Shown: positions 1 through 41,209 of the stretch, piece by piece | Layout: each line of letters opens with the position of its first letter | Numbering within the stretch: the first letter of the stretch is position 1 | From: Chloroflexota bacterium | GTDB lineage: Bacteria; Chloroflexota; Limnocylindria; Limnocylindrales; CSP1-4 | Direction: 5' to 3' | NCBI GenBank assembly: GCA_040882345.1 | Contig: JBBEBL010000220.1 | Span: forward strand, 21,773-62,981 | DNA: 41,209 nt | Position numbers and translations under genes: made by a program | Notes under the pieces: generated by a model | What the model was told of the DNA's origin: nothing | Database searches by the model: none | Seen by the model: the letters and a program-made list of their open reading frames with translations, nothing else

Positions 1-1
1 T

Positions 2-1702
2 GAGCGGCGCGTTCGTGCGGCGTGCGCTCGCGACGGCCGTCTCCACCGCTTCGTCAAAGTAGCGTCGATTGAGCAAGCCGGTCAGCGGGTCGCGGACCGC
101 AGCGTCAGTGGCGGTCGCATGGCGATCCGCGTTGTGCAGGGCGATCCCGACCTGCGCCGCCAGCAGGGCCCCGACGTTCTGTTCCAGTTCCCCGAACGAC
201 GAGTGGCCGTCGGGACGAGTGGCGACGAGGACGGCGGCGACCTCGTCGCCCACGGGGATCGGCAGGGCCATCTCGGACGCGCCGGCATCGCGCACGATGG
301 GCGCCCCTGAGACGACAGCCTCCAGCGCCGCCACGTCCTCGGGCCCAAGGTCGCGTGCCTCTGGCGAGGCGTCGCTGCGGGTCCCGGAATCGCCCTCGAC
401 ACGGAACGACCCGTCCGGGGCGCGCATCGCGATGAGCACACGATCGGCCTCGAGCAGGTCCACCGCCGCGTCAACGACCGAGTCGACCATGCGCCGCCGA
501 TCAAGATCGGCGAGCAGGCCACGGCTGACGGCGAGGACGCGCTCGATCGCATGGAGCCGGGCACGCCGCTCCTCGTCCAGGCGAGCCGAGCGAAGCGATC
601 CCGCGATCGACCGGCCGAGCATCTCCGCCAGGGCGACGTGCGTCGTCCCGAGGGGACGATCCAGGGTGCCCTCGAAGTTGATGACACCGAGCAGTTCACC
701 GTCATGGACGATGGGGGCGGCCACCTCGCTGCCAACGTCGTCCCGAGCGGCGCGGTATTCGGGGTCGGCCAAGACGTCCGGCACGAACTGGGTCTCCAGG
801 CGGGCCGCGGCACGACCGATGATCCCGACGCCGACGTCGATCTGGTGGAAGGGCGTGTGGTAGCCCGCCACGCCGACCATGTCCAGTCGCCGATCGCCTT
901 GCGGCAGGTAGATGGACACCAGCGCGATCTCGAACTCGCCGGATACGTCGTCCACGACGTCCTGGATCACCTCCTGGACGGGCCGCAACCCATCGAAGCG
1001 ACGGACGATGCGCTCCAGTCGCTCCAGGTCGTCAACGCGACGCCGGCTGCGGGCGGCGAGGCTGGCAGCCCGGTCCTCCGCCGCGGTCGCGACGCGAACC
1101 ACGACGAAGAGGCCCGTGGCCGCGAGCAGCACCACCGCGACCCTGACGACGTACTCGTCGATGACGACGTCGGCGCCGGCCGGCATCAGGGACGCATGGG
1201 CACCGTACGTGCCCACCGTGGCCCCGATCAGGATGGCCGCGGCGATCGGGTAACCCGGGGTGATCGCGGCGAAGGACAGTGCCAGCACGACGAGCGGTCC
1301 GGCGGGCGGCATGGCCAGGGTGGTGAGGTCGTTCGGTCCGCTGCCGACGGCGGCGGCGAGCAGGACGGCAGGACCCAGTGCAAGTCGCGCGAGGCGGTGG
1401 GTCATCAGGCGCGGCCCGGCAGACGACCATCCGGCTGCGATGGCCAGGAGCGCGGCGGGTCCCGCCACGACCAACGTCATGTGGAAGGTCGCGTCCGTCG
1501 GATCGAGGATCATGGCGACCAGCGACAGGACCCCCATCGCCACGAGCGTCACCGCGGCCCATCGGAGCTCTGCCAGCCCACGGTCGGACAGCCACATGGA
1601 TCGTGCGACGTGGGCGCCGATCCGGTGCGGTGTGGCCGGCAGGCGAAGGGCGGTCGCCGGCGCGGCGCCGGCGGCGGTGGTGGGGTCGTGTGCCCTGATC
1701 AT
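2..1702 (-). CDS. Membrane-anchored sensor diguanylate cyclase (N-terminal TM region, two GAF domains, start of GGDEF domain); runs off the window's left edge
   Basis: Not in the ORF track because it has no stop in the window; translated by hand from ATG 1702. Hydrophobic helices, then GAF segments (GIIGRAAARLETQFVPDVLADPEY...SEVAAPIVHDGELLGVINFE), then the GGDEF entry motif AVRDPLTGLLNRRYFDE. A TACGGT -10-like hexamer lies 7 nt upstream of the ATG. Confidence 0.88.
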   Translation of the reverse strand, partial: MIRAHDPTTAAGAAPATALRLPATPHRIGAHVARSMWLSDRGLAELRWAAVTLVAMGVLSLVAMILDPTDATFHMTLVVAGPAALLAIAAGWSSAGPRLMTHRLARLALGPAVLLAAAVGSGPNDLTTLAMPPAGPLVVLALSFAAITPGYPIAAAILIGATVGTYGAHASLMPAGADVVIDEYVVRVAVVLLAATGLFVVVRVATAAEDRAASLAARSRRRVDDLERLERIVRRFDGLRPVQEVIQDVVDDVSGEFEIALVSIYLPQGDRRLDMVGVAGYHTPFHQIDVGVGIIGRAAARLETQFVPDVLADPEYRAARDDVGSEVAAPIVHDGELLGVINFEGTLDRPLGTTHVALAEMLGRSIAGSLRSARLDEERRARLHAIERVLAVSRGLLADLDRRRMVDSVVDAAVDLLEADRVLIAMRAPDGSFRVEGDSGTRSDASPEARDLGPEDVAALEAVVSGAPIVRDAGASEMALPIPVGDEVAAVLVATRPDGHSSFGELEQNVGALLAAQVGIALHNADRHATATDAAVRDPLTGLLNRRYFDEAVETAVASARRTNAPL

Positions 1703-1763
1703 GGCGGCAACCGTACGCGTACCGGCGACGCGTGGACCTGACCCAACAGGACTATCTCGTACC

Positions 1764-1790
1764 ACCCCGGACCGGGTGACGGTCCGGGGT
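1764..1790. repeat. Perfect 11-bp inverted repeat (hairpin or operator candidate)
   Basis: ACCCCGGACCG-GGTGA-CGGTCCGGGGT upstream of the diguanylate cyclase start. Confidence 0.5.
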
Positions 1791-1870
1791 CCTCGCCGCG
1801 TGGGTCGCTCGCCGCGGTCCGGGCCCTATCCCCACGCCCCACGGTTCTCCGGCGCGGCCCTCTCATCGCG

Positions 1871-2039
1871 CTTCACCCGTGCCGAACGAATGCACGGTGA
1901 AGGGCCTATTGACGGCGTTCGGCGCCGCGCTCCCTCGTCCGCGTTCAGCCAAGGTGAACGCCCTGCGGCGAGGAACGGTCACTGGGTCCAAGGGCCACCG
2001 GGATCCCTCCCACGTGGTGCGATCGTTCACCGTGAACGA
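1871..2039. repeat. Nested imperfect inverted-repeat element (REP/REPIN-like or structured RNA candidate)
   Basis: Stems CTTCACCCGTGC/GCACGGTGAAG (1871-1902), GCGTTCA/TGAACGC (1941-1961) and the palindrome TCGTTCAC-C-GTGAACGA (2023-2039) in a non-coding gap. Confidence 0.4.
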
Positions 2040-2145
2040 ACCCAGGACGGATGCCGGCGGTTTGGGCGCCGGGAATTCGGTGGCGGTGAAGCGGCGGCGG
2101 TCCGCGGAGGGCACGCCCAGCGCCGCCGCCCGCCGCTGCCGCGTG

Positions 2146-2232
2146 GACGCCCCGCCCGGCTTTGACGCCCCGCCCGGCTCCGGCCGTCTGCTAGACTCGG
2201 TTCGGATATCCAGCCTGCATAGTCCCTATGCA
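2146..2232 (+). promoter_or_regulatory. Putative promoter/operator of the aminotransferase-CoA-transferase operon
   Basis: 16-bp direct repeat GACGCCCCGCCCGGCT at 2146 and 2164, extended -10 TGcTAGACT at 2189-2197, and inverted repeat TGCATAG-TCC-CTATGCA at 2216-2232. Confidence 0.5.
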
Positions 2233-2296
2233 TCACGGCCGGGTGCCGCCCGTGTCCAGCCAGTTCCAGCCGGGAACCAGCCGCCAGAGGTGCCCC

Positions 2297-3664
2297 TTGT
2301 CGTCGGTCGTGTCGCGTCTCGCCGGTGATCGTCCCGTTCCGCATATCGTCACGGAATTGCCCGGGCCACGGGCCCGCGAGCACGTCGCGTTCGACGAGAC
2401 CTGGACGTCACCCAGCCTGCCGCGCGCCTATCCGATCGTGCCGGTCCGCGGCGAGGGTCTGACCGTCGAGGACATCGACGGCAACCTCTTCCTGGACTTC
2501 GCCGCGGGCATCGCGGTCAACTCCACCGGGCACTCGCACCCCCAGGTGGTTGCCGCCATCAAGGAACAGGCCGCGGAACTCATCCACTTCTCCGCCTCCG
2601 ACTTCTACCTGCCCATCTACCCGCAGGTCTGCCGGCGCCTCGCTGAGCTCGCCCCCATCAAGGGCGGCCGCGCCCGGACATACCTCGGCAACTCGGGGGC
2701 GGAAGTCGTCGAGGCCTCCATCAAGCTCGCCCGCTACGCGACCCACCGCCCGTACGTCGTCGCCTTCCTGGGCGCGTTCCATGGGCGGACCTACGGGGCC
2801 GTTTCGCTGACGGCGTCCAAGGCCAAGTACCACGCGGGCTTCGGGCCGCTGCTGCCCGGGATCTTCCACGCACCCTACGGTCGGGTCGAGGACCTTCGCT
2901 GGTTCGACGAGGTCCTGTTCGACAAGCTCGCTCCGGCCAACGAGGTCGCGGCGATCATCGTCGAGCCCATCCAGGGCGAGGGCGGGTACATCGTCCCGGA
3001 GGACGGCTTCCTGCAGGGCCTGCGCGATATCTGCGACCGCCACGGCATCCTCCTCATCGCCGACGAGATCCAGTCCGGCGCGGGCCGGACCGGGAAGATG
3101 TGGGCGATCGACCACTGGGGCGTCAAGCCGGACATCCTCCTCTCGGCCAAGGGCATCGCCAGCGGCATGCCACTCGGCGCGATGATCGCTCGGGCGGAAC
3201 TCCTGGAAGCGTGGGGTCCGGGTGCGCACGGCTCCACGTACGGCGGCAACCCCGTGGCCTGCGCCGCCGCGCTCGCGACGGTCGACCTCCTGGAGGGCGG
3301 CCTCATGGGCAACGCCGCCGCTCGGGGGGAGCAGGCCCAGACCGGGCTCCGACCGCTCATCGATCGCTTCGACGGGCTCGTTCGGGACGTCCGCGGCAAG
3401 GGCCTGATGCTCGGCGTCGAATTCGACAGCGCGGAGCATGCCGAGGAGGTCCAGTGGGCCTGCTTCGAGCGCGGCCTGCTCGTGCTGGAGTGCGGCAAGT
3501 CGTCCGTGCGCATGTCGCCCGCCCTGACCGTCTCTGAGGACGAGATGGCGACGGCGGTGCGCATCTTCAGCGAGGCCGTCGCCCACGTGGCCGGCCACGG
3601 TCCGGAGGTACTGGCCGAGGTCGTCGAGGCGGGTGCACTCCACGAAGTCGAGGCAGCGGGCTGA
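2297..3664 (+). CDS. Class III PLP-dependent aminotransferase (4-aminobutyrate aminotransferase-like)
   Basis: Motifs DIDGNLFLDFAAGIAV, NSGAEVVE, AFHGRT, EPIQGEGG, ADEIQSGAGRTG, SAKGIASG (PLP lysine), HGSTYGGNP. TTG start at 2297 chosen for the GAGGTG RBS; the ORF is open from 2228. Confidence 0.92.
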   Translation: MSSVVSRLAGDRPVPHIVTELPGPRAREHVAFDETWTSPSLPRAYPIVPVRGEGLTVEDIDGNLFLDFAAGIAVNSTGHSHPQVVAAIKEQAAELIHFSASDFYLPIYPQVCRRLAELAPIKGGRARTYLGNSGAEVVEASIKLARYATHRPYVVAFLGAFHGRTYGAVSLTASKAKYHAGFGPLLPGIFHAPYGRVEDLRWFDEVLFDKLAPANEVAAIIVEPIQGEGGYIVPEDGFLQGLRDICDRHGILLIADEIQSGAGRTGKMWAIDHWGVKPDILLSAKGIASGMPLGAMIARAELLEAWGPGAHGSTYGGNPVACAAALATVDLLEGGLMGNAAARGEQAQTGLRPLIDRFDGLVRDVRGKGLMLGVEFDSAEHAEEVQWACFERGLLVLECGKSSVRMSPALTVSEDEMATAVRIFSEAVAHVAGHGPEVLAEVVEAGALHEVEAAG

Positions 3665-3671
3665 CCGCCAG

Positions 3672-4607
3672 ATGGGCGCGTCCAGCGGGTCCAAGGTCGC
3701 GTCCATGCGCGACGCCATCGCGGACCTCGTGCGCGACGGTGACACCGTCGCCATCGAGGGCTTCACCCATCTCATCTCATTCGCGGCCGGTCACGAGATC
3801 ATCCGCCAGCGCAAGCGCGACCTGACCCTGGCGCGCCTCACGCCGGACGTCATCTATGACCAGATGATCGCCGGCGGCGTGGCCAGCAAGCTCGTGTTCA
3901 GCTGGCTCGGCAACCCGGGCGTCGGCGGTCTCGGCGCGATCCGCCGCCGTATAGAAGGTGACCTCCCGGACGAGCCACTGGAGGTCGAGGAGTACAGCCA
4001 CTTCGGGATGGTCGGGCGCTACACCGCGGGTGCCATGAACCTGCCGTTCTTCCCGCTCCGCTCGTACTTCGAGACGGACCTGCCGGTGGCGAACCCGTTG
4101 ATCCGGCCCATCCGCTCGCCATACGGCGACGAGACCATCTACGCCGTGCCGCCCCTGAGCCCGGACGTCACGATCGTCCACGCCCAGCGTGCCTCGGCCG
4201 GCGGCGACACCCAGGTCTGGGGTCTGCTGGGCTGCCAGAAAGAGGCCGCCTTCGCCGCTGACCGGGTCATCGTGGTCGTGGAGGAACTCGTGGACGAGGC
4301 GGTCATCCGGGCCGACCCGAACCGGACCATCATCCCAGGGCTCATCGTGGATGCCGTCGTCGTCGAGCCGTGGGGCGCGCACCCGTCGTACGTCCAGGGG
4401 GCCTACGACCGCGACAACCGCTTCTACCTCGACTGGGATCCCATCACCCGCGACGAGGACGCCGTGCAGGCATGGCTACGAGCGTGGGTCTACGACCTCG
4501 ACGGTCGCGCCGCGTACATGGACCGGCTGGGGGCGGAACGACAGGCGTCGCTGCGGCCCTCGTCGCCAGCGCCATCCGGTGCCGTGGACTACGGCGAGTA
4601 CCGCTGA
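3672..4607 (+). CDS. CoA-transferase subunit A (glutaconate/3-oxoadipate CoA-transferase GctA/CatI-like)
   Basis: VRDGDTVAIEGFTHLISFAAGHEIIRQ, LVFSWLGNPGVG, EEYSHFGM, PDVTIVHAQRA, PWGAHPSY. Confidence 0.9.
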   Translation: MGASSGSKVASMRDAIADLVRDGDTVAIEGFTHLISFAAGHEIIRQRKRDLTLARLTPDVIYDQMIAGGVASKLVFSWLGNPGVGGLGAIRRRIEGDLPDEPLEVEEYSHFGMVGRYTAGAMNLPFFPLRSYFETDLPVANPLIRPIRSPYGDETIYAVPPLSPDVTIVHAQRASAGGDTQVWGLLGCQKEAAFAADRVIVVVEELVDEAVIRADPNRTIIPGLIVDAVVVEPWGAHPSYVQGAYDRDNRFYLDWDPITRDEDAVQAWLRAWVYDLDGRAAYMDRLGAERQASLRPSSPAPSGAVDYGEYR

Positions 4608-5389
4608 TGGCGGGCATGGCCGACTTCACGAAGTCGGAGATGATGATCGTCGCCGCGGCCAGAGCCCTGGAGGGTCAGCGGGTCTGCTTCGTCGGCGTCG
4701 GCCTGCCGAACATCGCGGTCAACCTCGCGCAGCGCACGGTCAACCCGGATCTGGAGATGGTCTACGAGGCCGGCGTGTTCGGGGCGCGGCCGCAGCGCCT
4801 CCCACTGAGCATCGGCGACCCGACGATCGTCACCGGGTCCACGGCCGTGGTCAGCATGCTGGAACTGTTCGGGTACTACCTCCAGGGCGGTCTCATCGAC
4901 GTCGGCTTCCTGGGTGCCGCGCAGATCGACCGATTCGGCAACATCAACACGACGGTCATCGGCGACTACGCGCACCCGAAGACCCGGCTCCCGGGTAGCG
5001 GTGGGGCGTGCGAGATCGCGATCAACGCCCGGCAGGTCTTCGTGATCATGCGCCAGAGCGCCCGCTCGTTCGTCGAGCGTATCGACTTCCGGACGTCGCC
5101 CGGCAACCTGGGGGGCGCCGAGCAGGCCGAACGCATCCGGCGGGAGGGCGGCTGGCTGGGCCGCGGCCCGACGGTCGTCGTGACGGATCTCGGCATCTAT
5201 CACTTCGACGAGGCCGGAGAGATGCGCCTGGATTCCCTCCATCCGGGCGCCACCCTGGACGAGATCCGTGCCACGATCGGCTGGGATGTCGAGGTCGTCG
5301 ACGACCTGGCCAGCACGCCACCCCCGACCCAGGAGGAGCTGCGGATCGTGCGCGAGGAGTTGGACCCGGGCGGCGTCTACACCAAGTAG
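4607..5389 (+). CDS. CoA-transferase subunit B (GctB/CatJ-like)
   Basis: TGATG overlap with subunit A. Motifs FVGVGLP, VYEAG (catalytic Glu position), GFLGAAQIDRFGNIN, RLPGSGGA. Confidence 0.9.
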   Translation: MAGMADFTKSEMMIVAAARALEGQRVCFVGVGLPNIAVNLAQRTVNPDLEMVYEAGVFGARPQRLPLSIGDPTIVTGSTAVVSMLELFGYYLQGGLIDVGFLGAAQIDRFGNINTTVIGDYAHPKTRLPGSGGACEIAINARQVFVIMRQSARSFVERIDFRTSPGNLGGAEQAERIRREGGWLGRGPTVVVTDLGIYHFDEAGEMRLDSLHPGATLDEIRATIGWDVEVVDDLASTPPPTQEELRIVREELDPGGVYTK

Positions 5390-5410
5390 GCGCTGGGAGA
5401 CCAGCCGGAG

Positions 5411-5884
5411 TCAGGCGGGTCCGCGGACCACCACGACCGGACATGGAGCGTTGCGCACCACGTGGTCCGACACGCTGCCGAAGAGGGAACGGTTGACGCC
5501 GGTCCGGCCGTGCGTGCCCAGCACGATCAGGTCCGCGCGCTCGGCGTCGGCGGCGTCCACGATCGCCTCGCCCGGGACGCCCTCCCAGACCAGGAACGCC
5601 GTGGGGATCCCAAGGTCGCGAGCCCGGGCCACGAGCCGCTGCGCGGCGGACTCACGTTCGTCGCGGACCTGGTCCATGCGGGCATGGAACCGCCCCCCGG
5701 GCAGGCGGAGTGAGCCTGGATCGATGACGCTCACCGCGACCAGCCGGGCACGCAGACTGGCGGCGAGGCGCAGCGCCTCGTCCTCGGCCGGTGTCGAGGT
5801 CGCGGACAGGTCCGTCGCGAGGAGGACCGTGGCGATCGGGACGCTGGCGCGCGATGGGGAGCGAGCTTCGGACGGCGATGCCAT
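5411..5884 (-). CDS. Universal stress protein (UspA family)
   Basis: TVLLATDLSATS...AIVDAADAERADLIVLGTHGRTGVNRSLFGSVSDHVVRNAPCPVVVVR. Alternative starts at 5893/5896. Confidence 0.93.
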   Translation of the reverse strand: MASPSEARSPSRASVPIATVLLATDLSATSTPAEDEALRLAASLRARLVAVSVIDPGSLRLPGGRFHARMDQVRDERESAAQRLVARARDLGIPTAFLVWEGVPGEAIVDAADAERADLIVLGTHGRTGVNRSLFGSVSDHVVRNAPCPVVVVRGPA

Positions 5885-5920
5885 GCCCGGCATCATGGGC
5901 GCGGTCGCGCGAGGCACATA

Positions 5921-5956
5921 GTGACCAGCGGCCCGGTCACGGGGGCCATCGGTCAC
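5921..5956. promoter_or_regulatory. Pair of DevR/DosR-box-like sites in the divergent usp/kinase promoter region
   Basis: GTGAC-CAGC-GGCCC (5921-5934) and GGGCC-ATCG-GTCAC (5943-5956) resemble GGGAC-N4-GTCCC. They are inverted copies of each other, 22 bp apart. Confidence 0.6.
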
Positions 5957-6001
5957 CTTGGGACGCGTGCCGATGCGTGACCGCGGTACGCTGCGCGGTG
6001 C

Positions 6002-7186
6002 ATGGACGACGACGACAGGGACCGCGGGCCGGGCCTCGCGGCCGAGACCATCGAGGCGCTGGACGAGGCGACGCGGGCGATCTCGGAGGTGCTGGACCTC
6101 GAGTACGTCCTGCAGCTCATCGCCGACCGCGTGGCCACCCTCGTGGACGCCCGCTATGCCGCGCTCGGCATCGCCGATATCAATGGGCGGATGGAGCGCT
6201 TCATCACGACCGGGCTGACGCCGGAGGAGCGTGCGGCCATCGGCCCGCTGCCGGTGGGTCACGGGCTGCTGGGCCTGATCATCCGTGAAGGTCGGTCGTT
6301 GCGGACTGCGGATATCTCCGCCCACCCCGACTCGGTCGGCTTCCCGCCGCACCATCCGCCGATGCGCTCCCTGCTGGGGGTGCCGATCATCGTGGCAGGA
6401 CAGCCCATCGGCGACCTCTACCTCACGGACAAGCGCCACGCTGCGGAGTTCACCGAGGCTGATCAACGGGTCGTGGAGCTGTTCGCCCGCCACGCCGGCA
6501 TCGCCATCCAGAACGCCCGACTGCACGATCGGCTGGCCGCGCTGCGGGTCGTGGAGGAGCGCGAGCGGATCGGGCGCGACCTCCACGACGGCGTCATCCA
6601 GGGCCTCTATGCGGTCGGGCTGTCGCTGGAGGATGTCGACCTCCTGGTGGAGACGGCGCCGGACGAGGCCGCCGCCCGGATCGATGCGGCGATCGATGCC
6701 ATCCATCGCTCCATCGCCGACATCCGGGAGTTCGTGACCGGACTTCGCCCGGGGATGAGCGGCGCCGGCCTGGCCTCCGGGATCGCGGCGCTGGCCGACA
6801 GCCTGCGGCTGACGACCACGATCGATGTGGAGACCCACGTCACGGCGAGCCGGGAAGAGTTGTCGTTCCTGGACGATGCCGCTCGCCATGAGCTCCTCCA
6901 CCTGGTCCGCGAGGCCCTCAGCAACGTCAGCCGTCATGCCAGAGCGACGCGGGCGGAAGTGCGACTCGAGAGGGCAGGGGATGACCTGCGCCTGGAAGTC
7001 CGCGACAATGGCGTGGGATTCGATCCCGCATCCGTCGCATCGGGGGGCCATCATGGACTCGTCAACGTTCGCGAACGAGCTGCCGCAACGGGCGGGAGGC
7101 TCGAGATCGACAGCCGGCCGGGCGGCGGCACCCGGGTCATCGTCCATGTGCCCATCACCGACGCCATCGAGGGAACGCCATCGTGA
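6002..7186 (+). CDS. GAF-domain sensor histidine kinase, DevS/DosS/DosT-like (HisKA_3 + HATPase_c)
   Basis: GAF segment GHGLLGLII...SVGFPPHHPPMRSLLGVPI...GDLYLT matches the DevS heme GAF. H-box ERIGRDLHDGVIQGLY, N-box REALSNVSRHARA, DNGVGF, HHGLVNVRERA. Confidence 0.92.
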   Translation: MDDDDRDRGPGLAAETIEALDEATRAISEVLDLEYVLQLIADRVATLVDARYAALGIADINGRMERFITTGLTPEERAAIGPLPVGHGLLGLIIREGRSLRTADISAHPDSVGFPPHHPPMRSLLGVPIIVAGQPIGDLYLTDKRHAAEFTEADQRVVELFARHAGIAIQNARLHDRLAALRVVEERERIGRDLHDGVIQGLYAVGLSLEDVDLLVETAPDEAAARIDAAIDAIHRSIADIREFVTGLRPGMSGAGLASGIAALADSLRLTTTIDVETHVTASREELSFLDDAARHELLHLVREALSNVSRHARATRAEVRLERAGDDLRLEVRDNGVGFDPASVASGGHHGLVNVRERAAATGGRLEIDSRPGGGTRVIVHVPITDAIEGTPS

Positions 7187-7863
7187 CTGACACCACACCC
7201 ACCGCCGTCCTGCGCATCCTGGTCGTGGACGACCACGAGGTCGTTCGCCAGGGACTCGTGTCGCTGCTCGACCGGCGCGACGGATTCCAGGTGGTGGCGG
7301 AAGCGGGCACGGTCGCCGAGGCGATCGACGCCGCCCGGCGGTTCAGGCCGGACATCGTCGTCATGGACGTGCGCCTCCCGGACGGCAGCGGCGTGGAGGC
7401 CTGTCGGGAGATCCGGGCGGAGCTCCCGGAGACGCGCGTCGTGATGCTCACGTCATACCCGGACGAGGAGGCGGTCCTGTCCGCGATCGTCGCCGGCGCC
7501 TCCGGGTACCTCCTCAAGCAGATCCGCGCGAGGGACCTGATGGCCGCGCTGGAGACCGTGGGCCGAGGCGGCTCCCTGCTGGATCCAGCCGTCACGGAGA
7601 AGGTCCTGGAGCGGATCCGGCGGATCGCGACCGGCGGCCAGTCGGACGAGCTCGCCGCGCTCACCGCCCAGGAACAGCGGATCCTGCTGCTCGTGGCGGA
7701 GGGCAAGACGAACAAGGAGATCGCCGGCGAGATCTTCCTGTCCGACAAGACCGTCAAGAACTACGTCAGCTCCATCCTGTCCAAGCTCAACCTGGAACGG
7801 CGCGCCCAGGCGGCGGCCTTCGTCGCCAAGCACCGACTGGACGGCCCGCACTCCGGGTCCTAG
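7183..7863 (+). CDS. NarL/LuxR-family response regulator, DevR/DosR-like
   Basis: VVDDHEVVRQGL, MDVRLPDGSG, LTSY, GYLLK. HTH NKEIAGEIFLSDKTVKNYVSSILSKLNLERRAQAAAF closely parallels DosR. GTGA overlap with the kinase gene. Confidence 0.95.
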   Translation: MTDTTPTAVLRILVVDDHEVVRQGLVSLLDRRDGFQVVAEAGTVAEAIDAARRFRPDIVVMDVRLPDGSGVEACREIRAELPETRVVMLTSYPDEEAVLSAIVAGASGYLLKQIRARDLMAALETVGRGGSLLDPAVTEKVLERIRRIATGGQSDELAALTAQEQRILLLVAEGKTNKEIAGEIFLSDKTVKNYVSSILSKLNLERRAQAAAFVAKHRLDGPHSGS

Positions 7864-7927
7864 GCGGGCCGCGGGGCGAACGTCGCCGCGGGGCGAACCC
7901 AGGTCGCGGCCCGCGGCAGGCGACCGG

Positions 7928-8107
7928 TTCGGTTCCAGTGAATGTTGGTGGGCTCAAGGTCGTGTCTGGCGACTCGCGTCGATGGCTCCCTGACGCCTCT
8001 TCATCCACGGTGAATGCCGAGCTCGCTGGCGCGACCGATGGCCGATCCGATCGGCCGGCGAGCTGACCTTCACGCGCCTCGGCCTGTCAACGTTCAGCGA
8101 CACCGAA
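7928..8107 (+). repeat. Long imperfect hairpin element in a convergent intergenic gap
   Basis: 7939-7953 TGAATGTTGGTGGGC pairs with 8082-8096 GCCTGTCAACGTTCA (15 pairs including 4 G-U), plus outer TTCGGT/ACCGAA. Confidence 0.4.
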
Positions 8108-8235
8108 TCCCATCGCGGCGCCGGGCTGCGGGGCGCGAGCGCTTCACCACGGGCGAACACGGAGCCCGCCCCGGCGGTGGCAACGCGCCACACGACGGCG
8201 AGCACGTCCCACGCCACGGTCCGGCGGCCAGGCGG

Positions 8236-8545
8236 TTACCCCTTCGCGAGGACGAGCAGGAACTCCAGCGCGCCATCGTCCGCGATGGACACGATGAAGC
8301 CGCCGACGTTGGGTGCCGTGATCTCGAAGTCGGCGAGCGGGAACGTCAGTGAGCCCGCGACTCGGATCCGACCGTCTGCCAGCTGCACCTGGGCCGGGAT
8401 CTGCACGGACCGGGTGACGCCGTGAAGCGTCAGGTCGCCGTGAAGCGTCAGGTCCGTTGGCGAGCCCTCCATGGCCGCGGCCGGGATGTCCATCGGCGCG
8501 GTGACCTCGAAGGTCGCCGTCGGGAACCGGTCCGTCTCCAGGCCC
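8236..8545 (-). pseudogene. C-terminal half of a YceI-family (polyisoprenoid-binding) protein, 5'-truncated
   Basis: [11 protein letters not shown]...GDLTLHGVTRSVQIPAQVQLADGRIRVAGSLTFPLADFEITAP is YceI-like. In-frame sequence further upstream is non-homologous and runs into the mrp promoter region. Confidence 0.7.
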
Positions 8546-8702
8546 TCGGATGTGTACGGGACAGGGCGGCCCGACGAGCGTACGTTCGCAGACTTCGCTG
8601 AAGAACGCGGCGAGAGGCGATCAGCCCCCGCCATCTCCACCGGCTGGGTATGCTGGGGCGACCGATGCCCGCCCTTCAGCCCTCCTCCGGGCACCGCTCG
8701 TC

Positions 8703-11066
8703 GTGACCGGAACCCACCTGGCCCTCGCGGTGGTCTTCGCGGCCGCCGTCCTCGTGCCGCTCCTGTGGCGGCTGAATGCCCGCGCCGGGCGTGCCGTGGG
8801 CGTCTTCGTCCCGGCGGCCTTGACCGCGTACTTCGTGGCGATCGCGCCCGCGGTCCTGCGCGGGGAGCCGGAACGAGGCGTCGTCCCGTGGGTCCCGGCG
8901 CTTGGCGTCGACCTGGCCGTGAACGTGGACGGCCTGGGCCTCCTGTTCGCCCTACTCGTATGCGGGATCGGGGCGTTGGTGCTGCTCTTCTCCGATGCGT
9001 ACCTCCACGGCGACCCACGCCAGGGCCGCTTCACCGGGATCATGCTCGCGTTCCTCGCCTCCATGCTGGGCCTGGTCGTCGCCGACGACCTGTTGCTCGT
9101 CTACGTGTTCTGGGGCCTGACCGGCCTGACCTCGTTCCTGCTCATCGGCTTCGACCACGAGCGTCGCTCAGCTCGGGACGGCGCGAACCAGGCATTCCTC
9201 CTGACGGCGGCGGGCGAACTGGCGATGCTGGCCGGGTTCGTGCTCCTGGCCGGGATCGCGGGCACGGGCCGCCTTTCGGAGATGGCCGGGGCCGCGGAGG
9301 CGGCCAGCCTGCGGACCCACGCGCTGTACGTGCCGACCCTCGTCCTCATCCTGGCGGGTGCCCTGACCAAGTCGGCGCAGGTCCCGTTCCATTTCTGGCT
9401 ACCCAACGCGATGGAGGCTCCCACGCCGGTCTCCGCCTACCTCCATTCCGCCACGATGGTCAAGGCCGGGGTCTACCTCATCGCCCGCCTGGCCCCGATA
9501 CTGGCGGCCACCGGGGCATGGGTCGGCATCCTCACCGTCGTCGGCGCGGCGACCCTGGTCCTCGGCGCCTGGATGAGCCTGGGTCAGACGGACCTGAAGC
9601 GGATCCTCGCCTACTCGACGGTCGCCGCGCTGGGCCTGATGGTCCTGCTACTGGGCCTGGATACGCCGGAGGCGAGCGTCGCCGCGATCGCCGTGTTGCT
9701 GGCCCACGCCGCATACAAGGGCGCGCTGTTCCTGGTGGCAGGTTCCATCGACCACGGGGCCGGCACGCGCGACGTCACCCGCCTGGGTGGTCTCCGGGGC
9801 GCGATGCCGCTGACCGCGACGGCCGGCCTCATCGCCGCCGCGTCGATGATCGGCCTGCCCGGGTTGCTCGGGTTCATCGGCAAGGAACTCGCGTACAAAG
9901 CGACGCTGGACGTGGTCGGTGCCGCCGTCGTGGTGACCGCGGTCGTCGTGGCGGCCGGGATCGCCTTCGTGGCCGTCGCCGGGATCACCGGTGTGCTGCC
10001 CTTCTTCGGCCGCACGGATGCCGGGACCGGGACCGGGGCCGACGCCCACGAAACCCCGGCGCGCATGTGGGTCGCACCGACCGTCCTCGCCGCCATGGGG
10101 CTGGTCGCCGGCATCGCGCCATCCCTGTTCGCCGGTCCGCTGATCGCGGCCGCCGCTTCGGATGTGGTGGGTGGCCCGATCGACGCCAAGATCCTGCCCT
10201 GGTATCCGCCCGACCTCGCGCTCGCGTTGAGCGTGGTCACGGTGCTGGCCGGGCTCGGCCTGCTGGTGGCGCGGCGCCAGGCGAGGAGCACCGTCACGCG
10301 GCTGGACGTCGGGGAGCGGCTCGGGCCGGAGCGAGCGTGGGAAGGCCTGGTGACCGGCACCGTCCGGTTCGCCGGGGTTGTGTCGGCCACCTCGCAGACC
10401 GGGCGACTGCGCCAGTACATGCTCATCGTCTTCGTCACGACGACCGTGCTGGCGTGGGGCGTGGTCGCCCTCCTGGGCGGGCTGCCGGCGCTGGAGCCAT
10501 CCACCGACGTGCGGTTCTGGGAAGTCGGCGCGGCCGGCGCGATCCTCGTCGGTGCGTTCGTCGCGTTACGGGCGGATTCGCGTCTGAGCGCCGTGGCCGC
10601 CCTCGGGGTCGTCGGCTATGGCATCGCGCTCGTCTACCTGCTGTTCGGAGCGCCGGACCTGGCCATGATCCAGGTCTTGATCGAGACCCTGATCATCATC
10701 CTGTTCGTGCTCGTGTTCCACCACCTGCCGCGCTTCGTGACGGTCTCCTCATCCGCCTCCCGGATGCGCGATGCCGTCGTGGCGCTCGCGGCGGGGACCC
10801 TGATGGGGACCCTCGTCCTGGCGACGAGCGTCCGCCCTCACGAGGCGATCTCCTCCTTCTTCCTCGAGGCGAGCTACCTGGAGGCGCGGGGACGAAACGT
10901 CGTGAACGTCATCCTGATCGACTTCCGCGGGCTCGACACCCTCGGGGAGGTGACCGTCCTCGCCGTCGCGGGCATCGGCGTGTTCGCGCTGCTGAAGCTG
11001 CGCCCGGACCGTCGGGCCGACCGGGTCCAGGCCGGCGCGGGCGCGGCCGCAGAGGAGCGCTCGTGA
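8703..11066 (+). CDS. mrpA: Mrp/Mnh Na+(K+)/H+ antiporter subunit A
   Basis: [86 protein letters not shown] 8703 start is an estimate; the ORF is open from 8550. Confidence 0.95.
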
Positions 11067-11476
11067 GCGGCATCATCCTCCCGACCGCGACGAAGGTGCT
11101 GCTGCCTCTGCTCCTGCTGTTCTCGCTGTTCCTGCTGCTTCGCGGGCACGACGAACCGGGCGGGGGATTCGCCGGCGGCCTGGTGGCCTCAGCCGCGTTC
11201 GCCCTGCTGGCCACCGCGTCCGGGGTCCCGAACGCCCGGCGCGTGCTCCACGTGGATACGAGGACCCTGATCGGGGTGGGACTCGCCCTCGCGCTCGCGA
11301 GCGGCCTGGTGGGTCTCGTCGGCGGATCTGGGTTCCTTGCCTCGGTGTGGCTGGACCTGGCGCTCCCGGACGGCACGCCGTTCTACGCGGGCACGACGCT
11401 GCTCTTCGACCTTGGCGTCTATCTCGTCGTCGTGGGCTCCGTCCTGACCATCGTCTTCGCCCTGGAGGAGGAGTGA
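11063..11476 (+). CDS. mrpB: Mrp antiporter subunit B
   Basis: [17 protein letters not shown]...[19 protein letters not shown] overlap with mrpA; this is the real 3' part of track ORF 8471..11476. Confidence 0.93.
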
Positions 11477-11477
11477 C

Positions 11478-11825
11478 GTGGCGACCGTGCTGGCGATCGT
11501 CATCGGCGGACTCTTCGCGGCCGGCGTCTACCTCATGCTGCGCCGCAGCCTCGTGAAGCTGGCCCTCGGGTTGAGCCTCATCGGGAACGCCGCCAACCTG
11601 CTCATCTTCACGGCCGCCGGACTCGTCCGGGGGGAGCCACCGCTGGTGCCCGCGGGCGCCGAGACGCCACCGCCCGGGGTCGCGGACCCGCTGCCCCAGG
11701 CCCTGATCCTGACCGCCATCGTCATCGGTTTCGGTGTCCTCGCGTTCACCCTCGTCCTGCTCCATCGGGCCTACCAGGAGACCGGCTCGGACGACCTTGA
11801 CGACCTGTCGTCGTCGGACCGATGA
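11478..11825 (+). CDS. mrpC: Mrp antiporter subunit C
   Basis: [12 protein letters not shown]...[18 protein letters not shown]. Confidence 0.95.
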
Positions 11826-13333
11826 CGATCCTGTTGATCCTGCCCATCGTCATCCCCCTCGGCGCGGCCGCGCTCGCGCTGCTGTCATGGCGCTCCCCCG
11901 TCCGGCAACGGGTGATCGTGCTGATCGGCACGGCCGCGCTGCTCGCGGCGGGCATCGCCCTGCTCGTGGAGGTCGAGCGGGTCGGCGTCATGGCGCTGAC
12001 GGTCGGCGGGTGGCAGGCCCCGTTCGGCGTCACCCTCGCGGCCGACCTGCTCAGCGCGATCATGATCGTCATCACCGGGGTCATCGGCGTGGCCGTTGCC
12101 GTCTATGGCCTGGCGACCGTGGACGGCCGGCGCCAGTCGTTCGGCTATCACCCGCTCTACGCGATCCTGCTTGTGGGGGTCTGCGGCGCGTTCCTGACCG
12201 GCGACATCTTCAACCTGTACGTCTGGTTCGAGGTGATGCTCATCGCCTCCTTCGTGCTCCTGGCCCTCGGCGGCGATCGGGCCCAGCTGGAGGGGGCCCT
12301 CAAGTACGTCGCCCTCAACCTCGTCGCGTCGGCGCTTTTCCTGTCCGGGGCGGGACTGCTGTACGGCGTTGCTGGGACCCTCAACATGGCGGACCTCGCG
12401 GGAAAGCTGTCCGTGGTGGAGCCGACCGGCCTGGTGACAGCCATCAGCGTCCTGTTCCTCGTGGCATTCGGGATCAAAGCCGCGGTCTTCCCGCTGTTCT
12501 TCTGGCTGCCCGCCTCGTATCACACGCCGCCGGTCGCCGTATCCGCCGTCTTCGCCGGACTGCTGACCAAGGTTGGGGTCTATGCGCTGATCCGCGTCTT
12601 CACGCTGGTCTTCACGGGCGATGCATCCACCATCGACGCCATCCTGCTGGTGACGGCGGCACTGACCATGGTCGTCGGTGTCCTTGGTGCGGTGGCCCAG
12701 CACGAGTTCCGGCGCGTGCTGTCGTTCCTCATCGTCAGCGGGATCGGGTTCATGGTCATGGGCCTTGCGCTCCACACGCCACTCGCTCTCGCGGGCTCCA
12801 TCCTCTACATCATCCATGGCAGCATCGCGAAGACGAACCTGTTCCTCGTCGGCGGTGCAGTGGAGCGCCTGGCCGGGACCGGAGCGCTCGTGCGTCTCGG
12901 TGGGTTGTGGGCCCTCCGACCCGGCCTGGCGGTCCTCTTCCTCATCCCGGCGATGTCCCTCGCCGGGATCCCGCCGCTGTCTGGCTTCTTCGCGAAGCTG
13001 GCGCTGGTCCAGGCCGGGCTCGCCATACAGCAGTACGCCATCGTGGGCGTCGCGCTCCTCGTCAGCCTGCTCACCCTGTACTCCGTGCTGAAACTCTGGA
13101 ACGAGGCGTTCTGGAAGGCGGCTCCCGACGACGACCCGGCGGCGGGCTCGGCGCCGCACGACCTGACGGCGCGACTCGACCGGCGGATCACCATGCCGAT
13201 GGTCGCGCTGGCCGCCTGCACCATCGCGATCAGCGTGGCAGCGGAGCCGATGTTCGGCCTCGCCATCCGGGCCGCGGACCAGCTGATGGACCCGACCGCC
13301 TACATCGCCGCCGTGCTGGGAGCGACGCCGTGA
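11822..13333 (+). CDS. mrpD: Mrp antiporter subunit D
   Basis: [70 protein letters not shown]. Confidence 0.95.
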
Positions 13334-13803
13334 CCATGTTCGCCGCGAACCTGTTGCTCGCGCTCGCCTGGGTCGCGATGTCCGGCCAGTTCAGTGCCGC
13401 GAACTTCCTGCTGGGCTTCGCCTTCGGCTATATCGCGCTCCTGGTCACCAGGCGGTCGATCGGTCGGACGTCGTATTTCGGGCGCACGGTGCGCCTGGCG
13501 TCGTTCGTCGCCTTCTACCTGCGTGAGCTCATCCTCGCCAACCTGCGGGTCGCGTACGACGTCGTCACACCCACGCATCACATGCATCCGGGCATCGTCG
13601 CCGTACCCCTGGACGTCCGCAGCGATGCCGAGATCACGCTGCTGGCGAACCTGCTGACGATGACCCCCGGCACGCTCAGCCTGGACATCTCGGACGATCG
13701 GACGACGCTCTACGTGCATGGGATGTTCGTGGAGGATCCCGAGGCATTCCGTCGCGAGATCAAGGACGGCTTCGAGCGGCGCGTGTTGGAGCTCCTGCGA
13801 TGA
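13330..13803 (+). CDS. mrpE: Mrp antiporter subunit E
   Basis: [14 protein letters not shown]...PGIVAVPLD...[16 protein letters not shown]...LYVH. Confidence 0.94.
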
Positions 13804-14087
13804 CCGGCCCGGTGGATGGCCTGATCGGGATCGCGTTCGTGACCGCCATGGGGATGATCACCGTTTCTCTGGTCCTGACGTTCGTCCGGTTGGTGCTGGG
13901 CCCAAGCCTCATGGATCGGGTGGTCGCGCTGGAGCTGACCGCTACGCTCGTGGTCGGGGTCGTCGCGGCGACGGCCATCGCCTCCGGCACCCCGGTCCTC
14001 CTGGATGTCGCGATCGCCCTGGCCCTGGTGGCATTCATCGGTGCGGTCGCGTTCGCGCGCTACGCTGAGCGGGCGGCGCGCGGATGA
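13800..14087 (+). CDS. mrpF: Mrp antiporter subunit F
   Basis: RLVLGPSLMDRVVALE...LDVAIALALVAFIGAVAFARY. Confidence 0.94.
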   Translation: MTGPVDGLIGIAFVTAMGMITVSLVLTFVRLVLGPSLMDRVVALELTATLVVGVVAATAIASGTPVLLDVAIALALVAFIGAVAFARYAERAARG

Positions 14088-14461
14088 CAGAGATCGTGAC
14101 GGCCGTTCTCATGCTCCTGGGAGCGTCCTTCATGCTCCTCTCCGGGGTGGGGGTCATCCGGATGCCGGACGTCTACATGCGCCTCCAGGTCGCGAGCAAG
14201 GCGTCATCCCTGGGGGCCGGCTGCCTCATGGCGGCGGTCGCCGTCCACTACGCGGAACTCGGGATCGTGGCCCGCGCCATGCTGGTCGTGACGTTCATCT
14301 TTCTGACGACGCCGGTGAGCGCCCACCTCATCGGACGCGCCGCATATCTGACCGGCGTCCAACTGTGGGACCGCACCGGCGATGACGATCTCGAGGGTGC
14401 CTACGACCGCGAGGCCGGCACGCTCCGCGGCCGCGGTCGGGACGACGCGCCGGGCGGCTGA
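14084..14461 (+). CDS. mrpG: Mrp antiporter subunit G
   Basis: GVIRMPDVYMRLQVASKASSLG...FLTTPVSAHLIGRAAY. Confidence 0.94.
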   Translation: MTEIVTAVLMLLGASFMLLSGVGVIRMPDVYMRLQVASKASSLGAGCLMAAVAVHYAELGIVARAMLVVTFIFLTTPVSAHLIGRAAYLTGVQLWDRTGDDDLEGAYDREAGTLRGRGRDDAPGG

Positions 14462-14508
14462 TCAGCCGACGGCGACGGCGCTCGCCGCGAGGTTCCCGGA
14501 TCCCGCGA

Positions 14509-14979
14509 TCACCCCACGACTCGCCGAGGCGGCGGGTCGCCCGCGAGCTCGCGCACGTGGGCGACGAGTTGCGGTTCGGTCAGTGGCGCCGCGCTCTGCG
14601 TGTCGACGGCCCGCTCGCGCTCGAGACGGCGGTCCTCGGCCCTGATGATCCGGCCGAGGCGCTGGCGGACGTCACCGGGCCCGACGATGCGGACCGGATC
14701 GCCCGGCGGGATCCGCGCGGCCACTTCCCGGATGAAAGCCGCCAGTCGGGCCGCCTGGACCCGCTCGAGACGGTCAGTCGGGACGCCGCCGCCACCGTGG
14801 CGGACGGTCGGGTCGTGCCGGATGTGGCCGGTCGAGCGCCGGTGGGGCGGCACCTCGGATGCGATCCGTTCGATCGTCGCGGCACCGTCCCAGCGGACGA
14901 TCAGGGCCTCGTCACGGTCGATCCACACGAGGGTGGCGGGATCGTCCCGGCCGCGAGCGACCCGCGCCCCGCGCGTCAT
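14509..14979 (-). CDS. Small eRF1-domain-2-like / baeRF-type ('translational machinery' or host-attachment-like) protein
   Basis: The pattern VWIDRDEALI...FIREVAARI...VRIVGPGDVRQRL...LTEPQLVAHVRE resembles the small bacterial release-factor-like families. ATGA coupling to the upstream ybaK-like gene. Confidence 0.6.
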   Translation of the reverse strand: MTRGARVARGRDDPATLVWIDRDEALIVRWDGAATIERIASEVPPHRRSTGHIRHDPTVRHGGGGVPTDRLERVQAARLAAFIREVAARIPPGDPVRIVGPGDVRQRLGRIIRAEDRRLERERAVDTQSAAPLTEPQLVAHVRELAGDPPPRRVVG

Positions 14980-15500
14980 GAGGATGCCCAGGCGGCCCGA
15001 TCGTGGTCGGCGAGTGCGATGTCCGCGTACACGACGTGGGTCGCTCGCTCCCAGGCGGCCCGATCGACGTGGACCGTGAAGCTGTGGCTGCCGGCGTGGA
15101 ACGAGATCTCCGGGTCGTCGCGGACGGCGAAGTCGGCGATGACGCGGGCGTCGAACAGATCCCCGATCGGCGGGATCGTCCCGACCTCGAAGTCCGGCGC
15201 GAACTCGACGAGCTCGCCCTCTGACGCGAGCCGGACATCGTCGGCCGCGAGGACGTGGCGCACCTTCGCGAGGTCGATACGGTCCACCGCATCGACGACG
15301 ACGAGGGCAGGTCGATCATCGGCGATGACACAGACCGTCTTCGCGAAGCGTCGTGGGTCGATCCCCTCGGCCCGTGCCGTCGCCGTCGCGGTGATCGTCG
15401 TCGCATGCTCATGGATCTCGTGGTCGACGCCGTTCACGCGCAGCCACTCGAGCAGGCGTGGTTGCGGGACCGCCCCGACATCCTGGATGTTCGCCGCCAT
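14976..15500 (-). CDS. YbaK/EbsC (aminoacyl-tRNA deacylase/ProX-like) family protein
   Basis: RFAKTV, LASEGELVEFAPDFEVGTIPPIG, ISFHAGSH. GAGGAGG RBS before ATG 15500. Confidence 0.9.
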   Translation of the reverse strand: MAANIQDVGAVPQPRLLEWLRVNGVDHEIHEHATTITATATARAEGIDPRRFAKTVCVIADDRPALVVVDAVDRIDLAKVRHVLAADDVRLASEGELVEFAPDFEVGTIPPIGDLFDARVIADFAVRDDPEISFHAGSHSFTVHVDRAAWERATHVVYADIALADHDRAAWASS

Positions 15501-15570
15501 CACACACCTCCTCGGTCCGTCGCTTCCCATCGACTTCCGCGAGCATGTCAGTCCGCCGCGCGGCGGCCTA

Positions 15571-15650
15571 GGGCCCGTGGTCACCCACAGCGCGGGCCCG
15601 ATGGCACGAACGGCGTCTCCGGCGCCGCCGCGGGCCGGGCCGAACGGCCC
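15571..15650. promoter_or_regulatory. Three DevR-box-like sites in the divergent ybaK / CBS-ATPase promoter region
   Basis: GGGCC-CGTG-GTCAC (15571-15584), GGGCC-CGAT-GGCAC (15594-15607), GGGCC-GAAC-GGCCC (15637-15650). Confidence 0.55.
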
Positions 15651-15837
15651 CCGGTGTTCGGTCGCCCTGGTCCTGCCGGTCGCTCGTCTCCACGCCGCAT
15701 CCTTGACCCATGTGCATCGTCTCGTCGGCGTTCCCTGTCGCGGTCTGCCCGCCGCCGTCGATGGCTCGGCGGTGGTCAGCCGTGAGCGATCACGGGCGCC
15801 ATCGTCGCCCGAGCCGTGAACGTGAAGGAGTCCTGAC

Positions 15838-16140
15838 ATGCCACGCTCGATGAAGCCGCTGACCGTGGGCGACCTGATGGCTCTCGTCGGCGTCCTCAGC
15901 CAGACCGATCTCATCCGGGCGCGCTCGACCGAGTACCTGTGGATCAACTGGGCAGGACTGGCGGTCCGCCATCTCATGACGTCGCCGGCGGTCACCGTGA
16001 CCCGTTCGACGCCGGTCCCGATCGCGGCCCGCAAGATGGAGCGCCACCGGATCCACCGGTTCGTCGTCGTGGCGGATGAGGACGAGAGCCTGCCGATCGG
16101 CGTCCTCTCGACGACCGACCTGATCCGGCGAGCCTCGTGA
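15838..16140 (+). CDS. CBS-domain protein with an apparent in-frame deletion in the first CBS motif
   Basis: AAGGAG RBS. LTVGDLM joins directly to ALVGVLSQTDL. The second CBS motif is complete (VRHLMTSPAVTV...IHRFVVV...IGVLSTTDL). Confidence 0.78.
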   Translation: MPRSMKPLTVGDLMALVGVLSQTDLIRARSTEYLWINWAGLAVRHLMTSPAVTVTRSTPVPIAARKMERHRIHRFVVVADEDESLPIGVLSTTDLIRRAS

Positions 16141-16502
16141 TGGACGTCAGAGAGCCGATGGCCGGCGCGGACCTGCCCGGCGCCTCCGTGGTCGCGGAAC
16201 TCGAGCGGGCCGAGCTGGCCGCTCGGGAGAAGCGGCTCGTCGCGGAAGCGGAAGCGGCACGGATGATCGAGGACGCGGCCGTCCGCGCCAACGCGATCGA
16301 GGCGGAGCTCCCGGTCAGGGTCGCCGCGACGCTCGCCGCCCTCCGCGAGGAGCATCTCCGGGGTGCGACGGAGGAGGTCGCGCGGATCGAGCGCGAGCTC
16401 GCGGGATCGATCGGCGGTGCCCCGCCGGGTGATGCCGGCACGGGGCCCGATGCCGCCGTCGAGTACGTCGTGGCGATGGTCCTCGGCGAGCCGGGAAGGT
16501 GA
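16137..16502 (+). CDS. atpH: V/A-type ATP synthase peripheral stalk subunit H (G)
   Basis: Ala/Glu/Arg-rich coiled coil ending DAAVEYVVAMVLGE; first position of the H-I-K-E-C-F-A-B-D operon. Confidence 0.7.
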   Translation: MMDVREPMAGADLPGASVVAELERAELAAREKRLVAEAEAARMIEDAAVRANAIEAELPVRVAATLAALREEHLRGATEEVARIERELAGSIGGAPPGDAGTGPDAAVEYVVAMVLGEPGR

Positions 16503-16509
16503 GTGGGAG

Positions 16510-18450
16510 ATGCAGGTCGCGATGTGTCGCATCGACATCGTCGCTCCCCGCTCCGCGGCGGCGCACGTCGTGCGGATCATCCACCGCGCAGGGATCGTCC
16601 ACCTGATCCCGTACGAACCGGTGGGCAGTCCAGGATCGTCCGTCTTCGTGGCGGAGTCGCGGGCCCTCCGCGGGGATGCCGATCGACCCTCACCGATGGA
16701 CGCGGCGCTTGACCGGATCACCGCATCGAGCGGTCTCCTCTCGACGCCCGACGCCTCGGACGCCCTTGTCCGTGAGTGGTGGGAGGCATCCGACCAGGCT
16801 CTCCTCGAGCAGGTGGTCGCCCTGGAACCGGCCGCCCGTCGCGCGTCCGAGCTGACGGCCGGACTGCAGTCCCTGCGCGCCGAGGCGGCCCGGCTGGCCG
16901 GCTACCGTCGGATCGTCGAGGGTCTCCGTTGGGCGGTCGGCCACGTGCCGTCGATCCGAGGCTACGCCTCGACCGGGATCGTCGTCCGCGCGCGCTACCG
17001 CGAGGTGATCGGGCTCGTTCGCGAGGAGCTCGATTCCCTGACCGACGGGCGATCCGAGGTGATCTCCGCCGACATCGACGCCGACCGCGTCGCGGCCGTC
17101 CTCATCTACCCGGTCCGCCTCGCTCCGGACGTTCGGGCGCTCCTCGGTGGGCGTGACCTCGAGGAGGTGAGCCTGCCGGAGTCGCTCGTCGCCGTCCCGT
17201 TCGACGAGCTGATGCCGCGATTGGAGGCGGAGGAGTCGACGCTCCACGAGAGGGCCGGGGCTGCAGAGGCCGAGCTTGGTCGGCTCGCCGCGACGCACGG
17301 CGCACTCGTCGCGTCGCTTCGGCTCGTCCTCGCCGACCGGCAGGCGGAAGGCCGCGTCATCGCGGCGGCCGGGCGGAGCGATCATCTCACCGTCATCTCC
17401 GGCTGGCTGCCCCGCGACTCGGTCGAGGACCTGCGTGCGCGTCTCGAAACGGAGGTGGGACCCGACGTCCTCGTCATCGAGCGCGCCGCCGACCCGACCT
17501 CCCGGTCGGCGCCCGTGGCGCTCGAGAACCGACCGGTCCTGCGGGCCTTCGAGCCGCTCGCGTCGTTCGTGTCGCTGCCGCGCTACGGGACGGTCGATCC
17601 GACGCCGCTCATCGCATTCGCCCTGCCGATCTTCGTCGGCCTGATGGTCGGCGACGTCGGGTACGGGCTCGTTCTTCTGGCGATCCTCGCCCTCGCTCGT
17701 CGGCGCTGGCGCGAGGCGCGTGCGATGGCCTTCATCTGGCCCGTGGGCGCGCTGGCAGCCCTCTCGACGATCCTGTTCGGCTTCCTCTTCGGCGAGGCGT
17801 TCGGCGACGTCGGTCACGAATGGCTCGGCCTGGAGCCCCTCTGGTTCGACCGGCGGCACGAGGTTCTCCCGCTCCTCGTCCTCGCCTTCGCGATCGGAGT
17901 CGCCCAGATCGGGCTGGGGCTCGTGCTCGGTGTCGTGAATGCGACCCGTCTCCATCATCGGCGCGAGGCCATCGGCCGGATCGCTCTCCTTGCGAGCCTC
18001 GTCGCCGCGATCGTCGCGCTCGCCGCACTGGCGGGCGGCCTCCCCGCATGGGCCGGTCCGCTCGCGGTCGTCGTCCTCGTCGCCGCTCTCGTCCTGCTCA
18101 GCGCGACCCTCGGGCTGGCCGGACCGATCGAGATGATGGGGGTCTTCGGCAATGTCCTGAGCTACGCGCGGCTCATGGCGGTCGGCCTGGCCTCCGTCAT
18201 GCTCGCGCTCATCGCGAACCGGATGGGCGGCGTCGTCGAGAACGCCCTCGTCGGCTTCGCGATCGCGGCGGTCTTCCACGCCCTCGCGATCGTCCTCGGC
18301 TTCTTCGACTCGTCGGTGCAGGGGATCCGGCTCCAGTACGTCGAGTTCTTCAGCAAGTTCGTGGAACCCGGCGGCGTGCGGTACGAGCCGTTCGTCTCCG
18401 TCCTCGGGCGCGAGCATGGATCTCGCGCCCCGCTCGCAGGAGGTGCTTGA
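16510..18450 (+). CDS. atpI: V/A-type ATP synthase subunit I (a)
   Basis: PRYGTVDPTP...GLMVGDVGYG, GNVLSYARLMAVGLA (essential Arg), IRLQYVEFFSKF. Confidence 0.95.
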   Translation: MQVAMCRIDIVAPRSAAAHVVRIIHRAGIVHLIPYEPVGSPGSSVFVAESRALRGDADRPSPMDAALDRITASSGLLSTPDASDALVREWWEASDQALLEQVVALEPAARRASELTAGLQSLRAEAARLAGYRRIVEGLRWAVGHVPSIRGYASTGIVVRARYREVIGLVREELDSLTDGRSEVISADIDADRVAAVLIYPVRLAPDVRALLGGRDLEEVSLPESLVAVPFDELMPRLEAEESTLHERAGAAEAELGRLAATHGALVASLRLVLADRQAEGRVIAAAGRSDHLTVISGWLPRDSVEDLRARLETEVGPDVLVIERAADPTSRSAPVALENRPVLRAFEPLASFVSLPRYGTVDPTPLIAFALPIFVGLMVGDVGYGLVLLAILALARRRWREARAMAFIWPVGALAALSTILFGFLFGEAFGDVGHEWLGLEPLWFDRRHEVLPLLVLAFAIGVAQIGLGLVLGVVNATRLHHRREAIGRIALLASLVAAIVALAALAGGLPAWAGPLAVVVLVAALVLLSATLGLAGPIEMMGVFGNVLSYARLMAVGLASVMLALIANRMGGVVENALVGFAIAAVFHALAIVLGFFDSSVQGIRLQYVEFFSKFVEPGGVRYEPFVSVLGREHGSRAPLAGGA

Positions 18451-18451
18451 G

Positions 18452-18664
18452 ATGGACGAATCGATCCGCTACCTGGCCGCTGCCCTCGCGGTCGGCCTGG
18501 GGGCCATCGGGACCGGCTGGGCGCAGTCGCGCATCGGGGCCGCAGGCGCGGGTGCCGTCGCCGAGAAGCCGGAGGTGTCGGGCACCATCCTCATCCTCGT
18601 GGCCCTGCCGGAGACGATGGTCATCCTGGGCTTCGTCATCGGCGCGATGATCATCTTCCTCTGA
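18452..18664 (+). CDS. atpK: V/A-type ATP synthase proteolipid subunit K (c), single hairpin
   Basis: GAIGTGWAQSRIGAAGAGAVAEKPE...VALPETMVILGFVI; 70 aa. Confidence 0.95.
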   Translation: MDESIRYLAAALAVGLGAIGTGWAQSRIGAAGAGAVAEKPEVSGTILILVALPETMVILGFVIGAMIIFL

Positions 18665-18665
18665 C

Positions 18666-19274
18666 GTGGGCGTCGACGCGATCGTCCGTCTCATCGAGGC
18701 CGAGGCGGCCGCCGAGGCCGAGCGGATCATCGCCACTGCGCGGGATCAGGCGGCCGGCCTTGTCGACGCCGCTGAGGCATCCGTGGTCGCCCGCGTCCGC
18801 GAGGCAGGCGAGCGGGCAGAGCCGACGTACCGTGCGGAGGCGATGCGCCTCGTGAACGCCGCACGGCTTCGGTCCCTCGAGCGTCGGGCCGCGCAGGCGG
18901 CGTCCCTCGTCGACGAGGTCATGGCCGGCGCGCAGCAGCGCCTCGCCGCGATCGTGGCCGAGCGCGGGGACCGGTGGCGGAGCGCTCTCGACCGCCTCAT
19001 CGCCGAGACGGTCAAGCTCGTCGGGTCCGATGCGGAGATCCTCGTGCGAGGGGCCGATGTCGAGATCGCGCGGCCGACGGTCGAGCGGCTCGGCTGCCGG
19101 ATCGGGGAGATCGAGATCGACGGCCCGGGTGACCGCGACGGTCTCTCGGCCGGCGTCGTCGGACGCTCGGCCGACGACCGCATCGAGGTCGATGCCACGC
19201 TCGCAGCCCGTCTCGAGCGCGCCCGGACGAACCTGTCCGAGCCGATCGCCCGACTCCTCGGCGTTCGGGCCTGA
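18666..19274 (+). CDS. atpE: V/A-type ATP synthase subunit E
   Basis: MGVDAIVRLIEAEAAAEAERII...AGVVGRSADDRIEVDATLAARL; operon position. Confidence 0.9.
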   Translation: MGVDAIVRLIEAEAAAEAERIIATARDQAAGLVDAAEASVVARVREAGERAEPTYRAEAMRLVNAARLRSLERRAAQAASLVDEVMAGAQQRLAAIVAERGDRWRSALDRLIAETVKLVGSDAEILVRGADVEIARPTVERLGCRIGEIEIDGPGDRDGLSAGVVGRSADDRIEVDATLAARLERARTNLSEPIARLLGVRA

Positions 19275-19290
19275 TGGGCGGGTGACGATC

Positions 19291-20178
19291 ATGTACGGCT
19301 ACGGCAACGCACGGATCGCCGCGCTCCGCTCGCGCCTGCTCGACGCCGCCGCGTTCCGGTATCTCTCCGAGAGCGACTCGCCGAGCGCGTACCTCGCGTT
19401 CCTCGAGCGGTCCGAGGACTGGCGCCCGATCCTTCTCGGGACGGCCTCCCTGCTCAGCGACCCGCAGGCGGCGATCGAGGCGACGATCGAGCGCTTCCGC
19501 AGCGTCCGGCTCGGGGCACTGCCGCACTGGTACGAGCCGCCGGTCCGTCACCTCGTCGAGGCGCTCGTCATGCCGCTCGATCTGGAACGCGTCGTGGCCG
19601 TGATCCGGCGTCGCGACGCGGGGGCCGCCGGCGAGTCGACCGGGAGTCCGGTCGCGGGCGGGGCACTGCTCGATGTCGCCGCGCTCGGAGCGCTCGGCCG
19701 CGCGCCCGACTCGACCGCGTTCTTCGTCGCCCTCGGGCGGATGGACCTCGTGCCGACGTTGACGGCGCGCGACGTGGCCGCCGCGATCGAGCGCGATCCT
19801 TCGAGACGCGGCGTCGAGGAGTACGTCCTCGCCCTCTTCGAGCGTGGACGGACGGCGCGCGTCTCCGGGCGCGGCGTCGATGCACGGACCGTGAGGGCGA
19901 TCCTCTCCGAGGAGAGCGAGGAACGGGAGATGATCGCCGCGGAGGTGCGCGACGGAGGATCCGACGCCGCGTGGCTGCTCGAGCGGCCGACGCACCTCGC
20001 CCGCCTGGACCGGCTTGTGCGGCGGGGCCGGCGGGACCCTCTCGGGATCGGGGCCGTCGCCGGATACGTGGCGGCCGTCGAGGCCCAGGCCATCCGGATG
20101 CGCGCGTGCCTCGCACGGGTAGCCGCCGGCTGGAGCGCCGAGGCCGTCGGTCCGTTCCTCGCCGGCGCCGAGGGCTGA
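19291..20178 (+). CDS. atpC: V/A-type ATP synthase subunit C (d)
   Basis: YGYGNARIAALRSRLL N-terminus and DPLGIGAVAGYVAAVEAQAIRMR C-terminus. Alternative GTG start at 19282. Confidence 0.88.
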   Translation: MYGYGNARIAALRSRLLDAAAFRYLSESDSPSAYLAFLERSEDWRPILLGTASLLSDPQAAIEATIERFRSVRLGALPHWYEPPVRHLVEALVMPLDLERVVAVIRRRDAGAAGESTGSPVAGGALLDVAALGALGRAPDSTAFFVALGRMDLVPTLTARDVAAAIERDPSRRGVEEYVLALFERGRTARVSGRGVDARTVRAILSEESEEREMIAAEVRDGGSDAAWLLERPTHLARLDRLVRRGRRDPLGIGAVAGYVAAVEAQAIRMRACLARVAAGWSAEAVGPFLAGAEG

Positions 20179-20181
20179 CCG

Positions 20182-20520
20182 GTGGCCCGCCTCGTCGTCA
20201 TCGCCGGCCCGGCGCTCGCCGACGGCTTCCGCCTCGCGGGATCCGCGACGGTGACGGCGCGCCCGGGCACCGAGGCGCTCGCGGCGGTCCGCAGCGTCCT
20301 GGCCGAGGGGGACGTGGGGCTCGTCCTGGTGACCGCCGACCTGTGGGCCGGACTCGAGGATCGCCTCCGCGACACACTCGAGCACTCGGCGCGGCCGATC
20401 GTCCTGCCGATCCCCGCCGGGGTCGTCACCGACCCGACGACGCGGCGCCAACTCCTCGGCGAGATGCTCGAACGGGCGATCGGGTATCGCATCGAGCTGT
20501 CCGGGGGGGAGCGGTCGTGA
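20182..20520 (+). CDS. atpF: V/A-type ATP synthase subunit F
   Basis: LVVIAGPALADGFRLAG...PIVLPIP...MLERAIGYRIEL. Confidence 0.92.
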   Translation: MARLVVIAGPALADGFRLAGSATVTARPGTEALAAVRSVLAEGDVGLVLVTADLWAGLEDRLRDTLEHSARPIVLPIPAGVVTDPTTRRQLLGEMLERAIGYRIELSGGERS

Positions 20521-22313
20521 CCGGGCGCGCGGCGCACGGAACGGTGGCCGGTGCCGTGGGACCCGTCGTCCGGGCGGTCGGACTCGATGACGCGGTGGTC
20601 GGGGAGGTCGTCCACATCGGCCGGCAGCGGCTCCTCGGCGAGATCATCGGCCTGGCCGGGGGCGATGCGACGATCCAGGTCTACGAGGAGACGGGAGGCC
20701 TCCAGGTCGGCGACCCGGTCGCGCTGACCGGAGCACCGCTCCGGGCGAGGCTCGGACCCGGACTCCTGGGCGCGACGTTCGACGGCCTCCAGCGGCCGCT
20801 CGATCGGCTGGCGCACGCCGGACGCTGGCTTCTCCTCCCCGGCGCCGCCGGCGAGGCCGGTGCAGCGGGCACGACAGGCACGCCCGGTGGCGCCGACGCA
20901 CGCCGCTGGCGCTTCGAGCCCGGTCGGCGCACGGGCGACGCGGTCGTGGCCGGCGACGTGCTCGGAACGGTGGTCGAGGGCCCGATCCATCACCGGATCC
21001 TCGTCCCGCCGGACGTCCCCGGAGGGACGATCCGCGACCTCGATCCCGGGAGCTACGGTGCGGACGAGCGGATCGGCCGGCTCGAGACCGGGACGGGACC
21101 GGTCGATCTGCGTCTCAGCCACGACTGGGCGATCCGGCGACCACGACCCGCCCGCCGACGCCTCGGTGCGGAGCGACCTCTCGTCACCGGTCAGCGGGTC
21201 TTCGACATGCTCTTTCCGATCGCGATGGGCGGGACGGCGGTCATCCCCGGCGGCTTCGGGACCGGCAAGACCGTCGTCGAGCAGGCCCTCGCGCGCTGGT
21301 CGGACGCGGATGTCGTCGTGTATGTCGGGTGCGGCGAACGCGGCAACGAGATGGCCGAACTCCTTGCAAGCTTCCCGGATCTGGTCGATCCCCGGACCGG
21401 CGACCCGCTCCTCGCCCGGACGGTCCTCATCGCGAACACGTCGAACATGCCCGTCGCGGCGCGCGAGGCATCGGTCCAGCTCGGGATGACGATCGCCGAG
21501 TACTTCCGTGATCAGGGTCTTGCCGTCGCGCTCCTCGCAGACTCGACGAGCCGCTGGGCCGAGGCGCTCCGGGAGATCAGCGGCCGGCTCGAGGAATTGC
21601 CCGGTGAGGAGGGTTTCCCGGCATATCTCGGGAGCCGGCTCGCGGCCTTCTACGAGCGTGCCGGTCGGGTCGAGGCGCTCGGCACCCCGGAGCGGATCGG
21701 ATCGATCACCCTCGTCGGGGCCGTCTCTCCTCCGGGTGGCGACTTCAGCGAGCCGGTGACCCAGGCGAGCCTCCGCCTCGCCGGGACGTTCTGGGCACTC
21801 GATGTCGGTCTCGCCCATGCCCGGCACTTCCCGGCGGTCGGATGGACGCAGTCGTACTCGCTCTACGTCGACGCCCTGTCGACGTGGTACGCGGACCACG
21901 TCGATCCGGCGTGGGCGGAGCGTCGGGCGGAGGCGATCGGGTTGCTCGCACGAGAGAAGCAGCTCCTCGACATCGTGCAGCTCGTCGGCGCCGATGCTCT
22001 GCCCACCGCGGACCGGGTCGACCTCGAGACCGCCCGGCTCATGCGCGAGACGTTCCTTCAGCAGCACGCCTTCGATCCTGTCGACGCCTCGCGGCCTCTC
22101 GACGTCCAGTTCGGCCTCCTCCGGGCGGTCCTCGCGGCGAGGACGGGCCTGCGCGCCGCGCTCGACCGGGGCATCACCCTGGAGACGGCGCTCGAGGCGC
22201 CGGCCCTCGACGAGCTCCGCCGAGCGCGGTACTGGGCGGGCGACGACGTCGAGCCACGCCTCGCGGAACTGACGGAGCGGCTCCTCGCACTCGGTGGGGA
22301 GATCGGGTCATGA
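20517..22313 (+). CDS. atpA: V/A-type ATP synthase catalytic subunit A
   Basis: [11 protein letters not shown]-loop [59 protein letters not shown]. Confidence 0.97.
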
Positions 22314-23698
22314 CCCTCTCGAAGCGCCGTCTCCGCGGCGTCGAGCGTCTCTCCGGACCGCTCCTCGTCGTCCGCCGGGCGCCGGGCGTCGCGCTCGGCG
22401 AGGATGTCCGCGTCGAGGGTGTCGACGGCGCGGTCCGGCATGGCCAGGTCGTCGAGCTCCAGCCCGATCTCGCGGTCGTCCAGGTGTACGAGGGGACCGC
22501 CGGCCTCGCCCTTGATTCGACGCGCGTCGAGCTGACCGGCCAGCCGTTCCGGCTGGGCGTCACGTCGCGGATGCTCGGGCGGGTCATGGATGGCCGTGGG
22601 CGTCCCATCGACGACGGCCCGCCCATCACGCCGCTCGTCCTCGCCGATGTGAACGGCGGCGCGATCAACCCGGCCTCGCGCGATCATCCGTCCGACCTCA
22701 TCGAGACCGGTGTCAGTGCGATCGACCTCCTCGCCAGCCTCGTCCGCGGCCAGAAGCTGCCGATCTTCACCGGCGCCGGACTCCCTGCGAACGGCCTCGC
22801 GGCCCGCATCGCGACGGGAGCACGGGTCCTGGGCGAGGAGCGCTTCGTCACGATCTTCGCGGCGATGGGGATCACCCGCCGGGAGGCGGACTTCTTCCGG
22901 GAGGCGTTCGCGAGCTCCGGCACTCTCGATCGCCTCGCGTTCTTCCTCAACCTCGCCGACGACCCGACGATCGAGCGCCTCCTCACGCCGCGGTGCGCGC
23001 TGACCCTTGGCGAGCATCTCGCGTTCGAACTCGGACTGAACGTCCTCGTCGTCCTGACCGACGTGCTCGCGTACGGCGAGGCGCTCCGGGAGCTCGGCAC
23101 CGCGCGCGAGGAGATCCCGAGCCGGCGCGGGTACCCCGGCTACCTCTACACCGACCTCGCGACGCTCTTCGAGAGGGCGGGACGGGTCCACGGCCGGCCG
23201 GGCTCGCTCACGATCCTGCCGATCGTGACGATGCCGGACGACGACATCACGCATCCGATCCCCGATCTCACCGGCTACATCACGGAGGGGCAGATCGTCC
23301 TGTCGCGTGACCTTCACGGTCGCGGTGTCGAGCCGCCGATCGACGTGCTGCCCTGCCTCTCCCGCGTAATGAACGCCGGTATCGGCGAGGGGCGGACCCG
23401 GCCCGAGCACCGGGCGGTCGCCGACCAGCTGTATGCCCTGTATGCGAGAGGCAGGGAGCTGCGCAATCTGGTCACGGTCATCGGCGAGGCGGCGCTCTCG
23501 GCCTCGGAGCGGCGGATCCTCGACTTCGCCGACCGGTTCGAGCTCGTGTTCGTCGGCCAGGGCGTCGAGCGGCGGACACTCGACGAGAGCTTCGACGTCG
23601 CATGGCGGCTTCTCGGAACGCTGCCGCGCGAGGAGCTGACCCGGCTGCCGGCCGATGTCGTCGACGCGAACCTCGGGACACCGGAGGTGGGCGGGTGA
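22310..23698 (+). CDS. atpB: V/A-type ATP synthase subunit B
   Basis: VRGQKLPIF, NLADDPTIER, PSRRGYPGYLYTDLATLFERAG, MPDDDITHPIPDLTGYITEGQI. Confidence 0.97.
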   Translation: MTLSKRRLRGVERLSGPLLVVRRAPGVALGEDVRVEGVDGAVRHGQVVELQPDLAVVQVYEGTAGLALDSTRVELTGQPFRLGVTSRMLGRVMDGRGRPIDDGPPITPLVLADVNGGAINPASRDHPSDLIETGVSAIDLLASLVRGQKLPIFTGAGLPANGLAARIATGARVLGEERFVTIFAAMGITRREADFFREAFASSGTLDRLAFFLNLADDPTIERLLTPRCALTLGEHLAFELGLNVLVVLTDVLAYGEALRELGTAREEIPSRRGYPGYLYTDLATLFERAGRVHGRPGSLTILPIVTMPDDDITHPIPDLTGYITEGQIVLSRDLHGRGVEPPIDVLPCLSRVMNAGIGEGRTRPEHRAVADQLYALYARGRELRNLVTVIGEAALSASERRILDFADRFELVFVGQGVERRTLDESFDVAWRLLGTLPREELTRLPADVVDANLGTPEVGG

Positions 23699-24333
23699 GC
23701 CGGGCCGCGACACGGATGGCGCTTCTCACGGGCCGATCCCGGCTCGCGCTGGCACGTCAGGGACGCGACCTCCTCGAGCAGAAGCGGGACGCGCTCCTCC
23801 GCGAGTTCTACCGGGACGTGCGGACGATCGTCGCCCAGCGCGACGAGCTGGAGGCGGCGGCCGGAGCCGCCCGCGTCGCCCTCGACTCCGCCCGGGTCTG
23901 GCTCGGTCAGGAGCAGGTGGCGGCTGCCGCCCTCGCCGCGACCGGCGAGATCGCCGTGGAGCTCGATCCGACGACCGTCATGGGCGTGCCGGTCCCCGCC
24001 GTCACCCCGCGCGACCTCGTGCGCCGCCCATCCGCACGGGATCGCTCTCCGCACGTCTCGGGACCCAGTCTCGAGGTCGTCGCGCAGCGCTTCGAGGAGG
24101 AGCTGACGATCGCGATCCGTCTCGCGACGATGGAGGCACGCGTGCGGCGGCTCGCCCGGGAGATCCGTCGGACGAGCAGCCGCGTGAACGCCCTCCGGAC
24201 GCGAGTGATCCCGGGCCTCGAGGCGGACACGCGAGCCATCGAGCTCGGCCTCGAGCAGCGCGAGCGGGAGGATCGCTTTCGGCTCAAACGGGTGAAGGCG
24301 GCGCGCGCCCGTGCCGGCACGGCCGCCCGGTGA
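23695..24333 (+). CDS. atpD: V/A-type ATP synthase subunit D
   Basis: ATRMALL...ARQGRDLLEQKRDAL...RRTSSRVNAL...LEQREREDRFRLKRVK. Confidence 0.95.
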   Translation: MSRAATRMALLTGRSRLALARQGRDLLEQKRDALLREFYRDVRTIVAQRDELEAAAGAARVALDSARVWLGQEQVAAAALAATGEIAVELDPTTVMGVPVPAVTPRDLVRRPSARDRSPHVSGPSLEVVAQRFEEELTIAIRLATMEARVRRLAREIRRTSSRVNALRTRVIPGLEADTRAIELGLEQREREDRFRLKRVKAARARAGTAAR

Positions 24334-24461
24334 CGGGCGGTCTCGTCGGCCAGCCGAGCGCAGGCGCGGGCCGGGTCGACGGCGAGGAACGCGTGCAGGT
24401 GCGCACCGGCCGCGAGCGTCTCGCCGGTTCGAAGGGCCTAGGGCCAGCGCGATCCCATAAC

Positions 24462-24587
24462 TGGGTCGGGCGCTGGACGGCGGAGGAGGGGCGCCACGCC
24501 ATCGTCCTCCGCGACTGTCTGACCGTCACGCGGAACATCGATCCCGTACTCATCGAACGGGGTCGGATGACCCAGCTCCAGCAGGGG
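24462..24587 (+). pseudogene. Internal fragment of an acyl-ACP desaturase (ferritin-like di-iron, DesA-type)
   Basis: WVGRWTAEEGRHAIVLRDCLTVTRNIDPVLIERGRM matches the WTAEExRH first iron-binding helix of acyl-ACP desaturases. No start codon and no second ExxH nearby. Confidence 0.7.
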
Positions 24588-24644
24588 CCGTTTGGCCCGG
24601 TCTGGTCCCATGCCGGTCCCGGCCTGCCGTGACCCGCGGCACTG

Positions 24645-24660
24645 ATGCGCAGATGCGCAT
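24645..24660. promoter_or_regulatory. Palindromic operator candidate for the ArsR regulator
   Basis: ATGCGCA-GA-TGCGCAT, a perfect 7-2-7 inverted repeat directly upstream of arsR. Confidence 0.65.
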
Positions 24661-24678
24661 GTGTCCGATGCTCTGGTC

Positions 24679-25029
24679 ATGGACGAGATCACCATCCTCC
24701 AGGCTGAAGTCCTCAAGACCCTGGCCAGTCCGCGCCGGCTCGAGATCCTGCACCGACTCGCCGATGGCCCGCGCGAAGTGGGCCGCCTGGCCGCCGACCT
24801 CGGCCTGAGCCAGCCCAACGTTTCGCAGCACCTGGCCGTCATGCGTGCGGCCGGGATCGTGGACGCCGAGCGCGTGGGCCGCGAGGCCCGCTACCGCCTG
24901 TCCGATCCGGACGTGATGGTCGCGTGCGGCGTCATGCGCGCCGTCCTGGAGCGTCGACTTCACCGCCTGGCCGCGCTCTCCATCAGTCACGAGTCATCGC
25001 CACCCATCGCCAGCGCACGCACGAGGTAG
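24679..25029 (+). CDS. ArsR/SmtB-family transcriptional repressor
   Basis: LKTLASPRRLEIL...LSQPNVSQHLAVMRAAGIVDAERVGREARYRL; single Cys in the C-terminal helix. Alternative GTG start at 24661. Confidence 0.92.
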   Translation: MDEITILQAEVLKTLASPRRLEILHRLADGPREVGRLAADLGLSQPNVSQHLAVMRAAGIVDAERVGREARYRLSDPDVMVACGVMRAVLERRLHRLAALSISHESSPPIASARTR

Positions 25030-25037
25030 CCCGACCC

Positions 25038-25451
25038 ATGGACGAATCCATCAACCTGGTCCTCTTTTCCGGTACGGACGACAAGCTGCAGGCCGCCGCG
25101 GTCCTCGCCGCCGGCGCCGCGGCCCTCGGCAAGCCGGTCAACATCTTCCTCCAGTACTGGGCGCTTGACGCGTTCCGCGCGGACCGCATGAACCGTGACC
25201 ACGGCCTTGCCCCGGAGGCCGGTCCGGAGGGCCGCAAGGCCGTGGATGCCCTCGCGGCGGCCGGCCAGGCCAGCTGGGCTGACACGCTCCGCCAGGCCAA
25301 GGAACTGGGCTCCGTTGACATCCAGGCGTGCTCGCTGTCCATGGACCTGCTGCACCTGGAAGACGCGGACCTGGACTCCCTCGTGGATGGCGTGGAAGGC
25401 GTGACCTCCTTCTACCTCAACGCCGGCGAGGGCCAGCTCGTATTCATCTGA
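25038..25451 (+). CDS. DsrE/DsrF/DrsH-like (DrsE_2) sulfur carrier
   Basis: LVLFSGTDDKL...GAAALGKPVNIFLQYWAL...IQACSLSMDLL...GVTSF...LVFI. Confidence 0.88.
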   Translation: MDESINLVLFSGTDDKLQAAAVLAAGAAALGKPVNIFLQYWALDAFRADRMNRDHGLAPEAGPEGRKAVDALAAAGQASWADTLRQAKELGSVDIQACSLSMDLLHLEDADLDSLVDGVEGVTSFYLNAGEGQLVFI

Positions 25452-25486
25452 CCACACGACCCACCGACCACCATAAGGAGCCTGCC

Positions 25487-25723
25487 ATGGCAACACTCGA
25501 GATCACCCAGACTGTTGACGCCAAGGGCCTGTCCTGCCCGATGCCCATCGTCAAGACGGCCCAGGCCGTCAAGACGCTCGCATCCGGCGCGCTGCTGGAG
25601 GTCCTGGCCACGGACCCGGGGTCCGTCAAGGACTTCGCCGCGTGGTCTCGTTCCACCGGCAACGAGCTCGTCGAGCAGACCGTGGACGGCGCGGTCTTCC
25701 GCTTCGTCATCCGTCGGAAGTGA
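25487..25723 (+). CDS. tusA: TusA/SirA-family sulfurtransferase (CPMP)
   Basis: VDAKGLSCPMPIVK...LEVLATDPGSVKDFAAW; AAGGAG RBS. Confidence 0.93.
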   Translation: MATLEITQTVDAKGLSCPMPIVKTAQAVKTLASGALLEVLATDPGSVKDFAAWSRSTGNELVEQTVDGAVFRFVIRRK

Positions 25724-25731
25724 GGCCAGCC

Positions 25732-26301
25732 ATGACCACCGCGATCCTTGAACCAGCAGTCGATGCCGATGTGCCCGTCGCCCTTCCGGCGACCGAACCA
25801 GCCCCGGCGCCGGACGGTGCCGTTCGACCCAAGGACATCCTGATCATCGATTTCAGCGGCGACCTGGAGAAGGTCTGGGCGACCATGATCCTGGCCTCCA
25901 CGAGCGCCGCCATGGGCGTGAAGACCCGGGTCTTCGTGACCTTCTGGGGCCTGCCCGTCTTCGTCAAGGACTCGAAGCGGATCACGGGCGAGAACTGGAT
26001 GCAGAAGATGCTGTCCGCCATGCAGCGTCCCGGGATCAGCCACCGCAAGCTCAGCTCGATGAACTTCCTTGGCATGGGGCCATGGATGATGCGCCAGCTC
26101 GCGAAGAAGTACCACGTGGCGAGCCCCAAGGAACTCCTGGAGGCCGCCCAGCTCATGGGCGTCGAGTTCATCCCGTGCCAGATGACCATGGACATGTTCG
26201 GGCTCAAGCCGGACGACATGATCGAGGGCATGAGCGAGCCCGTCGGCGCCGCCACCGTCATCGGCCTGATGACGGAAGACTCCGTCCCCCTGTTCATCTG
26301 A
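25732..26301 (+). CDS. DsrE2/YrkE-like sulfur carrier
   Basis: FSGDLEK...AAMGVKTRVFVTFWGL...LSSMNFLGMGPWMM...IPCQMTMDMFG...GAAT...LFI. Confidence 0.9.
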   Translation: MTTAILEPAVDADVPVALPATEPAPAPDGAVRPKDILIIDFSGDLEKVWATMILASTSAAMGVKTRVFVTFWGLPVFVKDSKRITGENWMQKMLSAMQRPGISHRKLSSMNFLGMGPWMMRQLAKKYHVASPKELLEAAQLMGVEFIPCQMTMDMFGLKPDDMIEGMSEPVGAATVIGLMTEDSVPLFI

Positions 26302-26330
26302 ACGACCAAGCGAAGGAACGCGTGAGCGAC

Positions 26331-26576
26331 ATGACCGAAACCGCCGTGACCATCACCCGCACCGTCGACGCCCGCGGCAGCTTCTGCCCGGGACCGTTGA
26401 TGGAGCTCATCCGTGCCATCCGCGAGAGCGAGGTCGGTGACGTGCTCGCCGTCCTGTCCTCTGACAAGGGATCCAAGGCGGACATCCCCAAGTGGGTGGA
26501 GAAGGCCGGCCATCGCCTGGTCACCCTCGAAACCCGCGACGGCTACGACGAGATCGTCGTCGAGAAGCTCCGGTAA
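26331..26576 (+). CDS. tusA: Second TusA-family sulfurtransferase (CPGP)
   Basis: VDARGSFCPGPLMELIRAI...VLSSDKGSKADIPKW. Confidence 0.92.
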   Translation: MTETAVTITRTVDARGSFCPGPLMELIRAIRESEVGDVLAVLSSDKGSKADIPKWVEKAGHRLVTLETRDGYDEIVVEKLR

Positions 26577-26586
26577 GGGGGCCACC

Positions 26587-27744
26587 ATGCAGCGCATCGT
26601 CATCCTGGGCGGCGGGGTCGGGGGGACCCTGACCGCGAACCTCCTGAGTCGCAAGCTGAAGAAGCCGATCGACGCCGGCGACGTCGAGGTCGTCGTCGTC
26701 GACGCCACGGGGAGCCACGTCTATCAACCCGGCTTCATGTACATCGCCATGGGCGGCGAGCGAGCGGCCAACCTCGCCCGGCCGGAGCGGTCGCTCCTGG
26801 ACAAGCGCGTGACGCTGCTGGTCGGCGAGGTCGTCGCCGTGGATGAGTCCCGCCAGCACATCGAACTCGCTGACGGCATGTCGCTTGGCTATGACCAACT
26901 CGTCCTCGCGACGGGATCGCGCATCGTGCCGGAGGCCATCGAGCACTTCGCGGAGGAGGCCCACCACTTCTACACGGCGGAAGCCGCGTCTCGATTGCGC
27001 ACCGCGCTCGACGCGTTCACCGGCGGCCGGATCGTCATCGGCATCGCGGGGATGCCCTACAAGTGCCCGCCGGCACCCCTGGAGGTCGCGTTCCTCATCG
27101 AGTCGGAGCTGCGCGACCGGGGTCTGCGCGACGCGTCAGAGCTGCACTTCTGCTCGCCGATCGGGCGCGCCTTCACCATCGAGAGCGTGTCCGACATGGC
27201 GACACCGATCCTCGAGGAGAAGGGCATCGATCTGCACACGTTCTTCAACGTCGAGACGATCGACCCCGAGCGCAAGGTCGTCCAGAGCCTGGAAGGGGAG
27301 GAGCTGCCGTACGACCTGCTCATCCTCGTGCCGCCGCACAAGGGCCAGCAGTTCCTGATGGACTCCGGCCTGGCGCCGGCGCCCGGGGGCTGGCTCCCGA
27401 CGGACCGGCATACCCTGGAGGTCGGCGGCCGGCCCAACGTGTATGCGCTGGGCGACGCCACGGACCTGCCGCTCTCCAAGGCCGGGTCCACGGCCCACTT
27501 CGAGGCCCCCGTGGTCGCCGAGCGGATCGCCGCCCGGGTGATGGGCCGCGCGCCCTCCGGCAAGCATGCCGACTACGAGGGCAAGGTCATGTGCTTCTTC
27601 GAGATCGGTGACGGCAAGGGCACGCTCCTCCAGTTCGACTACGAGCACCCGCCCAAGCCACCGAAGCCGAACCAGTTGTGGCACCTTGGCAAGATCGTCT
27701 TCAACAAGACGTACTGGCACACGGTCCCCAAGGGCCGGGTCTGA
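26587..27744 (+). CDS. sqr: Sulfide:quinone oxidoreductase-family flavoprotein (short, type III-like)
   Basis: GGGVGG FAD motif, HVYQPG, YKCPPAPLE, YALGDATD, SKAGSTAHFE, YEGKVMCFFE; 385 aa. Confidence 0.85.
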   Translation: MQRIVILGGGVGGTLTANLLSRKLKKPIDAGDVEVVVVDATGSHVYQPGFMYIAMGGERAANLARPERSLLDKRVTLLVGEVVAVDESRQHIELADGMSLGYDQLVLATGSRIVPEAIEHFAEEAHHFYTAEAASRLRTALDAFTGGRIVIGIAGMPYKCPPAPLEVAFLIESELRDRGLRDASELHFCSPIGRAFTIESVSDMATPILEEKGIDLHTFFNVETIDPERKVVQSLEGEELPYDLLILVPPHKGQQFLMDSGLAPAPGGWLPTDRHTLEVGGRPNVYALGDATDLPLSKAGSTAHFEAPVVAERIAARVMGRAPSGKHADYEGKVMCFFEIGDGKGTLLQFDYEHPPKPPKPNQLWHLGKIVFNKTYWHTVPKGRV

Positions 27745-27783
27745 GCCGGGACGCGACGCGGCATCTGCCGGGGAGGCATGACG

Positions 27784-28218
27784 ATGTTCAGGAAGATCCT
27801 GCTGGCCGTCGACGGTAGCGAGGCGTCCCTCGGGGCGGCTCGCGCCGCCGGTCGGCTCGCCGCAGAGACCGGGGCCGAGATCCGGCTCCTCACCATCCAC
27901 GACGCCCCGAGCGCCGTGCTCGGCGAGCCCGGCTACTCGGCCGTGCTGAACCGGGCGCTCGCGGAGGCGGAGGACCACCTCGCCACGGCCGCCGCCGCGA
28001 TCGTGGGCGTCGGGGGACCCGAGCCCGCGCGGGACAAGCTGACCGGCCACCCGGCCGAAGCCATCCTGACCGCGGCCGATGCCGGCGGCCACGACCTGGT
28101 CGTCGTGGGCAACCGTGGCCGCGGTCGGATCGCGGGGGCGCTGCTCGGGTCCGTGTCCAGCGCGATCGCGTCCCGGGCACGCATCCCCGTCCTGATCATC
28201 CCGCACGACGCGGGGTAG
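27784..28218 (+). CDS. Universal stress protein (UspA family)
   Basis: MFRKILLAVDGS...DLVVVGNRGRGRIAGALLGSVSSAIASRARIPVLII; GGAGG RBS. Confidence 0.93.
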   Translation: MFRKILLAVDGSEASLGAARAAGRLAAETGAEIRLLTIHDAPSAVLGEPGYSAVLNRALAEAEDHLATAAAAIVGVGGPEPARDKLTGHPAEAILTAADAGGHDLVVVGNRGRGRIAGALLGSVSSAIASRARIPVLIIPHDAG

Positions 28219-28269
28219 GGCCGGCGGAGTCGCCGCCGGGAGGAGGGCCAGCGGGCCGTCCCACCCCAG

Positions 28270-28395
28270 GGCCCTAACGTCGAACGAACGACGGAGGCCG
28301 TACCCCCGGACCGGCTTCCTTCGACGTTTCTCCCGCCCGAGGGGAGGATCGTCGGGTGAACGTTCTTCCTGACAGGTTCGTTGGACGTTAGGGCC
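28270..28395. repeat. 126-bp element with 20-bp terminal inverted repeats (MITE/REPIN-like candidate)
   Basis: GGCCCTAACGTCGAACGAAC (28270-28289) versus the reverse complement of 28376-28395, GGCCCTAACGTCCAACGAAC: 19/20 identical. Inner imperfect stem ACGTTTCTCCCG/CGGGTGAACGT. Confidence 0.6.
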
Positions 28396-28454
28396 GCCCC
28401 ATGGGACGAGATCCCCAGGCCACGGCCCCGTTCCGCGGACGTAGAATCGGCGCG

Positions 28455-29828
28455 ATGTCCCGCGACGATCCCGCCTTTCTCCCCGTGCCCGGTCGCGTCT
28501 TCCGGCGGTCCACGGTCCCCGATCCGCCAGTCGCGGTGTCCGCCAGCGGGTCCACCATCCACACCGCGGACGGCCGCGCTTTCCTCGATGCCGCCGGTGG
28601 GGCGATCGTGGTCAACATCGGCCATGGGCGAAGCGAGATCGCGGCGGTCATGGCGGACCAGGCCGCGCGCCTGGCCTATGCCCACGGCAGCGTCTTCACG
28701 ACAGAGCCACTGGAGGCGTACGCGGCCGAGGTGGGTGACATCCTCCCGCTGGACGGCCCGGCCATCTACCCGGTGTCCGGCGGGTCGGAGGCGATCGAGA
28801 CGGCCGTGAAGCTCGCGCGCGCCTACCATCTGGCCCGTGGCGAGCCGGAGCGAGCCACCGTCATCGCCCGGTGGGGGAGCTACCACGGCAACACGCTCGG
28901 CGCCCTGGACCTGTCCGGCCGTCGGCCGTTGCGCCGGCCGTACGAGCCGTGGCTGGGCCGCTTCCGCCACGTCTCGGCGGCCTACCCGTACCGAGCCGGT
29001 GACCCAGGTGCGAACGCGCTGGGTGACGGCGCCGAGCTCGCCGCAGAACTCGACCGCACCATAGAGCAGGCAGGGCCCGGAGCGGTCGCCGCCTTCGTGG
29101 CCGAACCCATCGTCGGCGCGACCCTGGCCGCCGTGGCCCCGCCGGATGACTACTGGCCGGCGATCGCCGAGGTCTGCCGTCGGCACGGGGTCCTGCTCAT
29201 CGCGGACGAGGTCATGACCGGATTCGGGCGCACGGGCCGCTGGTTCGGGGTGGACCACTGGGGGGTCCGCCCGGACATCCTCGTCGCGGCCAAGGGCGCG
29301 GCGTCCGGCTACTGGCCGTTCGGGTTCGCCGCCGCGTCGGACCGGGTGCATGCGACGGTCACGGCACCCGGCGCGGCATTCATCCACGGGTTCACGTACT
29401 CGCACGCGCCGGTGGGCGCCGCGGTCGCGCGAGCGGTTCTGCGCATCCTGCGCGAGGAGTCGCTGGTGGAAGCCAGTGCGGTCAAGGGCGAGCTCCTGCG
29501 CTCACTGCTCGCGGACCGACTGGGGGACCATCCAGCCGTCGGCGATATCCGAGGTCTGGGTCTGCTCGTCGGCGTGGAGCTCGTGGCGGACCGGGAGACC
29601 CGCCGGCCGTTCCCGCGGTCCGCCCGGCTGACAGAGAACGTCGTCGCCGAGGCGCGGGCCCGCGGCGTCCTGCTCTACTCAGGGACCGGCAATGCCGATG
29701 GGACGGACGGGGATACGCTGCTGCTGGGGCCACCGTTCGTGGTCACGGACGACGAGCTCGATCGCATCGCGGACGCCACGGCCCAGGCGATCGAGGCCGC
29801 TGTGGGGGCGCTCTCGAGCCCGCGCTGA
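28455..29828 (+). CDS. Class III PLP-dependent aminotransferase (BioA/omega-amino acid:pyruvate-like)
   Basis: FLDAAGGA, SGGSEAIETAVKLAR, SYHGNT, ADEVMTGFGRTG, AAKGAASG, HGFTYS. TAGAAT 7 nt before the ATG (leaderless geometry). Confidence 0.92.
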   Translation: MSRDDPAFLPVPGRVFRRSTVPDPPVAVSASGSTIHTADGRAFLDAAGGAIVVNIGHGRSEIAAVMADQAARLAYAHGSVFTTEPLEAYAAEVGDILPLDGPAIYPVSGGSEAIETAVKLARAYHLARGEPERATVIARWGSYHGNTLGALDLSGRRPLRRPYEPWLGRFRHVSAAYPYRAGDPGANALGDGAELAAELDRTIEQAGPGAVAAFVAEPIVGATLAAVAPPDDYWPAIAEVCRRHGVLLIADEVMTGFGRTGRWFGVDHWGVRPDILVAAKGAASGYWPFGFAAASDRVHATVTAPGAAFIHGFTYSHAPVGAAVARAVLRILREESLVEASAVKGELLRSLLADRLGDHPAVGDIRGLGLLVGVELVADRETRRPFPRSARLTENVVAEARARGVLLYSGTGNADGTDGDTLLLGPPFVVTDDELDRIADATAQAIEAAVGALSSPR

Positions 29829-29846
29829 GGTTCGGGGGCCGGCGGC

Positions 29847-30413
29847 TCAGCGACGGCGGCCAAGTCCCCCGACCATGAGCGCCACGCCCGCCAGGATGAG
29901 GGCGATCGGGACCACCAGCCCGCCCACCTCCGGCGTCAGCATGCTCACGCCGCCGAGCAGGGTGAGCAGCCCGCCGAAGATCGCCTGCCACCCCCACCCG
30001 CCGCCGGACGCGACCCGCACCGCGGCGATGCCGAGGAACGCGATGCCGAAGCAGAACGTGCCCAGGCCGTCCGCGTCGTAGCCCGCTGCGTTGATGACGC
30101 CCGGCGCCGCAAGCGCGGTGATGATCGCGCCGGCGTACAGGGAGCCCGTGCCCCGGTCGATCACCCACTTGATCAGGAATGCGAGGCCCACCGCGAGCAC
30201 CAGCACGGAACCCATCGCCCGAGCTTCCGGGAAGACCTGTTGCATGAGCAGCAGACCGCCGAAGACGAGGAGGAAGATGCCGATCCACGGCAGGCCCGGC
30301 CGCCGGGCGGATTCCGGGCCCCACTCCCAGGCATAGACCCGCTGATCGTCCGCGCGGGCGTGGCCGCCGCTGTGGGGGCCAAGGCGGGTCACGGGATCCG
30401 GTCGGTCGTCCAT
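29847..30413 (-). CDS. Hypothetical multi-pass membrane protein
   Basis: About six hydrophobic segments starting GLPWIGIFLLVFGGLLL; coding-like codon use. Confidence 0.75.
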   Translation of the reverse strand: MDDRPDPVTRLGPHSGGHARADDQRVYAWEWGPESARRPGLPWIGIFLLVFGGLLLMQQVFPEARAMGSVLVLAVGLAFLIKWVIDRGTGSLYAGAIITALAAPGVINAAGYDADGLGTFCFGIAFLGIAAVRVASGGGWGWQAIFGGLLTLLGGVSMLTPEVGGLVVPIALILAGVALMVGGLGRRR

Positions 30414-30463
30414 CGTCGTGTCAGCGTACTGCGTTGGACCGGGGCGGGGTAGCATCCGCGCTG

Positions 30464-31402
30464 ATGGCCCACGTACAGACCGTCCTCGGTCCCGTGAATC
30501 CGGCTGACCTCGGCATGACGCTGCCCCACGAGCACACCCAGATCGCCCTGTGGCATATCCCCGGCCGCTGGGACTACTGGCAGTTGAGCCGCGACCGCGA
30601 GACGATCCTGGCTGAGCTGGCGGCGTACCGCGCGGCCGGCGGCGGCGGGCTCGTTGACCTGACGCTCCCCGGTGTCGGGCGGGATCCCGCGTGGCTCGCC
30701 GACATCGCCACCGCCAGCGGCCTGCACGTCGTGATGGGTTGCGGCTGGTATCGCGGCGCCTACTACCCGGCAGAGGTGGGGATCGATCGCCGCTCCGTGG
30801 ACGACCTCGCCGACGAGCTGGTCGCCGAGGCGAGCGCGGGCGTGGCGGGTTCCGGGATCCGCCCGGGGATCATCGGCGAGATCGGTACGGACAAGCCGTG
30901 GCTATCCGCCCAGGAGGAGCGCGTCCATCGGGCCGCGGCCCGGGCCGCACGGCGCACGGGCCTCGCCATCACGACGCACGCAGTCATGTCGCCGGTGGGA
31001 CTCGACCAGCTCCGCGTCTTCGAGGAGGAGGGTGCGGACCCCACCCGGGTCGTCATCGGCCACGCCGACTCGTACCCCGTCCTGGACCACTACCTGGCCA
31101 TCGTGGAGCGTGGGGCGACGGTGGAGTTCGACTTCCTCGGCATGGCCTTCACGGCCACAGAGCGGCACGGCGAGGGGCGTATCGTGGAGCTGATCTGCGA
31201 GCTCCTGTCTCGCGACCATGTCTCTCGCGTCCTGCTCTCCCAGGACGTTTGCCACGATTCGCAGCTCACGCGCTACGAGGGCAACGGCTACACGTACCTG
31301 GCCCGGACGTTCCTGCCGCGACTGCGTGCCGCCGGCGTCAGCGACGAGGAGATCCGCGCGATCACGGTGGACAACCCGCGGCGGCTGCTCACGATCGGGT
31401 AG
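30464..31402 (+). CDS. Phosphotriesterase-related (PHP/PTE-family) amidohydrolase
   Basis: VQTVLGP, TLPHEH, GIIGEIG, ITTHA, IGHAD, LLSQD, DNPRRLL. Confidence 0.92.
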   Translation: MAHVQTVLGPVNPADLGMTLPHEHTQIALWHIPGRWDYWQLSRDRETILAELAAYRAAGGGGLVDLTLPGVGRDPAWLADIATASGLHVVMGCGWYRGAYYPAEVGIDRRSVDDLADELVAEASAGVAGSGIRPGIIGEIGTDKPWLSAQEERVHRAAARAARRTGLAITTHAVMSPVGLDQLRVFEEEGADPTRVVIGHADSYPVLDHYLAIVERGATVEFDFLGMAFTATERHGEGRIVELICELLSRDHVSRVLLSQDVCHDSQLTRYEGNGYTYLARTFLPRLRAAGVSDEEIRAITVDNPRRLLTIG

Positions 31403-31407
31403 CCGAC

Positions 31408-31851
31408 TCAGCCCTCCAGCGCCGCGTCCACGGTCAACGCCACGTTGCCCTTGAGGGCCCCGCTGATGGGGCAGCCGTCCTTGGCAGCCTCCGCCGCCGC
31501 GACGAAATCCTCCGCGGAGATGCCCGGTACCGTGCCCCGGACCGTCAGGGCGGATGACGTGACCTTCCAGCCGCTGTCCATCTTGTCGAAGGTGACCTCG
31601 GCTGAGACGGCCAGACGCAGGGGTGGCGTGCCGCCGCGGGCCAGGCTGCCGGAGAAAGCCATCGCATAGCACGAGGCATGCGCCGCAGCCAGCAGCTCCT
31701 CCGGGCTCGTCCGGCTGCCGGGCGATTCCGTCCGTGCCGACCAGCTGACCGGGAGCTCGGAGAACGCGCCGCTGGAAACGGCGCTGACGATACCGGAGCC
31801 GGACACGAGGTCTCCGTTCCACGTGACTTCGGCGCGACGGATGGCGGCCAT
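31408..31851 (-). CDS. osmC: OsmC-family peroxiredoxin
   Basis: WNGDLVSGSG, TSPEELLAAAHASCYAMA, AKDGCPISGAL. Confidence 0.93.
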   Translation of the reverse strand: MAAIRRAEVTWNGDLVSGSGIVSAVSSGAFSELPVSWSARTESPGSRTSPEELLAAAHASCYAMAFSGSLARGGTPPLRLAVSAEVTFDKMDSGWKVTSSALTVRGTVPGISAEDFVAAAEAAKDGCPISGALKGNVALTVDAALEG

Positions 31852-32064
31852 GGCAACTCCCTGCTGTGATGGTCTGGGCCGTAGTCGGCCATAGTGGGCC
31901 GTGATGGCAGGCCGTCATGGTCCCATACGACTCGGCTGTGCGGTCCGGAGAGGTCCCGGACGGTCCCTACGTCGATGGTGTGGTGCGGGCCGGTGACCAT
32001 CCGCGAGCCCGGCTGGGACGGCTGGCCGGTACCCGGCACGAGGCCGCGAAACCACGATGCAGAC

Positions 32065-32883
32065 ATGCGATCCCTCATCCGTCGCTTCGTCCCATTCGCC
32101 CTTGCCCTGTCCCTCGTCGCCGCAGCGGCGCCGGCTGCGTCCGCGGCAGAGGCGTTCGGCATCTCCCCTGAATCCGTGGCCACCGCGGAACGGGGCGCGC
32201 TGGCGGTCACGAACAGCAAGCGCGCCGCGCTGGGCCTCCGGGCTCTCAGGTGGGACACGCGCGTCGCCGCCATGGCGCGAGCTCGCGCCGAGAACATGGC
32301 GGCAACGGACACCATGAGCCATTCCCAGGCGGACGGGACCAACGTCTTCGACCTGATCAGCGAGTCCGGCATCACGTGGTACGGCGCGGGCGAGATCCTC
32401 GCCTGGAACAACGTGACGGACCTTGACTACTCGGTGGGATTCGCCGTGAAGGGCTGGATGGAGTCGCCGACCCACAAGGCGATCGTGGTCTCCACCGGCT
32501 TCAACTACGTCGGTTTCGGGATGGCGGTTTCGCCGAAGACCGGCATCCGCTACTACGCGGGCGTCTACCTGAAGGGTCCCGACCGCACGGCCAGCTGGTC
32601 AAAGGTCAGGTCGGTCAGCAAGTCCGTGATCGACGCCCGACGTGTCCGCGTCACGATCCGGTGGAGTGGCGCCGATACGAAGCTCCAGGTGCTGTCCAGT
32701 GGCCTGCGCTACTTCCAGATGCAGGCGCGTCGCGCCGGCGGTACCTGGAAGACGTACGACAAGACCACGCGGACCTATCTCAAGCGCACCTGGACCCGTG
32801 GCAAGGTCTACGAGTTCCGCGTCCGGTCGCGCGACCGGGCCGGCAACTGGAGCCGGTGGGCGCTGGTCACCATCAAGACCTGA
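32065..32883 (+). CDS. Secreted CAP (SCP-like) domain protein with C-terminal fibronectin-III-like segment
   Basis: Signal peptide MRSLIRRFVPFALALSLVAAAAPAASA; CAP motifs MSHS, AGEILAWN, WMESPTHKAI; FN3-like YEFRVRSRDRAGNWS. Confidence 0.85.
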   Translation: MRSLIRRFVPFALALSLVAAAAPAASAAEAFGISPESVATAERGALAVTNSKRAALGLRALRWDTRVAAMARARAENMAATDTMSHSQADGTNVFDLISESGITWYGAGEILAWNNVTDLDYSVGFAVKGWMESPTHKAIVVSTGFNYVGFGMAVSPKTGIRYYAGVYLKGPDRTASWSKVRSVSKSVIDARRVRVTIRWSGADTKLQVLSSGLRYFQMQARRAGGTWKTYDKTTRTYLKRTWTRGKVYEFRVRSRDRAGNWSRWALVTIKT

Positions 32884-33054
32884 CGCGGGGCGACTCGCCT
32901 CCCACACTTCCACGGCGAGCGTGGCGACCGATGGTCGTCACGCTCCCGACATGTCGCGCGGGCCGTGGGACGGGGGCCCGAAATCCCATCGGGCGTATGG
33001 TTGTGTCCTACATCCCTCGCGCCCGTCAGCGGCGCGTCCCGTGAGGAGGCAGCG

Positions 33055-33627
33055 ATGCCCACCATCCGTCTCGACGACGTTCGTCTACCCGAATTCCACC
33101 TCCCCGAGATGTCCCGCGACGACATCACCAAGGCCATCGGCGATGCCCGCCGCGATGTGGACCTGAGCCGATTCGACCCGCGCAAGGTCGAGTTGCCGGA
33201 CATCGACCTGTCCGGGGTCGACGTGCCCAAGGCCATCGCGGGAGCCGCCGCGGCCGCGGGCCTCGTGCGGCCCCGCCGGGCCAGCCGCAGGCCCCTCGTG
33301 ATCGGTGCCGCCGTCGTCATCGGCCTGGCCGGGTTCGCGCTGCTCATGTCCACGGGGGTCCGCTCTCGTCTCGCCGCGCTGGCTGCGAAGGCCCGCGAAC
33401 GGGTGGCCGAGTGGCGCGGGTCCATGGACACCTTCGACGCTGACGACGAGGCCGTTGCCTTCGACGCGGCCGATACGGCGGGGGTCACGACGTCCCCGTT
33501 CGCCGATGATCTGGCCGCCGGTACGTCGCCATTCGATGGCCCCAGCCCGCTGCCGGACGGCCTCGGCTCCAATGGCACCGCCGCTGAGCCGCCGTTCGCC
33601 GAGCGCGACGAGGTCGCGTCCCACTGA
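33055..33627 (+). CDS. Hypothetical protein with one TM segment
   Basis: GAGGAGG RBS; repetitive LPE/LPD N-terminus; hydrophobic LVIGAAVVIGLAGFALL; acidic tail. Confidence 0.7.
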   Translation: MPTIRLDDVRLPEFHLPEMSRDDITKAIGDARRDVDLSRFDPRKVELPDIDLSGVDVPKAIAGAAAAAGLVRPRRASRRPLVIGAAVVIGLAGFALLMSTGVRSRLAALAAKARERVAEWRGSMDTFDADDEAVAFDAADTAGVTTSPFADDLAAGTSPFDGPSPLPDGLGSNGTAAEPPFAERDEVASH

Positions 33628-33681
33628 CCTGATCCGGAACGGCGGCCTCGGGGAGGCCGCCGGCACGTACCATCCACCGGC

Positions 33682-35385
33682 ATGCAGCCGCCGGGGCCAT
33701 TGGCCGTCCTGACCCGCGTCCTCGCCAATCCATCGCTGCGCCGCGTCCTTGCCTCGTATCTCGCGTTCCACATCGCGGAATTCTCGACGTGGGTCGCGAT
33801 CCTCCTGTATGCCTACGACAAGACCGGACCGGCCTCGGTCGGCGTGATCGCCCTGGTCCAACTCGTCCCAGCCGCGTTCGTCGCGGCTCCGGCGGCCACC
33901 CTGGGCGACCGTTTCCCTCGCGCGCGCGTGCTGACCGCCGGCTACCTCTTCCAGGCTGTCGCGATGCTGGTGACCTCCGCGGCGATGATCGCCGAGCTCC
34001 CGGTCGTCGTCGTGTACCTCGCTGCCGCCGTGGCGGCGACATCGCTCGTGGTGACTCGACCGACCCAGTCGGCCCTGCTGCCGTCCCTGTCCCAGACACC
34101 GGATGAGCTCACCGCGGCCAACGGGGCCGCCGGGGTGGTGGAGGGGGTCGGCGTCCTCGTCGGACCGCTCATCGCGGCCGCGGTACTGGTCGGCTCCAGC
34201 GTGTCGGTCGTCTTCGCGATCGCCGGCGTCGCGCTCATCGTCGCAGCGTTGTTCACGTTCCGGCTGCGGCCCGTGATCAGCGGACCTGCCGCGATCGTAC
34301 CCACGGACGCCGACAGCCAGCCGACCGGCGGGCTCGCGCCGGGCGTCGACGCCGACGTCGCGGACGCATCCTTCCTGGCCGGACTCCGGACGGTCACCCG
34401 CGATGCGGACGCGCGCCTCGTCGTCGGCCTGCTCACCGCACGGATGCTCATCGTGGGCTCGGCGGACGTCCTCTTCGTCCTGATGGCGCTCGACCTGCTG
34501 GGGACCGGCGAGCCCGGGGCGGGCATCCTCAACGCGGCCCTCGGAGGCGGGACCATCCTTGGGGGAGCGCTCGCCTTCGGGCTCGTTGGCCGAAGCGGTC
34601 TCGCCATGGTCGCCGTGGCGGGTTCGGCGGCGTGGGGTCTGACGATCGCGCTGGCGGGCCTGACCGGCATCGCCGTGCTCGCACCGGGACTCATCGTCAT
34701 CGGCGGGGCAGGGCTGACCGTGGTGGACGTCGCGGGACGGACCATCCTCCAGCGGTCCATCCGGGACGACGTCCTCGCCAGGGTGTTCGGGATACAGGAG
34801 AGCCTCGCGATGGCCGCACTGGCGGTCGGGTCGGTGCTGGTCTCCGTCCTGGTGTCCGCCGTGGGTCTGATCACGACGATCATCGTCATCGCGGCGATCC
34901 TGCCCGCCGTCGTCCTCGTGGCCTGGTCGCGATTGGCCGACCTGGACCACCGGGCGGCGGTCCCGATCCGTGCGCTGGCCCTGTTGCGCTCCACCCGTCT
35001 GTTCGCTCCGCTTCCGCCCCCACAGCTGGAGGCGATCGCCCGGCGTGGCATCTGGCTGAGCGTGCCGAGTGGGACGGTCCTCATCCGCGAGGGCGATCCC
35101 GGCGACCGCTACTACGTGCTCGCGTCGGGCGTCGTGCGGGTCGAGCAGGGCGGACGACACGTGCGCGACCTGGACCGGGCCGGCGAGGGCTTCGGGGAGA
35201 TCGCCCTGCTCCGTGACGTGCCGCGCACGGCGACCGTGATCTCGGCGTCAGAGGTGGCCGTCTTCGCCGTGGACCGTGCGCCGTTCCTCGCCGCGGTGAC
35301 CGGTCACCCGGTCGCGCACGCCACGGCCCAGCGCGTCGTCACCCGATTCGGCGGCCCGCCGGACGCCGACGAGTCGGGTCGTTGA
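33682..35385 (+). CDS. MFS transporter fused to a C-terminal cyclic-nucleotide-binding domain
   Basis: About 12 TM helices with LGDRFPRARV; cNMP motifs LIREGDPGDRYYVLASG and FGEIALLRDVPRTATV. Confidence 0.9.
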   Translation: MQPPGPLAVLTRVLANPSLRRVLASYLAFHIAEFSTWVAILLYAYDKTGPASVGVIALVQLVPAAFVAAPAATLGDRFPRARVLTAGYLFQAVAMLVTSAAMIAELPVVVVYLAAAVAATSLVVTRPTQSALLPSLSQTPDELTAANGAAGVVEGVGVLVGPLIAAAVLVGSSVSVVFAIAGVALIVAALFTFRLRPVISGPAAIVPTDADSQPTGGLAPGVDADVADASFLAGLRTVTRDADARLVVGLLTARMLIVGSADVLFVLMALDLLGTGEPGAGILNAALGGGTILGGALAFGLVGRSGLAMVAVAGSAAWGLTIALAGLTGIAVLAPGLIVIGGAGLTVVDVAGRTILQRSIRDDVLARVFGIQESLAMAALAVGSVLVSVLVSAVGLITTIIVIAAILPAVVLVAWSRLADLDHRAAVPIRALALLRSTRLFAPLPPPQLEAIARRGIWLSVPSGTVLIREGDPGDRYYVLASGVVRVEQGGRHVRDLDRAGEGFGEIALLRDVPRTATVISASEVAVFAVDRAPFLAAVTGHPVAHATAQRVVTRFGGPPDADESGR

Positions 35386-35424
35386 CGCTTTCGACGCTAA
35401 TCCCGATAATCTGACTCGGAATTA
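35382..35424 (+). promoter_or_regulatory. Sigma70-type suf promoter with overlapping inverted-repeat operator
   Basis: TTGACG (35382-35387), 17-bp spacer, GATAAT (35405-35410). TAATCCCGA-N9-TCGGAATTA inverted repeat at 35398-35424 (8/9 match). Confidence 0.7.
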
Positions 35425-35493
35425 CCCGTGGTGGCCTGAGGCCGCCCCGCGGCGCCGCCGGCGCCGCTCGCAGACCCGAGGACCGGAGATCGC

Positions 35494-36893
<1,400 letters not shown>

Positions 36894-36897
<4 letters not shown>

Positions 36898-38303
36898 CGG
36901 CCCCCACCGCGGAGGCATCGACCCCCGTCGGGCCGAGCCCGCGGCCGCGGCCGGCGCGGCGACCGCTGGACGAGCTATCCCTCCCCATCGACGCGGGGAT
37001 CCTCGAGGCGTTCGCTGGTGCCGACCCGGCCTGGCTGAGCGCGGACCGCCGGGCTGCCATGGACGCGTGGGCGTCTCTTCCCGGCGAGTCGAACCTGCTG
37101 TACACGCCCTACATCGACCTGCGCGGCGCCCGGCTGGAGGGCGCGACCGTGGCCACGGCACCGGCCGTCGGCCGCCGGGCGGGGGCGCTCCCCGGGGACG
37201 CGGCCGCGCTCCTGGAGCTGACGGATGGCGTCGTGACCGCCGCGGTGCTGTCCGCCGATGCCGCCGCGGCCGGGGTCACCGTCACGGACCTGCGCGACCT
37301 GCTCGCCCGAGACCCAGATCGCGTCCGCGTGCTCCTGGAGACCGGACCCGGCGTCCCCGCCACGGACAAGTTCGCACAGCTGACCCGGGCGCTGTGGTCG
37401 CAGGGCGTCGTCCTGGACGTGCCGGCCGGCGTGCATCTTGACCGGCCCATCATCATCCGATGGGCAATTGGCGCGCCCGGCGCCGCCCTGTTCACGCGCA
37501 CCCTCATCCACCTCGGTGAGGGCGCGAAGGTCGCGGTCGTGGAGGAGCTCATCCCGAACGCGGGCGGAGACGCAAGCGCGAACGGCACGGTCGGCGCGAG
37601 CGAGCAGTCCCTGTTCGCCGGCACGACGGAGGTCGTCCTGGCCGCCGGCGCCGAGCTCGCCGTGGCCAGCCTCCAGGAATTGCCCGGACACCTGGTCGCG
37701 TTCCAGCACCGCCTCGCGGAGATCGGTGAGGGGGCGTCGATGCACTGGGCTTTGGCCCAGATGGGCGGTCGCCTGGTGCGCAGCCGGGTGGACAATCGCC
37801 TGGTCGGCGATCGCTCATCGGTGGAGCAGGTCGAGATCGTCTTCGGCGCTGGCGAGCAGCTGTTCGACCTCACCTCATACACCATCCATGTCGGCCGCGA
37901 CACGACCGGGAACCTCCTGTCCAAGGGGGCGCTGCTGGACAGTGCGCGGACCTATCTCAAGGGTCTCATCACCATCGAGAAGAGCGCGGTGGGCACGGAC
38001 AGCTTCCTCGGCGAGTTCGGCATGAACCTGTCCAAGGCGGCCCGCTCCGTCGCGATCCCGTCATTGGAGATCGATCAGCCGGACTGTCGTCGCGCCGCCC
38101 ACTCGTCCTCCGTTGGTCCTATCGACGAGACCCAGCTGTTCTACCTCGAATCGCGCGGCATCCCGCCGGACGAGGCGCGCAAGTTCATCGTCCTCGGATT
38201 CCTTGAGCCCGTGGTGGCGCGCATCCCGTTGGGGTCGGCACAGGATCGACTCCGGGAGTTGCTCGAGGCCAAGTGGGCGGCGGGCACATCCGCCGGCGAG
38301 TGA
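36894..38303 (+). CDS. sufD: Fe-S cluster assembly protein SufD
   Basis: ATGA overlap with sufB; IPSLEIDQPDCRRAAHSSSVGPIDETQLFYLESRGI...IVLGF. Confidence 0.92.
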
Positions 38304-38328
38304 CGCCCCCACGGCGACCGCCCGCACC

Positions 38329-38664
38329 ATGAGACGTATCGACCTCGCCGCCGTCGATGAGATCGGCGACGGCGAGATGCAGATGGCCTGGGTGGACGGC
38401 ACGGACCAGGTCCTCGTGATCAACACCGGTGGCGAGTTCACCGCGGTCCAGGGGATCTGCTCGCACGAGTACTTCGAGCTGGACAAGGGGTTCCTGACCA
38501 ACGGGACGCTGACCTGCGCCCTGCACCTGTCCCGGTTCGACCTCTCGAGTGGCGAGCCGCTGGATCCCCCGGCGGACATGCCGCTGGCCGTCTATCCGGT
38601 GGTGATCGAGGACGGGCGGATCCTGATCGAGGTACCTGACGGCCCGCTGGAGATCAGCGAGTAG
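38329..38664 (+). CDS. Rieske [2Fe-2S] ferredoxin
   Basis: Rieske ligands in CSHE...CALHLSRFDL. Confidence 0.92.
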   Translation: MRRIDLAAVDEIGDGEMQMAWVDGTDQVLVINTGGEFTAVQGICSHEYFELDKGFLTNGTLTCALHLSRFDLSSGEPLDPPADMPLAVYPVVIEDGRILIEVPDGPLEISE

Positions 38665-38712
38665 GGCTGGGTCTCACGTGCCTCGCTTGGACGGCGGGCA
38701 GCCGCTGGCCGT

Positions 38713-39036
38713 GTGATGCCAGCCGGCTGCATCGATCGGCCGCCCCCTCGCCGCCCAGCGCCCCCGCCTCGCTGCGTCCGTCCCCGATATGCAGCCGACG
38801 TGCATCACGCGCCAGGGGTTGGTCTGCGCGCGCCGTGGGACCCTCCCGTACCAACGGCGGATGGTCCGACCGGGCCGTCCACCCGTACGGTGAGAAGCAG
38901 CGGGTCCGCGTGCCGCCTGCTCGTCGAGTGGATCAGCGCCACCCCGGAGGAAGCGTCCATCTTCCCGGACGCGACGATCCGCTCTCCGTACACGCTGAAC
39001 CTGACGAAGGACTTCACCGGTCCCGCCGTGTCCTGA
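38713..39036 (+). CDS. Possible short hypothetical protein or gene remnant
   Basis: Only the 3' part (about 38890-39036, CRLLVEWISATPEEASIFPDATIRSPYTLNLTKDF) has coding-like codons; start unclear. Confidence 0.25.
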   Translation: MMPAGCIDRPPPRRPAPPPRCVRPRYAADVHHAPGVGLRAPWDPPVPTADGPTGPSTRTVRSSGSACRLLVEWISATPEEASIFPDATIRSPYTLNLTKDFTGPAVS

Positions 39037-39064
39037 GGCGGGGAATCCGGCGACTCCCACCCGC

Positions 39065-40069
39065 TCACCGCGCGAGCAGCATCCCTAGACCCGCCGCGCG
39101 GGCCCTACTCACGATGTCCGCCGCGAACACGATGTCCGCCAGCCCGACTCCAAGGGGCGTGGCGACGACTCGACCCGACGCGGGTCGCCGCGTCCCCGCA
39201 AGGATCGCCTCCCCGATCGTCGCGGTCGGGTCCGGATAGCCATCGAACTGGCCCGCGTCGCGATTGGCGAGGAACTGGCCGCGATCGTCCACCAGGAACA
39301 GCGCCCCATCGCGGGCCGTGGCCGCCGAACACATCGCCGCGTAATCCACGGCGACCACCAGCGCGTCGCGCGCCAGCCAGTCCGGCGACATGCGCTGGCG
39401 GTCCTCCGGTCGGGCGAACGTGACCGCCGTGATCACCACATCCGCGTCCACGGTGGCTTCGCGCGCGCTCGCGACAGTGGCCGCCGCGGTCACCCCGGGG
39501 AGGCGCGCCGCCGCGGCGGCCAGGTCCGCCGCCCGATCCGAGTGGCGGTCGTGGATGGCGAAGCTGACCCCGGGCAGGACTCGGGCCAGCATCTCCACGT
39601 GGCTGCGCCCCTGGACGCCGGCACCCACCACCGCGGCCCGGAGTGGACGACCGGTCACAGTCGGCGCGAATCGACGGACCACGACCCCGGACACGGCCGC
39701 CGTGCGGCGGGCCGTGATGGGGGCGCCATCCAGGATGGCCATCGGCAGGCCGGTCCCTGGGTCGTTGATGACCACGAGCGCGTTGATCGGCGCGGCGCCC
39801 AGTTCGCGGTTGGCCGGGAACCCCAGGACCCATTTCATCCCGAGCAGGTCGTCCGCGGTCGTGGCGCCTACGCGCCGGGGCCGCAGCGATGCCGGCATGG
39901 CGTGCGCGAACGATCCGTCCGGCCGCGGATGCACGCCGATCTTGGCCGGCAGCTCGGCATCGGCGACGAGCGCGGTCATCGCCCGTTCGGCGAGCTCCAG
40001 GCCCTCGTCGATGGACGGCATCGCCCGAACGACATCGGCCCCCGACAGGTAGAGGATCCCAGTGTCCAT
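39065..40069 (-). CDS. Ornithine cyclodeaminase/mu-crystallin family protein
   Basis: LPAKIGV, HAMPA, GMKWV, ITARRTAAVS, VVGAGVQGRSH, PLGVGLADIV. TAGACT 8 nt before ATG 40069. Confidence 0.9.
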   Translation of the reverse strand: MDTGILYLSGADVVRAMPSIDEGLELAERAMTALVADAELPAKIGVHPRPDGSFAHAMPASLRPRRVGATTADDLLGMKWVLGFPANRELGAAPINALVVINDPGTGLPMAILDGAPITARRTAAVSGVVVRRFAPTVTGRPLRAAVVGAGVQGRSHVEMLARVLPGVSFAIHDRHSDRAADLAAAAARLPGVTAAATVASAREATVDADVVITAVTFARPEDRQRMSPDWLARDALVVAVDYAAMCSAATARDGALFLVDDRGQFLANRDAGQFDGYPDPTATIGEAILAGTRRPASGRVVATPLGVGLADIVFAADIVSRARAAGLGMLLAR

Positions 40070-40137
40070 CGCCCCGGAGTCTAGTCGCCACGCCGGGTGG
40101 ACAGGGCCGAGCCTCGATGAGGCGTACGATTCGCGCG

Positions 40138-41209
40138 ATGGCCACCCTTGACGCCGAGACCAGCCTCGCGAACCTCCGGCTGGAACGCGACGCGATCGTC
40201 CTCTACCAGGCGCTCGCGACGATCGAGCGGGATCCTCGACGCCGGGCCGCCTTCGAGCGGATCGCCGCCAACGAGCGCCGCCACGCGGACATCTGGGCGA
40301 CCCGGCTTGCCGAGCAGGCGGTGGTCGTGCCGCCGCCGACATCGCCCCGCGCCCGCGTGCGGCTGGTCATCCTGCTGGCCCGCCTGTTCGGGACGAGAGC
40401 CGTCGCGGACCTGGTCAAGGCGATCGAGGGCAACGAGCAGGAGCTGTACGACGCCCAGGGCGCGTCGCCGGACGTGGCCGCCATCGCCGCCGACGAGCGC
40501 GAGCACGCCCGCATCTGGGACGAGCTCAAGAGCGCTCCGGCCGCGGTCCCGGCGATCGCGCGCGACCCGGACCGGGATGGCGTCGCCGACGCGCGCCGCG
40601 CGACCTCGGCGTCGGACATCGCGGAGGGCGAGCGCTGGCACCGCAGCGGCGGTCGATCCGGGACGCTCCGCGCGATCATCTTCGGCGTCAGCGACGGCCT
40701 GGTCAGCAATCTGTCTCTGGTCATGGGGGTCGCCGGAGCCGCGTCCGCCAACCCGAGCTTCATCCTGCTCGCGGGCATCGCCGGCCTGCTCGCCGGGGCA
40801 TTCAGCATGGCTGCCGGCGAGTACATCAGCATGCAGAGCCAGCGCGAACTGTTCGAGCGCCAGATCGCCCTGGAGCGTGCCGAGATGCAGGCCATGCCGG
40901 AAGAGGAGGAGGCCGAGCTCGCGGCCGCCTATCGGGCCAAGGGCTTCACCCACGACGAGGCCACGACGATCGCCCACCGGATCTTCGCGGATCCGGAGGC
41001 AGCGCTCGACCTGATGGTCCGCGAGGAGCTGGGCCTGGACCCGGACGAGCTCGGGTCGCCGTGGGGCGCGGCGGGCGGATCGTTCGTCGCCTTCTGTATC
41101 GGGGCGGTGATCCCGGTGATCCCGTTCCTGTTCGGTGGCGGGCCGGTGCTCACGGCGCTGAGCCTCGGGATGAGCCTGGTCGCGCTGTTCGGCGTGGGCG
41201 CTGCCGTGA
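40138..41209 (+). CDS. Ferritin-like (rubrerythrin-type) domain fused to a VIT1/CCC1 metal transporter; partial at window end
   Basis: Not in the ORF track because it has no stop in the window. Hand translation shows ExxH pairs (NERRHA, DEREHA), then LRAIIFGVSDGLVSNL and AGAFSMAAGEYISMQSQRE. Confidence 0.9.
   Translation, partial: MATLDAETSLANLRLERDAIVLYQALATIERDPRRRAAFERIAANERRHADIWATRLAEQAVVVPPPTSPRARVRLVILLARLFGTRAVADLVKAIEGNEQELYDAQGASPDVAAIAADEREHARIWDELKSAPAAVPAIARDPDRDGVADARRATSASDIAEGERWHRSGGRSGTLRAIIFGVSDGLVSNLSLVMGVAGAASANPSFILLAGIAGLLAGAFSMAAGEYISMQSQRELFERQIALERAEMQAMPEEEEAELAAAYRAKGFTHDEATTIAHRIFADPEAALDLMVREELGLDPDELGSPWGAAGGSFVAFCIGAVIPVIPFLFGGGPVLTALSLGMSLVALFGVGAAV

Follow-up and report, generated by a model that had tools for sequence, protein, structure and literature searches.

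The DevS (DosS)/DosT-DevR (DosR) system of Mycobacterium tuberculosis controls a regulon with many Usp and CBS proteins. For this system, tandem boxes are named as the hallmark in the consulted part of PMC3177182. In Streptomyces coelicolor, the regulator of the OsdK/OsdR pair lies inside a cluster of its own targets, among which usp genes are prime ones (consulted part of PMC5069765). The locus described here belongs to an uncultured high-GC Chloroflexota bacterium from sediment (genome GC 71%), probably a member of the Limnocylindria lineage, and was analyzed within a window of 41,209 nucleotides, meaning the whole stretch of DNA under study, whose genes were called with six-frame Pfam and NCBIfam scans. 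It shares with the mycobacterial system a heme-type GAF-A domain, a HisKA_3 core, a NarL/LuxR-type regulator with the same recognition stretch, tandem phased boxes, and a predicted autoregulation. However, the host is not a member of the Actinomycetota, and the putative regulon adds a V/A-ATPase, an SQR sulfur-relay operon, and ybaK with an eRF1-like gene; a literature search found no paper tying a V/A-ATPase, an SQR sulfur relay, or a ybaK/eRF1-like gene to DosR. It also differs from OsdK/OsdR in phylum, in that the island is an indel hotspot with an entire ATPase operon present or absent by strain, and in that its predicted targets include bioenergetic machines that the consulted part of PMC5069765 does not list, the term "ATP synthase" occurring 0 times in that paper. 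From sequence comparison, we consider it moderately probable that a DevS/DevR (DosR/OsdR)-type hypoxia/redox regulon has its variable core locus here, in what is at the same time an indel hotspot, with the Mrp operon lying outside the regulon. A sensor switch combined with boxes before a second rotary ATPase and a sulfide-oxidation operon would point to a low-oxygen survival programme.

All genes reported in the initial annotation (usp, a sensor pair, mrpA-G, ybaK, CBS with a V/A-ATPase, and arsR through usp) were recovered by the scans in the order given there. The universal stress protein gene usp1 (5411..5896, minus strand; Pfam Usp, E 5e-32) is divergent from the kinase gene, and its orthologues adjoin the kinase in genomes G015, G017, G044, G065, and G113. 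According to Pfam, the DevS/DosT-like sensor kinase (6002..7186, plus strand) consists of a single heme-type GAF, HisKA_3, and HATPase_c. Its GAF domain matches DevS/DosT GAF-A with an E value of 8e-38 and keeps the residues aligned to the proximal heme His and the distal Tyr, with Gly at the position of DevS Glu87. The overlapping gene (7183..7863, plus strand) encodes a DevR/DosR/OsdR-like response regulator with Pfam REC and GerE HTH domains. Its top solved-structure match is DevR 3C3W (E 5e-59), with which the recognition stretch KTVKNYVS is identical. This is the sole DevS/DevR-type pair in the assembly, the nearest regulator paralogues being 37-39% identical. Both E values uphold the earlier description of the pair as DevS/DevR-like, except that the kinase has one GAF domain where DevS has two; judged by its sequence, the pair is a true DevS/DevR relative.

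Footprinting of the usp1-kinase spacer in five genomes revealed a conserved palindromic block resembling the OsdR consensus AGGGCCGATCGGCCCT, which almost equals the box found here (consulted part of PMC5069765). Two DevR/OsdR-type boxes, 22 bp apart, lie in this spacer (5921-5934 and 5943-5956) and fit the pattern GKGMC-N4-GKCMC. Three more boxes with spacings of 23 and 43 bp start at 15571, 15594, and 15637 (15571..15650) between ybaK and the CBS'-V/A-ATPase genes, and a further two, 44 bp apart, start at 24585 and 24629 (24585..24642) before arsR. Phased boxes occur in exactly these three intergenic regions, which hold seven of the nine window matches to the pattern. Nine matches compare with 3.3 expected, but four of the nine are circular, since the pattern was widened after the window sites had been seen. 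In the whole genome, 212 boxes were counted, with seven clusters of at least two within 70 bp, equal to eight pairs (spacings of 22, 22, 23, 23, 23, 40, 43, and 44 bp); random placement (20,000 rounds) gave a mean of 1.04 pairs and reached eight in none. Three of the seven clusters fall in the studied region. The other clusters and exact boxes lie in front of the genes for ferrochelatase, CBS-HycI, a NirK-like copper oxidase beside Rrf2, the POR/DEAD helicase pair, a tandem Usp, GroEL-CBS, and archease. The half-sites are GGGCC/GKCMC here and GGGAC/GTCCC in M. tuberculosis, whose canonical core GGGAC-N4-GTCCC showed no enrichment. The boxes are likely DNA-binding sites of the regulator.

On one side of the middle spacer lies the gene of a YbaK-like aminoacyl-tRNA deacylase (14976..15500, minus strand; Pfam tRNA_edit, E 2e-20, with a weak NCBIfam YbaK_EbsC match), followed downstream by that of a 156-aa protein (14509..14979, minus strand). 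The latter had been labeled baeRF; it has no Pfam match at E<=0.1, and the label is backed only by a structural lead to the eRF1 core/aRF1 (baeRF_family10, TM 0.61); the protein is possibly baeRF-like. In G274 and G317, 50-70 bp separate its gene from ybaK, and in G113 it occurs without a ybaK match. Contig C132 carries a paralogous ybaK pair. On the other side, CBS' (15838..16140, plus strand) encodes one Pfam CBS domain, is internally shortened by approximately 36 residues compared with its orthologues, and overlaps the atpH start with its stop. The orthologues (138-155 aa) sit between the PFOR alpha and beta genes, and the stretch 15633-15767, box 3 included, is homologous to the region at the PFOR-alpha 5' end in G023. 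Judging by this homology, box 3 descends from the promoter of a PFOR gene. Boxes 1 and 2, 70-95 bp from ybaK, may serve the ybaK operon only.

The V/A-type ATPase operon (16140..24333, plus strand; Pfam and NCBIfam) has the nine-gene order G/H-I-K-E-C-F-A-B-D of the Thermus thermophilus and Enterococcus hirae Ntp enzymes, its first gene being G/H-like. An intact P-loop is present in the A subunit, which matches the Pyrococcus and Thermus A subunits with E values of 1e-184 to 1e-186 and E. hirae NtpA with 1e-167. The K subunit consists of one hairpin of 70 aa with Q...PET, whereas E. hirae NtpK is duplicated (PMC2359735). Unlike the Thermus and Enterococcus enzymes, the ATPase here is accessory and strain-variable, has a DevR-type box upstream, and stands beside an F-type enzyme, which the initial annotation had suggested looking for (gamma and beta on contig C223, alpha on C177). 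A box matching GGGCCGAACGGCCC with at most two mismatches was found 419-487 nt before atpI in seven of nine other V/A-ATPase loci, against a background of 0.005 per 100 nt; in the other two, no box within two mismatches was detected. At the right edge of the cassette, an internal fragment of an acyl-ACP desaturase gene (24420..24587, plus strand, 56 codons) covers positions 95-142 of 325 in Pfam FA_desaturase_2 and is 79% identical to aa 149-204 of the full-length copy on C104; it does not occur in the relatives' loci. Record 22 of run X3 passes from 14534-15617 to 24584-25950 across 119 other letters, so that CBS', the V/A-ATPase, and the desaturase fragment form a strain-variable cassette (15618..24583). 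This record and the window differ at 56 of approximately 2450 aligned letters (approximately 98% identity), and the strain carries Mrp without the ATPase cassette. The V/A-ATPase was also found in none of 60 same-genus genomes, and in 10 of 137 genomes from elsewhere in the family. Since it is missing from an approximately 98% identical strain and was found in no sampled same-genus species, the regulon does not require it, and it is a dispensable occupant of the site.

The third unit, arsR-dsrE-tusA-dsrE2-tusA-sqr-usp2 (24661..28218, plus strand; Pfam and NCBIfam), encodes sulfide oxidation with a sulfur relay. SQR keeps the residues aligned to both redox Cys of human SQOR, and both TusA proteins have CPxP. 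As in SQR-DsrE/TusA operons under SqrR, BigR, sHdrR, or SoxR, an ArsR-family HTH gene leads dsrE, tusA, and sqr, and a conserved repeat could serve as operator; this class of ArsR-type sulfane-sulfur repressors is described in the consulted parts of PMC12423496 and PMC10451225. The ArsR here differs in having a single Cys instead of a sensing Cys pair (54 bits with the BigR model, cut-off 155), and the operon differs in having two DevR-type boxes just upstream. The conserved ATGCGCAGATGCGCAT repeat lies between these boxes and arsR, and an alignment of the arsR promoter from eight genomes kept GTGACCnnnGGCAC and the ATGCGCA repeat. All 10 same-genus genomes having the arsR-SQR operon also have box B. 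The genes from arsR to sqr adjoin the aminotransferase gene in G113 and in 10 of 36 relatives from the same genus, arsR itself being scored in seven of the ten; usp2 was found in none of these. Among the occupants of the site, the SQR operon is a stable one.

In the proposed mechanism, the heme-type single-GAF kinase would phosphorylate the DevR-like regulator, which would then bind phased 14-bp boxes of the GGGCC-N4-GKCMC type. Two boxes would autoregulate usp1 and the kinase/regulator operon, three would act between ybaK with its baeRF-like neighbour and CBS'-V/A-ATPase, and two would act before the arsR-to-usp2 operon, with the ArsR-type repressor as a second control layer. Induced at low oxygen, when respiration fails, the regulon would provide stress proteins, factors for translation quality and shutdown, a means to detoxify sulfide or to feed in electrons, and a second rotary ATPase. 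This ATPase could hydrolyse fermentative ATP to hold an ion gradient or make ATP at low driving force. In this reading, its cassette came to lie behind a Dev-box promoter, the one from which PFOR-CBS is driven in relatives.

A possible but rather doubtful alternative is a pure hotspot mosaic, in which unrelated cargo entered by independent indels between two conserved genes, usp1 and the kinase operon are the only DevR targets, and the remaining boxes are chance GC-rich palindromes, portions of repeats, or sites of other regulators. Hotspot insertions, which had been named as a refuting scenario, are indeed real: the conserved flanks are 250 bp to 24 kb apart among relatives, other species carry cargo unrelated to hypoxia (aromatic catabolism, sugar ABC transporters, STAND cyclases), gene remnants lie at the joints, as noted earlier (yceI and desaturase, by Pfam profile positions), and the strain variant lacks the ATPase cassette. 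The mosaic is also favored by the finding of Mrp and V/A-ATPase in none of the 60 same-genus genomes, by the SQR operon's own ArsR regulator, and by the location of 151 of the 212 genomic matches in sequence marked coding by a rough gene caller, the pattern being GC-rich like the genome. However, tandem helically phased boxes are rare, and three of the seven clusters sit at exactly these modules' promoters; moreover, the boxes before arsR and the one before atp are kept across genomes and genera. The synteny search gave a divided answer, in that Mrp and ATPase were not found in the sampled genomes of the genus, but in other genera of the family the V/A-ATPase occupies this same neighbourhood, alongside HK-RR, PFOR-CBS, hydrogenase/Hyp, ybaK, and SQR. 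G113 shows the same flanks with usp - HK-RR ... PFOR - atp ... baeRF-like - Hyp ... arsR-SQR, and the neighbourhood is partly syntenic in G274 and G317.

The DevR-type regulon reading leaves out the Mrp operon, which the initial annotation had included in a possible coordinated module; boxes precede the usp1/kinase, ybaK/CBS'-V/A-ATPase, and arsR-SQR-usp2 units, but not Mrp. The seven genes mrpA-B-C-D-E-F-G (8550..14461, plus strand; Pfam and NCBIfam) have overlapping stops and starts and form an ordinary group-1 Mrp (Mnh/Pha; CPA3) cation/H+ antiporter operon with MbhD/MbhE in the MrpA C-terminal part and a separate MrpB; only its position, inserted in yceI inside a DevR locus, is notable. 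The native yceI remains as a 3' remnant (8239..8549, minus strand; profile positions 69-148 of 150), its 5' part being replaced by the mrp operon, and homologues, two of them only partial, occupy the matching position in 27 of 36 relatives. Mrp was detected in none of 60 same-genus genomes, nor in any of 12 loci around the V/A-ATPase from eight genomes of other genera. A single co-induced anoxia energy machine of all five modules, with SQR feeding quinones, Mrp interconverting Na+ and H+ gradients, and a Na+-coupled V/A-ATPase using or building the gradient, is improbable. The modules are contiguous within 23 kb, Mrp lies downstream of the regulator gene on the same strand, and the Gln...Glu-Thr side chains by which known Na+ rotors coordinate Na+ are present in the K subunit (and kept in 11 of 11 relatives' K subunits read), but ion specificity is unreadable from these three ligands alone. 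Against this machine, no Dev-type box precedes mrp (7850-8760) even at one mismatch, Mrp breaks yceI and was found in no relative, ATPase carriers included, and the X3 strain has it without the cassette. Among 80 metagenomic Mrp loci, none had ATPase, SQR, Usp, or kinase genes (E<=1e-10), and one had a response-regulator match. Mrp would thus be a separate, lineage-specific insertion into yceI without sign of DevR control, and it looks like an unrelated recent one; its closest database relatives are 76-91% identical, followed by a tier of at most 67% from many phyla.

Finally, an assembly or binning chimera of different organisms, which could fit the fragmented MAG (274 contigs, 87% complete) and two modules unique within the genus, is very unlikely, as both flanks consist of neighbours that are conserved in the genus and lie on one contig, GC is even (0.66-0.77), independently assembled Logan contigs of run X1, which may be the source sample, bridge every module junction (RR/yceI/mrpA, mrpG/156-aa gene, ybaK/CBS/atpH-I, and atpD/arsR), and the parts with Mrp and ybaK recur in runs X2 and X3 with 96-99% identity.

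Given the window GC content of 71%, genes were called as six-frame open reading frames and scanned against Pfam and NCBIfam; the calls are rough, and they bore out the gene list of the initial annotation. At the left end, usp1 (5411–5896, minus strand) lies beside a GAF-HisKA_3-HATPase kinase (6002–7186) whose gene overlaps that of a REC-GerE regulator (7183–7863). These are followed by a 3′ remnant of yceI (8239–8549, minus strand), mrpA-G (8550–14461), a gene for a 156-aa protein with ybaK (14509–15500, minus strand), and a short CBS gene, CBS′ (15838–16140), whose stop overlaps the first of nine V/A-ATPase genes (16140–24333). A desaturase fragment of 56 codons (24420–24587) and the operon arsR-dsrE-tusA-dsrE2-tusA-sqr-usp2 (24661–28218) complete the region. 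The source genome has 3.0 Mb in 274 contigs and is 87% complete, and the window lies within its 70.6-kb contig. A search for an F-type ATPase, suggested along with the gene list, found one encoded elsewhere in the genome. When 15500–24500 was queried, the sequence was found in no RNA run and in only three public runs overall, all of them sediment DNA metagenomes of one study. No Rfam family reached its gathering threshold in the window, and a scan of 5300–25200 for sigma-70 promoters and terminators gave no signal exceeding shuffles.

The GAF domain of the kinase (residues 32–177) matched the DevS/DosT GAF-A structures 2Y8H, 2W3D, and 2VZW with E values of 8e-38 to 1.5e-36 (phmmer against PDB). 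The aligned stretches of the predicted heme site are kept (PPHHPPMR in the kinase versus PPYHPPMR, and LYLTDK in both), and we take the His and Tyr in them to be the proximal heme His (DevS His149) and the distal Tyr (Tyr171), with numbers derived from chain length. At the position of DevS Glu87 the kinase has a Gly, which presumably makes it DosT-like and would predict DosT-like O2 binding. In place of the two GAF domains of DevS/DosT, the 394-aa kinase carries a single one (residues 38–177). The regulator consists of REC and a GerE HTH, its top solved relative is DevR (3C3W, E 5e-59, versus 2e-45 for VraR), and its recognition stretch KTVKNYVS is identical to that of DevR; the Lys/Lys/Asn of this helix are assumed to contact DNA. 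No second DevS/DevR-like pair was found in the assembly. Of the relatives lacking the pair at the equivalent position, all five that were checked encode a DevS-like GAF kinase in another part of the genome.

Alignment of the spacer between usp and kinase from five genomes revealed a conserved block of two 14-bp elements 22 bp apart. The element GGGCC-ATCG-GTCAC has a 5+4+5 layout, which we take to be that of the DosR box as well. It is also the layout of the OsdR consensus, published as AGGGCCGATCGGCCCT (PMC5069765). The pattern GKGMC-N4-GKCMC, to which the element was widened after variants at 15571 and 24629 had been seen, so that those matches are not independent and the definition is partly post hoc, occurs nine times in the window versus 3.3 expected, and nine were reached in 2 of 100 shuffles. 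Three spacers hold seven of the nine (5921 and 5943; 15571, 15594, and 15637; 24585 and 24629). Boxes of the regulon type (GGGxC-N4-GxCCC, often tandem and phased, before the regulator operon and usp genes) are present, as judged with a pattern partly defined on the window. Throughout the genome, 212 matches were counted, and sequence called non-coding by the rough gene caller, 19% of the total, holds 29% of these matches (p = 2e-4). Clusters of at least two boxes within 70 bp number seven genome-wide, three of them in this region, and comprise eight pairs, versus a mean of 1.04 and a maximum of 7 pairs under random placement (20,000 runs). The pair spacings of 22, 22, 23, 23, 23, 40, 43, and 44 bp correspond to two or four helical turns.

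The four remaining clusters precede ferrochelatase, a CBS-HycI (hydrogenase maturation) unit, and a NirK-like multicopper protein beside Rrf2, or lie in the spacer between POR and a DEAD-helicase. The exact word GGGCCATCGGTCAC has five genomic copies versus approximately 0.08 expected by our own composition estimate; beyond the window, its copies precede a tandem Usp and GroEL-CBS, or lie within the POR–helicase spacer and within another spacer, at a distance of approximately 1.8 kb to a baeRF_family10 gene. Archease has a variant box, GGGCCGCAGGTCAC, 85 bp upstream. Taken together, the gene set behind these candidate boxes reads like a DosR/OsdR regulon. On contigs C58 and C242 (loci L148 and L150), the tandem boxes stand directly before ferrochelatase and between the Rrf2 regulator and the NirK-like multicopper/cupredoxin protein, which hints at heme synthesis and nitrite reduction in the same putative regulon. 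Contig C132 (loci L141 and L149) appears as a second hub of the putative regulon, with a paralogous pair of ybaK and the 156-aa gene (55% and 44% identity), GroEL-CBS, archease, and the CBS-HycI unit adjoining HypC and a PAS kinase; several of these hub genes have Dev-type boxes. An exact copy of a further box, GGGCCGAACGGCCC, was found in called non-coding sequence at position 14422 of contig C220, approximately 7.4 kb before the window start.

Three other motifs were tried and rejected. The M. tuberculosis core GGGAC-N4-GTCCC at up to one mismatch gave 3 matches versus 6 expected, none of them intergenic. GTGACC-N3-GGCCC at up to two mismatches remained at chance level (50 versus 45) and is informative only when exact. 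The CTAGGGCC/TTAGGGCC motif, with 4 matches versus 0.7 expected, was dropped as a separate signal because two of its matches share positions with Dev-type boxes and the other two form the arms of a dispersed repeat.

The boxes at the energy modules were followed into relatives. In an alignment of the arsR promoter from eight genomes, GTGACCnnnGGCAC is kept beside an ATGCGCA repeat, presumably the ArsR operator, and several of these genomes also carry a GGGCCGAACGGCCC box, 44 bp farther upstream. At up to two mismatches, for which its background is 0.005 per 100 nt, GGGCCGAACGGCCC also stands 419–487 nt before atpI and, where mapped, about 100–115 nt before atpH. Seven of nine other V/A-ATPase loci have this atp box (two exact, two with one mismatch, three with two), counts that are not independent, as the loci are related; it was not found at up to two mismatches in the relatives G092 and MFD03726. 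With regard to the downstream operon, SQR is a Pyr_redox_2 flavoprotein that aligned to human SQOR (E 4e-35) with Cys residues at YKCPPAP and VMCFFE, which we take to be the catalytic redox Cys; its best NCBIfam model, SQR_III_seleno, scored 339 bits, under the cut-off of 525, which makes type III a tentative assignment. Both TusA proteins have CPxP motifs. ArsR has one Cys in 122 residues and scored 53.9 bits with the BigR model (cut-off 155). Persulfide sensing by SqrR/BigR requires a Cys pair, so this ArsR is not a canonical two-Cys sensor of that kind. The usp2 gene starts 33 nt after sqr and is probably carried by the sqr operon. The 156-aa protein matched no Pfam family at E ≤ 0.1. As leads only, a structure search (Atlas) gave a TM of 0.61 to an aRF1 cluster, the aligned part lying in PF18854 (eRF1 core/baeRF_family10), and feature matches of 0.77–0.79 pointed to Host_attach/baeRF_family12. 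A link between baeRF families and ribosome hibernation is described in PMC6514570.

The V/A-ATPase is encoded with its full subunit set in one operon (Pfam/NCBIfam), and the P-loop of the A subunit is intact (GGFGTGKT). The K subunit, a hairpin of 70 aa, has the residues Gln...Pro-Glu-Thr, which include the rotor carboxylate (PET) and are kept in 11 relatives. Gln/Glu/Thr side chains of that kind bind Na+ in known rotors (PMC2359735), but the predicted Q...ET ligands do not settle the coupling ion. The closest relative of the A subunit has 79% identity, and named relatives come from Chloroflexota or 'Candidatus Limnocylindrales' MAGs at approximately 70%, in line with a Chloroflexota host, probably of the Limnocylindria lineage. 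The V-type D-subunit family occurs in none of 60 same-genus genomes. In a 400-genome draw of the class, A-subunit relatives were found in 10 of 137 other same-family genomes (eight at 67–73% identity, two at 48–49%), in none of 28 same-genus genomes, and in none of 263 genomes of four other families.

In the relative G113, the left flank is the same as here (aminotransferase, CoA-transferase A and B), and usp1, kinase, and regulator follow it. Next come DnaJ, an ABC-2 permease, acetyl-CoA hydrolase, and a 1387-aa PFOR, then atpI-D, POR subunits, a homologue of the 156-aa gene, HypF, and HypC, and finally arsR-dsrE-tusA-dsrE2-tusA-sqr before the right-flank aminotransferase. The ATPase loci of two further relatives, G317 and G274, include ybaK with the 156-aa gene and PFOR-alpha-CBS-PFOR-beta, as well as acetate kinase, a NiFe hydrogenase with cytochrome b, Hyp genes, hemerythrin, and archease-RtcB. 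The low-oxygen bioenergetic neighborhood proposed in the initial annotation therefore stands at the family level, where other genera keep the ATPase in the same neighborhood, and Mrp falls outside it.

Within the genus, the site behaves as a hotspot between conserved flanks, at which the modules might have gathered by independent insertion. Of 60 sampled genomes of the genus, 52 have CoA-transferase B, the left flank, and 55 have the class-III aminotransferase, the right flank. When the two share a contig, their distance ranges from 250 bp (G016) to 24 kb (G060), with 23.0 kb here. The interval was retrieved for 36 of at least 41 genomes with both flanks on one contig and queried with the proteins of the window. 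The usp1-kinase-regulator set adjoins the left flank in 4 of the 36. Ten have the dsrE-to-sqr genes beside the right flank, and arsR was scored as well in seven of these ten; G015 and G017 have both sets. A CBS gene occurred in 6 of the same-genus intervals, and Mrp, V/A-ATPase, ybaK, the 156-aa gene, and usp2 each in none of the 36. Other cargo includes acetyl-CoA hydrolase, NiFe hydrogenase, and PFOR-CBS-PFOR in G023; STAND adenylate cyclases, giant surface proteins, and ECF sigma factors in G056, G046, and G051; aromatic catabolism in G020; and a sugar ABC system in G062. Native to the site in 27 of 36 intervals is yceI, immediately after the regulator or the left flank; in the source genome its 5′ part is gone, and mrpA begins at that point. 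In G016, where the flanks stand closest to each other (250 bp), a 26-codon yceI remnant persists at 1020–1097 of locus L042, which indicates that the hotspot was shaped by deletions as well as insertions. Constant flanks around variable content are present as in an island, and the locus would not pass as a classical genomic island: no integrase or transposase family was detected among ORFs of at least 110 aa, no tRNA was found as a target, and a repeat search of 5300–28400 yielded no flanking or shared long repeats. For annotation, the lesson is that proximity at a hotspot does not count as evidence of function.

Independent insertion is indeed the best reading for Mrp. The operon has all features of group 1 (CPA3), namely mrpA-G with MrpA and MrpD of the Proton_antipo_M type and with MrpE, F, and G all there. 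MrpD (E ≤ 1e-60) and the MrpE family each occurred in none of 60 same-genus genomes; a few MrpD relatives reach 76–91% identity, followed by others at up to 67% across many phyla. A metagenome scan returned 80 Mrp loci, all at up to 68% identity, with the 76–91% relatives not among them and with no ATPase, SQR, Usp, or kinase genes in any. The 900 nt preceding Mrp showed no Dev-type box, also when one mismatch was allowed. The initial annotation had counted Mrp into one co-induced anoxia-survival energy module; its absence from the 60 sampled genomes of the genus and from the family-level ATPase neighborhood, together with the missing box, speaks against this membership, and the operon is most plausibly a separate acquisition for salt/pH or the Na+ cycle. 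The promoter motifs would support only usp1/kinase, ybaK/CBS′-ATPase, and arsR-SQR as one regulon, Mrp excluded.

Logan contigs were aligned onto 7700–27699, and an assembly chimera was rejected, since contigs of the sequencing run X1, possibly the source sample, bridge every module junction in this stretch. A second run, X3, contains Mrp and ybaK at approximately 96.6–98% identity. One X3 contig of 2578 nt joins 14534–15617 directly to 24584–25950 with 119 unmatched letters between, which points to a close strain without the cassette 15618–24583 (CBS′, ATPase, and desaturase fragment). The cassette edges coincide with Dev-type boxes. The stretch 15633–15767 shares homology with the PFOR-alpha 5′ edge of G023, and CBS′ is short of approximately 36 internal residues compared with orthologues sited between PFOR genes; from this homology and this deletion, we infer that the ATPase operon now stands behind a former PFOR-CBS promoter. 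No PFOR remnants were found in the window, the apparent match being the antisense strand of ybaK. Strains that carry or lack the cassette offer a natural experiment within the same sediments. At window position 11065, the X3 strain also has 9 extra letters at the overlap of mrpA stop and mrpB start, an in-frame-length difference.

We regard it as a serious, though not yet a probable, reading that an uncultured Chloroflexota family retains, within a DevR/DosR-type hypoxia regulon, a second, V/A-type ATPase as a conserved component, with its own Dev box approximately 100 bp before atpH and beside PFOR/hydrogenase/SQR genes, and that this enzyme, gained and lost by strains as a cassette, pumps ions during dormancy or, possibly coupled to Na+, makes ATP at low driving force. 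In the working model of the locus that we consider most likely, the heme GAF domain would sense low oxygen or NO/CO, and the phosphorylated regulator would bind the phased candidate boxes, activating its own operon and usp1, ybaK with the eRF1-like gene, and CBS′-V/A-ATPase. The SQR relay operon would respond to activation by the regulator together with release of the ArsR repressor. Because the ATPase neighbors in sister genera are PFOR, acetate kinase, and hydrogenase, gene context suggests that the enzyme may use fermentative ATP to hold the membrane potential; ATP synthesis at low driving force is an equally plausible role.

Dormancy control of the DosR type has mainly been described in mycobacteria and streptomycetes. 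A literature search, with most subscription journals beyond reach, returned no paper tying it to Chloroflexota or to a V-type ATPase. If the proposed regulon holds true, it would for the first time place a rotary ATPase under a DosR-type oxygen switch and, likewise for the first time, document a DosR-type regulon beyond Actinomycetota. Were abundant soil and sediment Chloroflexota to share this switch, with recognizable boxes, a well-studied survival program would reach into a different phylum, and there would be a testable reason for keeping a V/A-type beside an F-type ATPase, namely membrane potential management or ATP synthesis when respiration stalls.

Some further elements of the window were recorded. 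Between usp2 and the aminotransferase, a 150-nt element (28255–28405) folds into a long hairpin (−78.8 kcal/mol, z = −4.1). It has no Rfam match, is missing from the equivalent spacers of relatives, and is a dispersed repeat with approximately 15 full-length or partial copies (68–73% identity) on other contigs of the genome. A protein of approximately 600 aa at 2–1825 (minus strand) extends past the window start, with a central GAF as its sole recognized part. At 33682–35385, an MFS transporter has a cyclic-nucleotide-binding domain fused to its C-terminus, an uncommon architecture.
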